Shown here in pieces: positions 1-64,000 of a stretch of 64,000 nucleotides of DNA (position 1 is the first letter of the stretch; every line of letters begins with the position of its first letter). Source of the DNA: an uncultured Acidobacteriota bacterium (lineage in GTDB: Bacteria; Acidobacteriota; UBA6911); contig CAWEJX010000009.1 of the NCBI GenBank assembly GCA_963809485.1, forward strand, positions 89,443-153,442, written 5' to 3'. The notes beneath the pieces were generated by a model. It was not told the origin of the DNA. It saw only the letters and a program-made list of their open reading frames with translations, and ran no database searches. The translations under genes and the position numbers were made by a program.

Positions 1-2
1 GG

Positions 3-914
3 GCGATTGCCCAAAAGGAAGGATTGCCCGTCGGCGCGCCCGTGGAATATGACCTCTTCCATTTTGAGCACCAGGTTCCCGGGGGGATGATGACAAACCT
101 GACGCGGCAGCTCCGGGAGGTGGGAATGGAGCACCGTTTGAGTGAAATCCTTCCCGAGGTCGCAAAAGTGCGCAAGGAATTCGGATATCCCGTGATGGCG
201 ACCCCTTATTCCCAGATCGTCGGATCGCAGGCTGTCGAGAACATTGTCTCGGGCGAACGATATAAAAAGATCACGGACGAGACCATTAAATATGCCCTGG
301 GCTACTATGGCCAGCCCGTCGTTCCACTGGATCCGAATCTGATGGACAAAATCCTGAGCTTGCCCAGGACAAGGGAATTTCAGGACTGGGAGCCGGAAGG
401 GTACCACAAATCCATTGAACAGCTGCGCGAGGAAATCGGGCCCGGGCTTTCCGACGACGACCTGCTGCTCCAGGTTCTGATTCCCGGCAAACCGCTTCGG
501 CGCGGCGAGCATAAGGCCCGGGCCCATGCGCCGATCGCGGCCGCTGAAGCAACCGGCGGATCCCCCATCGGATTCAGGAGCGTTGCGGGGAGGTTCAGCG
601 TGGAGGTGGACGGAGAGATATTCAATGTAAAAATCTCGCCCGTCCCGGAAGAATCCGATAAAACCGTTGAAAATGGCCAATCGCGGCCTGCGGAATTGCC
701 CCAAGGATCGGTGGTCTGCGACATCGCGGGACTGGTGCTCTCGATTGAGGTGAAAGTCGGGGACCGCGTGCATGAGGGAGACCCGGTCGCGGTGATCGAG
801 GCGATGAAAATGAGAAGGCAGATTCACTCGCCCCTCGAAGGGGTGGTCCGCGGTATTTTGGCAAGAGAGGGCGAAATCGTCGACATCAACGATGTTCTGA
901 TGGTGGTATCCTGA
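3..914 (+). CDS. Pyruvate carboxylase subunit B / oxaloacetate decarboxylase alpha-like protein, C-terminal part (5' end lies outside the window)
   Basis: Frame is open from base 3. HQVPGGM and 'GYPVMATPYSQIVG' carboxyltransferase-linked motifs; C-terminal biotinyl domain with EAMKM. Confidence 0.85.
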   Translation, partial: AIAQKEGLPVGAPVEYDLFHFEHQVPGGMMTNLTRQLREVGMEHRLSEILPEVAKVRKEFGYPVMATPYSQIVGSQAVENIVSGERYKKITDETIKYALGYYGQPVVPLDPNLMDKILSLPRTREFQDWEPEGYHKSIEQLREEIGPGLSDDDLLLQVLIPGKPLRRGEHKARAHAPIAAAEATGGSPIGFRSVAGRFSVEVDGEIFNVKISPVPEESDKTVENGQSRPAELPQGSVVCDIAGLVLSIEVKVGDRVHEGDPVAVIEAMKMRRQIHSPLEGVVRGILAREGEIVDINDVLMVVS

Positions 915-915
915 A

Positions 916-2391
916 ATGATCAAGAAGATTCTCATAGCCAATCGCGGCGAGATCGCAATCCGTGTTATGAGGGCATGCCGCGAAATGGGAATCCCTTCCG
1001 TCGCCGTATTTTCGGAAGCGGACAGGGATGCGCTTTTTACCAGGTACGCGGACGAAGCTTACGGGATCGGCCCGGCGCCGGCATCCCGGAGCTATCTCAA
1101 TATCCCCAAAATCATCCAAACCGCCAGAGAATGCGGGGCTGATGCAATCCATCCCGGATACGGATTCCTGGCGGAAAATCCGGAATTTGCCCTGGCCTGT
1201 GAGAAGGAAGGGATCCGCTTTATCGGGCCATCCAGCGGCGTGCTCAGGCTCCTGGGCGACAAGCTGGCTGCAAGGCGCGAGATGATTAAGGCAAGCATCC
1301 CTGTTGTGCCGGGAACGGTTGAGCGCGTGGAGAACTTCGAGCATGCCCGCAGCGCGGCCGGAGCCATCGGATATCCCGTGATGATCAAGCCGTCGGGAGG
1401 CGGCGGGGGGATCGGGATGACGGTGGTCGGGAACGAAAGCGAGCTGGCGGATGCGCTGGAATCCGCGAGCGCGATCGCCAGGACGACTTTCGGCCTCGGA
1501 GACGTTTACATCGAGAAGTATCTGTTTCACCCGCGCCACATTGAGTTCCAGATACTGGGGGATTCCGGGGGCCATGTCATCCATCTGGGAGAACGGGAAT
1601 GCTCCATTCAGCGAAGGCATCAAAAGCTGATCGAGGAATCGCCGTCCACGGCGCTCACTCCTGAGCTGCGTGAAGCCATGGGCGCGACCGCGGTGAAAGC
1701 CGCCCGGTGTGTCGGGTATGAAGGGGCGGGCACCGTGGAGTTTCTCTTTTCGAATGGAAGCTTCTATTTCCTCGAAGTGAACGCCAGGGTTCAAGTGGAG
1801 CATCCGGTTACGGAGATGGTGACCGGCACGGATATCGTGAAGGAACAGATTCGGATTGCCGCGGGACTGCCTCTTCGTTACAGGCAGGAGGACGTGAGGA
1901 TCAGGGGGAGCGCCATCGAGTGCCGTATCAATGCGGAAGATCCGCTGAATGGCTTTGTCCCGGCACCTGGAAAGATTCAGACCTATCATGCTCCCGGCGG
2001 CACAGGCATCCGGGTAGACAGCGGAGTCTGCAGCTCCTGCTCCATCCCGCCTTTCTACGATCCGCTGATATCAAAGCTCATCGTCTGGGGCACGGACAGG
2101 GATGAGGCGATCGCAAAAATGCAAAGAGCCCTTTACGAATATGTGATCCTCGGAGTCGCAAGCAACATTCCGTTCCACCAGGCGGTGATGGAGAATCCGC
2201 GGTTCAGGGCCGGGGAACTGGAGACTGGATTCATCGACCGGGAAGTTTCACTGAACGCTGACATAAGACGTATTGTGGAGACTGGAGGGCGATTGCAGGA
2301 TAGATTTCCCCGCCAGGCTGAAAACAGGAAAAAGGTCGTCGCAATGGCGGTTGCCGCCGCTTTGTCCGGTGCGCTCGAACCGAGGCAATGA
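916..2391 (+). CDS. Biotin carboxylase subunit (AccC / pyruvate carboxylase subunit A)
   Basis: KKILIANRGEIA, HPGYGFLAEN, GGGGIGM, ERECSIQRRHQK, EVNARVQVEHPVTE; directly follows the biotinylated subunit. Confidence 0.95.
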   Translation: MIKKILIANRGEIAIRVMRACREMGIPSVAVFSEADRDALFTRYADEAYGIGPAPASRSYLNIPKIIQTARECGADAIHPGYGFLAENPEFALACEKEGIRFIGPSSGVLRLLGDKLAARREMIKASIPVVPGTVERVENFEHARSAAGAIGYPVMIKPSGGGGGIGMTVVGNESELADALESASAIARTTFGLGDVYIEKYLFHPRHIEFQILGDSGGHVIHLGERECSIQRRHQKLIEESPSTALTPELREAMGATAVKAARCVGYEGAGTVEFLFSNGSFYFLEVNARVQVEHPVTEMVTGTDIVKEQIRIAAGLPLRYRQEDVRIRGSAIECRINAEDPLNGFVPAPGKIQTYHAPGGTGIRVDSGVCSSCSIPPFYDPLISKLIVWGTDRDEAIAKMQRALYEYVILGVASNIPFHQAVMENPRFRAGELETGFIDREVSLNADIRRIVETGGRLQDRFPRQAENRKKVVAMAVAAALSGALEPRQ

Positions 2392-2468
2392 AGCTGCAGC
2401 CCTGTCCGGGGCGCCATGGAATCGATCCATCGGAGTTTGATGCCATTCGGAATCTTCGGAGGTTTTCT

Positions 2469-3701
2469 ATGAGTAGCAAGCCGAAAGTCATGATGATTGT
2501 TACGATGGACACCAAAGAGGCTGAGGCCCGCTTTATGCGAAAGTGCCTGGAAGACAATGGCCTCGAGGTTTACCACCTCGACGCCAGCATACTCCGGACG
2601 ATTGATTGCGGGGCTGCCATCACTCCAGATCAGATCGCTGCGGCGGCCGGCAAAACCATGCCCGAGGTCCGGGCTCTCAACCACGAAGCCAAATGTCTGG
2701 CCATTATGATCGAGGGAGCCATCCCGTGCGCCCAAGAGCTCCACCGGCAGGTCGGGCTCAGCGGAATCCTTGCTGCGGGAGGTTCGCTGGGGACTGTTCT
2801 CGGCTCGGCGGTTATGCGGACATTCCCGTTCGGCCTTCCCAAGATGATGATCTCGACCATGGCGTCCGGAAATACACTGCCCTACGTCGGCACCCGCGAT
2901 ATCGTCATGGTTCCCTCGATATGCGACATTGCCGGCTTAAACACCGTGACACGATGCGTGTTTCAAAATGCGTCTCGCGCCCTCGCCGGAATGGCTCATG
3001 GCTACAAGCCTCTTCCGGCTTCCGACAAACCCCTGATCGCGATTTCAACCCTCAGCACCACCGAAAAATGCTGCACCGCGATTCGCGAAGCTCTGGAGCA
3101 GCGAGGCTTTGAAGTGATGGTCTTCCACACGCAGGGGACCGGCGGCGTCGCCATGGATGTAACCGTCCGCGAGCAGGACGTCTCCATCGCCGTGAATCTG
3201 TCGCTGATTGAAGTCAGTGACTTTCTGGTCCAGGGCCTGTTCAGCGGAGGCCCCGACAGGTGCAAGGCATCGCTTGAAAAGGGTATCCCGACGATCTTTG
3301 TGCCGGGCAACATCGACTTCATGGTTGCAGGCCCGATTGAAGACGCGAAGGTCCGCTTTCCCGGCAGGCGTTATCACGTCCACAACGAAGTGCTGACGGC
3401 GGTTCGAGCGGAGGCTGGGGAGTTCAAGCGTGTGGCGGATCATATGGCAGGGCTGATCCGAGAGGCGAAGGGGTCCGTGGCGTTCCTTGTCCCGCTGCTC
3501 GGATTTTCCAATCATGACAGTCCGCAAGGCTATTTGTACGATCCGTCCCTTCCTCCTGTTTTCGCCGAATATATACAGCAGGCAATGCCCGAAGGTGTGC
3601 CGATGGTGTTTCTCCCCCATCACATCAACGACAAGCCTTTTGCCGAGGCCATTATTCAGCAGGTCCTCGCTTTTCAGAAAAACACTGGATCAGCGGGCTG
3701 A
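2469..3701 (+). CDS. Tm-1-like ATP-binding domain protein (UPF0261 family)
   Basis: N-terminal TMDTKEAE, 'GGSLGT', 'PFGLPKMMISTMASG', 'DIAGLN', 'VFHTQGTGG', 'HIND' motifs. Start placed at ATG 2469 after GGAGG. Confidence 0.85.
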   Translation: MSSKPKVMMIVTMDTKEAEARFMRKCLEDNGLEVYHLDASILRTIDCGAAITPDQIAAAAGKTMPEVRALNHEAKCLAIMIEGAIPCAQELHRQVGLSGILAAGGSLGTVLGSAVMRTFPFGLPKMMISTMASGNTLPYVGTRDIVMVPSICDIAGLNTVTRCVFQNASRALAGMAHGYKPLPASDKPLIAISTLSTTEKCCTAIREALEQRGFEVMVFHTQGTGGVAMDVTVREQDVSIAVNLSLIEVSDFLVQGLFSGGPDRCKASLEKGIPTIFVPGNIDFMVAGPIEDAKVRFPGRRYHVHNEVLTAVRAEAGEFKRVADHMAGLIREAKGSVAFLVPLLGFSNHDSPQGYLYDPSLPPVFAEYIQQAMPEGVPMVFLPHHINDKPFAEAIIQQVLAFQKNTGSAG

Positions 3702-4001
3702 GCTGCATGAAAACATAATCGGATTGCGCGTTTCCGCATTGACGCGACCCATGATGGAGTTTCGTCTGGCACGACGGTTCCGGCATGCTCCGGCATTACT
3801 CGCAGGCTCTTCGCAAGCGTGCGTAAAGGTCGGGAAGTTCCAAAAATTGAGAAGCCCCTCGCCCATCGTCTTCGTGCAACTATGAGGTTGCAGCGCCATT
3901 CGATGAAGGTTTACAATCCGCATCAAGAACGGGGACGTTCATAGATTTCCGAGTGATTCCCCGTCGCGCAAATAACCTGGAAGCCATCGGAGGAGATTTT
4001 T

Positions 4002-5096
4002 ATGGGAAAGATAAGAATTGTCTGCGCCCCTGCATTCCTGCTTTTTGCTGTTGCGGCCTTTGGCCAGATCAACCAGCCGAACCATCTGCCGTACAAAGAC
4101 CTTATTTTCGCTCAGCTCGCCACGGGCGGAATCTGGGAAACACAGATAACGGTTACCAACCGCGGCACTCAGCCATGGGAGGGAGATTTTCATTTCTATA
4201 CCGGCGAGGGATCGGCGTGGAATCCCTATGTGAACGGCGTCCAATTGATCGGCGGCAGCCTCGCGGTAACGCTTAGTCCCAAAAGAACTGCGACCTATAA
4301 AATAACCATGCCCGGCTCCGTGATTGTGCCGGGATTCGTGATGGCCATAGCCGACAACACCGATCTGGACAATTTCATTGAAGGCAATTTGACGTGGTTC
4401 GTTAAAGACGCAGACAAGGTCACGGATAGTATCGGAGTACTCCCTTCAAATCCCATCATGGCAACGACCCTTCCATTTGAGAATTTCAACTCGGTCAGCG
4501 TGGCATTCGCCAACACCGATGCTCAGGGACGACCCGCCCATTTGAAATTGAAGCTGTATTCGGAATCGGGTAGCCGTGTGGGCGACATTTTTGAGTGGAC
4601 CCTCGACGCCCGGGAACACCTTCCCCGCTATCTTCGGGAATTATTTACAGGGGTGACGCTCGGCCGGGGCCGTGTCGATATTTCATCCGATGTCCCCATC
4701 AGCGGCGTGGCCCTGATCCAGACAGAATCCCAGTTCGCCTCTCTTCCCTTCAATTCCACTGTCCGAACTTATCAGGTCGATGCCTATGGTTCGGAGGTGA
4801 ACTTCGCGCGGATGACTCTGTGGACCGAGGGCCTTTTCATAAGCGGCTATGTTGCCATGGAACGCGAAAGCGTCCTGAGCCTGTTTGCCATAACCGGAAG
4901 CATCAAGGACGGGAAAGCGCTGTTGCATTTTGACGGCGACAACGAGACGACAAGCGACTATGGCGTCTATGGCTTCATCATTCCTAATGAAGTTTTTGAT
5001 CCCGACAAAACATCTTTCAGCGGCACGTATTCTGTGGCCATCCCATCCGAGTATGAATTCGAAAACGGGTGGTTCGATGCCACTCTGGTTCCGTGA
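4002..5096 (+). CDS. Exported hypothetical protein with Ig-like beta-rich domains
   Basis: Signal-peptide-like N-terminus ending AAFG-Q, GGAG RBS, 'IFAQLATGG..WETQITVTN' motif shared with 34474..36132. Confidence 0.7.
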   Translation: MGKIRIVCAPAFLLFAVAAFGQINQPNHLPYKDLIFAQLATGGIWETQITVTNRGTQPWEGDFHFYTGEGSAWNPYVNGVQLIGGSLAVTLSPKRTATYKITMPGSVIVPGFVMAIADNTDLDNFIEGNLTWFVKDADKVTDSIGVLPSNPIMATTLPFENFNSVSVAFANTDAQGRPAHLKLKLYSESGSRVGDIFEWTLDAREHLPRYLRELFTGVTLGRGRVDISSDVPISGVALIQTESQFASLPFNSTVRTYQVDAYGSEVNFARMTLWTEGLFISGYVAMERESVLSLFAITGSIKDGKALLHFDGDNETTSDYGVYGFIIPNEVFDPDKTSFSGTYSVAIPSEYEFENGWFDATLVP

Positions 5097-5129
5097 CAGA
5101 TTCTACGGCAGCCTTCCGGCGATGCCGGG

Positions 5130-5443
5130 AATAGGCATCCTCCGGCAGAGCCGGAAGCTTTATATTCGCCGGCCTCTCAAATAGGCCTGATCGCAACCCA
5201 TGAAATATCACGGAAGTTTGGTGCGCCGTGGATATCTTTAAGGCTTTTTGAAACGCAGAATGTCGAATGAAGAATTTCGAAGTCCTTCTGCAGTTCGATA
5301 TTCGAAATTCGATATTCGATATTCAGCATTTCGCGTTTCCCGGGTCCCTGGTCGCTGTCAGAACACCGGAGAAAAGGCATGCTCCGGCATTCCTCAAACG
5401 CATGCTTCCTTACCGACAGAGCCGGTGGGGCTCGCATTGGATT
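5130..5443. mobile_element. Degenerate non-autonomous IS200/IS605-like element with cargo different from the 403-bp family
   Basis: Left CCTCCGGC-AGA-GCCGGAAG hairpin plus GGCCTCTCAAATAGGCC second hairpin; right TCAAAC...ACCGAC-AGA-GCCGGTGGGG hairpin; internal TTCGATA-type heptamer repeats. Confidence 0.5.
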
Positions 5444-5536
5444 CGCATTGCTGAAACTGGCGTTCACGGTGCAAAGCCGCTATGGGGGTCCGCTTTCCTT
5501 ATAGGAAACTGCGGCGACTCCGCATACTATGAGTCC

Positions 5537-7648
5537 ATGATTTTTTACGCTGGAACCATTTTTGTCAGTGCTTTTCTGCTGTTTCTGGTACAGCCGCTTT
5601 TGGCCAAATACATCCTGCCCTGGTTTGGCGGCAGCCCCGGAGTCTGGACAACCTGCCTGTTGTTTTTCCAGGTTCTGCTGCTGGCCGGGTACGGTTTCGC
5701 TCATTTCCTAACCCGAAGATTCCGTCCTCGAATGCAGGCAGGAATCATTGTGGCTCTTCTGCTGCTTACTCTGGCCTTCCTGCCCATAACCCCATCCAGG
5801 ACATGGTTGCCGGAAAACATTTCCGCGCCCGCGTGGCACATCCTCAGGCTTCTTGCAGCAAGCGTCGGCGCATGCTATTTCCTTCTGTCTTCCATGAGCC
5901 CTTTGATTCAATCCTGGTTGAGCCGTTCGTTGCCCAACGCTTCCCCCTATCGCCTGTATACGCTTTCGAATCTTGGCTCGCTGATGGCCATCGTCAGTTA
6001 CCCGTTTCTGATCGAGCCCAACCTGGGTCTGGGATTTCAAACAAAGCTCTGGTCGCTTTCATACGCTTGTTTTGCGGCCCTCTGCATCGGGAGCGCATTC
6101 CGGATGTGGAAACTGGGATCCCAATCCGGGGGTTTTCCCATCCCTATGGCCGAAGGAGACCAAGCCGATCGGGAGGTTCCCCCTTCCAGAGCAGATCGGT
6201 CCCTGTGGCTGATCTTGACCGCCCTCAGTTCGACCATGCTGCTTGCCACGACCAATCAGATGTGCCTGGATGTAGCGGTGATCCCGCTTTTGTGGCTGCT
6301 TCCTATGGCTCTTTACCTGCTCTCGTTCATTCTTTGCTTTGAAAGCGACCGGTGGTATTCGCGCACGGGATTCGGCATGGCCCTGGCGGTGGCGCTGGCG
6401 CAGAACTGTTTCGTTCTGTATCGAGGCATTTACATAGGGATTCCGGCTCAAATAGCTTCCTACTGTTTTACTCTTTTCGTCTGCTGCATGGTTTGCCACG
6501 GCGAACTGGTGCGTTTGAAACCCCGGCCCCGCCATCTGACGTCCTTCTATCTGATGATTTCGGCAGGAGGAGCTTTGGGTGGAGTTTTTGTGAACCTGAT
6601 TGCGCCTTATGTTTTCAAGGGCTATTGGGAATTTCATCTTGCGCTCGCAGGAACCGCCCTGGCTTTCCTCATCGTCCTGTTCCATGGCCGCGGAGGGCGC
6701 CTCCGCGGCGGCCGGCCTTTCTGGGCATGGGCCCTTCTGGATCTGGCCTTCCTCGCGCTGGTTCTGGCCCTGGGAGCACAGATACACGACACCCTCAAAG
6801 ACGTCCTCACACTGAAGCGCAATTTTTTCGGGGTGCTTAAGGTGCTGGAAGAGGGTAAACAGGATGCTTCCCAACAGCGCCTGGTCCTTATGCACGGGCG
6901 CATCGAGCACGGCTATCAGTTTGCCGATCAGGAGAAGCGCTATTGGCCGACCTCGTACTTCGGCCCGACCAGCGGCGTGGGAATCGCGATACAGTTCCAC
7001 CCTCGGCGTCTCGATCCCGCCCGGCGGCACCTGAGAATCGGCGTGGTTGGCCTGGGGACAGGCACTCTGGCGGCGTATGGAGAGGAGGGAGATTATTTCC
7101 GTTTTTATGAGATCAATCCCGAGGTCCTGCGTTTATGCGAAAACTATTTTACATACCGCAAAGACAGCTCGGCCAGGGTGGATGTCGTTTTGGGGGATGC
7201 GCGCATATCGATGGAACGAGAGCGGAGCCTGCATCAGCCGGGAGACTATGACGTCCTCGCGGTGGATGCATTCAGCAGCGATGCCATCCCAATACACCTG
7301 CTGACCCGCGAATGCTACCGGAGTTACCGGTATCACCTGAAAAAGGACGGGATTCTTGCCCTGCATGTCAGCAGCCGGTATTTCAATCTCGGGCCCGTGG
7401 CCCGCAGCCTGGCGGAACTCGATTCGGGGCGTGGCACGAAAGCGCTGCTCGTTCAGGATGGCGGCAGCAAAATGCAGGGGACGGATGCAACGCGCTGGAT
7501 TCTGCTGACCTCCAACAAAGCGTTTCTCGAAGACCGCAAGGTCAAGGATGCCGTCAGTCCGTGGGCGCCCGACGATTACCCCTCCCTCCTCTTCACCGAC
7601 GATTACAGCAACCTCTTCCGCCTCCTCCGAAAAAAAACCTTCTTCTAG
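5537..7648 (+). CDS. Fused membrane domain / spermidine synthase-like SAM-dependent methyltransferase
   Basis: 'SAFLLFLVQP...LPWFGGSPGVW' polytopic N-terminus; 'IGVVGLGTGTLAAY', 'YEINP', 'GDAR', 'DAFSSDAIPIHLLTRE', 'TDDYSNL'. Confidence 0.9.
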   Translation: MIFYAGTIFVSAFLLFLVQPLLAKYILPWFGGSPGVWTTCLLFFQVLLLAGYGFAHFLTRRFRPRMQAGIIVALLLLTLAFLPITPSRTWLPENISAPAWHILRLLAASVGACYFLLSSMSPLIQSWLSRSLPNASPYRLYTLSNLGSLMAIVSYPFLIEPNLGLGFQTKLWSLSYACFAALCIGSAFRMWKLGSQSGGFPIPMAEGDQADREVPPSRADRSLWLILTALSSTMLLATTNQMCLDVAVIPLLWLLPMALYLLSFILCFESDRWYSRTGFGMALAVALAQNCFVLYRGIYIGIPAQIASYCFTLFVCCMVCHGELVRLKPRPRHLTSFYLMISAGGALGGVFVNLIAPYVFKGYWEFHLALAGTALAFLIVLFHGRGGRLRGGRPFWAWALLDLAFLALVLALGAQIHDTLKDVLTLKRNFFGVLKVLEEGKQDASQQRLVLMHGRIEHGYQFADQEKRYWPTSYFGPTSGVGIAIQFHPRRLDPARRHLRIGVVGLGTGTLAAYGEEGDYFRFYEINPEVLRLCENYFTYRKDSSARVDVVLGDARISMERERSLHQPGDYDVLAVDAFSSDAIPIHLLTRECYRSYRYHLKKDGILALHVSSRYFNLGPVARSLAELDSGRGTKALLVQDGGSKMQGTDATRWILLTSNKAFLEDRKVKDAVSPWAPDDYPSLLFTDDYSNLFRLLRKKTFF

Positions 7649-7824
7649 CCCGCCGGCCTCACGGGGTTTGGCTGCGCGACCCAAGCCTTGCATATCCGCG
7701 CGGAATGCATGTCACCGGCCTCAGGCCACAAATCGCCCTGCGCAGACTGCGCCCCGTTAGCACAAACTGCCTTTGCAGCTATCGATGACTGACAGAAATA
7801 TTGATCAGGAACCCTTAACGGAAC

Positions 7825-7960
7825 GTATGTTTCAATTCGTCATTCGTCAATACGTTCTACCCCTAAGACTTAATCGGACTGAGGGAAAACCCGCAGAAGA
7901 GCGCCCAGTGGAGAGTATGTTTCAATTCGTAATTCGCAATTCGTCATTCGTCAATACGTT
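7825..7960 (+). repeat. Two direct repeats built from heptamers (GTATGTTTCAATTCGT...CATTCGTCAATACGTT)
   Basis: Copies at 7825-7856 and 7915-7960; the second has two extra AATTCGY heptamers; 58-nt gap between copies. Confidence 0.8.
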
Positions 7961-7961
7961 G

Positions 7962-10022
7962 TTACACCCAGGATTTGGCAGGCTGATAATCGTAGGGTTC
8001 CATGGAAAAACTGCCGCGCCCCTGGGTGAGCGACCGGACCTGCGTGGAGTAGCCGAACATCTCGGCCAACGGCACATATCCCCGGACCACGGCGACGCCG
8101 GCAAGCAATTCCGTGTCATGGATCTCCGCTCTCCGGGAACCCAGATCCTTCATCACAGGGCCGAGGCAATCGTCCGGGGTGCGGACCTCGAGGTTCATGA
8201 CCGGTTCGAGCACGATGGTCTGGGCTTGCGCGACAGCCTCTCTCAGGGCCAGCGTGAGAGTTCCCATCAATGGAACGGCAATGTCCGGAGGGTCGTTGTG
8301 GCGGAATTCAAGGATACGCACTGTGAGATCCACCACGGGGTAGCCATGGGAACCTCCGGAATCACAGCCTCTCAGAAGTATTTCTTCCGCCTCACGCTGG
8401 AGGGCAGACGACAGTTGTCTTGAAATGCGGGAAATGTCTACCTCCACGGGCGGCAGACTTCGATCCCCGGGAGTTCTCGGCCGGGGCTGGACTTCTACCG
8501 CGGCGCGGCCGCTGACCAGCACATCGCCGATGCGTTTTTCGAATTCTCCCTTGCCGATGCTGCGTGCCGTTATGGTCTCGCGATAGGAAACACGCGGCCG
8601 TCCAAAAAAGGCAGCCACGTTGAACTCCCGCTGCATGCGGTTTCGGGTCACCTCCAGGTGCAGTTCGCCCATGCCCGACAGGATCATCTGGCCGGTTTCT
8701 TCATCCGTTCCGACACGAAGCGTGGGATCTTCCCGCAACAGCCGGTTCACAATTTCAAACAACCGGTCGCGGTCCGCTGAGGTTTGCGTCTCCACTGCCA
8801 TGGAGACAACGGTCTGTGGAAAGTGAATCGGTTCGTAAGTGATCGGGTGCTGCGGATCACACAGGGTGTCTCCGGTCACAATATCTTTCAGCCCGTGAAC
8901 CGCAACAATATCTCCGCAGCGAGCTTCGTCCACAGGCTCCGTCCGGTCCGCATGGAGGCGAAGGATTCGCCGGAGCCGGAGACGGGTCTTCGAGCGAGGA
9001 TGATAGCAGCGTTCCTCCGTCGTCAAAGAGCCGGAATAAACGCGCAGCCACAGAAAATCCGTGCTCGAGGTCGCCACAACTTTGAAAACCAGGGCGGAAA
9101 ACGGCGTATCCAGCGTCAGCGGGCGCTCGAGCGGGGCGCTGGTTGCGGGGTCCATGCCCTGAGCCGGTGGGCGGTCCAGAGGGGACGGGAGGTAGTCGCA
9201 AATTGCATCCAGAACCGGCTGAACGCCTGTGTCCCGCAATGCGGCGCCGCACAAAACAGGTATCAGGCCGCCGCTTAGGGTAGCTTCCCGTATGGCTCGT
9301 CGGAGGTCTTTGGCATCCACGGGCTGGCCGGCCAGATAGATGTCGGCAAGCCAATCCACACAGTTGGCGGCGTTCTCGACAAGATGATTGCGCGCCTCTT
9401 CCACAAGGGTCTTGAACTCATCCGGAATTTCCTGGACCTCGAGTTCGCGTCCGTGCGTCATCGCATTGAAAAGGACAAGACGCCGGTCAACAAGATCGAT
9501 GATTCCGTCCAGTCGGTTCTCGAGGCCGTGCGGGAGGTTGATGAATGCCGCCCGAGTCCGGAGCCGCGATTCAATCTGCTTGAGAACGCGCTCATGATCG
9601 GCGCCGGCCCGGTCCAGCTTATTAATGAATGCCAGCCGGGGGACCTGATAACGATCGGCCTGCCGCCAGACGGTTTCGCTCTGCGGTTCCACCCCCTCGA
9701 CACCGGAAAAGATGACCACGGCACCATCCAGGACTCGCAGGCTGCGCTCCACTTCGGCCGTGAAGTCCACATGCCCGGGGGTATCTATCAGATTGACCTG
9801 GTGGCTCCTCCAGGGAAAGGTGGTTGCGGCGGCAGAGATGGTGATCCCTCTCTCCCGTTCGTCCGCCCGGAAATCCATGACGGCCTGGCCATCATGAACC
9901 TCTCCCATCTTGTGGGTTTTCCCGGAGTAAAAAAGAAAGCGCTCGGTGACGGTTGTCTTCCCTGCGTCAATGTGCGCGATAATTCCGACATTCCGCACGC
10001 GCCCGAGCGGTGTTGAGGCCAT
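7962..10022 (-). CDS. fusA: Elongation factor G paralog with divergent domain IV
   Basis: AHIDAGKTT, RGITI, DTPGHVDF, NKLDR, GMGELHLE, 'VPLAEMFGYSTQVRSLTQGRG'. Stand-alone gene, not in an rpsL-rpsG-fusA-tuf context. Confidence 0.9.
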   Translation of the reverse strand: MASTPLGRVRNVGIIAHIDAGKTTVTERFLFYSGKTHKMGEVHDGQAVMDFRADERERGITISAAATTFPWRSHQVNLIDTPGHVDFTAEVERSLRVLDGAVVIFSGVEGVEPQSETVWRQADRYQVPRLAFINKLDRAGADHERVLKQIESRLRTRAAFINLPHGLENRLDGIIDLVDRRLVLFNAMTHGRELEVQEIPDEFKTLVEEARNHLVENAANCVDWLADIYLAGQPVDAKDLRRAIREATLSGGLIPVLCGAALRDTGVQPVLDAICDYLPSPLDRPPAQGMDPATSAPLERPLTLDTPFSALVFKVVATSSTDFLWLRVYSGSLTTEERCYHPRSKTRLRLRRILRLHADRTEPVDEARCGDIVAVHGLKDIVTGDTLCDPQHPITYEPIHFPQTVVSMAVETQTSADRDRLFEIVNRLLREDPTLRVGTDEETGQMILSGMGELHLEVTRNRMQREFNVAAFFGRPRVSYRETITARSIGKGEFEKRIGDVLVSGRAAVEVQPRPRTPGDRSLPPVEVDISRISRQLSSALQREAEEILLRGCDSGGSHGYPVVDLTVRILEFRHNDPPDIAVPLMGTLTLALREAVAQAQTIVLEPVMNLEVRTPDDCLGPVMKDLGSRRAEIHDTELLAGVAVVRGYVPLAEMFGYSTQVRSLTQGRGSFSMEPYDYQPAKSWV

Positions 10023-10150
10023 CGGGTCCTCCGAACCCGGTTCTTTTCATCCTGGGGCGGCATCACCGGGCTTGCTATCGTTCCGCCCAAAACACAGAAA
10101 GCAGTACTTTTGCAGTTAGATGTGATTTCGTCAAGCAAATCGATGAAAAG

Positions 10151-10185
10151 AGTTTCCAGTTCCCAGTCTCCAGTTCTAGGTTCCC
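10151..10185 (+). repeat. Degenerate tandem heptamer repeat (AGTTTCC AGTTCCC AGTCTCC AGTTCTA GGTTCCC)
   Basis: Read directly in the intergenic region upstream of fusA. Confidence 0.65.
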
Positions 10186-10293
10186 GGGCCTGAGGGATAA
10201 AAGCCGGGTCGGGAATGGGAACATAAAATTGGGTTTGCCAGTTTGGCTATTTTCAATGCAAAATCTATAATGTGCGGCAGTTGAGTGAGGTAT

Positions 10294-11037
10294 ATGAGAA
10301 AAATCATAGAAATTGCAGTACACGAGGTCACGCCGAGCCGCGCCGAGGTCCTGGAAAGCCAGGGAATGGCTGGCCGGGAAAATCTGCCCGCCCGAATCGG
10401 CGCGCTCCTCGATTCGGCCCTGGAATTGTTCGGGCAGCTTGCCGAGCCTCGTGGGCTGCTTCAGGATTGGCCGATTGGGGAGTTTCGGTCGATTTACAAC
10501 GGAAATGGGCTGAATTCGCCGGAAGGCCCGGTTCCGCTCATCGTTCCAAAAGCCGATGGACTGGCTCTTTTTGCAGCGACCCTGGGCGGGGCCCTGATTG
10601 CCAAGAGCAGCGAGCTATTCGCGAAGGGAGGCCCTGCGCTTGGTTTTATGCTGGATGCGGTTAATTCCTCCGGGGCTGAAAGGCTGGGGATGCTCATGGG
10701 GCAGCGTTTTCTTGAGCTTTTGCCTGAAGAGTTGCGCCGGCCCAGGAAACTGAAGGCCCAATACTACTGCCCTGGCCACTGCGGCTGGCACATCTCGGGG
10801 CAGGCGAAGCTGTTCGAGATCCTGCGCCCGGAAGAAATAGGCATCACGCTGAACGCGAGATGGGTCATGCAGCCAACCAAATCAATTTCAGGCATACTTG
10901 CTGTTGGAGACATGGAAATACACAGGTTCAGGCCGAATTACCCTTTCTGCAAAGATTGTAAAGAACACAAATGCATTAAAAGGCTGGCGATCCTGGAGAA
11001 CACCAGTCAGGTACCTCCGGCAAAGCCGGAGGCTTGA
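10294..11037 (+). CDS. Vitamin B12-dependent methionine synthase activation-domain-like protein
   Basis: 'LFAATLG', 'LDAVNSSGAE', 'YCPGHCGWHISGQ', 'IGITLN..VMQPTKSISG', C-terminal CxxCxxxxC; upstream of a homocysteine S-methyltransferase gene. Confidence 0.8.
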   Translation: MRKIIEIAVHEVTPSRAEVLESQGMAGRENLPARIGALLDSALELFGQLAEPRGLLQDWPIGEFRSIYNGNGLNSPEGPVPLIVPKADGLALFAATLGGALIAKSSELFAKGGPALGFMLDAVNSSGAERLGMLMGQRFLELLPEELRRPRKLKAQYYCPGHCGWHISGQAKLFEILRPEEIGITLNARWVMQPTKSISGILAVGDMEIHRFRPNYPFCKDCKEHKCIKRLAILENTSQVPPAKPEA

Positions 11038-11407
11038 AAGATTTGAACCGCTCAAAGCGGTTGGACTAGTTACGCCGGTCTTGAACGCTGACTTACGCGG
11101 GCAAAAGCCGATGAGGCGCTTCCGATCCCCGCAGGGGCCAACGCTCCGCGCTGGACAGTTTTCTGCGGCGGCACTGTGGCAAGCGCCGTGCGGCAAGGAG
11201 ATGAAGGGTATGAGAAACCGGGCGTTTGCCACAGTGCCGCCGCAGAAAACTCCATCGGAAGCGCCTCATCGGCTTTTGCTCGCCGACCCTCGCCGAACAA
11301 ATCGGCGTTTGTCAGCGCTTTTATCAGCGTTTCTCAGCGTTTCAAAATACGGAGCTGTCAAACTCTTTGAGTCCCCCGGCAGAGCCGTGGGTTTACCAAT
11401 GTAATTA
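11005..11407. mobile_element. 403-bp structured non-autonomous IS200/IS605-like element, copy 1
   Basis: Begins AGTCAGG then CCTCCGGC-AAA-GCCGGAGG hairpin; ends CCCCCGGC-AGA-GCCGTGGG hairpin then TTTACCAATGTAATTA; near-identical to copies at 20950, 22733, 32814, 33852 and 42626; no target-site duplication. Confidence 0.85.
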
Positions 11408-11489
11408 GCGGGTTCCTCAAAAAATGAGCCGCAAACCAACACGAATCCTTGCGGGCGTGTTCCTTTGTGGCTGAATCGGACGGGGTCTT

Positions 11490-12389
11490 ATGCAAAACAT
11501 CTTGGAACGTTTGAGCCGGGGCGATGTGATCGTCGGGGACGGTGCGCTCGGCACACAGCTTATGAAGCGCGGCCTGAAACACGGTGATCCCCCGGAATCC
11601 TTCAATCTCACAAAACCTCAGGTCCTCGAGGAAATCGCGTCTCTATACCTGGAAGCCGGGGCGGAAATCGTCACGACCAACACCTTCGGAGCCTCCTCCC
11701 TGAGGCTGAAACAGTTCTCTTTGGAGAAGGATGTCGAAAGGATCAACCAAGGCGCTGTGCATGCCGCGCGCAGAGCAGTCGGTGGCAAAGCTTATGTTTC
11801 CGCTTCGGTAGGCCCTACGGCTCAGATGATCAAGCCTTTCGGCGACACCGAACCCGATACGGTATATTCCAGCTTTCAGCAGCAGGTGCGGGCGCTCCTG
11901 GGCGCGGGTGCGGACATGATCTGCATCGAAACCATGTCGGACCTGACTGAGGCCACGCTGGCGATTCAGGCAGTCCGCTCGATCGATCCAAGAGTTCCGA
12001 TAATGGCGACCATGACCTTCAGCAGGACCGCCCAGGGATTTTTCACATTGATGGGATCCTCGGTCGCGAACGCAGCAGCGGCACTGGAAAAGGCCGGAGC
12101 GAATATTGTCGGTTCCAACTGCGGCGACGGGACGGAGAGTATGGTTGGAATTGCCGGAGAGTTCCGTAAACACTCCCGGCTACCCATAGCCATACAGGGC
12201 AATGCGGGGCTCCCGACAGCTTCGGACACTGGCCTGGTGTACCCTGAAACGCCCGATTTCGTTGCAGGCAAAGCCGTTGAAATGCTGAATCTGGGCGTCC
12301 AGATCATTGGCGGATGTTGCGGTACGGGCCCCGAACACATTCGTGCCATACGTAAGGTTGTGGATAATCAGCGGCAGGCAGCGCCTTGA
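11490..12389 (+). CDS. Homocysteine S-methyltransferase family protein
   Basis: DGALGTQL, 'YLEAGAEIVTTNTFG', 'IETMSD', GSNC, NAGLP, IIGGCCGTGPEHI zinc-binding motifs. Confidence 0.93.
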   Translation: MQNILERLSRGDVIVGDGALGTQLMKRGLKHGDPPESFNLTKPQVLEEIASLYLEAGAEIVTTNTFGASSLRLKQFSLEKDVERINQGAVHAARRAVGGKAYVSASVGPTAQMIKPFGDTEPDTVYSSFQQQVRALLGAGADMICIETMSDLTEATLAIQAVRSIDPRVPIMATMTFSRTAQGFFTLMGSSVANAAAALEKAGANIVGSNCGDGTESMVGIAGEFRKHSRLPIAIQGNAGLPTASDTGLVYPETPDFVAGKAVEMLNLGVQIIGGCCGTGPEHIRAIRKVVDNQRQAAP

Positions 12390-12435
12390 TTGCCGTTTCG
12401 AGGAAACAGCTTTCTGCCCGTCAACCCGCCATTCG

Positions 12436-12645
12436 TCAATCGACGGCAATCATCACATTGGAAGCCTTGATCACCGCATAGGCTTCTTTGCCTGGAGCCA
12501 ACTGCAGCTTTTCCGCGGATTCTTTTGTGATAATGGAGACAATTTCCACACCCTTCATCACTTCCAAAACCACTTCCGAATTGACGGCGCCTGGTTTGAC
12601 CTGCTTGACGGTTCCCTTTAGAACATTTCGGGCACTCAGCCTCAT
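12436..12645 (-). CDS. Molybdenum-pterin binding TOBE-domain protein (Mop)
   Basis: MRLSARNVLKGTV ... IVSIITKESAEKLQL ... AVIKASNVMI, the typical 69-aa Mop signature; GGAGG RBS. Confidence 0.92.
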   Translation of the reverse strand: MRLSARNVLKGTVKQVKPGAVNSEVVLEVMKGVEIVSIITKESAEKLQLAPGKEAYAVIKASNVMIAVD

Positions 12646-12737
12646 ACTCTGCCTCCTTGGATAGCAAATTATACCATACCGGCTTCGTCACCCTCGACGA
12701 TCGTGATAGCATGGACGGCCGGAAAGGAAGGCGAAAA

Positions 12738-13385
12738 ATGGGATCCGGCTTCTTGGGGGAATTCCGCCGGGATCGGGTGGTGGCATCGCGGATCCGGGGC
12801 ACTGCAGATGATGATGGATTGCCCGAACTCTCGGACTGGAAGAGCGCTGCACCCGTCTGCTTTTGCTCCGATTGGCGGGACGAGAATCAGGATCCGCAGC
12901 GCGAAACCGAGGCCCGCCTTTTATGGTCCGCCGATCGGCTGTTCATACGCTTCCGGTGCCGCTACCGGGAAATATTTGATTACGATGAGCATAACCAGCG
13001 GCGCGACCGGCTCTGGCTCCGGGACGTGGCCGAGGTGTTTATACGCCCGTGCGGCGATGAACTCCGGCACTACAAAGAATTCGAAATAAGCCCGCATGGA
13101 AATTTTCTGGATTTGAAAATAGCCGCGGGAACCAAATCCATACTATCCTGCGACCTTAAGAGCAGGGTTGTTTTGGACCCTGCCGCCCGCGTCTGGATTG
13201 CAGAAATGGGTATACCCATGACCTGCCTCACCGCTCGCTTCAATCCTTTGGAAACCTGGCACATCAATCTTTTCCGCATCGAGGGAAAAGAGCCGTACCG
13301 TTTTTATTCCGCGTGGCGATCGACGATGACGCCTCAACCGAACTTCCATGTCCCGGAGTTGTTCGGGGAACTGCATTTTTCCTGA
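12738..13385 (+). CDS. Carbohydrate-binding family 9-like (DOMON-like) protein
   Basis: 'LW.RDVAEVFI', 'YKEFEISPHG', 'W.AEMGIP', 'INLFRIEG', 'AW..T..PNFHVPELFG'. Confidence 0.75.
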   Translation: MGSGFLGEFRRDRVVASRIRGTADDDGLPELSDWKSAAPVCFCSDWRDENQDPQRETEARLLWSADRLFIRFRCRYREIFDYDEHNQRRDRLWLRDVAEVFIRPCGDELRHYKEFEISPHGNFLDLKIAAGTKSILSCDLKSRVVLDPAARVWIAEMGIPMTCLTARFNPLETWHINLFRIEGKEPYRFYSAWRSTMTPQPNFHVPELFGELHFS

Positions 13386-13399
13386 AATCAGCGGGTTTC

Positions 13400-13443
13400 A
13401 GTAAGTATCCCCCGGCAGAGCCGTGGGATCTCCCAACGGATTA
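13400..13443. repeat. Single-hairpin 44-bp relative of the IS200-like element ends (REP-like)
   Basis: AGTAAGTATCCCCCGGCAGAGCCGTGGGATCTCCCAACGGATTA: left flank resembles the element's left terminus and right flank its right terminus. Confidence 0.55.
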
Positions 13444-13735
13444 TTTGTCACTCTTGCCTATCGGGAGCGGCGCCCGGCGGAACGGACTCCCCGCCCTCGC
13501 TCCAAATACTTCATTTAAAAGTGTCGTAGATCACATCCGCACCCCCTGAAAGCCATAATCAAAAAACCCTCAAAAGCCGAATAGTTCTCCATGTCCCATA
13601 AAGAAATCTGGCTATGTTATGGGGCAAAGTAACAAATTCACGATATTGGTCTGCTTTTTCGTATTCACAGCAGAGCATCCGGTTGAAGCGCATTCTCTGC
13701 TCCAAAAATCGCGGCAGAGATAACGAGGCACGTCC

Positions 13736-15901
13736 ATGATCCTGGGTCCCGACTCGCTGCTGGTGGTGGACAATGATGATGCAAACCGTGATCATACGGT
13801 CCAGTGTTTACTGAAATGCGGAATTGACGCAAAAGCGGCCGCCAATGCCGGAGAGGCATTAGCATGGATCGATTCCCGACGGATCGATCTGGTGCTCCTC
13901 AGCCTCTCAACGCCCGGCATGAAGGGGATAGACGTCCTCTCAATCCTCCGCAAAACACATACGCCCGAAAAACTCCCCGTCCTGCTGATCATGGACAAGG
14001 CCGGAGCCGAAGAGGAGGCTGCGGTGCTGGCGGCGGGCGCAAACGATTTCATTCCCAGGCCCGTCGTCTTCCCCGTAATGCTTGCCCGCGTGCATGCGCA
14101 TCTGTCGCGCAAGCGCGCCGAGGATGCGCTGCGTGATAGTACCGAACGCTATTCCCTGGCGGCCCGCGTCGCCAACGACGGCCTCTGGGACTGGGACCTC
14201 GTCACGGATAAGATCTATTATTCCACCCGATGGAAGCTGATGCTCGGCTGGGAAGAACATGAAATCAGCACGGATCCCGACGAGTGGTTCCGGCGCATCC
14301 ATCCCGATGATGTCGACCGGGTCCGGGCGGATATCACGTCGCATCTCGAGGAGCAAACACCCATTTTTGAAAACGAATACCGGGTGCTTCACAGGGATGG
14401 GAATTACCTCTGGATGCTCTGCCGTGGGCTTGCCGTCCGAAGCTCCGAGGGGAAACCTTTGAGGATGGCCGGATCTCAGACAGATATTACACGGGGAAAA
14501 GTGGTGGACATCCTGACTGGGTTGCCCAACCGCGTCCTCTTTATGGACAGGCTGGGCCGCTCTTTTGAGCGGGCCAAGAGACAGAAGGATAAAACCCTTG
14601 CCGTGATCTTCCTGGACCTGGACAGCTTCAAACTGATCAACGACAACCACGGACACCTTATGGGCGATCAGCTGCTTGTCGCTATTGCGGGCCGGCTCGA
14701 AGCGACGGTGAGATCCAGCGACAGTGTCGTCCGGTTCGGGCGCAACCACACAATCGCGCGGCTCGGCGGGGACGAATTTACCATACTGCTGGAGGATATC
14801 TGGAACGCACAGGACGCGACACAGGTTGCGGAACGCCTTGCCAAAGAACTGTCGATACCGTTTGTTGTCGGCGGCCAGGAACTGTTCCCCACCGCCAGTA
14901 TGGGTGTTGCCCTATACAGCCCTTCCTACAGCACTCCGGACGAAATGCTGCGCGATGCGGACACGGCCATGTACAGCGCCAAGGCTCTCGGCAAAGGGCG
15001 TTACGAAGTTTTCGACGCGGGCATGCGCGCTCACACCATAGCCCGCCAACAGCTGGTCACAGAACTTCGGCGAGCGCTGGAACATAAGGAGTTCGAGCTT
15101 CATTATCAATCGCTGGTATCGCTGGAAACAGGCAGGATCTGGGGGGTTGAAGCATTGGTCCGGTGGCGCCATGCCACCCGGGGGCTCGTTTCGCCCAAAG
15201 AATTCATACCCGTCGCGGAAGAGAGCGGACTCATAGTCGGGCTTGGCCAGTGGGTCCTCGAAACGGCTTGCCAGCAGATGCGCACCTGGCAGTCGCGTTT
15301 CCCAGACGATCCGCCGCTGTTCATCAGCGTCAACCTCTCCGCCAGGCAGTTGCTTCAGACCGACCTTGTTCAACAATGCCGCGCAGTTCTTGAAGAAACC
15401 CAACTGATGCGCAACAGCCTCAGCCTGGAGTTCACCGAAAGCGCGATGATGCCGGATCCGGAATCCGCAATCAAATTGATGTGCCAGCTCAAAACTCTGG
15501 GCATCAAGATCGCCCTTGATGATTTCGGTACCGGCTATTCATCGCTCGGCTACCTGCATCGCTTCCCGATCGACAGCCTCAAGATCGACTGTTCATTCGT
15601 ATCCCGGATGATGAAGGATGACGAAACCGTCCGCACCATTATCAGCCTGGGACAAAATCTGGGATTGAGGGTGATCGCCGAGGGAGTTGAAACGGCTGAT
15701 CAGGCCGCAAAGCTGCGGGAACTGGGATGCGAGCTCGCTCAAGGCTATTACTTCTCGGTACCGGTCAGCGCCCAGGAAGCCACGGATATGCTGGCCGCCA
15801 ATCGCCATTGGGCCACATCCATCAAATCCGCAAAATTCATGCGCGGTGACCGCCGGCAGGGAACCGTCATCGCGCCGCGCCGCTATGTCCGCTCCGGCTG
15901 A
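13736..15901 (+). CDS. REC-PAS-GGDEF-EAL cyclic-di-GMP signalling protein
   Basis: Receiver-like N-terminus, PAS ('GLWDWD','IHPDD'), 'ARLGGDEF', 'VEALVRW', 'LDDFGTGYSSL', 'IAEGVET'. Confidence 0.95.
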   Translation: MILGPDSLLVVDNDDANRDHTVQCLLKCGIDAKAAANAGEALAWIDSRRIDLVLLSLSTPGMKGIDVLSILRKTHTPEKLPVLLIMDKAGAEEEAAVLAAGANDFIPRPVVFPVMLARVHAHLSRKRAEDALRDSTERYSLAARVANDGLWDWDLVTDKIYYSTRWKLMLGWEEHEISTDPDEWFRRIHPDDVDRVRADITSHLEEQTPIFENEYRVLHRDGNYLWMLCRGLAVRSSEGKPLRMAGSQTDITRGKVVDILTGLPNRVLFMDRLGRSFERAKRQKDKTLAVIFLDLDSFKLINDNHGHLMGDQLLVAIAGRLEATVRSSDSVVRFGRNHTIARLGGDEFTILLEDIWNAQDATQVAERLAKELSIPFVVGGQELFPTASMGVALYSPSYSTPDEMLRDADTAMYSAKALGKGRYEVFDAGMRAHTIARQQLVTELRRALEHKEFELHYQSLVSLETGRIWGVEALVRWRHATRGLVSPKEFIPVAEESGLIVGLGQWVLETACQQMRTWQSRFPDDPPLFISVNLSARQLLQTDLVQQCRAVLEETQLMRNSLSLEFTESAMMPDPESAIKLMCQLKTLGIKIALDDFGTGYSSLGYLHRFPIDSLKIDCSFVSRMMKDDETVRTIISLGQNLGLRVIAEGVETADQAAKLRELGCELAQGYYFSVPVSAQEATDMLAANRHWATSIKSAKFMRGDRRQGTVIAPRRYVRSG

Positions 15902-15927
15902 CCCTATCTACCGGAGATTCGGCAGAC

Positions 15928-17592
15928 CTACCATGGCAGACTGCGCTCTTTAGGATCAGGGCAATAGTCCCGCTCCCTGTAGAAGAAAGCATCAAAATCA
16001 GCCGGGCGGCCGCTCCCCGTCATGTCCTGGCAGCACATTCCGATAAAGGATCCCGTAAAATTCGGATTTCCGGGAGGCCCGGCTTCATCGGAAAGAATGC
16101 TGGCGTCGAGGGGTCCGGTAAGCCAATTCCATTCCGCGTTTCGGACACGATAAGCAAAATAGAGACGTTCCTTGTCGACCTCAACCCTGAGTGAGACCGG
16201 GGAACCGGCCGGGATAGGAACCGGAGGCGTGAAAACGTCCGATTGAGGCTGATCGGGAAGACAGGACATGATCCTGATATGCTTGCCCAATTCCGCGTCA
16301 TGGGAAATGAACAGGTAATGAAATTTGCTCTCGTTATAGTAGCAGACCAGGCCCGCCGTCTGCTGAAAACACTCCGGCTCGAATTCCATGACGGCGCCGG
16401 CGCTGAAACAGTGAGCCTGCTGTCTGCGTGCCACGAGGGCTTGCCGGAACAGGCTGCCCAGCGATTCACAGCCATACAGGCGCAGGTAGCCGGGCCTTTC
16501 CGTAAGGCTGAAAAGCTCTCCGGGCCAGGGGGACCGCAGCCACTGAAAACTCAGGGGCAGCTTCGGATCGTCGAAGCTTTCATATGCAGGTTCCTCCGGG
16601 AAAACGTGAGGATTCAGCGCGGGAGCATCGACCTCAACGTATGGGACCCCCTCTCCGTCAAAGGTGCGCAGCCAGCCGTCTGCAGACCATTTCATGCGCT
16701 GGATGGCTGTTTCACGGCCCAGCGTACAGCGTCCCCGGTTGCGAAGAGGCCTGCCGCAGAGGTGCACCATGTAGGTTTCCCCGGTTTGTGTCTCGACAAT
16801 ATCGGCGTGCCCGGCGCGCTGCAGTCTCATATCGGGACGATCCCGGGAGGTTAAAATATGGACATCGGGGTGGAGTTCGTAAGGCCCGAACAGATGGCGG
16901 GCCCTTGCCAGAGTGACGGCATGCCCCCATCCCGTCCCTCCCTCCGCCGTGATCAGATAGTAATATCCGTTGCGCTTGTAGAGGTGCGGCCCTTCGGTGA
17001 ATCCCAGCTCCGTTCCCTTGAAGATGATGGCCGTGCGGCCGATAAGACGGCATATTTCAGGGGAATATTCCTGCAGCGCAATCCCGGCGAAACGATTGTT
17101 CCCCGGGCGATAATCCCAAACCATATTCAGGAGGTATTTCCTGCCGTCTTCATCGTGGAACAGCGAAGGATCAAAACCGATGCTGTTGAGGAATACCGGG
17201 TCGGACCATTCTCCCTCAATCGATGGGCTGGTGACGAGATAATTGTGAAAATCCCTGAGTGAGACTCCGGCACTCCCTCCCTGCGTCGTCCGGCCATACC
17301 GCTTTACATCGGTGTAAACAAGAAAATAGAGGCCGCCAGCGTAACTGAGACAGGGGGCCCAGATTCCGCACGAATCGGGATTGCCCAGCATGTTGAGCTG
17401 GCTCGCCCGGTTCAGCGGGCGGGTCAACAGGCGCCAGTGAATCAGGTCCCGGGAATGATGGATCTGCACCCCCGGGTACCATTCGAAGGTCGAGGTGGCG
17501 ATGTAATAATCGTCCCCGACCCTCACGATTGAAGGATCGGGATTGAATCCCCTTAAAATCGGATTTTGGATTTTTGCATCACTCCCCGACAT
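15928..17592 (-). CDS. Glycoside hydrolase family 43 beta-xylosidase / arabinofuranosidase
   Basis: NPILRGFNPDPSI, ATSTFEWYPG, WAPC, GFDPSLFHD, TEGPHLYK, AEGGTG, GHAD, LGRET. Confidence 0.93.
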   Translation of the reverse strand: MSGSDAKIQNPILRGFNPDPSIVRVGDDYYIATSTFEWYPGVQIHHSRDLIHWRLLTRPLNRASQLNMLGNPDSCGIWAPCLSYAGGLYFLVYTDVKRYGRTTQGGSAGVSLRDFHNYLVTSPSIEGEWSDPVFLNSIGFDPSLFHDEDGRKYLLNMVWDYRPGNNRFAGIALQEYSPEICRLIGRTAIIFKGTELGFTEGPHLYKRNGYYYLITAEGGTGWGHAVTLARARHLFGPYELHPDVHILTSRDRPDMRLQRAGHADIVETQTGETYMVHLCGRPLRNRGRCTLGRETAIQRMKWSADGWLRTFDGEGVPYVEVDAPALNPHVFPEEPAYESFDDPKLPLSFQWLRSPWPGELFSLTERPGYLRLYGCESLGSLFRQALVARRQQAHCFSAGAVMEFEPECFQQTAGLVCYYNESKFHYLFISHDAELGKHIRIMSCLPDQPQSDVFTPPVPIPAGSPVSLRVEVDKERLYFAYRVRNAEWNWLTGPLDASILSDEAGPPGNPNFTGSFIGMCCQDMTGSGRPADFDAFFYRERDYCPDPKERSLPW

Positions 17593-17626
17593 ACACACCT
17601 CCGAGCAACCACGGAAGGAGGCTCAA

Positions 17627-18376
17627 TCAATAGGCCGTCAGACCCCCGTCTACCGGTATGGCGGCGCCGTTGATGAAGGCTGCCTGATCGCTGGCCAGAA
17701 AAACGAACACATTCGCCACCTCGGCAGCTGTCGCAAGCCTGCCCAGCGGAACCTCCTGGAAGCGCTCGGCGCGCCGCTCGGGATCCGTCAGCACTGCCTT
17801 CAGCATCGGGGTATCCACGGTACTGGGATGGACGGAGACGCAGCGTATGTTTTCTTTGCCGTAGCGCGCAGCCACGGACTTGGTGAGCAGCGTCAAGGCT
17901 CCTTTTGTCGTGGTGTAGGCTTCGTTGGTGTACTTGTGACCGACAATGCCGCAGATAGAGGACATGTTGAGAATTATTCCGCCGCCCGCCGCCCGCATAA
18001 TCGGCAGGGCATGCTTGATGCCCAGAAAAGGGCCTTTGACATTGACGGCAAGCATGGAGTCAAGTCCGTCCTCCGGCATCTCCTCGATATTTTTCCGGAT
18101 GTTGATGCCCGCATTATTCACCAGAATATCGAGCCGGAGTTTCGCGGCAAGGATAGAGGCGAACGCGGCTTTCCAGCTCTCCTCGGATGTGACATCGAGC
18201 CGAAGAAACACGGAGCCTTTAAGCTCAGCGGCGGTTTTTTCCCCGGCTTCCACGTTGATATCCCCAAGAAAAACCGAAGCGCCTTCCTCGTGGAACCTGC
18301 GTGCAATCTCCGCTCCCAGTCCCTGGGCTGCTCCGGAAATCAAAGCAATCTTGTCGGGCAAACGCATGATCGGCAC
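17627..18376 (-). CDS. Short-chain dehydrogenase/reductase
   Basis: SGAAQGLG, LVNNAG, YTTTK (YxxxK), VDGG. Confidence 0.92.
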   Translation of the reverse strand: MPIMRLPDKIALISGAAQGLGAEIARRFHEEGASVFLGDINVEAGEKTAAELKGSVFLRLDVTSEESWKAAFASILAAKLRLDILVNNAGINIRKNIEEMPEDGLDSMLAVNVKGPFLGIKHALPIMRAAGGGIILNMSSICGIVGHKYTNEAYTTTKGALTLLTKSVAARYGKENIRCVSVHPSTVDTPMLKAVLTDPERRAERFQEVPLGRLATAAEVANVFVFLASDQAAFINGAAIPVDGGLTAY

Positions 18377-18381
18377 TCCTG

Positions 18382-19314
18382 CTATTTTGCGGCCTGACGG
18401 ACGGCGGCAGCGATGTGCGCCGGGGTCAGGCCATAGGCTTGAAGCAAATCCTCATAGCTGTGGGCGGATTGACCGAAACGGTCGTTGATCCCTATGGCCC
18501 TCACCGGCACGACACGGCCTTGCAGGGCTTCGCGGATCAGCGAGGCCAGGCCCCCTATGAGCGTATGCTCTTCGGCGCAAACGACACCCTTCATACCGTC
18601 CGCCAGCGCTGCGAGGGCAGCCATGTCCACCGGCTTCATCGAGCTGACGTTGACGACCCGTGTGGAAATTGCCGCATCCGAAAGGATCCCGGCTGCCTCG
18701 AGGGCAAGGCTGACCATCTGGCCGTTGGCAAAAACCACGGCATCGCTTCCCTGCCGGATCAGATATGGCTTGCCGGCCACAAAAGGCTCATCCGCGGGCA
18801 TCACGTCCGGGACATCGTTCCTGGTAATGCGCATATAGACCGGTCCTGTATACTCTATCAGCGCCCGGGTCATCGAGCGGGTTTCATTGCCGTCGGCCGG
18901 CACCAGGACAGTCATGTTGGGGATTGCCCGCATTATGGCGACATCCTCGACGGATTGATGCGTTGAGCCGTCGCCGAAATCGCTCAATCCGCAGCTCGAA
19001 CCGACAATCCTGACATTGAGTCCGGGTATGCAAATGCCCTGGCGGATTTGATCGAAGGCGCGGCCTGCGGCGAACACTGCAAAAGAATTGGTAAAGGGGA
19101 TCTTTCCGGTCAGCGCCAGGCCGGCGGCGAATGAGGTCATGTTGGCCTCGGCGATGCCCATTTCAAAGAATCGTTCAGGGAAAGCCTGCTCGAAATAGCA
19201 GGACATCGTGGATTTGCCCAGGTCTGCCTCAAGGACCACGACATCACGATTTTCGCTGCCCAACTCAACCAGGGTTCTGCCATAAACTTCCCGCGGATTC
19301 TGAATTCTCATCAA
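18382..19314 (-). CDS. Transketolase, C-terminal (pyrimidine-binding) subunit
   Basis: MGIAEANM, DGSTHQSVED, GPVYMR, EEHTLIGGL. Confidence 0.93.
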   Translation of the reverse strand: MMRIQNPREVYGRTLVELGSENRDVVVLEADLGKSTMSCYFEQAFPERFFEMGIAEANMTSFAAGLALTGKIPFTNSFAVFAAGRAFDQIRQGICIPGLNVRIVGSSCGLSDFGDGSTHQSVEDVAIMRAIPNMTVLVPADGNETRSMTRALIEYTGPVYMRITRNDVPDVMPADEPFVAGKPYLIRQGSDAVVFANGQMVSLALEAAGILSDAAISTRVVNVSSMKPVDMAALAALADGMKGVVCAEEHTLIGGLASLIREALQGRVVPVRAIGINDRFGQSAHSYEDLLQAYGLTPAHIAAAVRQAAK

Positions 19315-20159
19315 TCTCCGGTCCTTTCGGAGCCAAGGGCTGCGCAGGCGGCATCAAACTGCTGCTTGTCCAGCAATCCGTTGTGAAATTCGACCCGGTT
19401 CTCCGCAAAAGGGATTCCTGCTCCTTTGATCGTCCGGGCAATAATCATCTTGGGCTTTTCCGCAACTCCGTCGGCTTCATCCAGCGCGTCCAGGATTTCA
19501 CGCATATCATGCCCGTTGATTTCGCGGACATGCCAGCCGAAGGCGCGCCATTTGTCGGCCAGCGGATTCGTGTTGAAGCGCTGTTCCACCGGTCCCATAG
19601 CCTGTAGTCCGTTCCGGTCCAGCACCGCCACAAGATGGTCCAGTCTGAAAAACGAGGCGGCCATCGCCGCCTCCCAGATCTGGCCTTCAGCCAGTTCCCC
19701 GTCGCCCACAACGCAATAAACGCGGCTTTGGCGTCCTTCAATCCTCAATCCGGCGGCCATTCCACAGGCGATAGAGAGCCCCTGGCCAAGCGAACCGGTA
19801 TTGGCTTCGATGCCAGGCGTGCTTTTCAAATCGGGATGGCCCTGCAGCATCGATCCGCACTGTTTGACCGTATACAATTCTTCCCTGGGAAAATACCCGC
19901 ATTCGGCCAGGGCGGCGTACTGAACCAATGCGGCATGCCCCTTGCTGAGCAGAAAACGATCGCGGTCAGGCCAGGATGGGTTGGCAGGATCGTGGCGCAA
20001 TTTGTAAAAATAGAGGGCGGCAACCACGTCCGCGATCGAGCACGATCCTCCGAGATGGCCCCGCTGGCCAACGCCTATCATATGAACGATATCGAGGCGC
20101 ATCGCTCGCGCCATGCGTTCAAGTCTTTCAATATCCGGTTGTTCCTTGATTGTTCCCAC
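19311..20159 (-). CDS. Transketolase, N-terminal (TPP-binding) subunit
   Basis: GHLGGSCS, DRFLLSKGHA, LQGHP, GSLGQG, GDGELAEGQIWEA. GTG start at 20159 chosen to avoid overlap with the upstream gene. Confidence 0.92.
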   Translation of the reverse strand: MGTIKEQPDIERLERMARAMRLDIVHMIGVGQRGHLGGSCSIADVVAALYFYKLRHDPANPSWPDRDRFLLSKGHAALVQYAALAECGYFPREELYTVKQCGSMLQGHPDLKSTPGIEANTGSLGQGLSIACGMAAGLRIEGRQSRVYCVVGDGELAEGQIWEAAMAASFFRLDHLVAVLDRNGLQAMGPVEQRFNTNPLADKWRAFGWHVREINGHDMREILDALDEADGVAEKPKMIIARTIKGAGIPFAENRVEFHNGLLDKQQFDAACAALGSERTGD

Positions 20160-20184
20160 CTTCGGATCTTTTCTCCATGAAGGT

Positions 20185-20724
20185 CTATTTCTTTTCCGCG
20201 TCAATACCGAAATCGAATCCCCGATCGGCATAACCAAAAACGAGCAGATACTCTCCGGCCTTCAGATCCCGCTCCGGTGTGAGAGAAAAGAAGTCGTCGG
20301 AATAGGCAACGGTCGCCGTCTTGGAGATATCCTTCTCTTTGAATCCGCCCTTGTTTCCCGTTGTGGCATCTGCCGAGGACGTTTCGAAATTGCGGCTGCT
20401 CTGTTTTTGATCAAGGCGGATGATCATTGCGTCGTCCGGGGAAACGGCGCCCCGTACATAGAAAACCGGACGGCGTTCCGGGATACGAGCGGGGGATTTT
20501 GCACCTTTGAGCACGCCTTTCGCTCCCAGGCTTGTATATCCGCCGGTGTCCACGAACAACTCCAGACCCTTCGCCGTCATATCCGCCACGACAGCGGGCT
20601 TGAGGCTCATCCACCCGCCGCTGTTTAAACGAAAGTAGACTCCCGGGCCGGCCGGCATGCCCGTTGGAGGCCCAGGCCTGGCAGTCTGCGCCAGTAACAA
20701 CACAGCCAACGCTATAACACGCAT
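20185..20724 (-). CDS. Hypothetical exported protein
   Basis: Signal-peptide-like N-terminus; coding-like composition; co-oriented with the downstream operon. Confidence 0.65.
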   Translation of the reverse strand: MRVIALAVLLLAQTARPGPPTGMPAGPGVYFRLNSGGWMSLKPAVVADMTAKGLELFVDTGGYTSLGAKGVLKGAKSPARIPERRPVFYVRGAVSPDDAMIIRLDQKQSSRNFETSSADATTGNKGGFKEKDISKTATVAYSDDFFSLTPERDLKAGEYLLVFGYADRGFDFGIDAEKK

Positions 20725-20949
20725 TTTTTAATCCTATCACAATCCTTTTTGGGGAAAAGAATGGAAGCAGCCCCCGGCCTGCAAATGCAGTCCCAACCCC
20801 GTTATGTTGGGATCGGCGGTCCGCTGCACACCGCCATATCGGATCCGGTCCATCGGGGGATCCGCCGGCTCCGGCGGGCGATGAAGTATCAATTTGCAGC
20901 ATACTGGAGCAAGCCCCTACCCCGGCGGTTCTGACCCCAACCAAGAAGA

Positions 20950-21325
20950 AGTCAGGCACCTCCGGCAAAGCCGGAGGCTTGAAAGATTGGAACCGCTCAA
21001 AGCGGTTGGAGGAATTACGCCGGTCTTGAACGCTGACTTACGCGGGCAAAAGCCGATGAGGAGCTTCCGATCTCCGCAGGGGCCAGCGCTCCGCGCTGGA
21101 CAGTTTTCTGCGGCGGCACTGTGGCAAGCGCCGTGCGGCAAGGACATGAAGAGTATGAGAAACCGGGCGTTTGCCACAGTGCCGCCGCAGAAAACTCCAT
21201 CGGAAGCGCCTCATCGGCTTTTGCTCGCCGACCCTCGCTGAACAAATCGGCGTTTGTCAGCGCTTTTATCAGCGTTTCTCAGCGTTTCAAAATACGGAGC
21301 TGTCAAACGCTTTGAGTCCTCCGGC
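20950..21325. mobile_element. 403-bp element family, copy 2 (right end truncated)
   Basis: Intact AGTCAGG left terminus and core; similarity stops after GAGTCCTCCGGC, halfway through the right hairpin. Confidence 0.85.
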
Positions 21326-21342
21326 TCCAGCGAGCATTCCTA

Positions 21343-21975
21343 CTATGCCGTCGTTTTCGGGGGCTGTGCCGGGGGAGGCGGGGGACCGCCGGAAAGCGAC
21401 CACGATTCGGTCTCGAGCGGCTTGCAGATGATCTCGGCGATGTGGAGTTCATGAAGCCGGTTGGAAGGAGCTGCGACAGCCACCACAGCCGTATCTGCGC
21501 CCCGCCCCGTTCCCGTAACCACGACGACTCTTTCACCTGCGGCCACACAGCCGCCATTGGTGGCCATGAGCAGTATTTCATGGACAACTTTCATGCCCTG
21601 GCAGAACGTGCGCAGCATCATGGCCAGTATCGAGGGGACCCTCGATCCGTACAGATCGTCCGTATGGAAAAGCATCGTCCCGAAGTACACTCGATGCCCT
21701 TGCTGTTCTAGCTCGGGAACAAGTTCTGCCGGGAAACGCTGCCCGTCGCGAAGGAAGCCGTACTGATGCGGGATCACGACCATCTGGATATCCGTACCGG
21801 CCAGAAGCCTGGCTGCCAGAAGCGCCGTCGTCCCTCTGGTGGAAGCTATCACAATTTTTCGAATGCCGCGCGCCTTCGCGCGTTCCAGCGCCAGGCTCAG
21901 CGTCATCTCGGTATTCTGCTGTCCCGGCTCCTCAAAATAGACGATTTTTTCCTCTATCCATTTCCCTTTTTCCAC
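21343..21975 (-). CDS. Stand-alone pyruvate kinase alpha/beta (C-terminal) domain family protein
   Basis: 'YFEEPG..NTE.TL', 'IVIASTRGTTA', 'LRTFCQGMKVVHEILLMA', 'GTGRGADTAVV', 'EIICKP'; GTG start after GGAGG. Confidence 0.8.
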   Translation of the reverse strand: MEKGKWIEEKIVYFEEPGQQNTEMTLSLALERAKARGIRKIVIASTRGTTALLAARLLAGTDIQMVVIPHQYGFLRDGQRFPAELVPELEQQGHRVYFGTMLFHTDDLYGSRVPSILAMMLRTFCQGMKVVHEILLMATNGGCVAAGERVVVVTGTGRGADTAVVAVAAPSNRLHELHIAEIICKPLETESWSLSGGPPPPPAQPPKTTA

Positions 21976-22071
21976 TGCAGTATCCTCCCGGCCTGTGCGC
22001 AAATAGACTCCAGCCGCTTTCGCTTCTCCAGGACGCTCCTAAGCCCGGCTCGACAGTAATTATCCGCTCAT

Positions 22072-22656
22072 TCATTGTCTATTGAAAAGTATCAGTCCTA
22101 CGTACGCGACTGTGTTTTTTCCATGGTAAATAGGGATGCCGGCGCTTTTCTCCATCGCGATAACGTTCATGCCGTACGCTTCAACGGATGAGACCGCCTG
22201 GTCCGGATGGCGGCAAAGCGCTCCGTCGACATAGGCGCATTTTTCACAGATGCTGCAGCACCCGGCATTGAGAGGCAAAATATCTTCCGAAGGATACCGC
22301 ATGCGTATCCCGGCCACCAAATCCCTGAAGACTTTTTCGTGGATTTTTGCCTTTTCCAGCATCCCTTTCATATCGAAATTGCTGGCGATGGCGTGAACCG
22401 TTTGAAACAGCAGGCCGCACTTGTAGCGCGTAGCCCGGTCCATCAGTGCGTGGATCGGACCGATAGCCGGAGGGCCCATCCAGTTGGTATCGTATTTTCC
22501 GCAGAAGTTCTTCTCGCAAGCCTTGCGGAAATCCTCATGAAACTGAATTTGGGATGCATCCAGAATCGCCGCATGCGTTGCGTTGGATTCCAGAGCCATT
22601 TGCACCAGGTTCTCGCCATCGAGCATAAAAATCGACCCGCTACTCTCAGATTCCAA
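22072..22656 (-). CDS. DUF2284 family predicted metal-binding protein
   Basis: 'CEKNFCGKYDTNW..PP', 'AGCCSICEKC', 'CRHPD', 'SVEAYGMNV', 'YVGLILF'. Confidence 0.8.
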   Translation of the reverse strand: MESESSGSIFMLDGENLVQMALESNATHAAILDASQIQFHEDFRKACEKNFCGKYDTNWMGPPAIGPIHALMDRATRYKCGLLFQTVHAIASNFDMKGMLEKAKIHEKVFRDLVAGIRMRYPSEDILPLNAGCCSICEKCAYVDGALCRHPDQAVSSVEAYGMNVIAMEKSAGIPIYHGKNTVAYVGLILFNRQ

Positions 22657-22732
22657 TGTTTTAGTGTACCTTGAAGCTTCGAGGACTCAAAGGGCGAGAC
22701 CCGCTATTCCTTCCGTTATCCCCCGTTTCAAC

Positions 22733-23125
22733 CACCTCCGGCAGATCCGGAGGCTTGATTGTATGCCGCTCAAAGCGGTTGGAGGAGTTACGCCGGTCCT
22801 GAACGCTGACTTACGCGGGCAAAAGCCGATGAGGCGCTTCCGATCCCCGCAGGGGCCAGCGCTCCGCGCTGGACAGTTTTCTGCGGCGGCACTGTGGCAA
22901 GCGCCGTGCGGCAAGGACATGAAGAGTATGAGAAACCGGGCGTTTGCCACAGTGCCGCCGCAGAAAACTCCATCGGAAGCGCCTCATCGGCTTTTGCTCG
23001 CCGACCCTCGCCGAACAAATCAGCGTTTGTCAGCGCTTTTATCAGCGTTTCTCAGCGTTTCAAAATACGTAACTGTCAAACTCTCTGAGCTCCCCGGCAG
23101 AGTCGGGGGTTTACCAATGTAATTA
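22733..23125. mobile_element. 403-bp element family, copy 3 (left terminus decayed)
   Basis: AGTCAGG absent and left hairpin has a mismatch (CCTCCGGCAGATCCGGAGG); core and right terminus ...TTTACCAATGTAATTA retained. Confidence 0.85.
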
Positions 23126-23131
23126 TTCCAG

Positions 23132-23175
23132 AACTGTAAAACTCTGGGAGTCTCCCAGCAGAGCCGGGTTTACCA
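23132..23175. repeat. Degenerate extra copy of the element's right end
   Basis: AACTGTAAAACTCTGGGAGTCTCCCAGCAGAGCCGGGTTTACCA versus consensus AGCTGTCAAACTCTTTGAGTCCCCCGGCAGAGCCGGGGGTTTACCA. Confidence 0.7.
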
Positions 23176-23194
23176 GTTTGTCTCAGGCAGCCGG

Positions 23195-24830
23195 CTAGAC
23201 CGCTGCCTCTTTCGCTGCCGCGGGCTGAGGAGCTTTTTTATCCTGAACCACGGCATCCATCGACACCTCGGGAACGGTGAGGATCAGCAGAAATGCTATC
23301 ACCATGGTCACGCTGCCCAGGAGAAAAACGCTTCGCAAGCCGGCCATGATGGAAACGCGGATAGCCTCAACGGTCTGCCGGAACAGTTCCGGCCCGCTGC
23401 CACCGGCACTGCTGAACGTCTCTTGCAGGCCTTTCATTGCTGTGGGAGATAGGAGCGCTCTGGGGTCGCCCAGCGTTTTCACAGTCGCTTCATCGGCAAA
23501 CTGACGCAATCCGGCAGGCGCAGAAGCTTCAAGAGATGTGGCATAGGAAGCGTTCATTACCGAGCCGAGGACGGCAGGGGAAATCGCCATGCCCATCGTG
23601 ATACTGAAAAAGATGGCGCCCATCGCCGATCCGAGCAGCCTTCTGGGCACTGCCCACTGAACGACAAGCGTATTTACGGTGGGGATCGCGCCCAGGCCGA
23701 GGCCGGCCAGGGTGACGGCCACAACGCTCCAGATAACCGGGGTTTCCGCATGGAATAACATGATGCCGGTAATGACAGCCGCCATAAGGGCGTAACCCGC
23801 GATGTACATCCACTTGTAGCGTTTTGTCCTGGCGAGGATGAATCCGGTGGGCACACCGACAAATGCCATCAGGACGCTGTAGGGAGTTATGATCTGACCG
23901 CTGCGCATGACGCTGATTCCCTGAACCCCCTGGAGGAAGATCGGGAAATACATCATGATCGCCATCAAACCGAAATTGGACAGCAGGCCGGCCACGGCGA
24001 CGGTCAGAAAAGTCCGGTTGCGGAAAACCTGCGGATCCATGATGGGTTCGTCAGCACGCGACTCAGCCCAGAAGAAAAGCACCCAAAAGAGCAGCGCAAT
24101 CCCCAGCAGGCCGATGATCTGGACTGAAGCCCACGGGTAGGGTGATCCGGCATAGGAAAAGCCAAGGATTGTCGCCGAGGAGGCCACGGCAACCAGCAGG
24201 GCCCCTCGTACTATCGAGCTTGCGGCTGACTTTTTTGGTGACTGGCGGCACGCCGATCGGCACCATCACCAGACAAAGTATGAGGAGGGGCACCCCCGCC
24301 CAATATAGATGGCGCCAGCTCATGTTATCCACAAACCATCCCCCCAGCGTGGGTCCGAAGAGGGCAAGACAACCTCCGGGAATATTCAGCAGCCCAACCC
24401 ATTTGCTGCGTTCTGCCGGCGGGAACATATCCCCCAGCACCGCGAAACAAAGAGGCGCCAGAGCCCCCGAGCCCAGACGAGCCAGTGTATTGGCGGCAAT
24501 CAGGAGCGGAAAAGTCGGGCTGACCGCACTCAGGATCGTGCCCGCCAGGTAGGGAACCATGCAGATGATGAGCATGATACGCCGCCCGTAATTGTCGGAC
24601 AACTTGCTGAAAAGCAATGTCACGAAGGCAGCTGCCAGGGATGGTATGGAAATCGACCAGGAATATAGGGACATGCCGTTCAGATCGGCCGCCATCCTGG
24701 GTCTGGCAATGCCAAGCGTATGCACAAAGAAAAACACTGCAAAATAGATCAGAAAGATCGTGACCAATCCCAGCGTAATCTGCCTCCTGGAGTAATCGCT
24801 TCCTGAGGACGGCGGCTGCAGTTGTGCCAT
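23195..24830 (-). pseudogene. DHA2/EmrB-like MFS transporter with an apparent +1 frameshift near 24212
   Basis: Two overlapping MFS half-ORFs ('KLSDNYGRR' motif A in the first). Removing one A gives KLD-VRGALLVAVASSATILG, joining the two frames. Could be an assembly error. Confidence 0.75.
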
Positions 24831-25016
24831 AGGGTTCTCCCGGCTAATGTTGGACGTGGTCTTTGTCTCATCAGAAGCACCCGGGATGCAAGCTTTTTAT
24901 TGCCGTGGGGAGGGAAATCTGTGCGGCGCGCAGGCAGGGGATGGGATTCGGATCTTCGGGACTTGGAGGCATCAAAGCGTCTCTCCAAGTCCCAAAGGCC
25001 CTGTTCTTGCAGAAGA

Positions 25017-26399
25017 TTATTTTTTATAGACGCCGTATTCCTTTACGGCGGCCACCATGGCACGCAGATTCTCGAGTTTAGGATTCTCCGCAACCGCGCC
25101 GGCGCATAGAAGGTATCCACCTCCCCGGCCGCAGGTTTCTATCAGTTTACGGCAGTATTCCTTTGTGTCTTCCGGAGTGCCGGTAACGAGAAGCGAAGAG
25201 GGCACGTTGCCCTGAATGGCGCATTTGGCGCCCAGGATTTTCTTGGCCCTGGCCATATCTGTCTTGTCGAAATACCAGACAACCTGGCCTTTCTCGAATT
25301 CGTTGACGGTTTCCAGCCGCGTATTGTAGCCGCCTTCGGCAAACATGCTCTGGATGAGGCCTTCCTTGATAAGGGCGTCCATGACCTTTTTCAGCGAAGG
25401 CCAGTAGAAGGTTTCGAACTGCTTCTGGGACATCCATCCGTCCGCCCCTTTATGCAACGGGTAGGTCACCATGAAAATGTTCGCGGCATTGGGAGCACCC
25501 AGAAGCGAGCGGATTGTGAAGTCGGCCACCACATCCAGGGCCTCCAAAAGTTTTTCGGGCCGACGATACATATCCTTCAGGATCGGCTGCGTCCCGCGGA
25601 GGGTGTCACCAAGAGTATCGAAGGGCGCTTTGCAAAAGGCGCCGAAAGCAACCGGGAATCCCTGTGCAGCCCCCGACGGGCCGGCAGCCATCATCGCCTT
25701 CATCATTTTCTGATATTCCTTGCCCACATCCATCAGCTTCTGCAGCAAGGCCTGCATTTCAGGGCTCGCCAGCGGCATGAACTGGCCCAGGTTGACGATT
25801 TCCACCATATCGGTGGCGGGCCGGAACATCCGGAGAGGCTCAAACGCTCCAAATACGCGGGGCAGATAAGTCCTGAACCAGAAATCGGACGGGTCCAGAA
25901 TCAGCGCGTCATACTCCTCCGCCGTCATGTATTCGGCTTCCATGAACTGGACGATACCCGCATCCTCACCCAGTCTGTGCCCGGGCCAGGAATAGAGCTT
26001 ATAGTCGAGCATATCGAGTATTTTGCCGGGGGTGATCCACGGGCTGGCGAAGTATTCCAGTTCCCCTGAGAAATCCTCATTGAACTTCCTGCACGCCTTC
26101 ACGGCCAGATCGTAATCATACATGGCTGTGCGCAGGTTGATGCCGTAATGGGTATAAGGGAGATTGCCCACGGGAAGGGTGACGGGAACTCTGTCCGGTT
26201 CCCGGACATTGTAGTAGTCCACCAGCCTCTGGGCTCTGATCTTATAGTCATTTTTGGCCTTCTCACTGACGAAAGTCAGGTTGGGCGGATTGAGAAAATT
26301 ATCCAGCCTGCGCTGACGCTTTTGCGCCGGGGTAAGCTGCGCCCAATCTGCAGGCAGAGCGCCCGTCTGATTCGCTATGCTGCCTAGAATTGTTGCCAT
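25017..26399 (-). CDS. Uroporphyrinogen decarboxylase / MtaA-CmuA family protein
   Basis: EPDRVPV, 'APFDTLGDTLRG', 'MS.KQFETFYWPSLK', 'IQGNVP', 'GGYLL', 'ENLRAM'; ATG after AGGAG. Confidence 0.85.
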   Translation of the reverse strand: MATILGSIANQTGALPADWAQLTPAQKRQRRLDNFLNPPNLTFVSEKAKNDYKIRAQRLVDYYNVREPDRVPVTLPVGNLPYTHYGINLRTAMYDYDLAVKACRKFNEDFSGELEYFASPWITPGKILDMLDYKLYSWPGHRLGEDAGIVQFMEAEYMTAEEYDALILDPSDFWFRTYLPRVFGAFEPLRMFRPATDMVEIVNLGQFMPLASPEMQALLQKLMDVGKEYQKMMKAMMAAGPSGAAQGFPVAFGAFCKAPFDTLGDTLRGTQPILKDMYRRPEKLLEALDVVADFTIRSLLGAPNAANIFMVTYPLHKGADGWMSQKQFETFYWPSLKKVMDALIKEGLIQSMFAEGGYNTRLETVNEFEKGQVVWYFDKTDMARAKKILGAKCAIQGNVPSSLLVTGTPEDTKEYCRKLIETCGRGGGYLLCAGAVAENPKLENLRAMVAAVKEYGVYKK

Positions 26400-26658
26400 A
26401 ACTTTTTGTCTCCTGTTTGATGTTTGCAACGATTAAGAAATGCCCGGGACGGCGAAGAGCTCCGCGGCCGATACAGAACCCCGCAGATCCATGATTGCCT
26501 GATGAGTCAACCCATTGCTATGCCCTAACCATGCTTTTCCGGCTTTCAAATCGGGGACCATCATAGCTTGAGTCCAAAGCCCGGGCAACTGCTCATAATC
26601 CATCCACGAGTGCCGCTGCAAAAAAGCATCCCCAATTCGTGCGCAGGCAGGCCTCGCT

Positions 26659-27978
26659 TCACTGAATGCAATACAGATGTTTGAGCGTGCGCACGAACAT
26701 CCGGCCCCCGGAAACCGCCGGCGAGGCCATGATCGCCTCCCCGACGGCGTTCTTCGCAAGGAGTTCATATTCCGGCCCGGCTTTGAGGACAAAGACATCT
26801 CCGTCTTCGCTCATCAAATAAAGCTTCCCTTCTATAGCTACCGGCGATGCGGAAAAATTGGCGCCGACGTCGATTCTTCTTCGCCCGTAGACTTCCTTTC
26901 CCGTTTTCGCCTCGTAGCAGGCGATGAATCCCTGGTCGAGCAGAACAAAAATATAATCCCCATAGGCTGTCGGGGACGGGATGTAAGGCGCCGCTGCCAT
27001 TTGCCTCCATGCAATGGCATCAGACCGCATCTCTCCCTCCTTGAGAGTGAGGTTTCCGCTAAAGCCCGGACGGAATGCGGTCACCGGGCGCACTTCTTCA
27101 CGAATAAATCCCGAGGAGACAACGATCAATCCGTGCGTCGAAGTCGGCGTGGGCACCGTAATCGAGGTGGCGGGTCCACGACATTCCCAAAGGAGCTTGC
27201 CGGTCTCGGGCTCATAGCTCCGTATGGCGCGCGTTGCATTAACGATCAGTTCAGCTCGCGGCCCGTCAAGATAGAGGTACGGCGTGCTCCAGGACGAGAG
27301 TTCGTCGCGGTCCGTCTTCCATACGGTCTTCCCGTTTTTCTTATCCAGGGCGATGATGAACGACTGCCCGGTTTCCTGGTCGCAGGTTTGAATCACAAGG
27401 TTTTTGTAGAGCACCGGCGAACTTCCCAAACCCCATCCGTTGCGCATGTTGAAGACACCGAGGTCCCGGCTCCAGATCAGTTTCCCGCTGAAGTCATAGC
27501 AGTACATCCCCTGATCCCCGAAGAAGGCGTAGACATAGGCTCCGTCCGTTACCGGAGTCTGGGATGCATAACTGTTTTTAGTATGGCGCGCGGCGGCGGG
27601 AAGCTTGCGCACTGCCGTCTGTTGCCAGAGCCGCTTGCCTGTGTCGCGGTCGTAGCAGAGGACCGCCCAGGCAATTTCAGCTTTGTCCGGCTTGCGCTCC
27701 CCGGAAAAAAAGCCCTTTTGCCAGTTATCCTCCTTGGGATCGCTGCTGACAGCGGTGGTCACGAATATCCGATTGCCATAGACAATGGGCGACGAGTGGC
27801 CCAGGCCCGGCACTTCGACTTTCCACCGGACGTTTTTCGACAAATCCCACTGAGCGGGAATTCCATTTTCAGCCGAAATTCCACGTCCCCCGGGGCCGCG
27901 CCATCCGGGCCAATCTTCCGCCTGGGCGGATGCCACAAATAGTGCAATCAACGACGCCATAGCCAGTTTTCTCATCAC
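26659..27978 (-). CDS. PQQ-binding-like beta-propeller repeat protein (BamB-like), exported
   Basis: Signal peptide, 'DWPGWRGP', 'GHSSPIV', repeated 'G..LW' propeller motifs, 'ASPA'. Confidence 0.88.
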   Translation of the reverse strand: MMRKLAMASLIALFVASAQAEDWPGWRGPGGRGISAENGIPAQWDLSKNVRWKVEVPGLGHSSPIVYGNRIFVTTAVSSDPKEDNWQKGFFSGERKPDKAEIAWAVLCYDRDTGKRLWQQTAVRKLPAAARHTKNSYASQTPVTDGAYVYAFFGDQGMYCYDFSGKLIWSRDLGVFNMRNGWGLGSSPVLYKNLVIQTCDQETGQSFIIALDKKNGKTVWKTDRDELSSWSTPYLYLDGPRAELIVNATRAIRSYEPETGKLLWECRGPATSITVPTPTSTHGLIVVSSGFIREEVRPVTAFRPGFSGNLTLKEGEMRSDAIAWRQMAAAPYIPSPTAYGDYIFVLLDQGFIACYEAKTGKEVYGRRRIDVGANFSASPVAIEGKLYLMSEDGDVFVLKAGPEYELLAKNAVGEAIMASPAVSGGRMFVRTLKHLYCIQ

Positions 27979-28146
27979 CGCAACCTCCTGCTCTTATTTG
28001 CATCCTAGCATAGGGTGATCTCCCGGTTTTTCCAAGCATTTCCGATAATCGGCCGGAGAAGGCCCTCCGGCTTTTTTTGCGGCAAAATGCCGATTTGTCT
28101 TTCGGGAATTCCAATGTATGCTGATGGTTTGCAGGGAGGAGTCCCA

Positions 28147-28509
28147 ATGAGATTTTGTGTTATGGCAGTTGCACTGTGTTTGCTTATGGCCGGGTTGTCT
28201 TTGGGCGCCGATGTCGACGGCAAATGGACCGGCACGGTTCAGACCCCCGGTGGAGAGATGCCCGTAACCTTCATGTTCAAAGCCGAAGGAGGCACCCTGA
28301 CCGGCGCCATGTTGAGCCAGGAGAACAAACAAATCCCGATCAAGGACGGGAAAATAGACGGCAGCAATATATCCTTTGCGGTCTCCATCGAAATGGGCGG
28401 GGATTCCATGCAGCTGTCGTATAAAGGCGTTGTTTCCGCCGGCCAGATCAAGCTGACAGGCGAGGCCATGGGCCAGCCTTTTGAATTGGTCGTCAAGAAA
28501 GCCCCGTAA
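28147..28509 (+). CDS. Small exported beta-rich hypothetical protein
   Basis: GGAGGAG RBS, signal peptide, 'ADVDGKWTG', 'GKIDGSNISF'. Confidence 0.75.
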   Translation: MRFCVMAVALCLLMAGLSLGADVDGKWTGTVQTPGGEMPVTFMFKAEGGTLTGAMLSQENKQIPIKDGKIDGSNISFAVSIEMGGDSMQLSYKGVVSAGQIKLTGEAMGQPFELVVKKAP

Positions 28510-28670
28510 CGCTGCCCGTCCCTTGAAGCGTAGCCGCACAAACCTCCGGGAACTCCGCGTCCCCGGGGGACCCGACTTTGAGTTGGGGTGCGAAGCGCCG
28601 CACTATCGGTGGCGTCTTTGGCGTTGCTGAGATGGGATTCGGAAGCTGCCGGAACCTCCGCCTTTTGAAT

Positions 28671-30488
28671 ATGACCACGAGCAGGCAACACAATTACGAC
28701 GAAGACAAGATCAAATCCCTGTCCTCCCTGGAACATATCCGCAAACGGACCGGGATGTACATCGGCCGTGTAGGAGACGGAGCCGACTACGACGATGGAA
28801 TCTACATCCTGCTGAAGGAGATCGTGGACAACGCCGTCGACGAATACATCATGGGCTACGGGGACCGCATATGCATCTCACTGGAAGGGTCCCGGGTTAC
28901 GGTGCGCGATTATGGCCGAGGCATTCCGCTGGGCAAGGTCGTCGAATGCGTCTCGCGCATCAATACGGGCGCCAAATACAGTGACGAGGTTTTTCAGTTC
29001 AGCGTCGGATTGAACGGCATCGGCACCAAGGCCGTCAACGCGCTGTCGCGGACATTTACCGTGCGCAGCCACCGGGGCGGCGAGTTCGCGGGAGCTGTTT
29101 TCGAAAGAGGGAAGCTGCTCGAGCAACCCAGGGGAAAGATGCTCGACGAACCCGACGGCACCCTGGTCACTTTTGAGCCGGATCCTGAAATCTTCGGCAA
29201 TGCGGCATTCGCGGCCGATCACGTCGAGCGCCGTCTGCGGCTCTATGCGTTCCTCAACGCAGGATTGCGCATCGAGCATAACAACCAGGTTTTTTTCTCC
29301 CGAAACGGTTTGCTGGACCTGCTGCGCGACGAGGTGGCCGATGAAGCCCTCTACCCGCCGCTTTATTACCGGTCCAAAACCCTGGAAATCGCGATGACTC
29401 ACACGCAGCGTTTCGAAGAGACTTTCCTGTCTTTTGTCAACGGCCAGTTCACCGCTGACGGGGGCACGCATCTGAGCGCATTCCGCGAAGGCCTGGTCAA
29501 GGGATTCAACGAATTTTCCAGGAATAAATTGGACGGGGACGACATACGCGAAGGAATGGCGGGAGCCATCGCGGTCCGCCTGAAGGAGCCCGTATTTGAA
29601 TCCCAGACAAAAAACAAGCTCGGCAACACCGAACTGCGCGGCGAACTGGTTTCACAGGTGCGGGAAATCGTCGCCGACCTGTTGCACCGGAATCCCAAAG
29701 CCGCGGAGACCGCCCTCGCCAAGATCGAGGAAACCGTCAAGCTGCGCAAGGAACTGCAGTCCATAAAAAAAATGGCTCGCGAACGCGCCAAAGCCACATC
29801 GATCCGGGTCCCGCAACTCAAGGACTGCAAGGTCCACTATCACAAGCGCTCCGGGCGCGGCGCCGACTCGATGATTTTCATCACGGAAGGACAGTCGGCC
29901 GCCGGTTCCATCGTCAGCTGCCGCGACGTCAACTACCAGGCGATTTTTACTATGCGCGGCAAGCCGCTGAACGTGTGTGATCTGCAGCGCGATGTAATGT
30001 ACAAGAATGAGGAATTGTACAACCTGATGCGCAGCCTGGACATCGAGGAATCGTCCGAACACCTGCGCTACAACAAAATAATTCTGGCTACCGACGCCGA
30101 CGTCGACGGTCTCCATATCCGCAACCTGCTTCTAACTTTCTTCCTGCGGTTTTTCGAGCCCGTTGTTGCGGAAGGCCATGTTCATATACTGGAAACCCCG
30201 CTCTTCCGGGTGCGCAATTCAAAAAAAACCGAGTACTGCTATTCGGAAAGCGAGCGCGATGCGGCCGTCAAGGAGCTGCGCGGGTCGGAAGTGACGCGCT
30301 TCAAGGGTCTCGGTGAAATTTCGCCCGCGGAATTCAGCCGTTTCATCAGCCGGGAAATGCGTCTGACGCCCGTGAAGCTGGCAAACCGCCACAGTGTCCC
30401 CGCGATTCTGGGCTTCTATATGGGACGCAACACTCCGGAACGCCGGCAGTACATCATGAATCATCTTGTTGTCGAGGCGGCGCCATGA
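28671..30488 (+). CDS. parE: DNA topoisomerase IV subunit B
   Basis: EHIRKRTGMYIG, EIVDNAVDE, DYGRGIP, GLNGIGTK, TEGQSA, ATDADVDG.HI, RFKGLGE. Confidence 0.92.
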   Translation: MTTSRQHNYDEDKIKSLSSLEHIRKRTGMYIGRVGDGADYDDGIYILLKEIVDNAVDEYIMGYGDRICISLEGSRVTVRDYGRGIPLGKVVECVSRINTGAKYSDEVFQFSVGLNGIGTKAVNALSRTFTVRSHRGGEFAGAVFERGKLLEQPRGKMLDEPDGTLVTFEPDPEIFGNAAFAADHVERRLRLYAFLNAGLRIEHNNQVFFSRNGLLDLLRDEVADEALYPPLYYRSKTLEIAMTHTQRFEETFLSFVNGQFTADGGTHLSAFREGLVKGFNEFSRNKLDGDDIREGMAGAIAVRLKEPVFESQTKNKLGNTELRGELVSQVREIVADLLHRNPKAAETALAKIEETVKLRKELQSIKKMARERAKATSIRVPQLKDCKVHYHKRSGRGADSMIFITEGQSAAGSIVSCRDVNYQAIFTMRGKPLNVCDLQRDVMYKNEELYNLMRSLDIEESSEHLRYNKIILATDADVDGLHIRNLLLTFFLRFFEPVVAEGHVHILETPLFRVRNSKKTEYCYSESERDAAVKELRGSEVTRFKGLGEISPAEFSRFISREMRLTPVKLANRHSVPAILGFYMGRNTPERRQYIMNHLVVEAAP

Positions 30489-32542
30489 CCGACGGGCAGA
30501 AAGAATTGCCGCTTTTCGGCGGCCTGCAACCCGAGGGCGAAGCGGAAATTCCCGCTCCGGCGAAGGGCAGCCCCGGCAGCGGGCTTCAGGCTACAGGCGA
30601 AGGGCCGCTGAAGCAGCTGATGGATCAGAATTTCCTTCAGTATGCGGCCTACGTCATTCGCGATCGTGCCATCCCGGACCTGGAGGACGGACTGAAACCC
30701 GTTCAGCGCAGGATCCTGTTTTCACTTCATGAGAACGACGACGGCAAGTTCATCAAGGTGGCCAACATCGTCGGGTACTGCATGCAGTTCCATCCCCACG
30801 GCGACGCCTCGATCGGGGAAGCGCTGGTCACGCTGGCGAACCGGCAGTTTCTAATTGAGCGCCAGGGCAACTTCGGCAATATGCTCACGGGCGATCCGCC
30901 TGCCGCCGCACGCTACATTGAATGCCGGCTGACCGAACTGGCCCGGACAGAGCTTTTCAACGACGATCTGACGGAATTCGTCCCGACCTATGACGGAAGG
31001 AAAGAGGAGCCGGCCGTTCTGCCGGCCAAAATCCCGCTGCTTCTGATGCTCGGCGCGGAAGGTATCGCGGTCGGCATCTCCACGCGCATCCTCCCGCACA
31101 ATTTTGCCGAATTGCTGGAGGCGCAGATCGCCATACTAGGCAAAAAGCCCTTCAAGCTGAATCCCGATTTTCCGCACGGCGGACTGATGGATGCAAGGTC
31201 ATACGAAGACGGCAACGGACACGTGCTCGTGAGGGCGCTCATCGAGAAGAGGGATGCGCGCACCCTGGTCATACGCGAACTGCCGGCCGGCTCGACGACC
31301 GATTCGCTGACCGCCTCGATCGAGGAAGCGGCCCGCAGAGGCAAGATCAAAATCAAAAGCATCGACGATTTCACGGCCGAAAAGGCGGAGATTGAAATCC
31401 AGCTGCCGCCGGAGCAAGACCTGGACCGCGCAATAGAAGCGCTCTACGCTTTTACCCAATGCCAGGTGCAGATCGCAAGCCGCATCATCGTCATCCGGGA
31501 CAATAAGCCGGTTGAAATGGATGGTCCTTCCGTCCTGCGGCACAACACGAAGCGCCTGGTGGAGATACTCCGCCGTGAACTGCAGTACAGGCGCCGCCGG
31601 CTATTGGAGGAAATTCACCACAAAACGTTGGTTCGGCTGTTTGTGGAGCACCGCATATACAAGCGGATCGAAAGCTGCACGACAGCGCCGGCAGTTCAGG
31701 AAGCGGTGATGGAGGGCCTATTGCCCTTCCGTAGCGAGCTCGAGAGGGAGATCACCCACGACGATGTGGAGGAGCTTTTGGGCATCCCCGTCCGCCGCAT
31801 CTCACTTCTGGACCTGGATAGGAATCGCAGGGACATCGAGCGGCTACGTGTAGAGCTCGTGGAAGTCGAACAGAATCTCTCCGAAATCGTGCCTTATACA
31901 ATCCGCTACCTGCGGGGGATCCTGCGAAAATACGGGGCGGAATTCCCCCGGCGCACCCGAGTCGCCACATTCGGGGAGATTTCGGAGCGCGAACTGACCG
32001 CTACGGAACTTTCGATCCATCAGGACCGGGAAAAAGGCTATATCGGATACAGGATCGGCGGAGATCCGTTGATCTCGTGCTCACCTCTGGACAGGCTTCT
32101 GCTCGTCTGGAAAGACGGCCGGTGCAAAGTCGTCCCGCCGCCCGAAAAACTCTTTGTGGATACCACGCTTCTGTATTGTCAAATCCTTGACCGGGAGCGT
32201 GTTCTGATGGCCGTATATGAGCTGGATTTTTTTACTTATTACAAGAAGTTTACTCTTGGAGGCCTCATCACTAATAGAGAATCAAGGATTGCTCCCAGGG
32301 GTGCTCATCTGCGCTTTTTCGCGGACGACAATCCGTCCGAACTCTATGTGCGTTACGCGGCCGATGCGCGCATAAAGATCCGGCAGCAGAAATTTGCAGT
32401 GGAAAGACAGCCGGTTCGCGGGCGCGACGCAAAGGGTCTGGTGATGACGGCAAACACCATTGAGTACATAGGCTCAAAAAAGGCTGCCGACTGGAATGAC
32501 GCCTTGACCGGCCCGCCGGGCAAATTCATTGACTCTCCCTGA
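30485..32542 (+). CDS. parC: DNA topoisomerase IV subunit A (short C-terminal domain type)
   Basis: RAIPDLEDGLKPVQRRI, FHPHGDAS, QGNFG, AAARYIECRL (catalytic Tyr); ATGA overlap with parE. Confidence 0.92.
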   Translation: MTDGQKELPLFGGLQPEGEAEIPAPAKGSPGSGLQATGEGPLKQLMDQNFLQYAAYVIRDRAIPDLEDGLKPVQRRILFSLHENDDGKFIKVANIVGYCMQFHPHGDASIGEALVTLANRQFLIERQGNFGNMLTGDPPAAARYIECRLTELARTELFNDDLTEFVPTYDGRKEEPAVLPAKIPLLLMLGAEGIAVGISTRILPHNFAELLEAQIAILGKKPFKLNPDFPHGGLMDARSYEDGNGHVLVRALIEKRDARTLVIRELPAGSTTDSLTASIEEAARRGKIKIKSIDDFTAEKAEIEIQLPPEQDLDRAIEALYAFTQCQVQIASRIIVIRDNKPVEMDGPSVLRHNTKRLVEILRRELQYRRRRLLEEIHHKTLVRLFVEHRIYKRIESCTTAPAVQEAVMEGLLPFRSELEREITHDDVEELLGIPVRRISLLDLDRNRRDIERLRVELVEVEQNLSEIVPYTIRYLRGILRKYGAEFPRRTRVATFGEISERELTATELSIHQDREKGYIGYRIGGDPLISCSPLDRLLLVWKDGRCKVVPPPEKLFVDTTLLYCQILDRERVLMAVYELDFFTYYKKFTLGGLITNRESRIAPRGAHLRFFADDNPSELYVRYAADARIKIRQQKFAVERQPVRGRDAKGLVMTANTIEYIGSKKAADWNDALTGPPGKFIDSP

Positions 32543-32813
32543 TCCGGATCTCACAAACGAATGCCCGGAATCCGGAATAGGGAAGCCGGGCAAATGGAAT
32601 CCGAAGTCCTCAAAGGTTTTTGCCGAACCGGCGCATTCCCGGTTTTCGCATCATGTCGGAGGTCGCCCTTTGCAGCTTTTGAACCTTCAATCTGTAACCC
32701 TCAACGAGTGACGAATCCCCGCTCATATCGCCGCAGCAGGAAGGCCTTGAAAAAACAATTTGGAGTCAAGATTTGACGAAATAAAAAGCCTTCGGGCGAA
32801 ACAATACGGATGG

Positions 32814-33216
32814 AGCCAGGCACCTCTGGCAAAGCTGGAAGCTTGAAAGATTTGAACCGCTCAAAGCGGTTGGAGAAGTTACGCCGGTCTTGAACGCTGA
32901 CTTACGCGGGCAAAAGCCGATGAGGCGCTTCCGATCCCCGCAGGGGCCAGCGCTCTGCGCTGGACAGTTTTCTGCGGCGGCACTTTGGCAAGCGCCGTGC
33001 GGCAAGGAGATGAAGGGTATGAGAAACCGGGCGTTTGCCACAGTGCCGCCGCAGAAAACTCCATCGGAAGCGCCTCATCGGCTTTTGCTCGCCGACCCTC
33101 GCCGAACAAATCGGCGTTTGTCAGCGCTTTTATCAGCGTTTCTCAGCGTTTCAAAATATGGAGCTGTCAAACTCTTTGAGTCCCCCGGCAGAGCCGGGGG
33201 TTTACCAATGGAATTA
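32814..33216. mobile_element. 403-bp element family, copy 4
   Basis: Full length; several substitutions in the left hairpin (CCTCTGGCAAAGCTGGAAG); right hairpin perfect. Confidence 0.85.
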
Positions 33217-33241
33217 CATCTATCCCCGAAGGAGGAATCCC

Positions 33242-33805
33242 ATGTCCGTCATGGCGCTGAAGGCCGCTGACTATCGACCCAGGTACAGACGCTATCCTTC
33301 GCCTGCAGAATTAAGACGTTTTGAAATGCTCGATGGAGTCCTATGCATGATTCCGGTCCCGGACACAAGACACCAGGCGGTTGCGCTGAGAATGGCTTCC
33401 GCCTTGTTTGAACGTATTGAAGCCGGAAACCTGGGACTGGTGTTGCAGGCGCCTTACAGCGTCATGCTATCCGGCAATACCGTTGTTCAGCCGGACATTC
33501 TATATGTGCGGAAAGAGCGCCGAGGCATGGTCGGCAGGATGAATTTGCATGGCGCGCCTGATCTCGTCATAGAGGTACTATCCGAAGGAACACGGCTAAG
33601 AGACCTTACCCTGAAGCGAAAAATATATGCCCGCTTCGAGATACCGGAATACTGGATTGTGGATCCCGAAGCGGAAAACGTTGAGGTGCTGATCTGGAGC
33701 GAGTGGGGATACGCCACTGCCGGTGTCCCGGGAAAATCCGGCCGGCTGTCCTCGCCCATGCTTCCCCTTGGCATTCCTCTTTCCGGAATATTCAAAACAG
33801 GGTGA
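33242..33805 (+). CDS. Uma2 (DUF820) family PD-(D/E)XK endonuclease-like protein
   Basis: 'FEMLDGVL', 'VVQPDILYV', 'GAPDLVIEVLS', 'KRKIYA..IPEYWIVDP'; AGGAGG RBS. Confidence 0.9.
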   Translation: MSVMALKAADYRPRYRRYPSPAELRRFEMLDGVLCMIPVPDTRHQAVALRMASALFERIEAGNLGLVLQAPYSVMLSGNTVVQPDILYVRKERRGMVGRMNLHGAPDLVIEVLSEGTRLRDLTLKRKIYARFEIPEYWIVDPEAENVEVLIWSEWGYATAGVPGKSGRLSSPMLPLGIPLSGIFKTG

Positions 33806-33851
33806 AGTCTGCCCAGGACTGCATCCGTCAAAACTTCAGCCAGCCCCCAAC

Positions 33852-34094
33852 AGTCAGGTGCCTCCGGCAAAGCCGGAGGCTTGAAAGATTTGAACCGCTC
33901 AAAGCGGTTGGACTAGTTACGCCGGTCTTGAACGCTGACTTACGCGGGCAAAAGCCGATGAGGCGCTTCCCGATCCCCGCCGAACAAATCGGCGTTTGTC
34001 AGCGTTTTTATCAGCGTTTATCAGCGTTTCAAAATACGGAGCTGTCAAACTCTTTGAGTCTCCCGGCAGAGCCGGGGGTTTACCAATGTAATTA
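33852..34094. mobile_element. 403-bp element family, copy 5 (243 bp, core deleted)
   Basis: Both termini present; sequence jumps from ...GATCCCCGC to CGAACAAATCGG..., removing the inner stem and the right arm of the outer stem. Confidence 0.85.
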
Positions 34095-34473
34095 CATACT
34101 TTGTATACGGTCGAAGTTGGTCAAAGCCTTTTCCGGCACATCCTGGCGTTCCTCGTTCCCACTCTGCAGGTTCCCCAATAAGGCGGTGAGGATTATGGCC
34201 GCCTTTATGCCCCTTGGGAAAATGCGCGATTTCCGTTAAAATACAGTCAGCTTTTGTGGCAATGAAAGCGTGCAGGGCTTACCCGCCTGCGGTATGATCG
34301 AACCAGACTATGGATTCCGGGTATCTTCCCTCAAAAGCGGATCCTGTCCGCAATTCTTCGGCCCGGAACCATTCACCAGGAGGAGGGAAAAGCGCTTAGT
34401 TTGGTGTAGTGACAGACGTCACAGGTTTCGAGGCCATGGTGACCCGATACTGTAGCCTCGAGAGGAATGTTCC

Positions 34474-36132
34474 ATGGTGCACCGCTTTCAACCATTCCCC
34501 TCCGCAATTATTTGCATTTTCATGCTCCTTAATATGTGCAGCGTGGCGCCAGCATCCGACGTCACGCTTGCATGGGATCCAAGCCCTTCGGGAAGTGTCG
34601 CCGGCTATAGGCTTTATATGGGAAACACTTCAGGGGTTTACCAAACATCCATCCTCGTGGGGAGCCAGACCTGGTACAAGCTGACGGGTCTGTCATCTGA
34701 TCCATATTACTTCGTTGTGACCGCGATCGATGCCTATGGAAATGAAAGCAGCTTTTCCAACGAAGTATCCATTAACGCCACCCCGGCCAAGACCTCGCCA
34801 AGCGTGTTCCTGCTGCCGCGCTTTCAAGCCGGACCGCATTCTTTCCTGCCCGACGAAGAAACCCGGACTGGAATTGCCATAACGAATACGGGCCTGGGGT
34901 CCGCCGACCTCACCTTCACGGCACTGGATTCCGGGGGAAACGCCCTGGCAGGTCCCGACATTGTCAATCCGGCAACCCTCCAGATTTATGGCGGCCATCA
35001 GCTCGCAAGACTTGATACGGAGATCTTTGGAACAGGCATTTTGCAGTCCGACCCGAACAGCTGGATCCGGGTGGAAAGCTCCAACCCCGGCATCAGCGGT
35101 TTCTACCTCATGCTCAACGATGATGTCACTCTAATGGACGGATCCTATTTTTCCAGCGCACCCCTGGCGGACTTTGTCCTGACCGACATAGAGGACTCGG
35201 GCAGCACACGGATAAGCGTTGCCAATGATAATTCTGTGGCCGCCCGGGTTGATTTCGAACTGGTCACAGCCGGCGGATCCGTGTTGAAATCCGTAGTCCG
35301 CGACGTAAACGCTCACGGATCGATGGCTGCGGATCTGTTCGGCGATCTATTCACGGGAGCCGCTCCTGATCCCACGAACTACGTCCGTGCATACTCCAAT
35401 CCGGCCGTCCATGCGTCTGAACTGATGCTGCAGGAAACCGACTCGATCGCGGTCCTTGCGGGTCAGCAGGCGGGCGCCGGCAGTCCGGTGCTTTTCTCGC
35501 CCCAGTATGTCGCCGATGAAACCTACCGGACGAGCCTTTCCATTATCAATCTGGACTCTAGAGCCGGGAGCATCCGACTCCGGCTCAGGGGGGACGATGG
35601 ATCCCAGATCGGGACAGTCCAAACGGCTGCGCTGGCGCCGAACGGGAAGCTTTACATTGAGGATCAGGGATTTTTTCAGGCGGCGCAATCCTCAGGCGGA
35701 TATGTGGAGATTGCCAGCGACGGCATTAAACTAACGGGGAGCGTCCTGTTCGGCGATATCCATCGCCGTGCTTTTTTATCGGCGCTTCCGCTCGTATCAA
35801 GCCTGCAAACATCAGCGGTTTTCAGCCACGTGGCTTCAAACGATCTGTATTTCACGGGTATAGCCATTGTCAATCCGAACGCAACAGAGGCGAGCGTGGA
35901 ACTGCAGGTTTATTCTGACGAAGGCAACCGGATCGATTCAACCCGGATTCGCATCCCGGCCGGCCAGCGGCGATGCCGTTTGCTGACGGAATTCCTGCCC
36001 GCAATGGCCGGGATCAGCCGGTTGAAAGGATACATCAGGCTGAATTCCGATATTCCGGTCGCTTCTTTCTGCCTGTTCGGCACCCATGACCTGTCTATGT
36101 TGTCCGCCATACCGGGGCAGGCTCCGCCTTAG
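34474..36132 (+). CDS. Exported fibronectin type III domain protein with repeated Ig-like modules
   Basis: 'VTLAWDPS..VAGYRLY.G', 'YYFVVTAID.YGNES.FSNEV' FN3 motifs, followed by repeats of a 'T(G/S)(I/L)(A/S)I.N' module. Confidence 0.8.
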   Translation: MVHRFQPFPSAIICIFMLLNMCSVAPASDVTLAWDPSPSGSVAGYRLYMGNTSGVYQTSILVGSQTWYKLTGLSSDPYYFVVTAIDAYGNESSFSNEVSINATPAKTSPSVFLLPRFQAGPHSFLPDEETRTGIAITNTGLGSADLTFTALDSGGNALAGPDIVNPATLQIYGGHQLARLDTEIFGTGILQSDPNSWIRVESSNPGISGFYLMLNDDVTLMDGSYFSSAPLADFVLTDIEDSGSTRISVANDNSVAARVDFELVTAGGSVLKSVVRDVNAHGSMAADLFGDLFTGAAPDPTNYVRAYSNPAVHASELMLQETDSIAVLAGQQAGAGSPVLFSPQYVADETYRTSLSIINLDSRAGSIRLRLRGDDGSQIGTVQTAALAPNGKLYIEDQGFFQAAQSSGGYVEIASDGIKLTGSVLFGDIHRRAFLSALPLVSSLQTSAVFSHVASNDLYFTGIAIVNPNATEASVELQVYSDEGNRIDSTRIRIPAGQRRCRLLTEFLPAMAGISRLKGYIRLNSDIPVASFCLFGTHDLSMLSAIPGQAPP

Positions 36133-36348
36133 GCGGAAAAAGCACTGGCTGTAAGGGGACAGCCTGATCGCGCAATTCCTGAAGGCAGGCTTCAAAAGGG
36201 ATTCCGGTATTGAGTTCGCGGCAGGAAATCACAGGGATTTTGTTGAAAAGGCACACCGGGCAACGCTTTTGATATGAAGAACCGGACCACATTTTTTTCG
36301 GGAAGCTATGTCCTGGTTTCCCTGATTTAGGAGCGGGGCTTAGAAAGC

Positions 36349-36906
36349 ATGGGAATATGTCCGGCATCGACAAGCAGCTTTGCAAAGAAAATCAAACTTT
36401 TTTCCGGGCCCAGCACGCGGCGATGGCCCCGCTTCAATATTGACAGCCTTCCCGCATTGAACAGCATTTGTTCCGGTTCCGGGTCGGAGATGCAGATCAG
36501 CAATGTTTCCCGTGGAGGCGCGCTGCTGAAAACCAGGGAACGCCTTATGCCCGGCGCAAAAATTCAATTTCGATTTTTTGTCTCCGGAGATGAAATTCGG
36601 CTTGCCGGCTTCGTGCTCCGCTCTGCCCTGGCCGTTCCCAGAACCCTGCCGCGATACCAGACCGCAGTGGTTTTCGATCGCCCCTTTCATATCCCCGAGG
36701 GCCGGCCCGCTGCAAGGACCTGTGCTGCGCAAACGGTATGGATCGAACCTTCTTCGCCTGCCGCGATTTCCCCGGTTATCGCCGATCCGGCATCCATATC
36801 TTCCGAGGAACAGGCGGCTGCTTTGAGCCTGACGATCCTCTCCTATAGTATCTGTAATACACCGTCTCGGGTGTTATACGAGATGCTCAGTAGAAACAGC
36901 TGGTAA
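36349..36906 (+). CDS. PilZ domain-containing protein
   Basis: RRWPR (RxxxR) and NVSRGG (D/NxSxxG) motifs; start codon uncertain. Confidence 0.65.
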   Translation: MGICPASTSSFAKKIKLFSGPSTRRWPRFNIDSLPALNSICSGSGSEMQISNVSRGGALLKTRERLMPGAKIQFRFFVSGDEIRLAGFVLRSALAVPRTLPRYQTAVVFDRPFHIPEGRPAARTCAAQTVWIEPSSPAAISPVIADPASISSEEQAAALSLTILSYSICNTPSRVLYEMLSRNSW

Positions 36907-37099
36907 CTCGCAGCCGTCTCCCGGCCGGGACGGAATCCTCGATTCGATCCCGCCTTCATCCGGACCATTCTCCCGCAAACTGCATCTTCGATCCCATTTC
37001 ACGCCGCAACGCCGCCAGCGGTGGCGGATAGATATTTCAGGCAATCCCGAACAGAGCCGGACTGTTTTTTTGTTTCAGCATCCTGCGTCGACATTTTTC

Positions 37100-37166
37100 T
37101 TGACAAGGCATTTGCGGGGACTAGAATAGTCTCATTAAGGTTATTATAGTCTCTTATAGGAGACTA
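37100..37166 (+). promoter_or_regulatory. Sigma70-like promoter with a palindromic operator
   Basis: TTGACA(37100)-16 nt-TAGAAT(37122); TAGTCTC-TTATAG-GAGACTA palindrome at 37147-37166 and a second TAGTCTC half-site at 37127. Confidence 0.55.
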
Positions 37167-37596
37167 ATACTTGTTTTCGGATAAACGACATCGCGGGGTT
37201 CGCAGGCACGGCGGGGGCCCGAGAAAGGGCTCCTCGGGAGGACAGGCCGGTATTGGGAGCAGTCCGTCACTTCCTTCGAAAGACACGCAATGAACCGGTG
37301 AATCATCGGGATCAACGGCGGACGATCCACCCGTCCCGAATCCGGCGGCAGAAAGGATGCATCCCGGCACCATGGTTGAAGCTTTTCCCTGCCCGGGCAT
37401 TCAAGAGCAGCACCCCTGCCGGAATTTTTATCCGGTCATCCGCCGGGTTCCATGCGCGAAGCCATGGGGCGCGGATGCAGCCGTACCCGTTTCGGATGGG
37501 CAGAGCTCAGAGAGCCATTTGCATGACGCCGGGCGCCGCAATCCCGACCTTTGTTTACCGAAAGCAGAGCCAATGATTTGAAAGGAGCGGTGCACT

Positions 37597-38682
37597 ATGG
37601 GAAGGATCTATCGATATATCGGATGCGCCGTGCTGCTCGCGCTTCTGACCCTTGTTTCCTCATCCCTGCCGGCCGGGCAGGCGGGCGGAGGAAGCCAAGG
37701 CGCAGAAAGCAAGTACGGGAAATACCTCTTCTACGATGCTGCACCGTTTCAGATTCCTCCCGAGATGGCGGCAAAAATGAAGGAAGCCCAAAAGAAAGAA
37801 CCCTCCACCGTCGAGGCAACCCGCCTGATAAACATCGACGGCACGAGGATGCAGGGCGCCCCTTACATGGATTTTGTATGGCTGTGGAAAGGTTCTTCCC
37901 AGGGTTATGTCGAGGAGGAGCATATCCACAATTTCGACGAGTTCATCGGGTTCATAGGCACGCGGGGCCAGCAGGATCCCCACGGCCTGGGCGGCGAAAT
38001 GGAGGTCTGGCTGGGCGGCGAAAAATACCTGATCACCAAAAACTGCCTCATCTATGTGCCCAAGGGCGTCAGGCATTGCCCCATCCGATTCAACCGGATC
38101 GACACCCCCTTACTCTTCTTTACCGGATCTTTCAGCAGCCAGGAGGCCAAGTACACCCGCACGCCGACTCAGTTCAGCGATGCCAAGGCTTCGGAGCGGA
38201 ATTACGCCAAGTACATCTCCTATGGCGTCAATCCCAAAAAAGCTCCTCCCAAGGATGATTCCCCTGAGGCCAAAAAGAAATTCGCCGAAATGCGCGCGAA
38301 AAGCGGCTCAACCATAGAGTCCACCCGCATCCTGGATCTCGACCTGGTAGAGGGGGCTCCCTATATAGATTTTGTGTGGATGTACAAAGGGTATGAGAAA
38401 CAGGTCACCCACCCGGAGCATGCCCATGACTGGGGCGAAATTTTCGGTTACATCGGTTCCGTCGGCCAGCAGGACCCGCACAGCATGGGCGGAGAGGTTG
38501 AATTCTGGATCGATGGAGAAAAGCACGTCCTGAACAAAAGCTGCCTGGCATGGATTCCACCGGGGCTTCCCCATTGCCCGGTGAGATTCGCCCGGATCGA
38601 TAAGCCCATCCTCTGGTTCACGATATCGATAGGAATGACAGGCGGCCAATATACCTTTGCGCCATCGGCGAAAAAACAATAG
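37597..38682 (+). CDS. Exported tandem-duplicated cupin-like protein
   Basis: Signal peptide; two internal repeats, each with HxHxxxE (HIHNFDE, HAHDWGE) and 'P.G..HCP' motifs; AAGGAG RBS. Confidence 0.75.
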   Translation: MGRIYRYIGCAVLLALLTLVSSSLPAGQAGGGSQGAESKYGKYLFYDAAPFQIPPEMAAKMKEAQKKEPSTVEATRLINIDGTRMQGAPYMDFVWLWKGSSQGYVEEEHIHNFDEFIGFIGTRGQQDPHGLGGEMEVWLGGEKYLITKNCLIYVPKGVRHCPIRFNRIDTPLLFFTGSFSSQEAKYTRTPTQFSDAKASERNYAKYISYGVNPKKAPPKDDSPEAKKKFAEMRAKSGSTIESTRILDLDLVEGAPYIDFVWMYKGYEKQVTHPEHAHDWGEIFGYIGSVGQQDPHSMGGEVEFWIDGEKHVLNKSCLAWIPPGLPHCPVRFARIDKPILWFTISIGMTGGQYTFAPSAKKQ

Positions 38683-38892
38683 CCGGAGGCTCAGGCTTTG
38701 CCGGCCGGCCAAAGGCCGTTTCGCCCGAAGCGGAGAACTGTCGATATTTTGCTCGTTCCCCAGAGTCTATAACGACCGAGCGGAGTGATATTCGGTTTGC
38801 TGGATGTCTATTTTTCACGAACATCGGATTTTTTGTGACGCTGGATCCCCGAAACAGCCAGCAACTTCCAGCCCGCATGGACAGGCTATGAG

Positions 38893-39693
38893 GCGCCTCT
38901 CGGAAATACCTGGTATGACTCACTGCAAATCAAGGTCACCAAGCGCTATTCCCATGGACTCGACCTCACCAGCGGATTCACCTGGCAGAAAGAACCCATG
39001 AGGGGTTCGGAAATGGAGTTCATGGCGCCCTGGATCACCGTCGCCGTCAACGACGTGTTCGACCGCGCCATCAACAAATACATCTCCGGCTACTCCCGTC
39101 CCTTCACGTTTTTTGCGGCGGCGAACTACACGGTGCCCACACTCCACGGGAACAAGGCGCTTTCCTGGACGCTGCGGGACTGGACCATCGGCGCCGTTTT
39201 GCAGTATGTGAGCGGAATGCCGATCCGAGTCCCGATCGCGCAGAACCAGCTCAGCACGCTGCTGTTCAGAAACACTTTCGCAAACCGTGCCCCGGGCGAA
39301 GACCTATGGACGACGGATATCAACTGCCACAACTGCCTCGATCCATCCCAGGATTTTGTGCTGAATCCCAAAGCCTGGGCGGATCCGCCGGATTGCCATT
39401 TTGGAGTCTCCGCCGCTTATTACACCGACTACCGCCAGATGCGCCGTCCCTCGGAAGCCATGAGCATCGGGAGGATCTTCAGGATCAAGGAAGGCGTTCA
39501 GTTCAGTATCCGGGCGGACTTCCAGAACATTTTCAACCGGACTTTCATTGTCAATCCGTCTTCGACCAATGCTAAGCAAACGCAAGTGCGCAATCCCAGC
39601 AGCGGCATGCCGGTTTCAGGTTTCGGATACATCGACACTTCCACAGGCACTTCGCCGCGCCAGGGCATTATCGTCGGCCGGATCATGTTTTAG
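38893..39693 (+). pseudogene. C-terminal remnant of an Oar-type TonB-dependent outer-membrane receptor
   Basis: The frame of ORF 38998 extends upstream as APLGNTWYDSLQIKVTKRYSHGLDLTSGFTWQK; 'IRADFQNIFN', ends 'PRQGIIVGRIMF' with terminal Phe; plug and most of the barrel are missing. Confidence 0.75.
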
Positions 39694-40581
39694 CTGCCGG
39701 ATCCATCCCGTCCGGCGCCCTCCTATCCGGCAGGAGAGCGCCGGGCGGCAGCCTTTGTGTCAAATAGTAATGCCGGAAATACAGGCTTTAAATAGCTTCA
39801 CTCCTGAGGCACCCGGGCCGGCGGAAGGGGCCGCCCGGGTGGGATTTCCTTTTTCAAAGCTTACAGGGGATCGCCAGGAATGCCCGGGAGCTTGGATACA
39901 ACGGGAAATGACATCAGCAATCTGTACTCAGTCAAATGCGCCACCCAATTTCTCCGGGTTCTCGGCTTTGGACGATCCCGTCAAGACCGCAAACAGAGCT
40001 TTCAGCGAGACCTGTTCGTGTGAATCGTTTGTTCTAAGTCCTTTTATGCAGCCACTCGATCCCGGGAGATCGGGAGCATGCTGAGTGGCATCCCCGGCGT
40101 TCCGGATCTCCTCCTCCCGAATCCGGAACGCCGGGATTCTCCCTACGAAACAATCTGCCAGGAAATCCGCTTCAGACGAGCGTTGAGCTTCCCTTTATTG
40201 GCAGGCTTGCCAGTTACGGAATGGCTACAACGGAAGGAGGAAATGTGTCCTGTGACGCAGCTCCGCTCATTCTTATCCATTGATACATCGGGCCCCGATT
40301 TCGGCTCCCGGGAGCAGATTGGGTTTTCAGCATGGGCCCGCCAAAGTATATTCCGGCATTCTTCACCCCCCGCTGAGTGTTAAGATGGTTGACATACGGT
40401 TCATGGAGCCCAAATCAAAAGAGTTCCAAAATTGGGACTCAGGCATGAGCATTTCCGGGAGGGGGTAAAGGCACCATGCAAGGATGTCTTCCTCAATACG
40501 GAGTCGCCGGCAAAATTAAAGCAGCGATTCTGCCCTGCCCAAAAGCAGTCCATTATCAGAGTCCACTTTAGGAAAGGAGGG

Positions 40582-41289
40582 ATGGCAATGGCAGGTTCCC
40601 CACGATTTCCATTCCATTTGGCCGGTCTTATGCCGGTTTGCCTGGTCTGGATTTTGCTCTCCCAGGCAACCGCTGCAACCCTGAGAATTGGCGAGCACGG
40701 AGCCCATCTGTATTTGAACAAAGACGCTGCAAGCGAAAAGATCGCCACCCTTCAACCGGGAGAGGAAGTAATCCCAATCCTGCAGATAGTCGGACAGGAT
40801 GCATGGTACCGGGTTAAAACCAGGGAAGGCCGCGTGGGATGGCTAAAAGCCTCCGAAGTAGCGAGAGTTGAGGAGGAAGAAGAAGAAATATCCGTGAATG
40901 CCAACGAATCCGTTGTTCGCTTCGCTTCCGGTTCAACCTGGAGTGCCCGCACACGCGACGGCAAATTGTTCGGCGGCACATGGACCGGCGCTATAGATCG
41001 CGCAAAGGGCACGGCCTCCGGCAGTTGGACTCTGAAAGACGCAGCGGGCCGGGATATTTTGCGCGGGACCTGGTCCGCCAACAAGCTGGAGCAGGAATGG
41101 AAAGGCGCGTGGCGCGCGCTGATCGTTGGGCATGAAGGGGAGCGATCCGGAACCTGGGATGCTGCGATTCAGATCCCCTCCAATGCATCGCTGGCCGAGA
41201 TGTTCGAGAAGGCGGTGAGTCAGACAGTCAGCGGCCAATGGCAGACTGCCGGTCAGGCGGGCAGCTGGTCCATCATCGCAGTTCGATGA
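40582..41289 (+). CDS. Exported SH3-domain protein
   Basis: AAGGAGG RBS, signal peptide, 'WYRVKT..GRVGWL' bacterial SH3 motif, C-terminal GxW repeats. Confidence 0.7.
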   Translation: MAMAGSPRFPFHLAGLMPVCLVWILLSQATAATLRIGEHGAHLYLNKDAASEKIATLQPGEEVIPILQIVGQDAWYRVKTREGRVGWLKASEVARVEEEEEEISVNANESVVRFASGSTWSARTRDGKLFGGTWTGAIDRAKGTASGSWTLKDAAGRDILRGTWSANKLEQEWKGAWRALIVGHEGERSGTWDAAIQIPSNASLAEMFEKAVSQTVSGQWQTAGQAGSWSIIAVR

Positions 41290-41812
41290 GCCGTTTTGGA
41301 TCCGGGCGCTTCGGAAACACCATGAACCCCGCCTGCTTCAGCCGCTTGCGTACGCTGAAAGGAGCCGATGACGGGCACCCTTTACTATCAGCGTCTATAT
41401 GCGCTTTTGTCCGCACATATCGTTGTTCCCGGATTCCGGTGCCATTAAATCCGGTGACATCCCCCAAATATAGGAATTAGCATCTGACGCTTATGGGCAT
41501 GCTGTTTACACCGGGGATTTGGTGTTGATTTGCCCAGGTCGGGGGATGATAATAGCGCCATCCTCATTCATTTTCTGCATTGGATGGGGGATGGACATCC
41601 GCTTCCCAGGCGTTGTGCCTTTTGCACCGATCATTCGCGTTTCAGCGGTTCCGGCTTAAGCAGCTTGGAGCAATAGGCTCATTCCGGGCGGATGAAATAG
41701 CCCGGCCGGCGAAATGACCGGGAAATAAAAAATGATCAAATTGGATGAATCCGATGCCTTCCTTGAGAAGTATGGATCGGGTTCCATCGCAGCTTGAAAT
41801 GCAGGAGGAGAA

Positions 41813-42226
41813 ATGCGTCGAATAATGCTTGCGTTTATTTTGCTCTGTTTCGTCCAGGCATATGCCAAGGACCCCGTTCCGGAGGCGCTTTTGAATGCGA
41901 AGACTGCTCTCGTCAAGAATGGAGGAGCTTCGGAGAAAGATTTCAACAAGCTCAACGAATCTCTGAAGAAGTGGGGGCGCTTTGATCTCGTGGAGGACAG
42001 GAAGAGCGCCGATATTGTTATCACGCTCAGTACGGGGCTCGGCGTTCGAAACATGGAAAGGCCCGGGGGAAGCGGCGCTGTCCAAAGTCTCCAGGTGCAG
42101 GTAAATTACCTCAGCATTACCAGTGCGCGCGATGACAGCAAACTGTGGGACGACGAAACCCCCGGCTATGAGAAAAACCCCGATATTCTTGTCTCCAGCC
42201 TCAAACGCAAGCTGAAGAAGAAATAG
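41813..42226 (+). CDS. Hypothetical exported protein
   Basis: AGGAGGAG RBS, signal peptide, 'LKKWGRFDLVEDRKSADIVI'. Confidence 0.7.
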   Translation: MRRIMLAFILLCFVQAYAKDPVPEALLNAKTALVKNGGASEKDFNKLNESLKKWGRFDLVEDRKSADIVITLSTGLGVRNMERPGGSGAVQSLQVQVNYLSITSARDDSKLWDDETPGYEKNPDILVSSLKRKLKKK

Positions 42227-42625
42227 GTAGTAGCGCGGTGTGCCCCGATACCGCATTCGGGCTGAAGTACAAAGATACGGACCTGCTCCGCGTTTCACCA
42301 TGGCACGCAGCCGGCCTATGCAGCCATACATCGATGGGTCCGGGCGGATTCCCTATAAGCAATACCGGTTTTAGCCGTCGACGGTCGACTTCGAATTGGC
42401 CCGCAGACCACAACCATGAGAGAGGGCGCGATTATTCTGCATTCGCCTATGCAGCCTGAAGAGAGGATAGAAAAATTCAACATTCCTTGCTTCAACCTGT
42501 AGTAGTATTGCAGCCAGAGAGTAAGGAAAGCCGGCATCGTGGAACTGATCAGAAGGTGAAACGGCTCGACAGATGGAGGATTTTGGAGAGGGAGCTTTGT
42601 TTTGCTTGTCGTGCTGAAACGGATC

Positions 42626-43028
42626 AGTCAGGCACCTCCGGCCAAGCCGGAGGCTTGAAAGATTTGAACCGCTCAAAGCGGTTGGAGGAGTTATGCCGGT
42701 CTTGAACGCTGACTTACGCGGGCAAAAGCCGATGAGGCGCTTCCGATCCCCGCAGGAGCCAGCGCTCCGCGCTGGACAGTTTTCTGCGGCGGCACTGTGG
42801 CAAGCGCCGTGCGGCAAGGAGATGAAGGGTATGAGAAACCGGGCGTTTGCCACAGTGCCGCCGCAGAAAACTCCATCGGAAGCGCCTCATCGGCTTTTGC
42901 TCGCTGACCCTCGCCGAACAAATCGGCGTTTGTCAGCGCTTTTTTCAGCGTATCTCAGCGTTTCAAAGTACGCAGCTGTCAAACTCTTTGAGTCCCCCGG
43001 CAGAGCCGGGGGTTTACCAATGTAATTA
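42626..43028. mobile_element. 403-bp element family, copy 6
   Basis: Full length from AGTCAGG to GTAATTA with both terminal hairpins intact. Confidence 0.85.
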
Positions 43029-43096
43029 CAGTCTGGTCCCGTTGTATTGCTATTTTATGCCGTTAATACCGAAGATAACGATCAGGAGGATTCAAA

Positions 43097-43588
43097 ATGG
43101 CCAAGAACAAGTACGGGAAGTACATAATCAAGGAACCGTTGGAAAAGGGAAGGGCGCCTTCGCTCCACATATGCGCTGAAAAAGGTTGTCTTGGAGCTCA
43201 GTTCCCCGGTTTCCCGGTTGAAGTCCAGCTGCTCACCGTCACCCAACCGATCTCATTTCCCCATCCGACCCACGCCCACGATGGCGACGAAATCTTTTTC
43301 ATCTTCGGCAGCAATCCCAAGAATTACTACGATTTCGACGCCGAAATCGAGATACATTTGGGCAAGGAGAAGGAAAAACATATTGTAAATTCGACATCTA
43401 TTGTCTACGTTCCCAAGGGATTAATGCATGCCCCGATTGCCATTAAAAAGGTAAACAAACCTTTTCAGTGGATGCATGTGCTCTTCAGCCCCAAATATGA
43501 CATGACAGTAGGCGACGTCACGCAGCATCCTTCGCACCCCCGTGCGAAATACACGGCTGCGGAGATAAAGAAGCTGAAGAAAGGCTAG
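43097..43588 (+). CDS. Single-domain cupin-like protein, paralogous to the repeats of 37597..38682
   Basis: 'KYGKYI', HAHDGDE, 'AEIEIHLG.EKEKH', 'YVPKGLMHAP'; AGGAGG RBS. Confidence 0.78.
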   Translation: MAKNKYGKYIIKEPLEKGRAPSLHICAEKGCLGAQFPGFPVEVQLLTVTQPISFPHPTHAHDGDEIFFIFGSNPKNYYDFDAEIEIHLGKEKEKHIVNSTSIVYVPKGLMHAPIAIKKVNKPFQWMHVLFSPKYDMTVGDVTQHPSHPRAKYTAAEIKKLKKG

Positions 43589-44137
43589 TTCGCGGCAGGG
43601 GAGGATTATTTCCAAGATCAGGGTTCATCCGGAAAGGCGTTAGCCTGCCCAAAGTTCCAGGTGCGCCCGCTAGAATTATGAGTTGCTGATTTGCCCTGTC
43701 GCAATAACAATTCGAATTTGCTCGGAATGCGTGTATCGCCACAGTCCTGTATTATGAAGCTTTTGCGATGAAGCAGCCCAAATCAATTGCCTTCGGATCC
43801 ACCAACTCTCCCTTAACAGAGCGGTGGAGGATACCGCTGATCAGTGTTTGATAGGGCATTCCAAGCCGGTCCGTTCCAGACCTCAGATCTGCAAGCACTG
43901 TTCCGTCCAGCCGGATGCTGTCGGAATTTTGGCTGCATCCGAGTCCACCTTCACTTTCCCCGGACGTTTTCTGAGCCTGTTGAGGCTATATTCCCTTTTC
44001 ATAGTCTCTCATCTCTCGAGGGGTCTCCGCCCCGTGCCAGTATCCAGGGTGAATCCCGCCGCATGGAGTAAACTTTCTGCTGCGGGCAAACCATCGATAG
44101 CACCTCGAGGTCTATTCCGTTTGTTTTCGTGTGCATG

Positions 44138-44433
44138 GTTATACTGGGACTGGGCTTCGGCGCCGCGATGGCTTCCACGATGAATATTTCCCTCAACTAC
44201 TTCGGAATTGCGGGCTATCCCAAAATCATGGGCACCGCCAGGATGTTCCGGGCGTTTGTCGGCGGAGCGGGCGCGCCGCTGGCATGATATGTCCGCGATA
44301 CGGTCGGCAGCTATCTGCCCGCCTTCCACCTGGCCATCGCGGTAGTCATCATCGGCCTGAATTTCCTCATCTACGCCACACCGCCCCTCCATCCATTGCT
44401 TAAGGAGAAATCCGTGCAGGCACAGCCTGCATA
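44138..44433 (+). pseudogene. C-terminal remnant of an MFS transporter paralogous to the convergent neighbour
   Basis: VILGLGFG...NYFGIAGYPKIMG...GAPLA*YVRDTVGSYL... aligns with IVGIGFG...LYFGKTHYPKIMG...GSPLTGWIRDITGNYL of 44548..45849; in-frame TGA, 5' part missing. Confidence 0.75.
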
Positions 44434-44547
44434 GCTGCCCTTATGTTGCCTTCAACGCCGGAAATGTCGTCCGGGCAGCAGCGGATGTCCGCATGGTTGG
44501 ACCATGGATTCTAAATGGCCGGAAACCAAGGGCACGTTCCCGCCAAT

Positions 44548-45849
44548 TTATGCGGCCATTGGCTTCACCGGATCTTTCCGCAGAGAGGGGTGAACCGGTA
44601 CACGGGCGAGCAAAAGGGATACGAGGCCGATCACCAGGATAAGAATCGCGACTTTCCAGGCCAGCAGGTAATTGCCCGTAATGTCGCGAATCCATCCGGT
44701 GAGGGGCGATCCGAAGCTTCCAACGACGGTGAAGAACGGCATGGCAAATCCCATGATTTTGGGGTAATGCGTTTTGCCGAAATATAAGGGAATGCTGTTC
44801 ATGACAGCTACCCATGTGGCGCCAAAGCCTATTCCAACAATCGCATTATAAATAAAAACCATCGGCAGGGTTTGGGTCCACAGAATCAGCGCCATGCCGC
44901 CAATCAACAGAATCATGGACAGAGTCGCCAGCGTCCGCGTGGAATATCTCAGCCCGAGAAATCCCATTCCCAGTCTGCCGATGACGCTGATCCCGACAAA
45001 TACGCTGTATGCATTGGCAGCCATGGCGGAAGATATTTTCATATCGAGAAGAAAAGCCAACTGATGCTGCATAAAGCCCTGCATGCCGACCGTAAACGCT
45101 GTGCCAAAAATCGTCAGATACCAGAATGCCGGAGTGCGAAGAGCCTCCGCTGCCGTGAAATCCACTGGCGTCGAGTGGAGGTTTGCCGCGGAGGATTTTC
45201 GGGCATCCTTGTCCGGGTTCAGGCCGCCGTCGGGCAGCTGTCCCAGGTCCTCAGGCCTGTTCCTGACCCACAGCGCGGGCAGGAGGACGAGCAATAAAGC
45301 CGTAAGGCCGGCTATCGCCAGATAGGCATTGCGCCATCCGAAGCGGTTGATCAGCGCCATTATGAAAGGGACCATGACAAGGCCCCCGACGCCTCCTGCT
45401 GCCAGGAGAATGCTTAGCGCCAGGGATCTTTTCCTTATAAACCAATTGTTGGCGATGGTGGTCATGGCCAGGATGCCGCCGAGGCAACCACCTAATCCGA
45501 AAAATAGGCCGTATGCTAGATAAAGCTGCCACAGGCGCATGTGGAAGCTGGCAAAAACAAAGCATACGATGCATAGAAGGTTTCCGATAACAATGGCCCG
45601 TCTGGCCCCATACCGCGCGATGAATGCGCCCGCCAGCGGGCTTGCAATGCCGGCAACCGCCATGGTCAGGGAGTTTGCCCAGGATACGGAAGCCCTGCTC
45701 CAGCCGAAGGCCTCGCAGAGAAAAGGAAGAAATACGGGAAACGAGTACAGCAGGAGCCCAGTCATTGCAAAATACATGACTGAGGTAATAGACAGAGCTT
45801 TCCAGCCATAAAACTTCACGGGCTCAGCCGATAGGTCGGTCATGGGCAT
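44548..45849 (-). CDS. MFS transporter (OFA/monocarboxylate-like)
   Basis: 'FGWSRA', 'IARYGARR', 'NWFIRKRSLA', 'RNRPEDLGQLPDG', about 12 hydrophobic segments. Confidence 0.9.
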   Translation of the reverse strand: MPMTDLSAEPVKFYGWKALSITSVMYFAMTGLLLYSFPVFLPFLCEAFGWSRASVSWANSLTMAVAGIASPLAGAFIARYGARRAIVIGNLLCIVCFVFASFHMRLWQLYLAYGLFFGLGGCLGGILAMTTIANNWFIRKRSLALSILLAAGGVGGLVMVPFIMALINRFGWRNAYLAIAGLTALLLVLLPALWVRNRPEDLGQLPDGGLNPDKDARKSSAANLHSTPVDFTAAEALRTPAFWYLTIFGTAFTVGMQGFMQHQLAFLLDMKISSAMAANAYSVFVGISVIGRLGMGFLGLRYSTRTLATLSMILLIGGMALILWTQTLPMVFIYNAIVGIGFGATWVAVMNSIPLYFGKTHYPKIMGFAMPFFTVVGSFGSPLTGWIRDITGNYLLAWKVAILILVIGLVSLLLARVPVHPSLRKDPVKPMAA

Positions 45850-45993
45850 TTCTCCCGCAGCAGAAAGAAATACAGGATTAGGGTGTATGGTTTTTGAATT
45901 ACCAGCCCTCCCATCATGCACGATTGGCATCGACAGCGCAACGATCCCGGCATGCGATTCTCAATCCGGTCCAATTTTAACAAGCTTGAATCA

Positions 45994-46260
45994 ATGCCGC
46001 GTCCCCTGAGGTTCTGCCACTTATCGACCTTTTATCCGCCCTATGGCTTTAGAGGCGATGCAGTCTATATCTATTATCTCGCGAATAGCCTTGCAGCACA
46101 GGGACATGAAGTCGATATCATTCATTGCGCGGATTCTTACCGCGTGCTGGCAGGGGAACCCACCAGAGATCCCCTGCCGCATCATCCCGCCGTCACAGAG
46201 CATACCCTGCGGAGCCCATTCGGGCCGCTCTCTCCGTTACTGTCACAGCAGACAGGCCGG
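45994..46260 (+). pseudogene. N-terminal fragment of a GT4-like glycosyltransferase
   Basis: 'LRFCHLSTFYPPYGFRGDAVYIYYLANSLAAQGHEVDIIH' matches a GT4 N-terminus; similarity is lost after about 90 codons. Confidence 0.6.
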
Positions 46261-46568
46261 GCCGTCTCGGCCTGCTATCGCGGCGGCGCTTGCACTACAG
46301 ATCTTTGCGCAGCCGGCTCTGCAGCGAATCCTTTTGCGCTGCCGCGTATCGATGTACACTATTTGCGCAATATCGCCATTTTCCAGTCTATGTTTACGGC
46401 GCGTTTCCGGCTCCATATTCATGCGAGGAGAATCATTCGGAACATGAAAAATCGGATCCGACCGGCGAACTCGATCGGTTGTCTGTAGAAAGTATGGGTT
46501 GCCATGAATTGCGAAAGCTCGCATAAAGGCGGCAGATTGAATCCAATGAATCAGCAGGAGCTTAACGA

Positions 46569-49247
46569 ATGAGCAATTCCAATAACGATCCGCCGCGCAC
46601 AATTCCAGACCTCCTTGCAGCCCGGGCTCAATGCTTTCCCGATGCTTCCGCTGTTCTTGCTCCCGGCAGAGCTAGTCTGACCTATGGTCTGCTGTATGAG
46701 ACGATTTGCTCCATCCGCAATCAGCTACAAAACATGGGGGCATCCCGCCGCTCCCGCATCGGGATCGTGCTGCCGAATGGTCCCGAGATGGCGGTGGCAT
46801 TCCTGGCCGTCAGTTCGTGCGCCATTTCAGCACCACTGAATCCGGCCTATAGGAAAAACGAATTCGACTTTTACCTTTCGGACCTCAAGGCAACCGCGTT
46901 GATTGTTCCCGCCGGAAGCGATTCACCGGCAGTCGAGGCGGCAGCGTCCCGGGGAATTCCGATATTGGAATTGATCTCGGCTCCTGACGCGCCTGCAGGC
47001 TGTTTTTCGCTTTCGGAACAATCGCTGGACGGAGCGGAAAACGCAGGCTCGACGTCGGCCGGCGATACCGCGCTTACTCTGCATACTTCCGGCACAACGT
47101 CCCGCCCCAAAATGGTCCCGCTCACGCATCGGAATCTCTGTTTGTCCGCGCTCAATATCGCCCGATGGTTTGCACTTGCCGCATCGGACTGCTGCCTCAA
47201 TATCATGCCGCTATTTCATATCCACGGTCTCATTGGCGCCGTATTGTCGTCCCTGTCGGCGGGTGCAAGCGTGATCTGCACACCGGGACTTGATGTTACA
47301 CGATACTTTGATTGGATGGCGCGATTGTGTCCTTCATGGTATACGGCAGTCCCGACCATGCATCAGGCAATTCTCTATCGCGCCGAGCAGCATAAGGACG
47401 TCCTGATGAATCATCGTTTAAGGTTCATCCGTTCGTGTTCTTCCCCGCTGGCGCCCAATCTGATGGATGGCCTCGAAGCAGCCTTCCGCGTACCCGTGCT
47501 CGAATCGTACGGTATGACGGAAGCCTCGCATCAGATTGCCGGCAATCCCCTTCCCCCGCGAGAGCATAAGGCCAGCTCAGTCGGGCTTGCGGCCGGGCCG
47601 GAAGTAGCGATCATGGACGCAGAAGGAAGTTTATTGCAGCCGGGACAAACCGGCGAAATCGTGCTCCGGGGTGAGACAATCATGTCCGGATATGAAGCGA
47701 ATCCGGAAGCAAACAAAAAGGCGTTCACGAACGGCTGGTTTCGTACGGGGGATGAAGGATATCTCGACGACGAGGGATATCTCTTCATCTCTTCTCGAAT
47801 CAAGGAAATCATCAATCGCGGCGGTGAAAAGATATCGCCACGCGAGATTGACGAAGTTTTACTGCAATACCCGGGCGTATCTCAAGCCGTCACTTTCGCG
47901 GTGCCTCATGTGCAACTCGGTGAGGATGTGGGTGCGGCCGTTGTGCTTAAACCTGGGGCAGATGCCAGTGAATCCGACTTGCGACGATTTGCCGCCGGGC
48001 GTTTGGCCTATTTCAAAGTGCCGCGCGTCGTCCGCATTTTGGAGGAAATTCCCAAGGGTGCAACAGGCAAAATCCAGCGCATCGGAATGTCGGAAAGGCT
48101 GGGATTAGAACCGCTGGACGATGCGGCAATACCCAAAGCGGCATTTCGGGCGCCTCACACTCCTCTGCAGCACGAGCTGTTGCGGATATGGCTCGAGGTT
48201 TTAGCCGCCAGGGATATTGGCGTAGACGACAGCTTCTTCGCAATAGGCGGCGATTCCATTCTCGCAACCACGCTCGTGATCCGGCTTGGGCGCGAAATGG
48301 GGGCAAGGCTGTCGCTGACCGACTTCATGGAGACGCCCACGATTGCCGGCGTGGCGGAAAGAATCGAAACCGCAAAATGCCAAAACGCGGCCGCGCCCGG
48401 TTCCCGGCTTCTGGTTGCCATCCAGCCCAAGGGATCCCGTCCGCCGCTTCTCTGTGCTCCGGGATTGGAGGGAAATCTGATCGGATTTTGGAACCTATCC
48501 CGCCGTCTTGGGGCGGAGCAGCCGATATTTGCTTTTGCGGCTGTCGATACGGAGGTTTCCAATAAGGCTTTATCTATCGAGGGGATGGCAGCAGACTGCA
48601 TTCAGACTCTGCGCGCAAGCAACTTGCCCGGCCCGTATTTTCTCTTAGGAAATTGCTTCGGAGCATATGTGATGTACGAAATGGCCCGCCGGCTTCTCCA
48701 CGACGGCGATGAGGTGGCCCTGCTGATCATGCTGGACTGTTACAATCACGCGTGGAGAAGAAACCTGACGCTCCCGCAGCTGTTCGCGCAGAAGGCCCGA
48801 CATGCGCTCACGCGAACGCGCTTTCACCTTGGCAGACTCGCATCACTGCGAAGCGGGCACCATTACTCCTATCTCCACGAGCACTTCTCAATGCTTAGGG
48901 AGAATCTGCGCGATCGCTGCCTGCAATCCGTTTATGATGCCTGTGTCCGCAGGAAATACCCTCTTCCCCGAATTGCAGCAGATGTCCGCTACGCGAATCG
49001 GAGAGCGGAACGGCTATACAAGCGAAAGCCGTATCCTGGAACAGCCGCCATCATAAAAACAACGGATCCCGCCGGGGGAATATTGCCGGCGCCGTTGAAT
49101 GGATGGCAAGACCTGTTGCGAGGATCGGTAGAGGAGTATGATGTGCCCGGCAGCCACCTGAGAATGCTTGCGGAACCGGCGGTCGATTCGGTCGCCCGGA
49201 TTTTGCGGATCCAGCTTGATACAGCAGCAGCCAAAGAAACGTCCTGA
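46569..49247 (+). CDS. Single-module NRPS-like protein: acyl-CoA-ligase-type adenylation + carrier + thioesterase-like domains
   Basis: LHTSGTTSRPK, YGMTE, WFRTGD, PKGATGK; carrier FFAIGGDSI; alpha/beta hydrolase GNCFG ... GSH. Confidence 0.9.
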   Translation: MSNSNNDPPRTIPDLLAARAQCFPDASAVLAPGRASLTYGLLYETICSIRNQLQNMGASRRSRIGIVLPNGPEMAVAFLAVSSCAISAPLNPAYRKNEFDFYLSDLKATALIVPAGSDSPAVEAAASRGIPILELISAPDAPAGCFSLSEQSLDGAENAGSTSAGDTALTLHTSGTTSRPKMVPLTHRNLCLSALNIARWFALAASDCCLNIMPLFHIHGLIGAVLSSLSAGASVICTPGLDVTRYFDWMARLCPSWYTAVPTMHQAILYRAEQHKDVLMNHRLRFIRSCSSPLAPNLMDGLEAAFRVPVLESYGMTEASHQIAGNPLPPREHKASSVGLAAGPEVAIMDAEGSLLQPGQTGEIVLRGETIMSGYEANPEANKKAFTNGWFRTGDEGYLDDEGYLFISSRIKEIINRGGEKISPREIDEVLLQYPGVSQAVTFAVPHVQLGEDVGAAVVLKPGADASESDLRRFAAGRLAYFKVPRVVRILEEIPKGATGKIQRIGMSERLGLEPLDDAAIPKAAFRAPHTPLQHELLRIWLEVLAARDIGVDDSFFAIGGDSILATTLVIRLGREMGARLSLTDFMETPTIAGVAERIETAKCQNAAAPGSRLLVAIQPKGSRPPLLCAPGLEGNLIGFWNLSRRLGAEQPIFAFAAVDTEVSNKALSIEGMAADCIQTLRASNLPGPYFLLGNCFGAYVMYEMARRLLHDGDEVALLIMLDCYNHAWRRNLTLPQLFAQKARHALTRTRFHLGRLASLRSGHHYSYLHEHFSMLRENLRDRCLQSVYDACVRRKYPLPRIAADVRYANRRAERLYKRKPYPGTAAIIKTTDPAGGILPAPLNGWQDLLRGSVEEYDVPGSHLRMLAEPAVDSVARILRIQLDTAAAKETS

Positions 49248-49404
49248 GGCCGCTTATCCTTCCTGCTTTTTCCAAATCTCTCTTCGTGTTTTGGGAGGCT
49301 TTCGTAGTTGACACTTCAGGGCAAGTGGGGAGTCTATTTATAAAGAGGAGGGTATGAAGCGAGTTTACCTGAGCCCATTATCGGTGCAGTCATTGTGATT
49401 CCCG

Positions 49405-49449
49405 GGATGCGTCTGGCGTGACTCGAACACGCGGCCCACGGTTTAGGAA
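49405..49449 (-). other. Displaced tRNA-Arg(CCT) 3' half; distal att site of the island
   Basis: 34/45 identical to 63403-63447, with the last 12 nt (ACGGTTTAGGAA, anticodon arm) identical; T-arm GCGTG-TTCGAGT-CACGC is fully paired. Confidence 0.8.
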
Positions 49450-49918
49450 TCCCTTCTGAGCCCTTTTCGGCAAGTGGCTCGATCTATTCATTTTCAATCC
49501 GCACCCTCATAAATATTGGTTATCATAAGGATATTTGATTTGCCCATCGAATCCATAAAATGTCATTTTTGCCGCCCCATTACCCCCGTATGACCCCAAG
49601 ATTTTTCCGTACTTTTTCTCTTCTGCCGGCTGTGGAAGCGCTTTTCGTTTGGGATTACGAAATTCCAGGCAATGCGAGATAAGCGGGAAAAGCGAGATAA
49701 GGGTGCGCACAAAACGACCAGAAAGAACATCATTGCCCAGCCTCGTTCTGGCTCGGAACCACGTCGCTCCCAAAAAACAAATAGTGAAAAATGCCATCGT
49801 CATCAAATCTTGCGATAGAGATAATGCTTCAATCTTAGTTTGACAGGATTGTTGGAATTGGCGATGTCTCTGTCCGTATGGCGGCAACCAAAAGATGCGC
49901 TATTAGGAGGAGGAGAGT

Positions 49919-50260
49919 GTGACAGTTCCGGATTGGGAAAAGGCTCAGATCGATCCGGCATAGATTCGAGATTATCTGCTTTCTCCGGCTCATCCTGTTG
50001 GCCGATTTAAAGCGCCTTTCTTTGCGACATTTATATACACTCAGAAAGAGCGGCATGTGCTTCAGGCTGATTTGCGGGAAATCATTCGTCAGGGGCAAGC
50101 GGTACATGCTGGACGCAACGATTACGGCGAGAAATACACAGTTTTGGCAAGGATCAAAACACCAAGCGGCGTTTCGCGTGATGTCATTACAGTTTGGATT
50201 GTTCTTTCGGGCGAAGATGTCCCGCGGTTCATTACGGCCTATCCGAGGGAGGGAAAATGA
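49919..50260 (+). pseudogene. DUF6883-like protein with one in-frame stop
   Basis: MTVPDWEKAQIDPA*IRDYLLSPAHPVGRFKA... continues in frame to 'YGEKY...TVWIV...PRFITAYP'; TAG at 49961-49963. Confidence 0.7.
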
Positions 50261-50493
50261 GATTTAGGATTCTCGACACGGTTGTTTTAAACAGAGATCT
50301 TCCCGATCTTGGCCTCCGGAGTGGCGATCTTGGCGCGATTGTGCAAGTCTACCAAGAGGATGGCATTGAGGTCGAGTTTGTCGCCGCCTCAGGACGCACC
50401 GAGGTCCTGGTGACGCTCAAAGAATCAGATGTTCGCCCCATCTCAGATACCGACCTTATCGCCGTGAGATCCCTTCATAGGCGATCGGCATAA
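50257..50493 (+). CDS. DUF4926 domain protein
   Basis: 'LDTVVLNRDLP..GLRSGDLGAIVQVY...EVEFV..SGRT..LVTL'; ATGA overlap with the upstream gene. Confidence 0.8.
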   Translation: MRFRILDTVVLNRDLPDLGLRSGDLGAIVQVYQEDGIEVEFVAASGRTEVLVTLKESDVRPISDTDLIAVRSLHRRSA

Positions 50494-50608
50494 TACCTTT
50501 ATGTCGTTATCGGCCACTTAAATACTAACTTCCCAGATCGCCGTATCTCGGGATTTTGAATCCGGGTCGATTATCCGTCCCAATGTGTGCACAGAGTGAA
50601 GTAACTCT

Positions 50609-51232
50609 TTACTTCGATTGGAAGTGTGTTGACTGGTCGCATAAGTTTTGCGTTTCTGGTTTTTCCTGCTTTATAGAATTATCGGCCAGGCTCTTTTCCG
50701 AAACGCGGACGCATTCCCGTATGGCCTCGATTAAGGTTTCAGACGGTCCGCTCTTGGTTAGATAGTCCACGGCACCGGCTTCGCGCATGGCTGTTCGTTG
50801 CTCCCCTTCTTGGAACATGGATAAACCAATAACGCGAACCTCGGGGAGTTCTTTATGAATAATTCGTGTAGCTTGTATGCCATCCATTTTGGGCATGCCG
50901 ATGTCCATGAGCACAACGTCCGGCCTGAGCTCCCGAATTAGCCCAACAGCTGATTCCCCATCCGACGCCTCACCGGCGATCTCAAAATCCGGTTCCATGC
51001 GCAACAATCCAGCCAAACCCTGGCGCATAACCATGTGGTCGTCAACTAGGATGATGCGTATTTTTCTTATTGCGTCGGCCGGCTTGATTTCAAGTTGAGC
51101 AGAAACTGCGACGGAAACTTGCGCCTGTTTCTCGGCTGAAGGCCGATCTGTTTCGGCCGTGCCTGAGGAATGAGGGACAATCAGCTTGAATCGACTTCCC
51201 TGGCCGGGTGCGCTATCAATTTCCATATGTCC
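50609..51232 (-). pseudogene. 3' part (end of HATPase plus receiver domain) of a hybrid sensor kinase split by an IS91-family element
   Basis: Starts with 'MEIDSAPGQGSRF' (HATPase G2 box), then receiver 'LVDDH...DVVLMDIGMP...K'; joins in frame with 53710..56452. Confidence 0.85.
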
Positions 51233-51536
51233 TAGGTTTTATCGGAAGCGCACTCACGGCACAAAATAGCATAGCTCCAGCCACGATTCGCGTGCGCTTT
51301 CGATAAAACGACTTGAAGGTTGACGGCGAAGCGGCGGCAGGTGGACCTAAAGCAACTGTGGGTATGTACTTTCAATAGTATGAAAGCTGCCGGAAGGCTG
51401 CCGAATTGAATCGTGGCGCTGAGGAAATGAGCGGGAAAAGCTGCTGCTGCGATGTTTTTTCATCTGAAATGTTTCCATAAATGCTGCATAAGAATGATAT
51501 TTCCTTCTTCAAGGCAGACGAATGCCGTCTCCTGCA

Positions 51537-52748
51537 TTACTGGGGTTTGGATTCGGGTCCCCAAACGAATGAAACTGGCGGCGGCCGCGGACGCCACTTT
51601 GGAGCATTGACTCGCAAAACCACGATCATAGGGCCGCCGCATTTCGGACACTTCCAAAGACCTTTTGTATCTTCCGGCTGAGCTTCGTTTGGGAGTGCAT
51701 TGGGATCAGATCCGAGACACTGGAAACAAAGCGGCAGTAAACGACTCCGGTGCCGACTCGCAAGAAAGCCGAAATTGCGAATGCGTACAAAACCCTTTGG
51801 AAGCAGATGGAGCAGAAAGCGACGCAGGAATTGCTCTGCGGGTAATGGCATCTTTTTTTCGATGTTTCCATGCGCGCGGTCCCTCCATGTGAATGTAACC
51901 TCTCCATTCTCGAAAGAAACCAGGCGATGGTTGGAAATGGCTACTCGATGAGTGTAGCGGCCGAGATACTTGAGAACCTGCTCCGGCCCGCCGAATGGCC
52001 GCTTGCAGTGAACAACCCATTTGTTACGGTGGAGGTCGCGGATGAAGGAATGAAACGTCTTCGGATCTGAAAGATGCTTCAGCTTTCCGTAAAAGCCGAT
52101 TTCCCCTTTAGCAAAAGCTTCTTCGAGGGCCTCCCTGACCTTTCCCCGAAAAACCTTCCGCAGTGCCCCCTTCGGCAGAAAGAACCGGTAGCGCGGATCC
52201 GCAGGAACCCAGCGCTGATGATCAAACGATAATCCACCGGCAGGAACTACGCAGTGAACATGTGGATGATGCTTCAATTGCTGAGTCCAAGTATGAAGCA
52301 CGCTGAAGAAGCCAATCTCCGCTCCCAGGAATTTGGGATTGCGGGCGACCTCAATCAGCGTTTCAGCGCTGAGCCGAAGCAGCATTGCGTAGATGAGCTT
52401 CTTGTTCTGCAATGCGAGTTGCGCCAAAAGAGGGGGCACTGTGAATACAACATGCGCATAAGGAACGGGAAGAAGCTCTTTCTTCCGTCCATTGATCCAA
52501 CGACGGCGGGCGTTGGCCTGGCATTTAGGACAATGCCTATTGGGACATGAGTTGTACGAGTAGCCGGAATATCCGCATTCCGTATTCGTGCATTCATCCA
52601 AGTGATAGCCGAGATCAGCCGTGCGGCAGCGCTCGATCGCTCTCAGAACTTTCAAATGCTGCCCTGTGATCCAGTCGCGGCTATTTTCGACGAAGCTTTT
52701 TCCAACGGCGCGGACAATATCGGCCACCTCGATTGGCGGCCGGTCCAT
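51537..52748 (-). CDS. IS91 family transposase
   Basis: Zn-binding 'CRT..LG', 'SC.NRHCPKCQ', 'HVVFTVP', 'LHTW....HHPHVHC' HUH motif, 'YLGRY' (YxxxY), 'FLLHLLPKGFVRIR'. Confidence 0.95.
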   Translation of the reverse strand: MDRPPIEVADIVRAVGKSFVENSRDWITGQHLKVLRAIERCRTADLGYHLDECTNTECGYSGYSYNSCPNRHCPKCQANARRRWINGRKKELLPVPYAHVVFTVPPLLAQLALQNKKLIYAMLLRLSAETLIEVARNPKFLGAEIGFFSVLHTWTQQLKHHPHVHCVVPAGGLSFDHQRWVPADPRYRFFLPKGALRKVFRGKVREALEEAFAKGEIGFYGKLKHLSDPKTFHSFIRDLHRNKWVVHCKRPFGGPEQVLKYLGRYTHRVAISNHRLVSFENGEVTFTWRDRAHGNIEKKMPLPAEQFLRRFLLHLLPKGFVRIRNFGFLASRHRSRLLPLCFQCLGSDPNALPNEAQPEDTKGLWKCPKCGGPMIVVLRVNAPKWRPRPPPVSFVWGPESKPQ

Positions 52749-53615
52749 TTATTCGTTCGGATTGGTTGTTTTATTTGGAAACAAAGCATCGAGCGGACTA
52801 ACGGCTGCGCTCAAATGCAGTTTTGATACGTGAAGATAGCGCGCCGTTTGTTCAAGGCTGCTGTGCCCCAGCAATTTCTGAATGGTACGCAAATCCGTAC
52901 CGGCGTCGAGCAAATGAGTGGCGAAGCAATGCCGTAAAACATGCGGGTGGACCTTCTTTACAAGCCCGCATCGTTTCGCGGCTCGCAGACACGCCTGCCA
53001 TGGGACTTTAGTCGTGATCGGGGTTGAGGATGTATGATGTCTTCCTCCCGGAAACAGCCACTCCTTTGGTCGGTGTTGTTTCCAATGTTCGCGCAGCGCT
53101 TCGTACAACACCTTGCTGAGCATCACCTCGCGATCTTTCAGTCCTTTGCCGCGGACTCTAATGACCATTCTTTTGCTGTCAATGTCGCTGATTCGCATAT
53201 TTGCCAGCTCAGCACGCCGCACTCCGGTGGCATACAGCGTCATCAGTATTACACGGTGAAACGGGAGATCAGCGGATTCGATCAGAAGACCGACTTCTTC
53301 AGGGCTCAATATGTGCGGCAAACTGATCACTCTTTTTGGATAAGGAGTTTCTGCCGTGTTCCATGGCCGATGCAGGGTCTTTACGAAGAAGAAACGCAGG
53401 GCAGCAAGGCGCTGGTTGACCGTGTTAGGAGATAGTTTCTTGTCAGTGAACAGGTGTGCTTGGTAGTGCCGGATGTGTTCCAGGCCTAATTTGTCTGGAG
53501 GGCAGTTGAAATATAATGCAAAATCTTCGATGCCTCGGATGTAGCATTCACGCGTGGCGTCGGAATAGTTCCGTCGCACGAGTTCTTCGATCGTAATCGT
53601 TCTTAAATGAGTCAT
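52749..53615 (-). CDS. Tyrosine-type recombinase/integrase
   Basis: 'YATGVRRAE', 'GKGLKDR', 'HVLRHCFATH', 'LLGH.....TARY'. Confidence 0.95.
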   Translation of the reverse strand: MTHLRTITIEELVRRNYSDATRECYIRGIEDFALYFNCPPDKLGLEHIRHYQAHLFTDKKLSPNTVNQRLAALRFFFVKTLHRPWNTAETPYPKRVISLPHILSPEEVGLLIESADLPFHRVILMTLYATGVRRAELANMRISDIDSKRMVIRVRGKGLKDREVMLSKVLYEALREHWKQHRPKEWLFPGGRHHTSSTPITTKVPWQACLRAAKRCGLVKKVHPHVLRHCFATHLLDAGTDLRTIQKLLGHSSLEQTARYLHVSKLHLSAAVSPLDALFPNKTTNPNE

Positions 53616-53709
53616 GGTTTTCTCCTTGTATGACTCACGATATCGTCATTCTTCACCTCCATGTTCGTGTAAAGACGCGAAGCGTCCGCCGCGCAGCGGC
53701 TACGTTCAA

Positions 53710-56452
53710 GTCCGCCTATGTGAAACAGGCGCTCCCTTATGCCCAGCAGGCCAATGCCGCCCGAATGACCCCCTTCGGCACGGAGTTGATTCAGCTCAAA
53801 TCCTTTCCCTTCATCCTCGATTGTCATCAGAATCTGCCCGTCCGGCTGATCCACGCCGACGCGCGCCGCTTTCACTCCCGCATGCTTCACGACATTGAAC
53901 AAAAGCTCTCGAGCTGCCTGAAACAGCAGAATTATTATCTCCTCTTTTAGGGGCTCAATCTTTTTGCGAGCCAGCAGGGTCACCTCAAGCTCATGTTTAT
54001 CGTGCATCCAGCGGGCCAACCACTCCAGCGCCAGGATAAGATCACCATGGAGCAGGATTGGCGGACTGAGTTCGGCCGTAAGTAAGCGTGAGGTTTCAAT
54101 AGCGTCGTCAATAAGATTTAATACCTCATCTATCGCATGCTGAACGTTCTGACTGCGCGGAACATAAGCAAGTCGGAATTTCGCTGCTACGAGAAGTTGC
54201 TGAAGGCCATCGTGCAGAACCTGAGCCAGCCGTTGTCTCTCGCGCTGTTCAGCAAGCATCAATTCCGAAGTTATCCGCCGAAGATTTTCGGAAGCCTGCT
54301 TGAGTTCTTCGATATCGGTGCAAGTGCCGAACCATTTCAGAATCTCGCCGTTCGCACCCCGTATGGGCTCGCCGCGGATCAACCACCAGCGATAGACGCC
54401 GTCGGCGCGGCGCAGACGGCATTCCAGCGAGTAGAGTGCCTCGTCTTGCGTTGCATGTTTCCAGGCCTCCCAAGCGCGCTGCCGGTCATCAGGGTGGAAA
54501 GGAGTGATCCAGCCATGGCCGTAGCTTTCCTCCAGCGTCAGCCCGGTGTAATCCACCCATTTTTGATTGAAATAAATGTTCCACCCATCCGGACGGGTAG
54601 CCCAAACGATCTGCGGCACGGCCTCCGCCAGAGTGCGGAACTCCTGCTCGCTCCGGCGCAGCGCCTCCTCGGTGCGGATGCGCTCGGTGATGTCGCGTGC
54701 GGCAGCAAAGATGCCGATCACCTGTCCGGCTTCATCCCGGTAGAGCGCGGCGTTATACAACACTGGAATCGTGCGCCCATCTCGGTGGCAGATTTCCAAC
54801 GGGTAATCCCGGACTGATCCCTCTTTAAATACTTGCAGGTATCCTGTGCGGGCCTTTTCCGGCTCGGTGAAGTATGTGCTGAAATCGGTGCCGATGAGTT
54901 CCTGCCGTGTTCTGCCTGTAGCCGTCTCGGTAGCCGCATTTACATCGGCGATTGTGCCGTCCCGGCCGATTGTCACCAGCGGGTCCAGTGACGCCTCGAT
55001 AAGGCTCCGTGTATAGGCGCTAGTCTGGCGAAGAGTCCGGAGCGCCTCGGTCAACTCGGTCGTCCGCGCCTTAACCCGCTGCTCTAACTCCGCATTCGCC
55101 TTGCGCAGGTCTTCTTCGGCCTTCTTCAAATTGCTGATATCCAGGTTGATTCCAGCCCAGTAGGCAATCCGGCCCGTGTCATCTCGTACAGGCACTCCCC
55201 GGGCGAGGATGGGGTGCCAATGCCTGTCGACACCACGGTAGCGATGCTCTATATCCCATACCCCTTCAGTCCGGACGCACTCCTTCCAGGCCGCGAGAGT
55301 TCTTTCTGCATCCTCTGGGTGCAGCACCTCTCCCCATCCAAAATCGGAACACTGCGCTTGCGTTAATCCCACCAGTTTCAGAAATGAATCGCTGGCGTAA
55401 ATGTTACGTCCATCGGGAGCACAAACCCATATACCAAAATCTATCGACTCGCCGATGGCGCGGTAACGCCGCTCACTTTCGCGCAAGGCGGCCTCCGCTT
55501 GCTTTAGGGCGGTGATATCACGCACGACGGAAACCGATCCGATAATGCCACCAGCGGCATTTCTGACCGGCGTCGAGCTGACCTGGCGATGGCGCAACTC
55601 CCCGGTCGCAGGAGTTCTGATAATCTCTTCTTGGTCAATAACTACTTCGCCCCGGAGAGCCCGCAAAGGAGGCGCATCCTCAACGGTGCGAGGCGTGCCA
55701 TCTGCATTGTACACTTCCAAGGCAAGGGCAAGCTTCTCTACTCCAATATTGTCATTGGCCTCAATGCCGAATGTCCGACGAGCCGATGGATTGGCCAGAG
55801 TGAATCGCCCTTCCATGTCGGCAAACCAGATCTCATCGCTGATACTGCCTATCAGGGATGCTAATTTGTCTTTCTCTTCTCGGATCGTTTCGAGCAGCCT
55901 CAGGGTCTCCTGCGCCGCTTTGGTCGTCTCCATTAGCGTGATCAACGTGCCGCCGACCGTTCTTTCCTCGGTACGGATGGGGCTGTAAGAAATGGTGAAG
56001 TAGGCATCCTCCATATAACCATGGCGGGAGATATGGAAGAGCTGGTTCTCCATGTAGACCGTTTCCCCTCGGGTCATCACCTTATCGAAGATGGGCCTAT
56101 TGAACTCCCAGACTTCGGACCAGATATCGCGCGTGGAGTGGCCTAGAGCTCGCGGGTGTTTACCCCCGGCGATGATGCGATAGCCATCGTTGTAGATGAG
56201 GATCAAATCACTTCCCCAAAGGATGGCCATAGGGAAACTGTTGGCCAGGACTAGATTAATGACAGTGCATAGACTCTGCGGCCAGCCAACACGTGACCCC
56301 AACGGCGTAGCAGACCAATCCATCGTCCGGATCAAGTCCGCCAGCTCGCCAGAGGCCTTTAACCAATCCTTGTCTGGCAGCGTTTGAGCCTTTGGTATCT
56401 GTCCGGATCCAGGTCCTGGTTTTTTGCGCATGCGCGCCCTCACAAATCCCAA
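53710..56452 (-). pseudogene. 5' part of a multi-PAS, NarX-like (HisKA_3) hybrid histidine kinase interrupted by the IS91-family element
   Basis: Several PAS domains, 'ERQRLAQVLHDGLQQ', 'ELLFNVVKHA', 'DEGKGF', 'GIGLLGIRER'; the frame runs into element sequence after FHIGG. Confidence 0.88.
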
Positions 56453-56576
56453 TATAAACCGCCAACTTTGGCTTCAGGAGTTTTCAGCAAAAACCTCATG
56501 GGAATCAGCTCAAACTAGCCCAAATAGAAAGAACTAGGCAAGTGAAAAGCGAAATCGTGTTGGCTCCCAAGAAGTC

Positions 56577-56637
56577 CTAGCCCATGTTTGCGGTTTTTCG
56601 CGCCCAAAACGCGCGAAAAACCGCAAACATGGGCTAG
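56577..56637. repeat. Perfect 27-bp inverted repeat with a 7-nt loop
   Basis: CTAGCCCATGTTTGCGGTTTTTCGCGC-CCAAAAC-GCGCGAAAAACCGCAAACATGGGCTAG. Confidence 0.9.
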
Positions 56638-57098
56638 CGGCCGAGATACTTGAGAACCTGCTCCGGCCCGCCGAATGCCCGCTTGCAGTGAACAACCCAT
56701 TTGTTACGGTGGAGGTCGCGGATGAAGGAATGAAACATCTTCGGATCTGAAAGATACTTCAGCTTTCCGTAAAAGCCGATTTCCCCTTTAGCAAAAGCTT
56801 CTTCGAGGGCCTCCCTGACCTTTCCCCGAAAATCCTTCCGCAGTGCCCCCTTCGGCAGAAAGAACCGGTAGCGCGGATCCGCAGGAACCCAGCGCTGATG
56901 ATCAAACGATAATCCACCGGCAGGAACTACGCAGTGAACATGTGGATGATGCTTCAATTGCTGGGTCCAAGTATGAAGCACGCTGAAGAAGCCAATCTCC
57001 GCTCCCAGGAGTTTGGGATTGCGGGCGACCTCAATCAGCGTTTCAGCGCTGAGCCGAAGCAGCATTGCGTAGATGAGCTTCTTGTTTTGCAGTGCAAG
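56635..57098 (-). pseudogene. Internal fragment of a second, near-identical IS91-family transposase
   Basis: Nearly identical to about 51956-52419 (LALQNKKLIYAM ... EQVLKYLGR). Confidence 0.9.
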
Positions 57099-57266
57099 TC
57101 CCGATCTCGGAAATTGCGCCAAAAGGATAATTTCGGGCCCCAATGTTGGTTTTTGCCGCTGATTTTGAGGTTTCCCACATTGCCGGGACAACTGCGACTG
57201 CTGACGTCTTCTAATTTGCAGAAGTATAAGGCTGTTGGTTTTTTCCACGGCGCCGGAGAACGGCTA

Positions 57267-58088
57267 TCATCTGTTCCGGTCACAGTGCAGAGTCGAAATG
57301 ATGGAATCAAAGAAGTCAGCCGCCTCCGGTGAGGCACCCTTGTAACGGATCGTCTCGTTGAAAATCCAGAGCGAGCGCCACATCTTTCCGTCCTTTGTCT
57401 GGCCTCGAATATCCGATCCTTCAGCATCGCCGCAAACGAGATCGCGGTCAATCGTTTCAAGCGATGAAGCCAGCTGGTCCGGCGATGGCATGCTGAATCC
57501 CAATAATGCACCACTGATGACCTTCATCTGTTCATCGTTTTCTATCCCGCGCGTCGCCTGTTCCAAAGGGGTCCATCGTGGATAGGTGATAATTAGCGTC
57601 GAAACATCGACATCGTGGTCGTGCCGAACATCTGCCTGGGTTGGAATAGAAATCTTCATCCTGTTGCCCACCGGGTTATCCAGATCCCCGCGGGAATAAT
57701 CCGGCGGGATCCATTTCGTATGAGCACGCTTTAGAACAACATCAAGTGTCTCCGTTTTGGCATTAATAGCCTTCGTCACTGGCTGATATCCATCGTGGCT
57801 GAAACGGAGAACACAGCACAACGGGGGTCCCTTATCCCAGATACTAAGGGCGTAAATCCCCGTACTGACTTTCGTCTGGGCGGTCACATTTCCGGTAATC
57901 GCCACGTCTGACAGAGGTTCTCCTGAATCGGATACGATGTTGCAGCGGATACTAAAGGTCTTCAGTTTAACTTGGGCCGAAAGGGTTTCAAGACTTGAAA
58001 TGATCAAAAGTACATTCAATACGATAAACTTCAGGGAAGCCGTTCTGATCCATGAGATCGCCGATGGGTGTCCATTTCTACATTTCAT
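57267..58088 (-). CDS. Hypothetical exported protein with a carboxypeptidase-regulatory-like (transthyretin-fold) N-terminal domain
   Basis: Hydrophobic N-terminus, 'IVSDSGEPLSDVAI', 'LRFSHDGYQPV'. Confidence 0.6.
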   Translation of the reverse strand: MKCRNGHPSAISWIRTASLKFIVLNVLLIISSLETLSAQVKLKTFSIRCNIVSDSGEPLSDVAITGNVTAQTKVSTGIYALSIWDKGPPLCCVLRFSHDGYQPVTKAINAKTETLDVVLKRAHTKWIPPDYSRGDLDNPVGNRMKISIPTQADVRHDHDVDVSTLIITYPRWTPLEQATRGIENDEQMKVISGALLGFSMPSPDQLASSLETIDRDLVCGDAEGSDIRGQTKDGKMWRSLWIFNETIRYKGASPEAADFFDSIISTLHCDRNR

Positions 58089-58159
58089 AAATTCATTCTA
58101 ATACAGATCTTGCGATGACTCCCCGAGAATTCCCGTTCGAAGAAACGTGCCCGGAACGA

Positions 58160-58894
58160 CTAAAAAGGGCAACCTTTAGGTCTTCTCGACCGGCGCACTC
58201 GTTTCATAGGTGCTGGATTTACCGGTAAGACAGGACTCTTCTCCGGGCTCTCATAAAGAACTCGACTCTTGGCGATCTTCAACACGCCGTCACTGCAATC
58301 AGTCAATTGTATGATTCTTGAGCGGCCTTTTAAATAGGATCGTACCTGCTGAGCCGCAAAATCGAGTCTATGTACGAAATTTTAAAAACGCTTGCCGTTC
58401 AGATCGGCCGCGTTTGCATGCGCCAAAATTATTTCCGAGTACTTCCTGCTATCCGGTTCCTTTGGAACAAGCTCAATCGCGATATCCAAGTCCCCAACGG
58501 TTGAGGATCCGGTGAGGAAGCTGCCAAATAGGACCACCTTTCGGACCCGATAAAGAAATCTACCCGCCTCATTTACTTTCCTGACACGATCCATAAATTC
58601 GCTCAGTTTTTGCTTGGCTGCTCGCCGGGACACCGGCGCGGAGAAAAGGGCTTTACTGAGCGCTCCTCCCTTAATCGTATTTTTCCATTTCTTATTTGGG
58701 TCGGGAGCGAAAGCATTTTTCTCGATAAATCCCTGCCTTTCGAGATCATTCAGCAACTTTGTTGCGCTTCTTTCATTGAGACCTAAAACTTTAGTTGCCT
58801 TATCGACAGATAGGGAGAGCGTGCTTTGGCGCAATAACTTTCGAATCTGCTTGGCAGGAAAGCCCGCCATGACATCATCTGGCCGGATTCGCAT
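58160..58894 (-). pseudogene. HTH + minimal nucleotidyltransferase protein with a probable premature stop
   Basis: 'LNDLERQGFIEK' winged-helix-like segment; 'VVLFGSFL....VGDLDIAI' NTase motif; the frame stays open for 73 more codons after TAA 58382-58384. Confidence 0.6.
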
Positions 58895-59039
58895 ATCCGC
58901 TATATGACACCAGTTATCCGCTTATTTCAATTGTTCCCTCCAAATTGCAGAAGGAATTGACCTTCCTGCCAGGCTTTCTTCGGCTTCAAATTGCCATATC
59001 CGCCGACAAAAATGCCAACGGCAAAGGAGGCCGTTGGCT

Positions 59040-59760
59040 ATGGCACAATCCCGGAAAAAGGGTCACGCCCAAAGAAAAGTCCTAAGGATCCCGGATTTTG
59101 AGAATTCAAAACATGCGGTGATCAGCTCCCTTCCGGTCAAGGCATCTCAAGTATCCTATGAATGTGCTATTGACGAATTCATTTCCTGGTACTGCTCAGA
59201 ACCGCGGCTGGCTTTCAATCGCGCCGTTGTGCTCCGATATCGCTTTTCCCTTGAACAGAAAAACCTCGCCCCGTCGACCATCAATGTTTGGCTCGCGGCC
59301 GTGCGTCGTCTCGCTCTCGAAGCTTCAGACTCGGGATTGCTGAGCCCAGAATTGGCGGCCGGCATCGCCAGAGTTAAGGGTGCCAAACGGTTGGGGGTTC
59401 GGATTGGTAATTGACTGACGGCTGAACAAGAGAAAGCGCTCCTTCAGGGCTCACCCTCGGAGACTCTGCGCGGAAAAAGCGGCCACGCAATCCTGGCTGT
59501 ACTTCTCGAGTGTGGACTCCGTCGCGCTGTAGCCGTTGGTATCCGCATAGAAGATTTACAGGTTCGAGAGGAACACTGGGTCATCGCCGACCTCGTTGAA
59601 AAGGGCAGACATGTTCGGACCGTGCCGATGCCTGGTTGGGTCAAGGATGCCGTGGATGAATGGGCTTCCGCCGCTGGAATTTCGGGGGGAATAATCTTCC
59701 GCAGAATCAACAAGGAGGGCAAAGTCTGGGGACCCGGGCTCACATCAAAGGCTGATGCAA
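59040..59760 (+). pseudogene. Tyrosine recombinase remnant
   Basis: 'LAPSTINV.LAAVRRLA', TGA at 59412 where Trp is expected (IGN*LT), continuing 'CGLRR', 'KGRHVRTVPMP'; the catalytic HxxR...Y end is missing. Confidence 0.8.
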
Positions 59761-59811
59761 ATGCCTTGTGGAGTGTTGTATCCTGACCAAATTATATAAG
59801 GGAGTTGTTGA

Positions 59812-60888
59812 TTGGAAAACACAGACAAAGTTTATGTCGAGCTTCAAAAGCACCTGGACAAACAGGCAGTGGGGTTTCCTGCCACTAAAACAGGAGTGGA
59901 GCTCCGTATCCTTAAAGAGCTTTTCACGCCGGAACAGGCCGGAATGGCGCTCCGCTTAAGCGTCGAACCGAAATCAGTGATACAAGTGCATGAAGAGATG
60001 AAGGCGTCCGGCATTACCGTGGAAAAAGTCGCCCAACTGCTCATCGAGATGGTTAAGAACGGTGCTATCACGGCGAAAGAAGAAAAAGGCAATTATTATT
60101 TCTTTACCATGCCGCTGCTCGTCGGTATTGCGGAAATGCATGGCGGCCGGGCTACGCCTCAATTCTGGCAAGATTTTTCCAGCTATATGGCAGGGGAATT
60201 CGGCAAGGCATATAACAGCACTAAAACATCGCAGATGCGCACCATCCCGGTTGGAAAGAGCATTACTGTCGAGCATCATGTCACCACTTATGACAATATC
60301 CGGGACATAATTAATAATACTTGTGACCCTATTGTCATCAATCGATGCATGTGCCGGATGGGAGCAGCGGCGCGAGGCAATCCCTGCAAAAAGACCCACC
60401 GTGAAGAAACCTGCATGGCCTTTGGCGAATGGGCTAAGCTGGCGGTAAAAGGGGGTGCCCAGCCCATCTCTAAAGAAGAAGCCTTGGGAATTATGAGCCA
60501 GAATGAAGAGGACGGGCTCGTCCTGCAGCCGAACAACTACCAGAATGTGGATTTCGTCTGCGCTTGCTGCGGATGCTGCTGCGGTATTCTGATGCTGCAA
60601 AAAGCTTTGCCTGATCCGGCTATAGTCTGGGCGCACAACTATTATGCGGCGGTGGATGCGGGGTCTTGCGTGGGATGCGGCACGTGCGTGGAACGCTGTC
60701 AGGTCAACGCTATAAAGATTGACGCAAATAACGGCGCGGCCGTGATAAGTCTGGAGCGGTGCATCGGCTGCGGCAATTGTGTAGTCACCTGCTCCTCAGA
60801 AGCCATGAAACTTGTGAAAAAAGCTGAAGAAACCGTACCTCCCGCGGACGCTCCCGCGCTTTACAAGATGCTGGCCGAAAGGATGTAG
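59812..60888 (+). CDS. 4Fe-4S dicluster binding protein
   Basis: CMCR, 'CACCGCCCG', two CxxCxxCxxxC ferredoxin motifs. Confidence 0.88.
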   Translation: MENTDKVYVELQKHLDKQAVGFPATKTGVELRILKELFTPEQAGMALRLSVEPKSVIQVHEEMKASGITVEKVAQLLIEMVKNGAITAKEEKGNYYFFTMPLLVGIAEMHGGRATPQFWQDFSSYMAGEFGKAYNSTKTSQMRTIPVGKSITVEHHVTTYDNIRDIINNTCDPIVINRCMCRMGAAARGNPCKKTHREETCMAFGEWAKLAVKGGAQPISKEEALGIMSQNEEDGLVLQPNNYQNVDFVCACCGCCCGILMLQKALPDPAIVWAHNYYAAVDAGSCVGCGTCVERCQVNAIKIDANNGAAVISLERCIGCGNCVVTCSSEAMKLVKKAEETVPPADAPALYKMLAERM

Positions 60889-61138
60889 CTAACGCGTGGA
60901 CCCTTTGTTTATAAGCCTCGGCGCGTTTTAATGGGTTTAGTTCTTTTCAACTCTTTCGCGAGAATTTTTGCTACCCCGGTGCTGCCCCGATAAATCAGCA
61001 GTTGCCTTAGTCGCAGAACCATAAATTTGACTAACTCCCCATCAGGAAGCTTCAAATAACTGAGGAAGTCAGCATTAACGGCTGCAATTGACACTTTGGC
61101 GTTATCTCCCAGATCACGATCTGAGGAGTCAGAGTATC

Positions 61139-61543
61139 TCACTTTACCGGTTCAATAGAATTTTGTTTATTTGAATCATCCGGATTTTCGTTCAAAGGCA
61201 GTTTGGGCTTTTTAAGTGCCCTGACAATTAAAAGCACAATGGATGCCAGCCATCCCAGGGGATAAGGCAGCACAAGTATTCCCCACCACCATGACAATGC
61301 TCCTTTGCCAAAACCGCCGAACGATGAAAAGAAAAACAGGAAAAAAACGCCAACAACGATCAGGGTAGAAAATGTCAGAAATAGTTTTCTATGCCGGTCA
61401 CGCCTCAAATATGCTGATATCGTCATAATGATGCTTCCTGCCACTATTACGACGGATCCTTCCAGCGGGTCCAGAGCACCGATGATCAGTGCAACAACAC
61501 CGATAATGAAAAGAGCCTTGAGAAATGTGAGTTTCCTTTTCAT
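61139..61543 (-). CDS. Small membrane protein, function unknown
   Basis: GGAGG RBS, about four hydrophobic segments, 'GALDPLEGS', 'LPYPLGW'. Confidence 0.75.
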   Translation of the reverse strand: MKRKLTFLKALFIIGVVALIIGALDPLEGSVVIVAGSIIMTISAYLRRDRHRKLFLTFSTLIVVGVFFLFFFSSFGGFGKGALSWWWGILVLPYPLGWLASIVLLIVRALKKPKLPLNENPDDSNKQNSIEPVK

Positions 61544-61686
61544 GCTAGCCTCCCGAGCCTGGCGCTGTTACCCCATGATTGAAGCCATGGAAGCTGATCA
61601 ACGCAGCGTCATTGCTCCTATCTCTAATAGCGATATTTTCTCTGAAGAATTATAGCAAATAGTGTCTTTCGGGGTCGGTTGATCCC

Positions 61687-61885
61687 CCCCCTGATGGCCA
61701 TCTCAAGTGCTCCACCTGTGGCCACGTCAAAATACCCCACCCCCAAAAACACTTATGGGGGGATGAAAAAGGGAATAACTATTTGCCACAATGAGTTACT
61801 GGCATAGCAAAACCCATAACATAATTTCATGCTGGGGTACCAGCACCTGGCCACAGGTGGGGTATTTGTTAGTGGCCATCCGGGG
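61687..61885. mobile_element. Internally deleted IS21-like miniature element
   Basis: Imperfect terminal inverted repeats CCCTGATGGCCATCTCAAGTGCTCCACCTGTGGCCA / TGGCCACAGGTGGGGGTATTTGTTAGTGGCCATCCGGG with reiterated TGGCCA units; family assigned from memory of IS21-type ends. Confidence 0.5.
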
Positions 61886-61889
61886 CAAC

Positions 61890-62760
61890 ATCATCGGATC
61901 GATTGCACATGCGGTGGTTCAAAGCGATTTACATCCGGCGCGGATTTTTACGGTGATCATCGGCGCATCTTCGAAAGGGAGAAAGGGGATCGCCTGCAGC
62001 ACTCCAAAAGAAATACTCAGCCGGATTGACAACCACTGGTCGGATCGCAGAGTAAGATCCGGCCTGTCCTCCGGAGAAGGGCTGATATATCACGTCCGAG
62101 ACCAACTTGTAAAAACAGTTCCGGTCAGGAAAAAGGGAAGGATTTCGATTATGAGGAAGAGCTCGAGGATGCAGGCGAATCCGACAAGCGGCTGCTTTGT
62201 ATCGAGCCCGAATTCTCGACCATGCTGAAAATCATGGGGAGAGAAGGCAATAGCCTATCAGGCGTTATCCGCCAGGCGTGGAATACAGGGAGTCTTTGCA
62301 CCTTAACCCGAAACAATCCTCTCCATGCAACCGGCGCGCATGTGTCCATTATCGGGCACACAACAAAGGACGAACTGATACGATCGATTTCGGCTGCCGA
62401 ACAGGGCAACGGCTTTGCCAATAGATTCCTTTGGCTGCTCGCCCAAAGGTCCAAAGCGCTCCCCACACGGTGCGCCTTTGCCGGAAGAAATATTGCATGA
62501 ATTAGCCGGCAGACTAGGCAGGGCAACAGCTTTCGGAGGAAATGCCGGCGCGATCTTGAATCGAGCCGAGGCACAGGTGCTTCGGCTAAGCCTGCTCTAT
62601 GCTCTTTTGGATTGCTCCAGCACAATCCGCGTAGAACATCTCCAGGCGGCCCTGGCTGTTTGGGACTATTGCGAGGTATCGGTGAGATACATTTTCGGAA
62701 CGAAAGACCGGGAATCCCGTTGCGGATCGCATCATCGAAGCCGTGCGGGAATCTATTTGC
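61890..62760 (+). pseudogene. DUF3987/YfjI-like replication-associated protein, frameshifted remnant
   Basis: 'IIGASSKGRKG', 'GLSSGEGLIYHVRD', 'DKRLLCIEPEF', 'REGNSLSGVIRQAW', 'GFANRFLW', 'EHLQAALAVWDYCE' spread over several frames. Confidence 0.7.
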
Positions 62761-62980
62761 GGATATCTCACCGATGACGAAATCGGCAGGCTTTGTGGTG
62801 GACACAGGACGCATAAAAAAACCCATGCTCTCCACTTTTTGCATCAAATTGGCTGGTTGATAAAAGAAACCAGGCAGACCAAGGGACACAGCCGGTAACC
62901 ATTTGGAGAGTTGTTTAGCAGGTAATCAGGACACCTTTTCTCTCTTATCTCGCTTTTCTCGCAACCTGTGGAGTTTTCAC

Positions 62981-63313
62981 ATGAGCTTCCTGAAAGGAAA
63001 ACAGTACCTGTTTCCCGGGAAAACTCCCGACAAGCCGTTTTACGACCTGAAACGGCAGTTTGAAAAGGCGGTTTCTGCCGCAAACCTCGACGGAGTGACG
63101 TTTCATGTGCTCCGCCACACTTGCGCGAGCCATCTCGTAATGTCGGGCGTGGATCTGGCAACCGTCAAAGAGATCATGCGCCATAAGACGATCGAGATGA
63201 CTTTGCGCTATGCCCACCTTTCACCGGAACATAAGAAGTCGGCAATCGCCGCACTCGAATCTGCTCTTACACCGAAAAAGGAGAAGAAAGAGAATAAGGC
63301 AAAGATAGCCTGA
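62981..63313 (+). pseudogene. C-terminal fragment of the island's tyrosine integrase
   Basis: 'FHVLRHTCASHLVMSGVDL..VKEIMRHKTIEMTLRYAHL'; lies 90 bp from the tRNA 3' end; N-terminal part absent. Confidence 0.85.
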
Positions 63314-63402
63314 TTACCCCCACCCTACCCCCAAAGGGGATTTGAGCAATGAGAAGCCAGAAGGGATTTCGAGCCGAAAGTCAAACAGGAGAATGAGTTA
63401 GC

Positions 63403-63478
<76 letters not shown>

Positions 63479-63778
63479 ACAAATCAAGGCCCCGCTACCT
63501 TCATAATCGAAACAGGATCAAATCCTGATTCGAGCGAACGCATCCGCCTTGTGTGGCGGAGAGAGTGTACCACAGCCCCTTCCGGTAATTGAAGCTGTCT
63601 TCGGAGTTTTGCATTTTGGCGGTTTCTGGAGGAGACCAGACATGAGCCGGAGCAACACGCCAAAGGTTGCGTCGCCGAAGCTGTTATCAGCGGGCGCCAT
63701 TGCGCAATGCGAAAGCAGTACCGAATCGAAGTCCCCAGTTGACAGAAAGAAAGACGCGAAGGATATAATTAATGAGTG

Positions 63779-64000
63779 ATGAATAGGACACCCGGCAGCC
63801 CTTTTGAATCCTTCCAGTGGTCGCCCCAGCCTGAGGCCTTCAGCTTCCTCCGCCGGCTGGTCCGCGATTTTCTCGAGGCATGCCCCGAAGCGGCGGCGTT
63901 TGCTTGCCGGATGAGCGAGGAGACGGGCACCCGCTTTATCGACTGGATCGACCACATCCGTTTGAACCGCGGCGACCGCAGGGTAGCCGAGCTTGAGGGC
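63779..64000 (+). CDS. Hypothetical protein, 5' part (runs off the window)
   Basis: Open frame MNRTPGSPFESFQWSPQPEA...ETGTRFIDWIDHI; TTGACA (63739) and TATAAT (63764) lie upstream with a 19-nt spacer. Confidence 0.6.
   Translation, partial: MNRTPGSPFESFQWSPQPEAFSFLRRLVRDFLEACPEAAAFACRMSEETGTRFIDWIDHIRLNRGDRRVAELEG

Follow-up and report, generated by a model that had tools for sequence, protein, structure and literature searches.

The repeats found in the 64-kb window (the whole stretch of DNA analyzed here) are very probably non-autonomous derivatives of the IS200 group of the IS200/IS605 family, that is, palindrome-associated transposable elements (PATEs). This reading is based on the homology of their ends with IS200 ends, the retention of a target without duplication, a replication-strand bias, recent mobility, and the presence of PATE-type decay products. 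IS200/IS605 elements carry subterminal hairpins on one strand and insert 3′ of a fixed 4–5-nt target, which is kept at the left end and not duplicated; they prefer the lagging-strand template and move through a circular single-stranded DNA (ssDNA) intermediate, and cleavage is guided by bases located 5′ of each hairpin. The initial annotation had already proposed a non-autonomous element of this type, a proposal now supported by end homology, empty sites, and the retained pentamer.

By using a repeat search and a MAFFT alignment including the flanks, we identified six copies in the window, all on the + strand, and a blastn census of the window returned no copy beyond these six. The canonical strand of the element (tnpA-sense, or "top") is the minus strand of the window, an orientation deduced from the tnpA-bearing relatives L061 and L046 described below; the canonical right end (RE) lies on the left in the window, and the canonical left end (LE) on the right. 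Copies 1 (11005..11407, the 403-bp form), 4 (32814..33216), and 6 (42626..43028) are full length, the first and the last being defined by the repeat search, the alignment, and the census, and copy 4 by a clean empty site in a sister species (G006). Alignment and census show that copy 2 (20950..21325) comprises element positions 1–376 and thus lacks the canonical LE terminus and the target; it is part of 1.26 kb of sequence that the syntenic G006 region lacks. Copy 3 (22734..23125), delimited in the same way, covers positions 9–403; its canonical RE terminus has diverged, and its site in G006 is empty, with an imprecise junction. Copy 5 (33852..34094) is a 243-bp short form whose core was deleted between short direct repeats (CCGAYCCYCGC), as seen from alignment, deletion junctions, and fold. 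All six near-identical copies reported initially were thus recovered at the same positions, copy 3 starting at 22734. Immediately after copy 3, an isolated stretch similar to the canonical LE module (CTGTAAAACT...CCCAGCAGAGCCGGGTTTACC) can be read on the minus strand (23134..23183).

The limits of similarity are as sharp as first described: in a logo of the 185 two-ended genomic copies, the flanks contain 0.00–0.11 bits per position against 1.07–1.91 bits in AGTCAGG and AATTA (1.35–1.91 bits in AATTA alone). A related subterminal hairpin is present at each end, as had also been noticed. The canonical RE hairpin, CCTCCGGC-AAA-GCCGGAGG (11014..11032, minus strand), is supported by sequence, alignment, ssDNA fold, and alignment with autonomous IS200 REs; 9 nt separate it from the terminus, whose top-strand sequence is ...TACCTGACT|. 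The RE module contains a second small hairpin, CCGCTCAAAGCGG (11048..11060, minus strand), visible in alignment and folds and conserved in autonomous IS200 relatives. The canonical LE hairpin (11373..11391, minus strand), identified by sequence and alignment, has the consensus CCCCCGGC-AGA-GCCGGGGG, one arm of which is mutated in copy 1. Both subterminal hairpins fold as ssDNA and resemble each other, in direct orientation and on the same strand. Comparison of the termini in the alignment and the logo shows that the left one (AGTCAGGTACC) and the right one (...CCAATGTAATTA) are not mutual reverse complements, so that the element indeed has no terminal inverted repeats. On the top strand, GTTTGACAG (11355..11363, minus strand) shows no variation in the LEs of the autonomous relatives aligned and, as far as sequence can tell, is likely the −35 box of the lost tnpA promoter; a simple promoter scan detected no full sigma-70 site. 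Finally, AATTA (TAATT on the top strand; 11403..11407, minus strand) abuts the canonical LE and is the retained target pentamer according to the logo and to seven clean empty sites.

An autonomous element sharing these ends, the search for which had been suggested at the outset, was found in a congener (G015). In this locus (L061), read in the orientation of the window, the left and right modules enclose an intact tnpA (143 aa, minus strand), whose product reaches 127.6 bits against NF033573 ("IS200/IS605 family transposase"; cut-off 55). Both modules also occur with a truncated tnpA (L046); in G030, which belongs to a different family of the class, such an element retains the first 81 aa of tnpA. 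Seven tnpA-bearing copies per end, chosen from 80 tnpA loci plus L061 and belonging to Acidobacteriota and Proteobacteria, could be aligned with the element at both ends. In a short-probe blastn search over the 80 loci, the LE probe matched 62, the RE probe 29, and both probes 18, most LE-probe matches being limited to the 14–16-nt hairpin core, ~100 nt upstream or ~90 nt downstream of tnpA. Judged by these alignments, the two end modules share homology with the ends of the IS200 of G015 and of autonomous copies elsewhere. In two lineages (G000, the source assembly, with G006; and G015), tnpA has given way to a long hairpin bordered by A- and T-runs, the hairpins of the two lineages being unrelated.

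In the source assembly (95.67% complete, ~6 Mb, soil-type bacterium), the element occupies 346 places, 313 of which are at least 100 nt long, for a total of 85.6 kb (1.42%). This repetition is far beyond chance and bears out the claim of a highly amplified family, with ~300 genomic copies. Blastn yielded 104 high-scoring segment pairs of at least 350 nt, with a median identity of 96.5%. All copies are 403 bp or shorter, none of the four Y1_Tnp matches of the genome lies inside one, and a terminal-only copy of ~45 nt is fused through one hairpin. We compared these insertions with ~1.15 Mb of G006, the aligned flanks being ~77–97% identical. Among 21 sites with alignable orthologous flanks, 13 are empty in G006, one is intermediate, and seven are occupied; G006 also has insertions missing from the source genome. 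Insertions differ between the two sister species, a sign of recent mobility. Seven empty sites are clean and contain a single pentamer each (G006/G000: AATCC/AATTA, CATTA/AATTA, TATTA/AATTA, AATTA/AATTA, AATGA/AATCA, AATTA/AATTA, and AATCA/AATCG), whereas the junctions of the other six are imprecise. At the site of copy 4, for instance, GGATGG-AATCC-CATCT in G006 corresponds to GGATGG[element]AATTA-CATCT in the source genome. The target pentamer (TAATT on the top strand, 5′ of the LE) therefore pre-existed the insertion and was not duplicated, the target being TAAT or TAATT, a length that is loose since the empty sites come from a diverged species. Both the claimed absence of duplication and the prediction that TAAT would be kept on the minus strand hold at these seven sites, in the form TAAT(T).

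Element orientation follows the replication strand, for which GC skew and one dnaA match, not a mapped origin, served as proxy. The top strand lies on the G-rich strand in 260/313 copies when skew is calculated in ±100-kb windows (binomial p 6e-34), and in 234/313 and 216/313 with ±50-kb and ±10-kb windows, respectively. The 53 remaining copies are discordant with skew, and contig C8 is mixed (27 "+", 18 "-"). On contig C7, orientation flips across the only dnaA match (454,563–455,039), with 16 of 18 copies "+" on its left and 11 of 13 "-" on its right. By this proxy, the first of these counts and the flip on C7 show the preference of the top strand for the lagging-strand template. The orientation of neighboring genes does not account for the bias, the left gene being co-directional with the element in 191/313 cases and the right gene in 149/313.

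The palindromic core (element positions 93–279; 11097..11283 in copy 1, unstranded) was delimited by opposite-strand self-matches, folds, and deletion junctions. It sits where tnpA would be, is bounded by AAAA and TTTT, is missing from the short forms, and has near-perfect stems (positions 93–122/250–279 and 153–183/217–247). The initial annotation viewed it as a folded cargo that replaced tnpA, possibly a mobile structured RNA; the replacement and the folded interior are confirmed, but not the functional RNA. We consider it quite unlikely that selection maintains the long hairpin, whether as a structured RNA, as a mobile bidirectional terminator, or as an ssDNA "zipper" joining the ends, and that this function explains the amplification. 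Such a role would be in agreement with the folding of the interior, which far exceeds that of shuffled sequences (z −14.1 and −11.6), with the unrelated hairpin found at the same place in the short elements of G015, and with RNA-library contigs covering the element in four runs from four studies. However, the core folds equally well on both strands, indicating that it is a DNA palindrome, and its interior stem is absent from the centroid fold of the 243-nt form. The contigs carry no strand information and do not imply transcription, because ~300 genomic copies present as DNA carry-over would give the same cover. A simple scan detected neither terminator nor promoter, and convergent-gene contexts are only in weak excess (98/313 copies). 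Moreover, coreless forms have amplified at least as well as the others (116 short vs. 85 full two-ended copies in the genome); they fall into recurrent junction classes, several of which were each amplified at different loci (28, 18, 8, and 7 copies). Since core-deleted derivatives were themselves amplified, the core is dispensable for mobility and would be passenger DNA, unneeded for movement. The Rfam scan proposed initially gave no full-length match to any family: in the window it retrieved only a tRNA (63406–63478), and with the element, at E up to 10, no family reached its gathering score, the best sub-threshold match being MIR1861, a plant miRNA-hairpin model (41.3 bits vs. 88). Given that PATEs often encode omega-RNAs (Meers et al., PMC10055086), the interior might instead specify the guide of a nuclease (TnpB or IscB) that acts in trans, but this is highly improbable: no TnpB-domain match was found in the genome (PF07282, 0/34 candidates; PF01385, 0/12) while positive controls were detected, the parent clade is a tnpA-only IS200, and no omega-RNA or HEARO-type Rfam model matched even at E up to 10. 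The IscB probe (PF14239) had no match in the genome, its positive controls being likewise silent. Neither the Y1_Tnp nor the TnpB-domain search gave a match on the contig of the window (C9), consistent with the reported absence of tnpA and tnpB from the window.

As for the transposase, the Y1_Tnp search found no intact cognate tnpA in the source assembly. The first of its four matches is an IS200 copy interrupted by an in-frame TAG; it shares 50% identity with the TnpA of G015, and its G006 ortholog is frameshifted. The second is a truncated gene, and the other two are Y1b (150 aa, IS200-like) and Y1d (279 aa, RAYT-like), the only intact Y1 genes of the assembly. Either the transposase behind the burst is unassembled or lost, or only decayed copies of it remain. 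One could argue from these two genes, from the recurrence of Y1d-like genes in congeners, and from lineage-specific insertions despite the lack of an intact cognate tnpA, that the repeats are a REPIN-like population kept by a domesticated host Y1 enzyme (e.g., Y1b or Y1d) and not by an IS200 transposase. We hold this to be very unlikely, as Y1b and Y1d are of host type and flanked by repeats other than the element's, or by none: Y1b has its own hairpin arrays (CCCGGCCTT/AAGGCCGGG and CCGTCGC/GCGACGG), and we found no element hairpin within 3 kb, nor any element end within 6 kb, of either gene. In addition, the element ends are homologous to classical IS200 ends, and both Y1b and the G015 TnpA score below the REP_Tyr_transpos cut-off (21.6 and 34.9 vs. 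80 bits). An ordinary MITE with terminal inverted repeats, moved by a DDE transposase, would also be small, intergenic, and present in many copies; it is nevertheless hardly conceivable here, because the termini are not inverted repeats of each other but carry similar hairpins in direct orientation, and it is refuted by the G006 empty sites, none of the seven clean ones showing a duplication.

In the PATE scenario that we favor, tnpA would have been lost and a long palindrome would have taken its place, each copy keeping only the two end modules, which a Y1 HUH TnpA would recognize as hairpins in ssDNA. TnpA supplied in trans would excise the top strand (the minus strand of the window) and, at replication forks, paste it into the lagging-strand template 3′ of TAATT ("peel and paste"). 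A combined scenario, unlikely in our view, is that the palindrome is not junk, its foldback zipping the TnpA-binding ends in ssDNA or forming a mobile bidirectional terminator, and that a domesticated, non-cognate Y1 enzyme cross-mobilizes this IS200-derived element. Such cross-mobilization may be at work, since the ~300-copy burst took place in genomes whose only intact Y1 genes are the host-type Y1b and the RAYT-like Y1d.

The family is a well-behaved further example of an established type of mobile DNA and does not represent a new type. Its novelty is smaller than the initial annotation implied, since transposase-less IS200/IS605 derivatives of this sort are already described as PATEs (PMC3119063). 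Uncultured Acidobacteriota thus gain a documented, very high-copy PATE family (~300 copies, 1.42% of a 6-Mb genome), together with a defined parent IS200 clade, a TAATT-like target, and an insertion polymorphism between sister species. As in Haloquadratum (PMC3119063), it is puzzling that PATEs moved recently although the genome shows no intact gene for a cognate transposase. Because copy orientation marks replichores and the origin in a fragmented assembly, as illustrated by the flip at dnaA, the family is of practical use for scaffolding and annotation; the copies themselves are best treated as repeats and masked, and should receive no ORF or RNA annotation. The current understanding of IS200/IS605 elements is left unchanged.

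Small non-autonomous MITEs of bacteria, such as Nezha in cyanobacteria and Chunjie in Geobacter, are attributed to IS200/IS605-family transposases. The autonomous IS200, IS608, and ISDra2 move by single-strand "peel and paste" catalyzed by a Y1 HUH TnpA (PMC3597680, PMC6006769). The element shares with them one-strand subterminal hairpins, a target retained at the left end, the absence of duplication, and the lagging-strand preference, and sequence homology links its ends with IS200-group copies as well; unlike the autonomous elements, it has no tnpA and must be mobilized in trans, and its target is TAATT-like, with hairpin-to-cleavage distances that appear to be ~12 nt at the LE and 9 nt at the RE. 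REPINs are likewise high-copy, non-autonomous hairpin elements dependent on a Y1 HUH enzyme, and are described as two short REPs in inverted arrangement, linked to a RAYT gene that is present in single copy and bordered by them (PMC3116915, PMC3337134, PMC8266576). In our element, by contrast, the two end modules differ from each other and point the same way, a fixed target lies next to it, and the RAYT-like genes of the genome are not bordered by copies. The minimal, PATE-like IS elements that Meers et al. (2023, PMC10055086) describe in Geobacillus stearothermophilus are also gene-less; they have LE and RE in common with autonomous members of their families, and one TnpA is predicted to mobilize them in trans. 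As presented there, they belong to TnpB/IscB-bearing families and may carry omega-RNAs, whereas here no TnpB was found and the parent is tnpA-only. The PATEs of Haloquadratum walsbyi, transposase-less IS200/IS605 derivatives described as a class by Dyall-Smith et al. (2011, PMC3119063), resemble our family in many respects: no terminal inverted repeats, similar near-terminal palindromes, no target duplication, a length too short for a transposase, IS605-type-related ends, a short conserved terminal targeting oligonucleotide, "homogeneous" families with >90% identity, core deletions, ~50-bp terminal-only versions arising by deletion between the two palindromes, and mobility although all or nearly all IS200-type transposase genes are pseudogenes. 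As far as that account goes, the differences are that the host is an Acidobacteriota bacterium and not a haloarchaeon, that the parent belongs to the IS200 group, with tnpA only, instead of the tnpB-bearing IS605/IS1341 type, and that a single family reaches ~300 copies with a ~190-nt palindrome as its interior.

The six near-identical copies of the gene-less, 403-bp element reported by the initial annotation were all recovered in the window by repeat finding (repeat families over 11004-11410, 20946-21355, 22719-23128, 32810-33219, 33848-34097, and 42622-43031), by alignment of the copies with their flanks, and by a genome-wide blastn census, which revealed no seventh copy there. All six lie on the + strand, their similarity starts at AGTCAGG and ends after AATTA, and the two related subterminal hairpins are present. 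Copy 2 is missing the final 27 nt of the element and copy 3 the initial 8 nt, and an internal deletion leaves copy 5 at 243 bp. In the genome assembly (6.04 Mb in 21 contigs, completeness 95.67%), blastn with copy 1 as the query yielded 909 HSPs, of which 104 were at least 350 nt long (median identity 96.5%). Merging these HSPs gave 346 places, 313 of them of at least 100 nt, which supplies the genome-wide copy count that the initial annotation had proposed to obtain by blastn. Both termini were present at 185 places under a strict rule; when places extending to element position ≤5 and ≥395 were counted, there were 85 full-length copies and 116 short ones. Altogether, the family accounts for 85,555 bp (1.42%) of the genome. 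Two ends separated by 771 bp on contig C6, an IS-sized spacing, turned out to belong to separate copies and not to a single element.

The window also shows several features next to or apart from these copies. Two directly repeated stretches (51955-52254 and 56635-56934; at least 300 nt, 99% identity, 4,680 nt apart) are unrelated to the element. The segment 20782-22038 (~1.26 kb), replaced by ~44 nt in the syntenic region of the sister species (G006), holds copy 2 and an ORF (21343-22002, minus strand) with a pyruvate-kinase C-terminal-like domain (35.1 bits). An ORF of the Uma2 family (putative restriction endonuclease; 33035-33805) is bracketed by copies 4 and 5 (32814-34094), and the copy-4 site is free of the element in the orthologous stretch of the sister species.

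Among the 40 relatives searched, the full element was found only in the sister species (94-97% identity), and its first ~60 nt matched sequences in 16 of 41 genomes (the genome under study, G000, included), among them other families of the class. In one of these families, G030 carries a ~415-bp element with both end modules, whose opposite strand codes for residues 1-81 of an IS200 transposase. At locus L061 of the congener G015, the two modules enclose an intact 143-aa tnpA, which lies on the minus strand when the locus is read in window orientation, left module first; the encoded protein scores 127.6 bits against the NCBIfam model "IS200/IS605 family transposase" (cut-off 55). An autonomous tnpA element sharing the ends, as predicted from the sequence, thus exists. 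These two tnpA-bearing contexts set the canonical (tnpA-sense) orientation of the family as the minus strand of the window, so that the "right end" of the initial annotation corresponds to the canonical left end (LE) and its "left end" the canonical right end (RE).

In a species-level genome collection, scanning with the G015 TnpA yielded 600 candidate stretches and, among these, 480 relatives; the best 80 belong to Acidobacteriota, Alpha-, Beta-, and Gammaproteobacteria, and others. By short-probe blastn, the LE probe matched 62 of these best 80 loci, the RE probe 29, and both probes 18, most LE-probe matches covering only the 14-16-nt hairpin core, located ~100 nt upstream or ~90 nt downstream of tnpA. 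We aligned the element with seven autonomous copies hand-picked for each end. The LE consists of a TAAYY pentamer, ~12 nt, a hairpin CCCCCGGC-TCTG-CCGGGG, and then the invariant GTTTGACA; the RE consists of a hairpin CCGCTTTGAGCGG, followed by a second hairpin GCC(C/T)CCGGC-TTT-GCCGG(G/A)GG and by ~9 nt with a final ACT. These end hairpins fold on their own as single-stranded DNA in the 243-nt form, in the short form of G015, and in the intact IS200.

The sharp edges observed in the alignment with flanks were equally apparent in a logo of 185 copies, in which information content was 0.00-0.11 bits per position in the flanks, 1.07-1.91 in AGTCAGG, and 1.35-1.91 in the terminal AATTA. Empty sites were sought in the sister species by aligning the flanks of G000 copies (about 1.15 Mb compared, ~77-97% identity). 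Of 21 comparable sites, 13 were empty (gap below 60 nt), 1 was intermediate, and 7 were occupied. Seven of the empty sites were clean at the nucleotide level, with a single pentamer (AATCC, CATTA, TATTA, AATTA, AATGA, AATTA, and AATCA, respectively) in the sister species, against the element plus an AATTA-like pentamer in G000, and nothing duplicated; for example, GCCCATG-AATTA-TGAATA corresponds to GCCCATG[AGTCAGG...CCAATGT]AATTA-TGAATA. The presence of one unrepeated pentamer at each clean site indicates that AATTA is the retained target, and on the top strand the element is located 3' of TAATT. The expectation that TAAT is kept on the minus strand without duplication was therefore verified at these seven sites. 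The other 6 of the 13 empty sites, with ragged junctions, were left out of the target analysis; the sites set aside for imprecise junctions comprise those of copies 1 and 3, the loci L078 and L084a, the site G000:C21:134822, and four sites of the comparison. The polymorphism also exists in the reverse direction, the sister species having insertions at sites that lack them in G000. At G000:C20:734861-734905, a terminal-only copy of ~45 nt has its termini fused via one hairpin, and the sister species carries a 235-bp copy there.

Four matches to the Y1_Tnp domain were detected in G000 (Y1a-Y1d). Y1a, a gene of IS200 type, shares 50% identity with the TnpA of G015 and contains an in-frame TAG; the end upstream of it shows homology to the element LE (GGTAAACC-hairpin-GACTCGAAAAGG) with a different stem. 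It was rejected as the cognate parent on the basis of this stem, of the lack of a recognisable downstream end, and of the in-frame TAG. This old IS200 copy occupies orthologous sites in two species (L031, G000:C6:297047-300400, and L058 on contig C43 of G006), the ortholog bearing a C-terminal frameshift; in G000 it lies directly against part of an ORF resembling a tyrosine recombinase. The IS200-like gene Y1b (150 aa; L032, G000:C15:224127-227471, at 1405-1857, minus strand) is intact and has on both sides its own, different arrays of small hairpins, with four occurrences of CCCGGCCTT/AAGGCCGGG and five of CCGTCGC/GCGACGG in a space of 1.1 kb; this looks like a separate REP/RAYT-like arrangement. 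Y1c is a truncated gene. Y1d encodes a 279-aa RAYT-like Y1 protein (L034, G000:C20:1131501-1134830, ORF 1039-1878, minus strand), of which the open frames of 240-273 aa with weak Y1_Tnp matches in the congeners G005, G015, and G024 may be counterparts. No element ends were found near any of the four, and a search with two TnpB domains gave no match in G000; the mobiliser was consequently not found in this assembly. These Y1 and TnpB searches gave no match on C9, the contig of which the window forms positions 89443-153442, in agreement with the initial annotation, which had seen neither tnpA nor tnpB in the window. A probe for IscB (PF14239) had no match in G000, its controls likewise giving no signal. 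A 17-aa tnpA-like match (C20:806317-806367, minus strand) was discarded as a tnpA because it is a decayed N-terminal fossil with a stop codon (SLEHTQ*ECKHHI) and no adjoining IS end; it lies 70 nt from an element copy.

The structured interior had been interpreted as a possible mobile structured RNA, and this part of the proposal was not supported. Folding of the 403-nt sequence gave -222.9 kcal/mol (z -14.1) for the + strand and -227.1 kcal/mol (z -11.6) for the - strand, as expected from a DNA palindrome, which folds nearly equally on both strands. The pairings of the core (element positions 93-279) involve positions 93-122/250-279 and 153-183/217-247, which also appear as opposite-strand self-matches. 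Core deletions recur at many loci, with junctions (128,279), (107,278), (94,298), and (118,254) at 28, 18, 8, and 7 loci, plus many single junctions, and the core is thus dispensable for the spread of the element. The Rfam search proposed at the outset returned no family for the element, either at gathering thresholds over the window or at E up to 10 with one copy, the only matches being chance-level hairpins. No promoter or terminator site was predicted in copy 1 by a simple scan, which accepts only 3-8-nt loops and is blind to the long hairpin. In RNA libraries, the runs with matches covered shares of 0.05-0.15 of a 2-kb query, and the contigs of four runs covered nothing but the element; at 11005 and 11407 they broke up into many different flanks, and they included core-skipping joints of 145-195 nt. 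Such contigs carry no strand, ends, or level and are compatible with DNA carry-over of a ~300-copy repeat; they do not demonstrate transcription. The possibility that the core is an independent nested MITE was rejected: none of the 45 places without either terminus is the core alone, all being one-flank fragments or core-deleted internal pieces, and the core never occurs apart from an IS end in G000. All 159 matches in G000 to a core-like sequence of the genome G002 fall within element places. This sequence, a short hairpin (ACGCTGACTTACGC...GGCAAAA-stem-TTTTGC; L054, G002:C54, ~5970-6045) ~110 nt downstream of a gene, has no recognisable IS200 ends; it could be a relic or point to where the cargo came from. 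The sole suggestion of a preference for a foldback is that short elements of G015 possess an unrelated long hairpin at the position of the core.

The orientation of the copies follows GC skew. With element copies masked, the tnpA-sense strand was the G-rich strand for 216, 234, and 260 of the 313 copies in windows of ±10, ±50, and ±100 kb, respectively (binomial p 6e-34 for the last), leaving 53 discordant copies. Several contigs are nearly uniform (C20, 69 "+" and 4 "-"; C6, 0 "+" and 23 "-"; C1, 22 "+" and 1 "-"). On C7, orientation changes between 440,690 and 483,354, an interval that contains the sole DnaA-domain match of G000 (454,563-455,039), with 16 of 18 copies "+" to the left of this match and 11 of 13 "-" to its right. 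C8 is exceptional among the large contigs (27 "+" and 18 "-", in alternating blocks), which could result from rearrangements or assembly mis-joins. The bias is not accounted for by neighbouring genes, which are co-directional on the left in 191 and on the right in 149 of 313 cases (crude ORF calls). G-richness marks the leading-strand sequence, so the tnpA-sense strand corresponds to the lagging-strand template, which is the preference described for IS608 and ISDra2 (PMC6006769).

Apart from the RNA idea, the interpretation given by the initial annotation is right, and the feature is real. As tabulated by Dyall-Smith et al. (PMC3119063), palindrome-associated transposable elements (PATEs) lack terminal inverted repeats and do not duplicate their target; they carry palindromes near both termini, are not long enough to hold a transposase, have ends related to those of IS605-type transposons and a terminal targeting oligonucleotide, and include core-deleted and terminal-only versions; the Haloquadratum PATEs show the same mobiliser situation. 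The present element has all of these defining features. PATE-like elements have also been described in Geobacillus by Meers et al. (PMC10055086), and, paper supplements and ISfinder aside, our literature searches yielded no account of such elements from Acidobacteriota. The family is an addition to this already described class, and it differs from the PATEs of the two papers by its host phylum, its tnpA-only IS200 parent, its copy number, and its palindromic interior.
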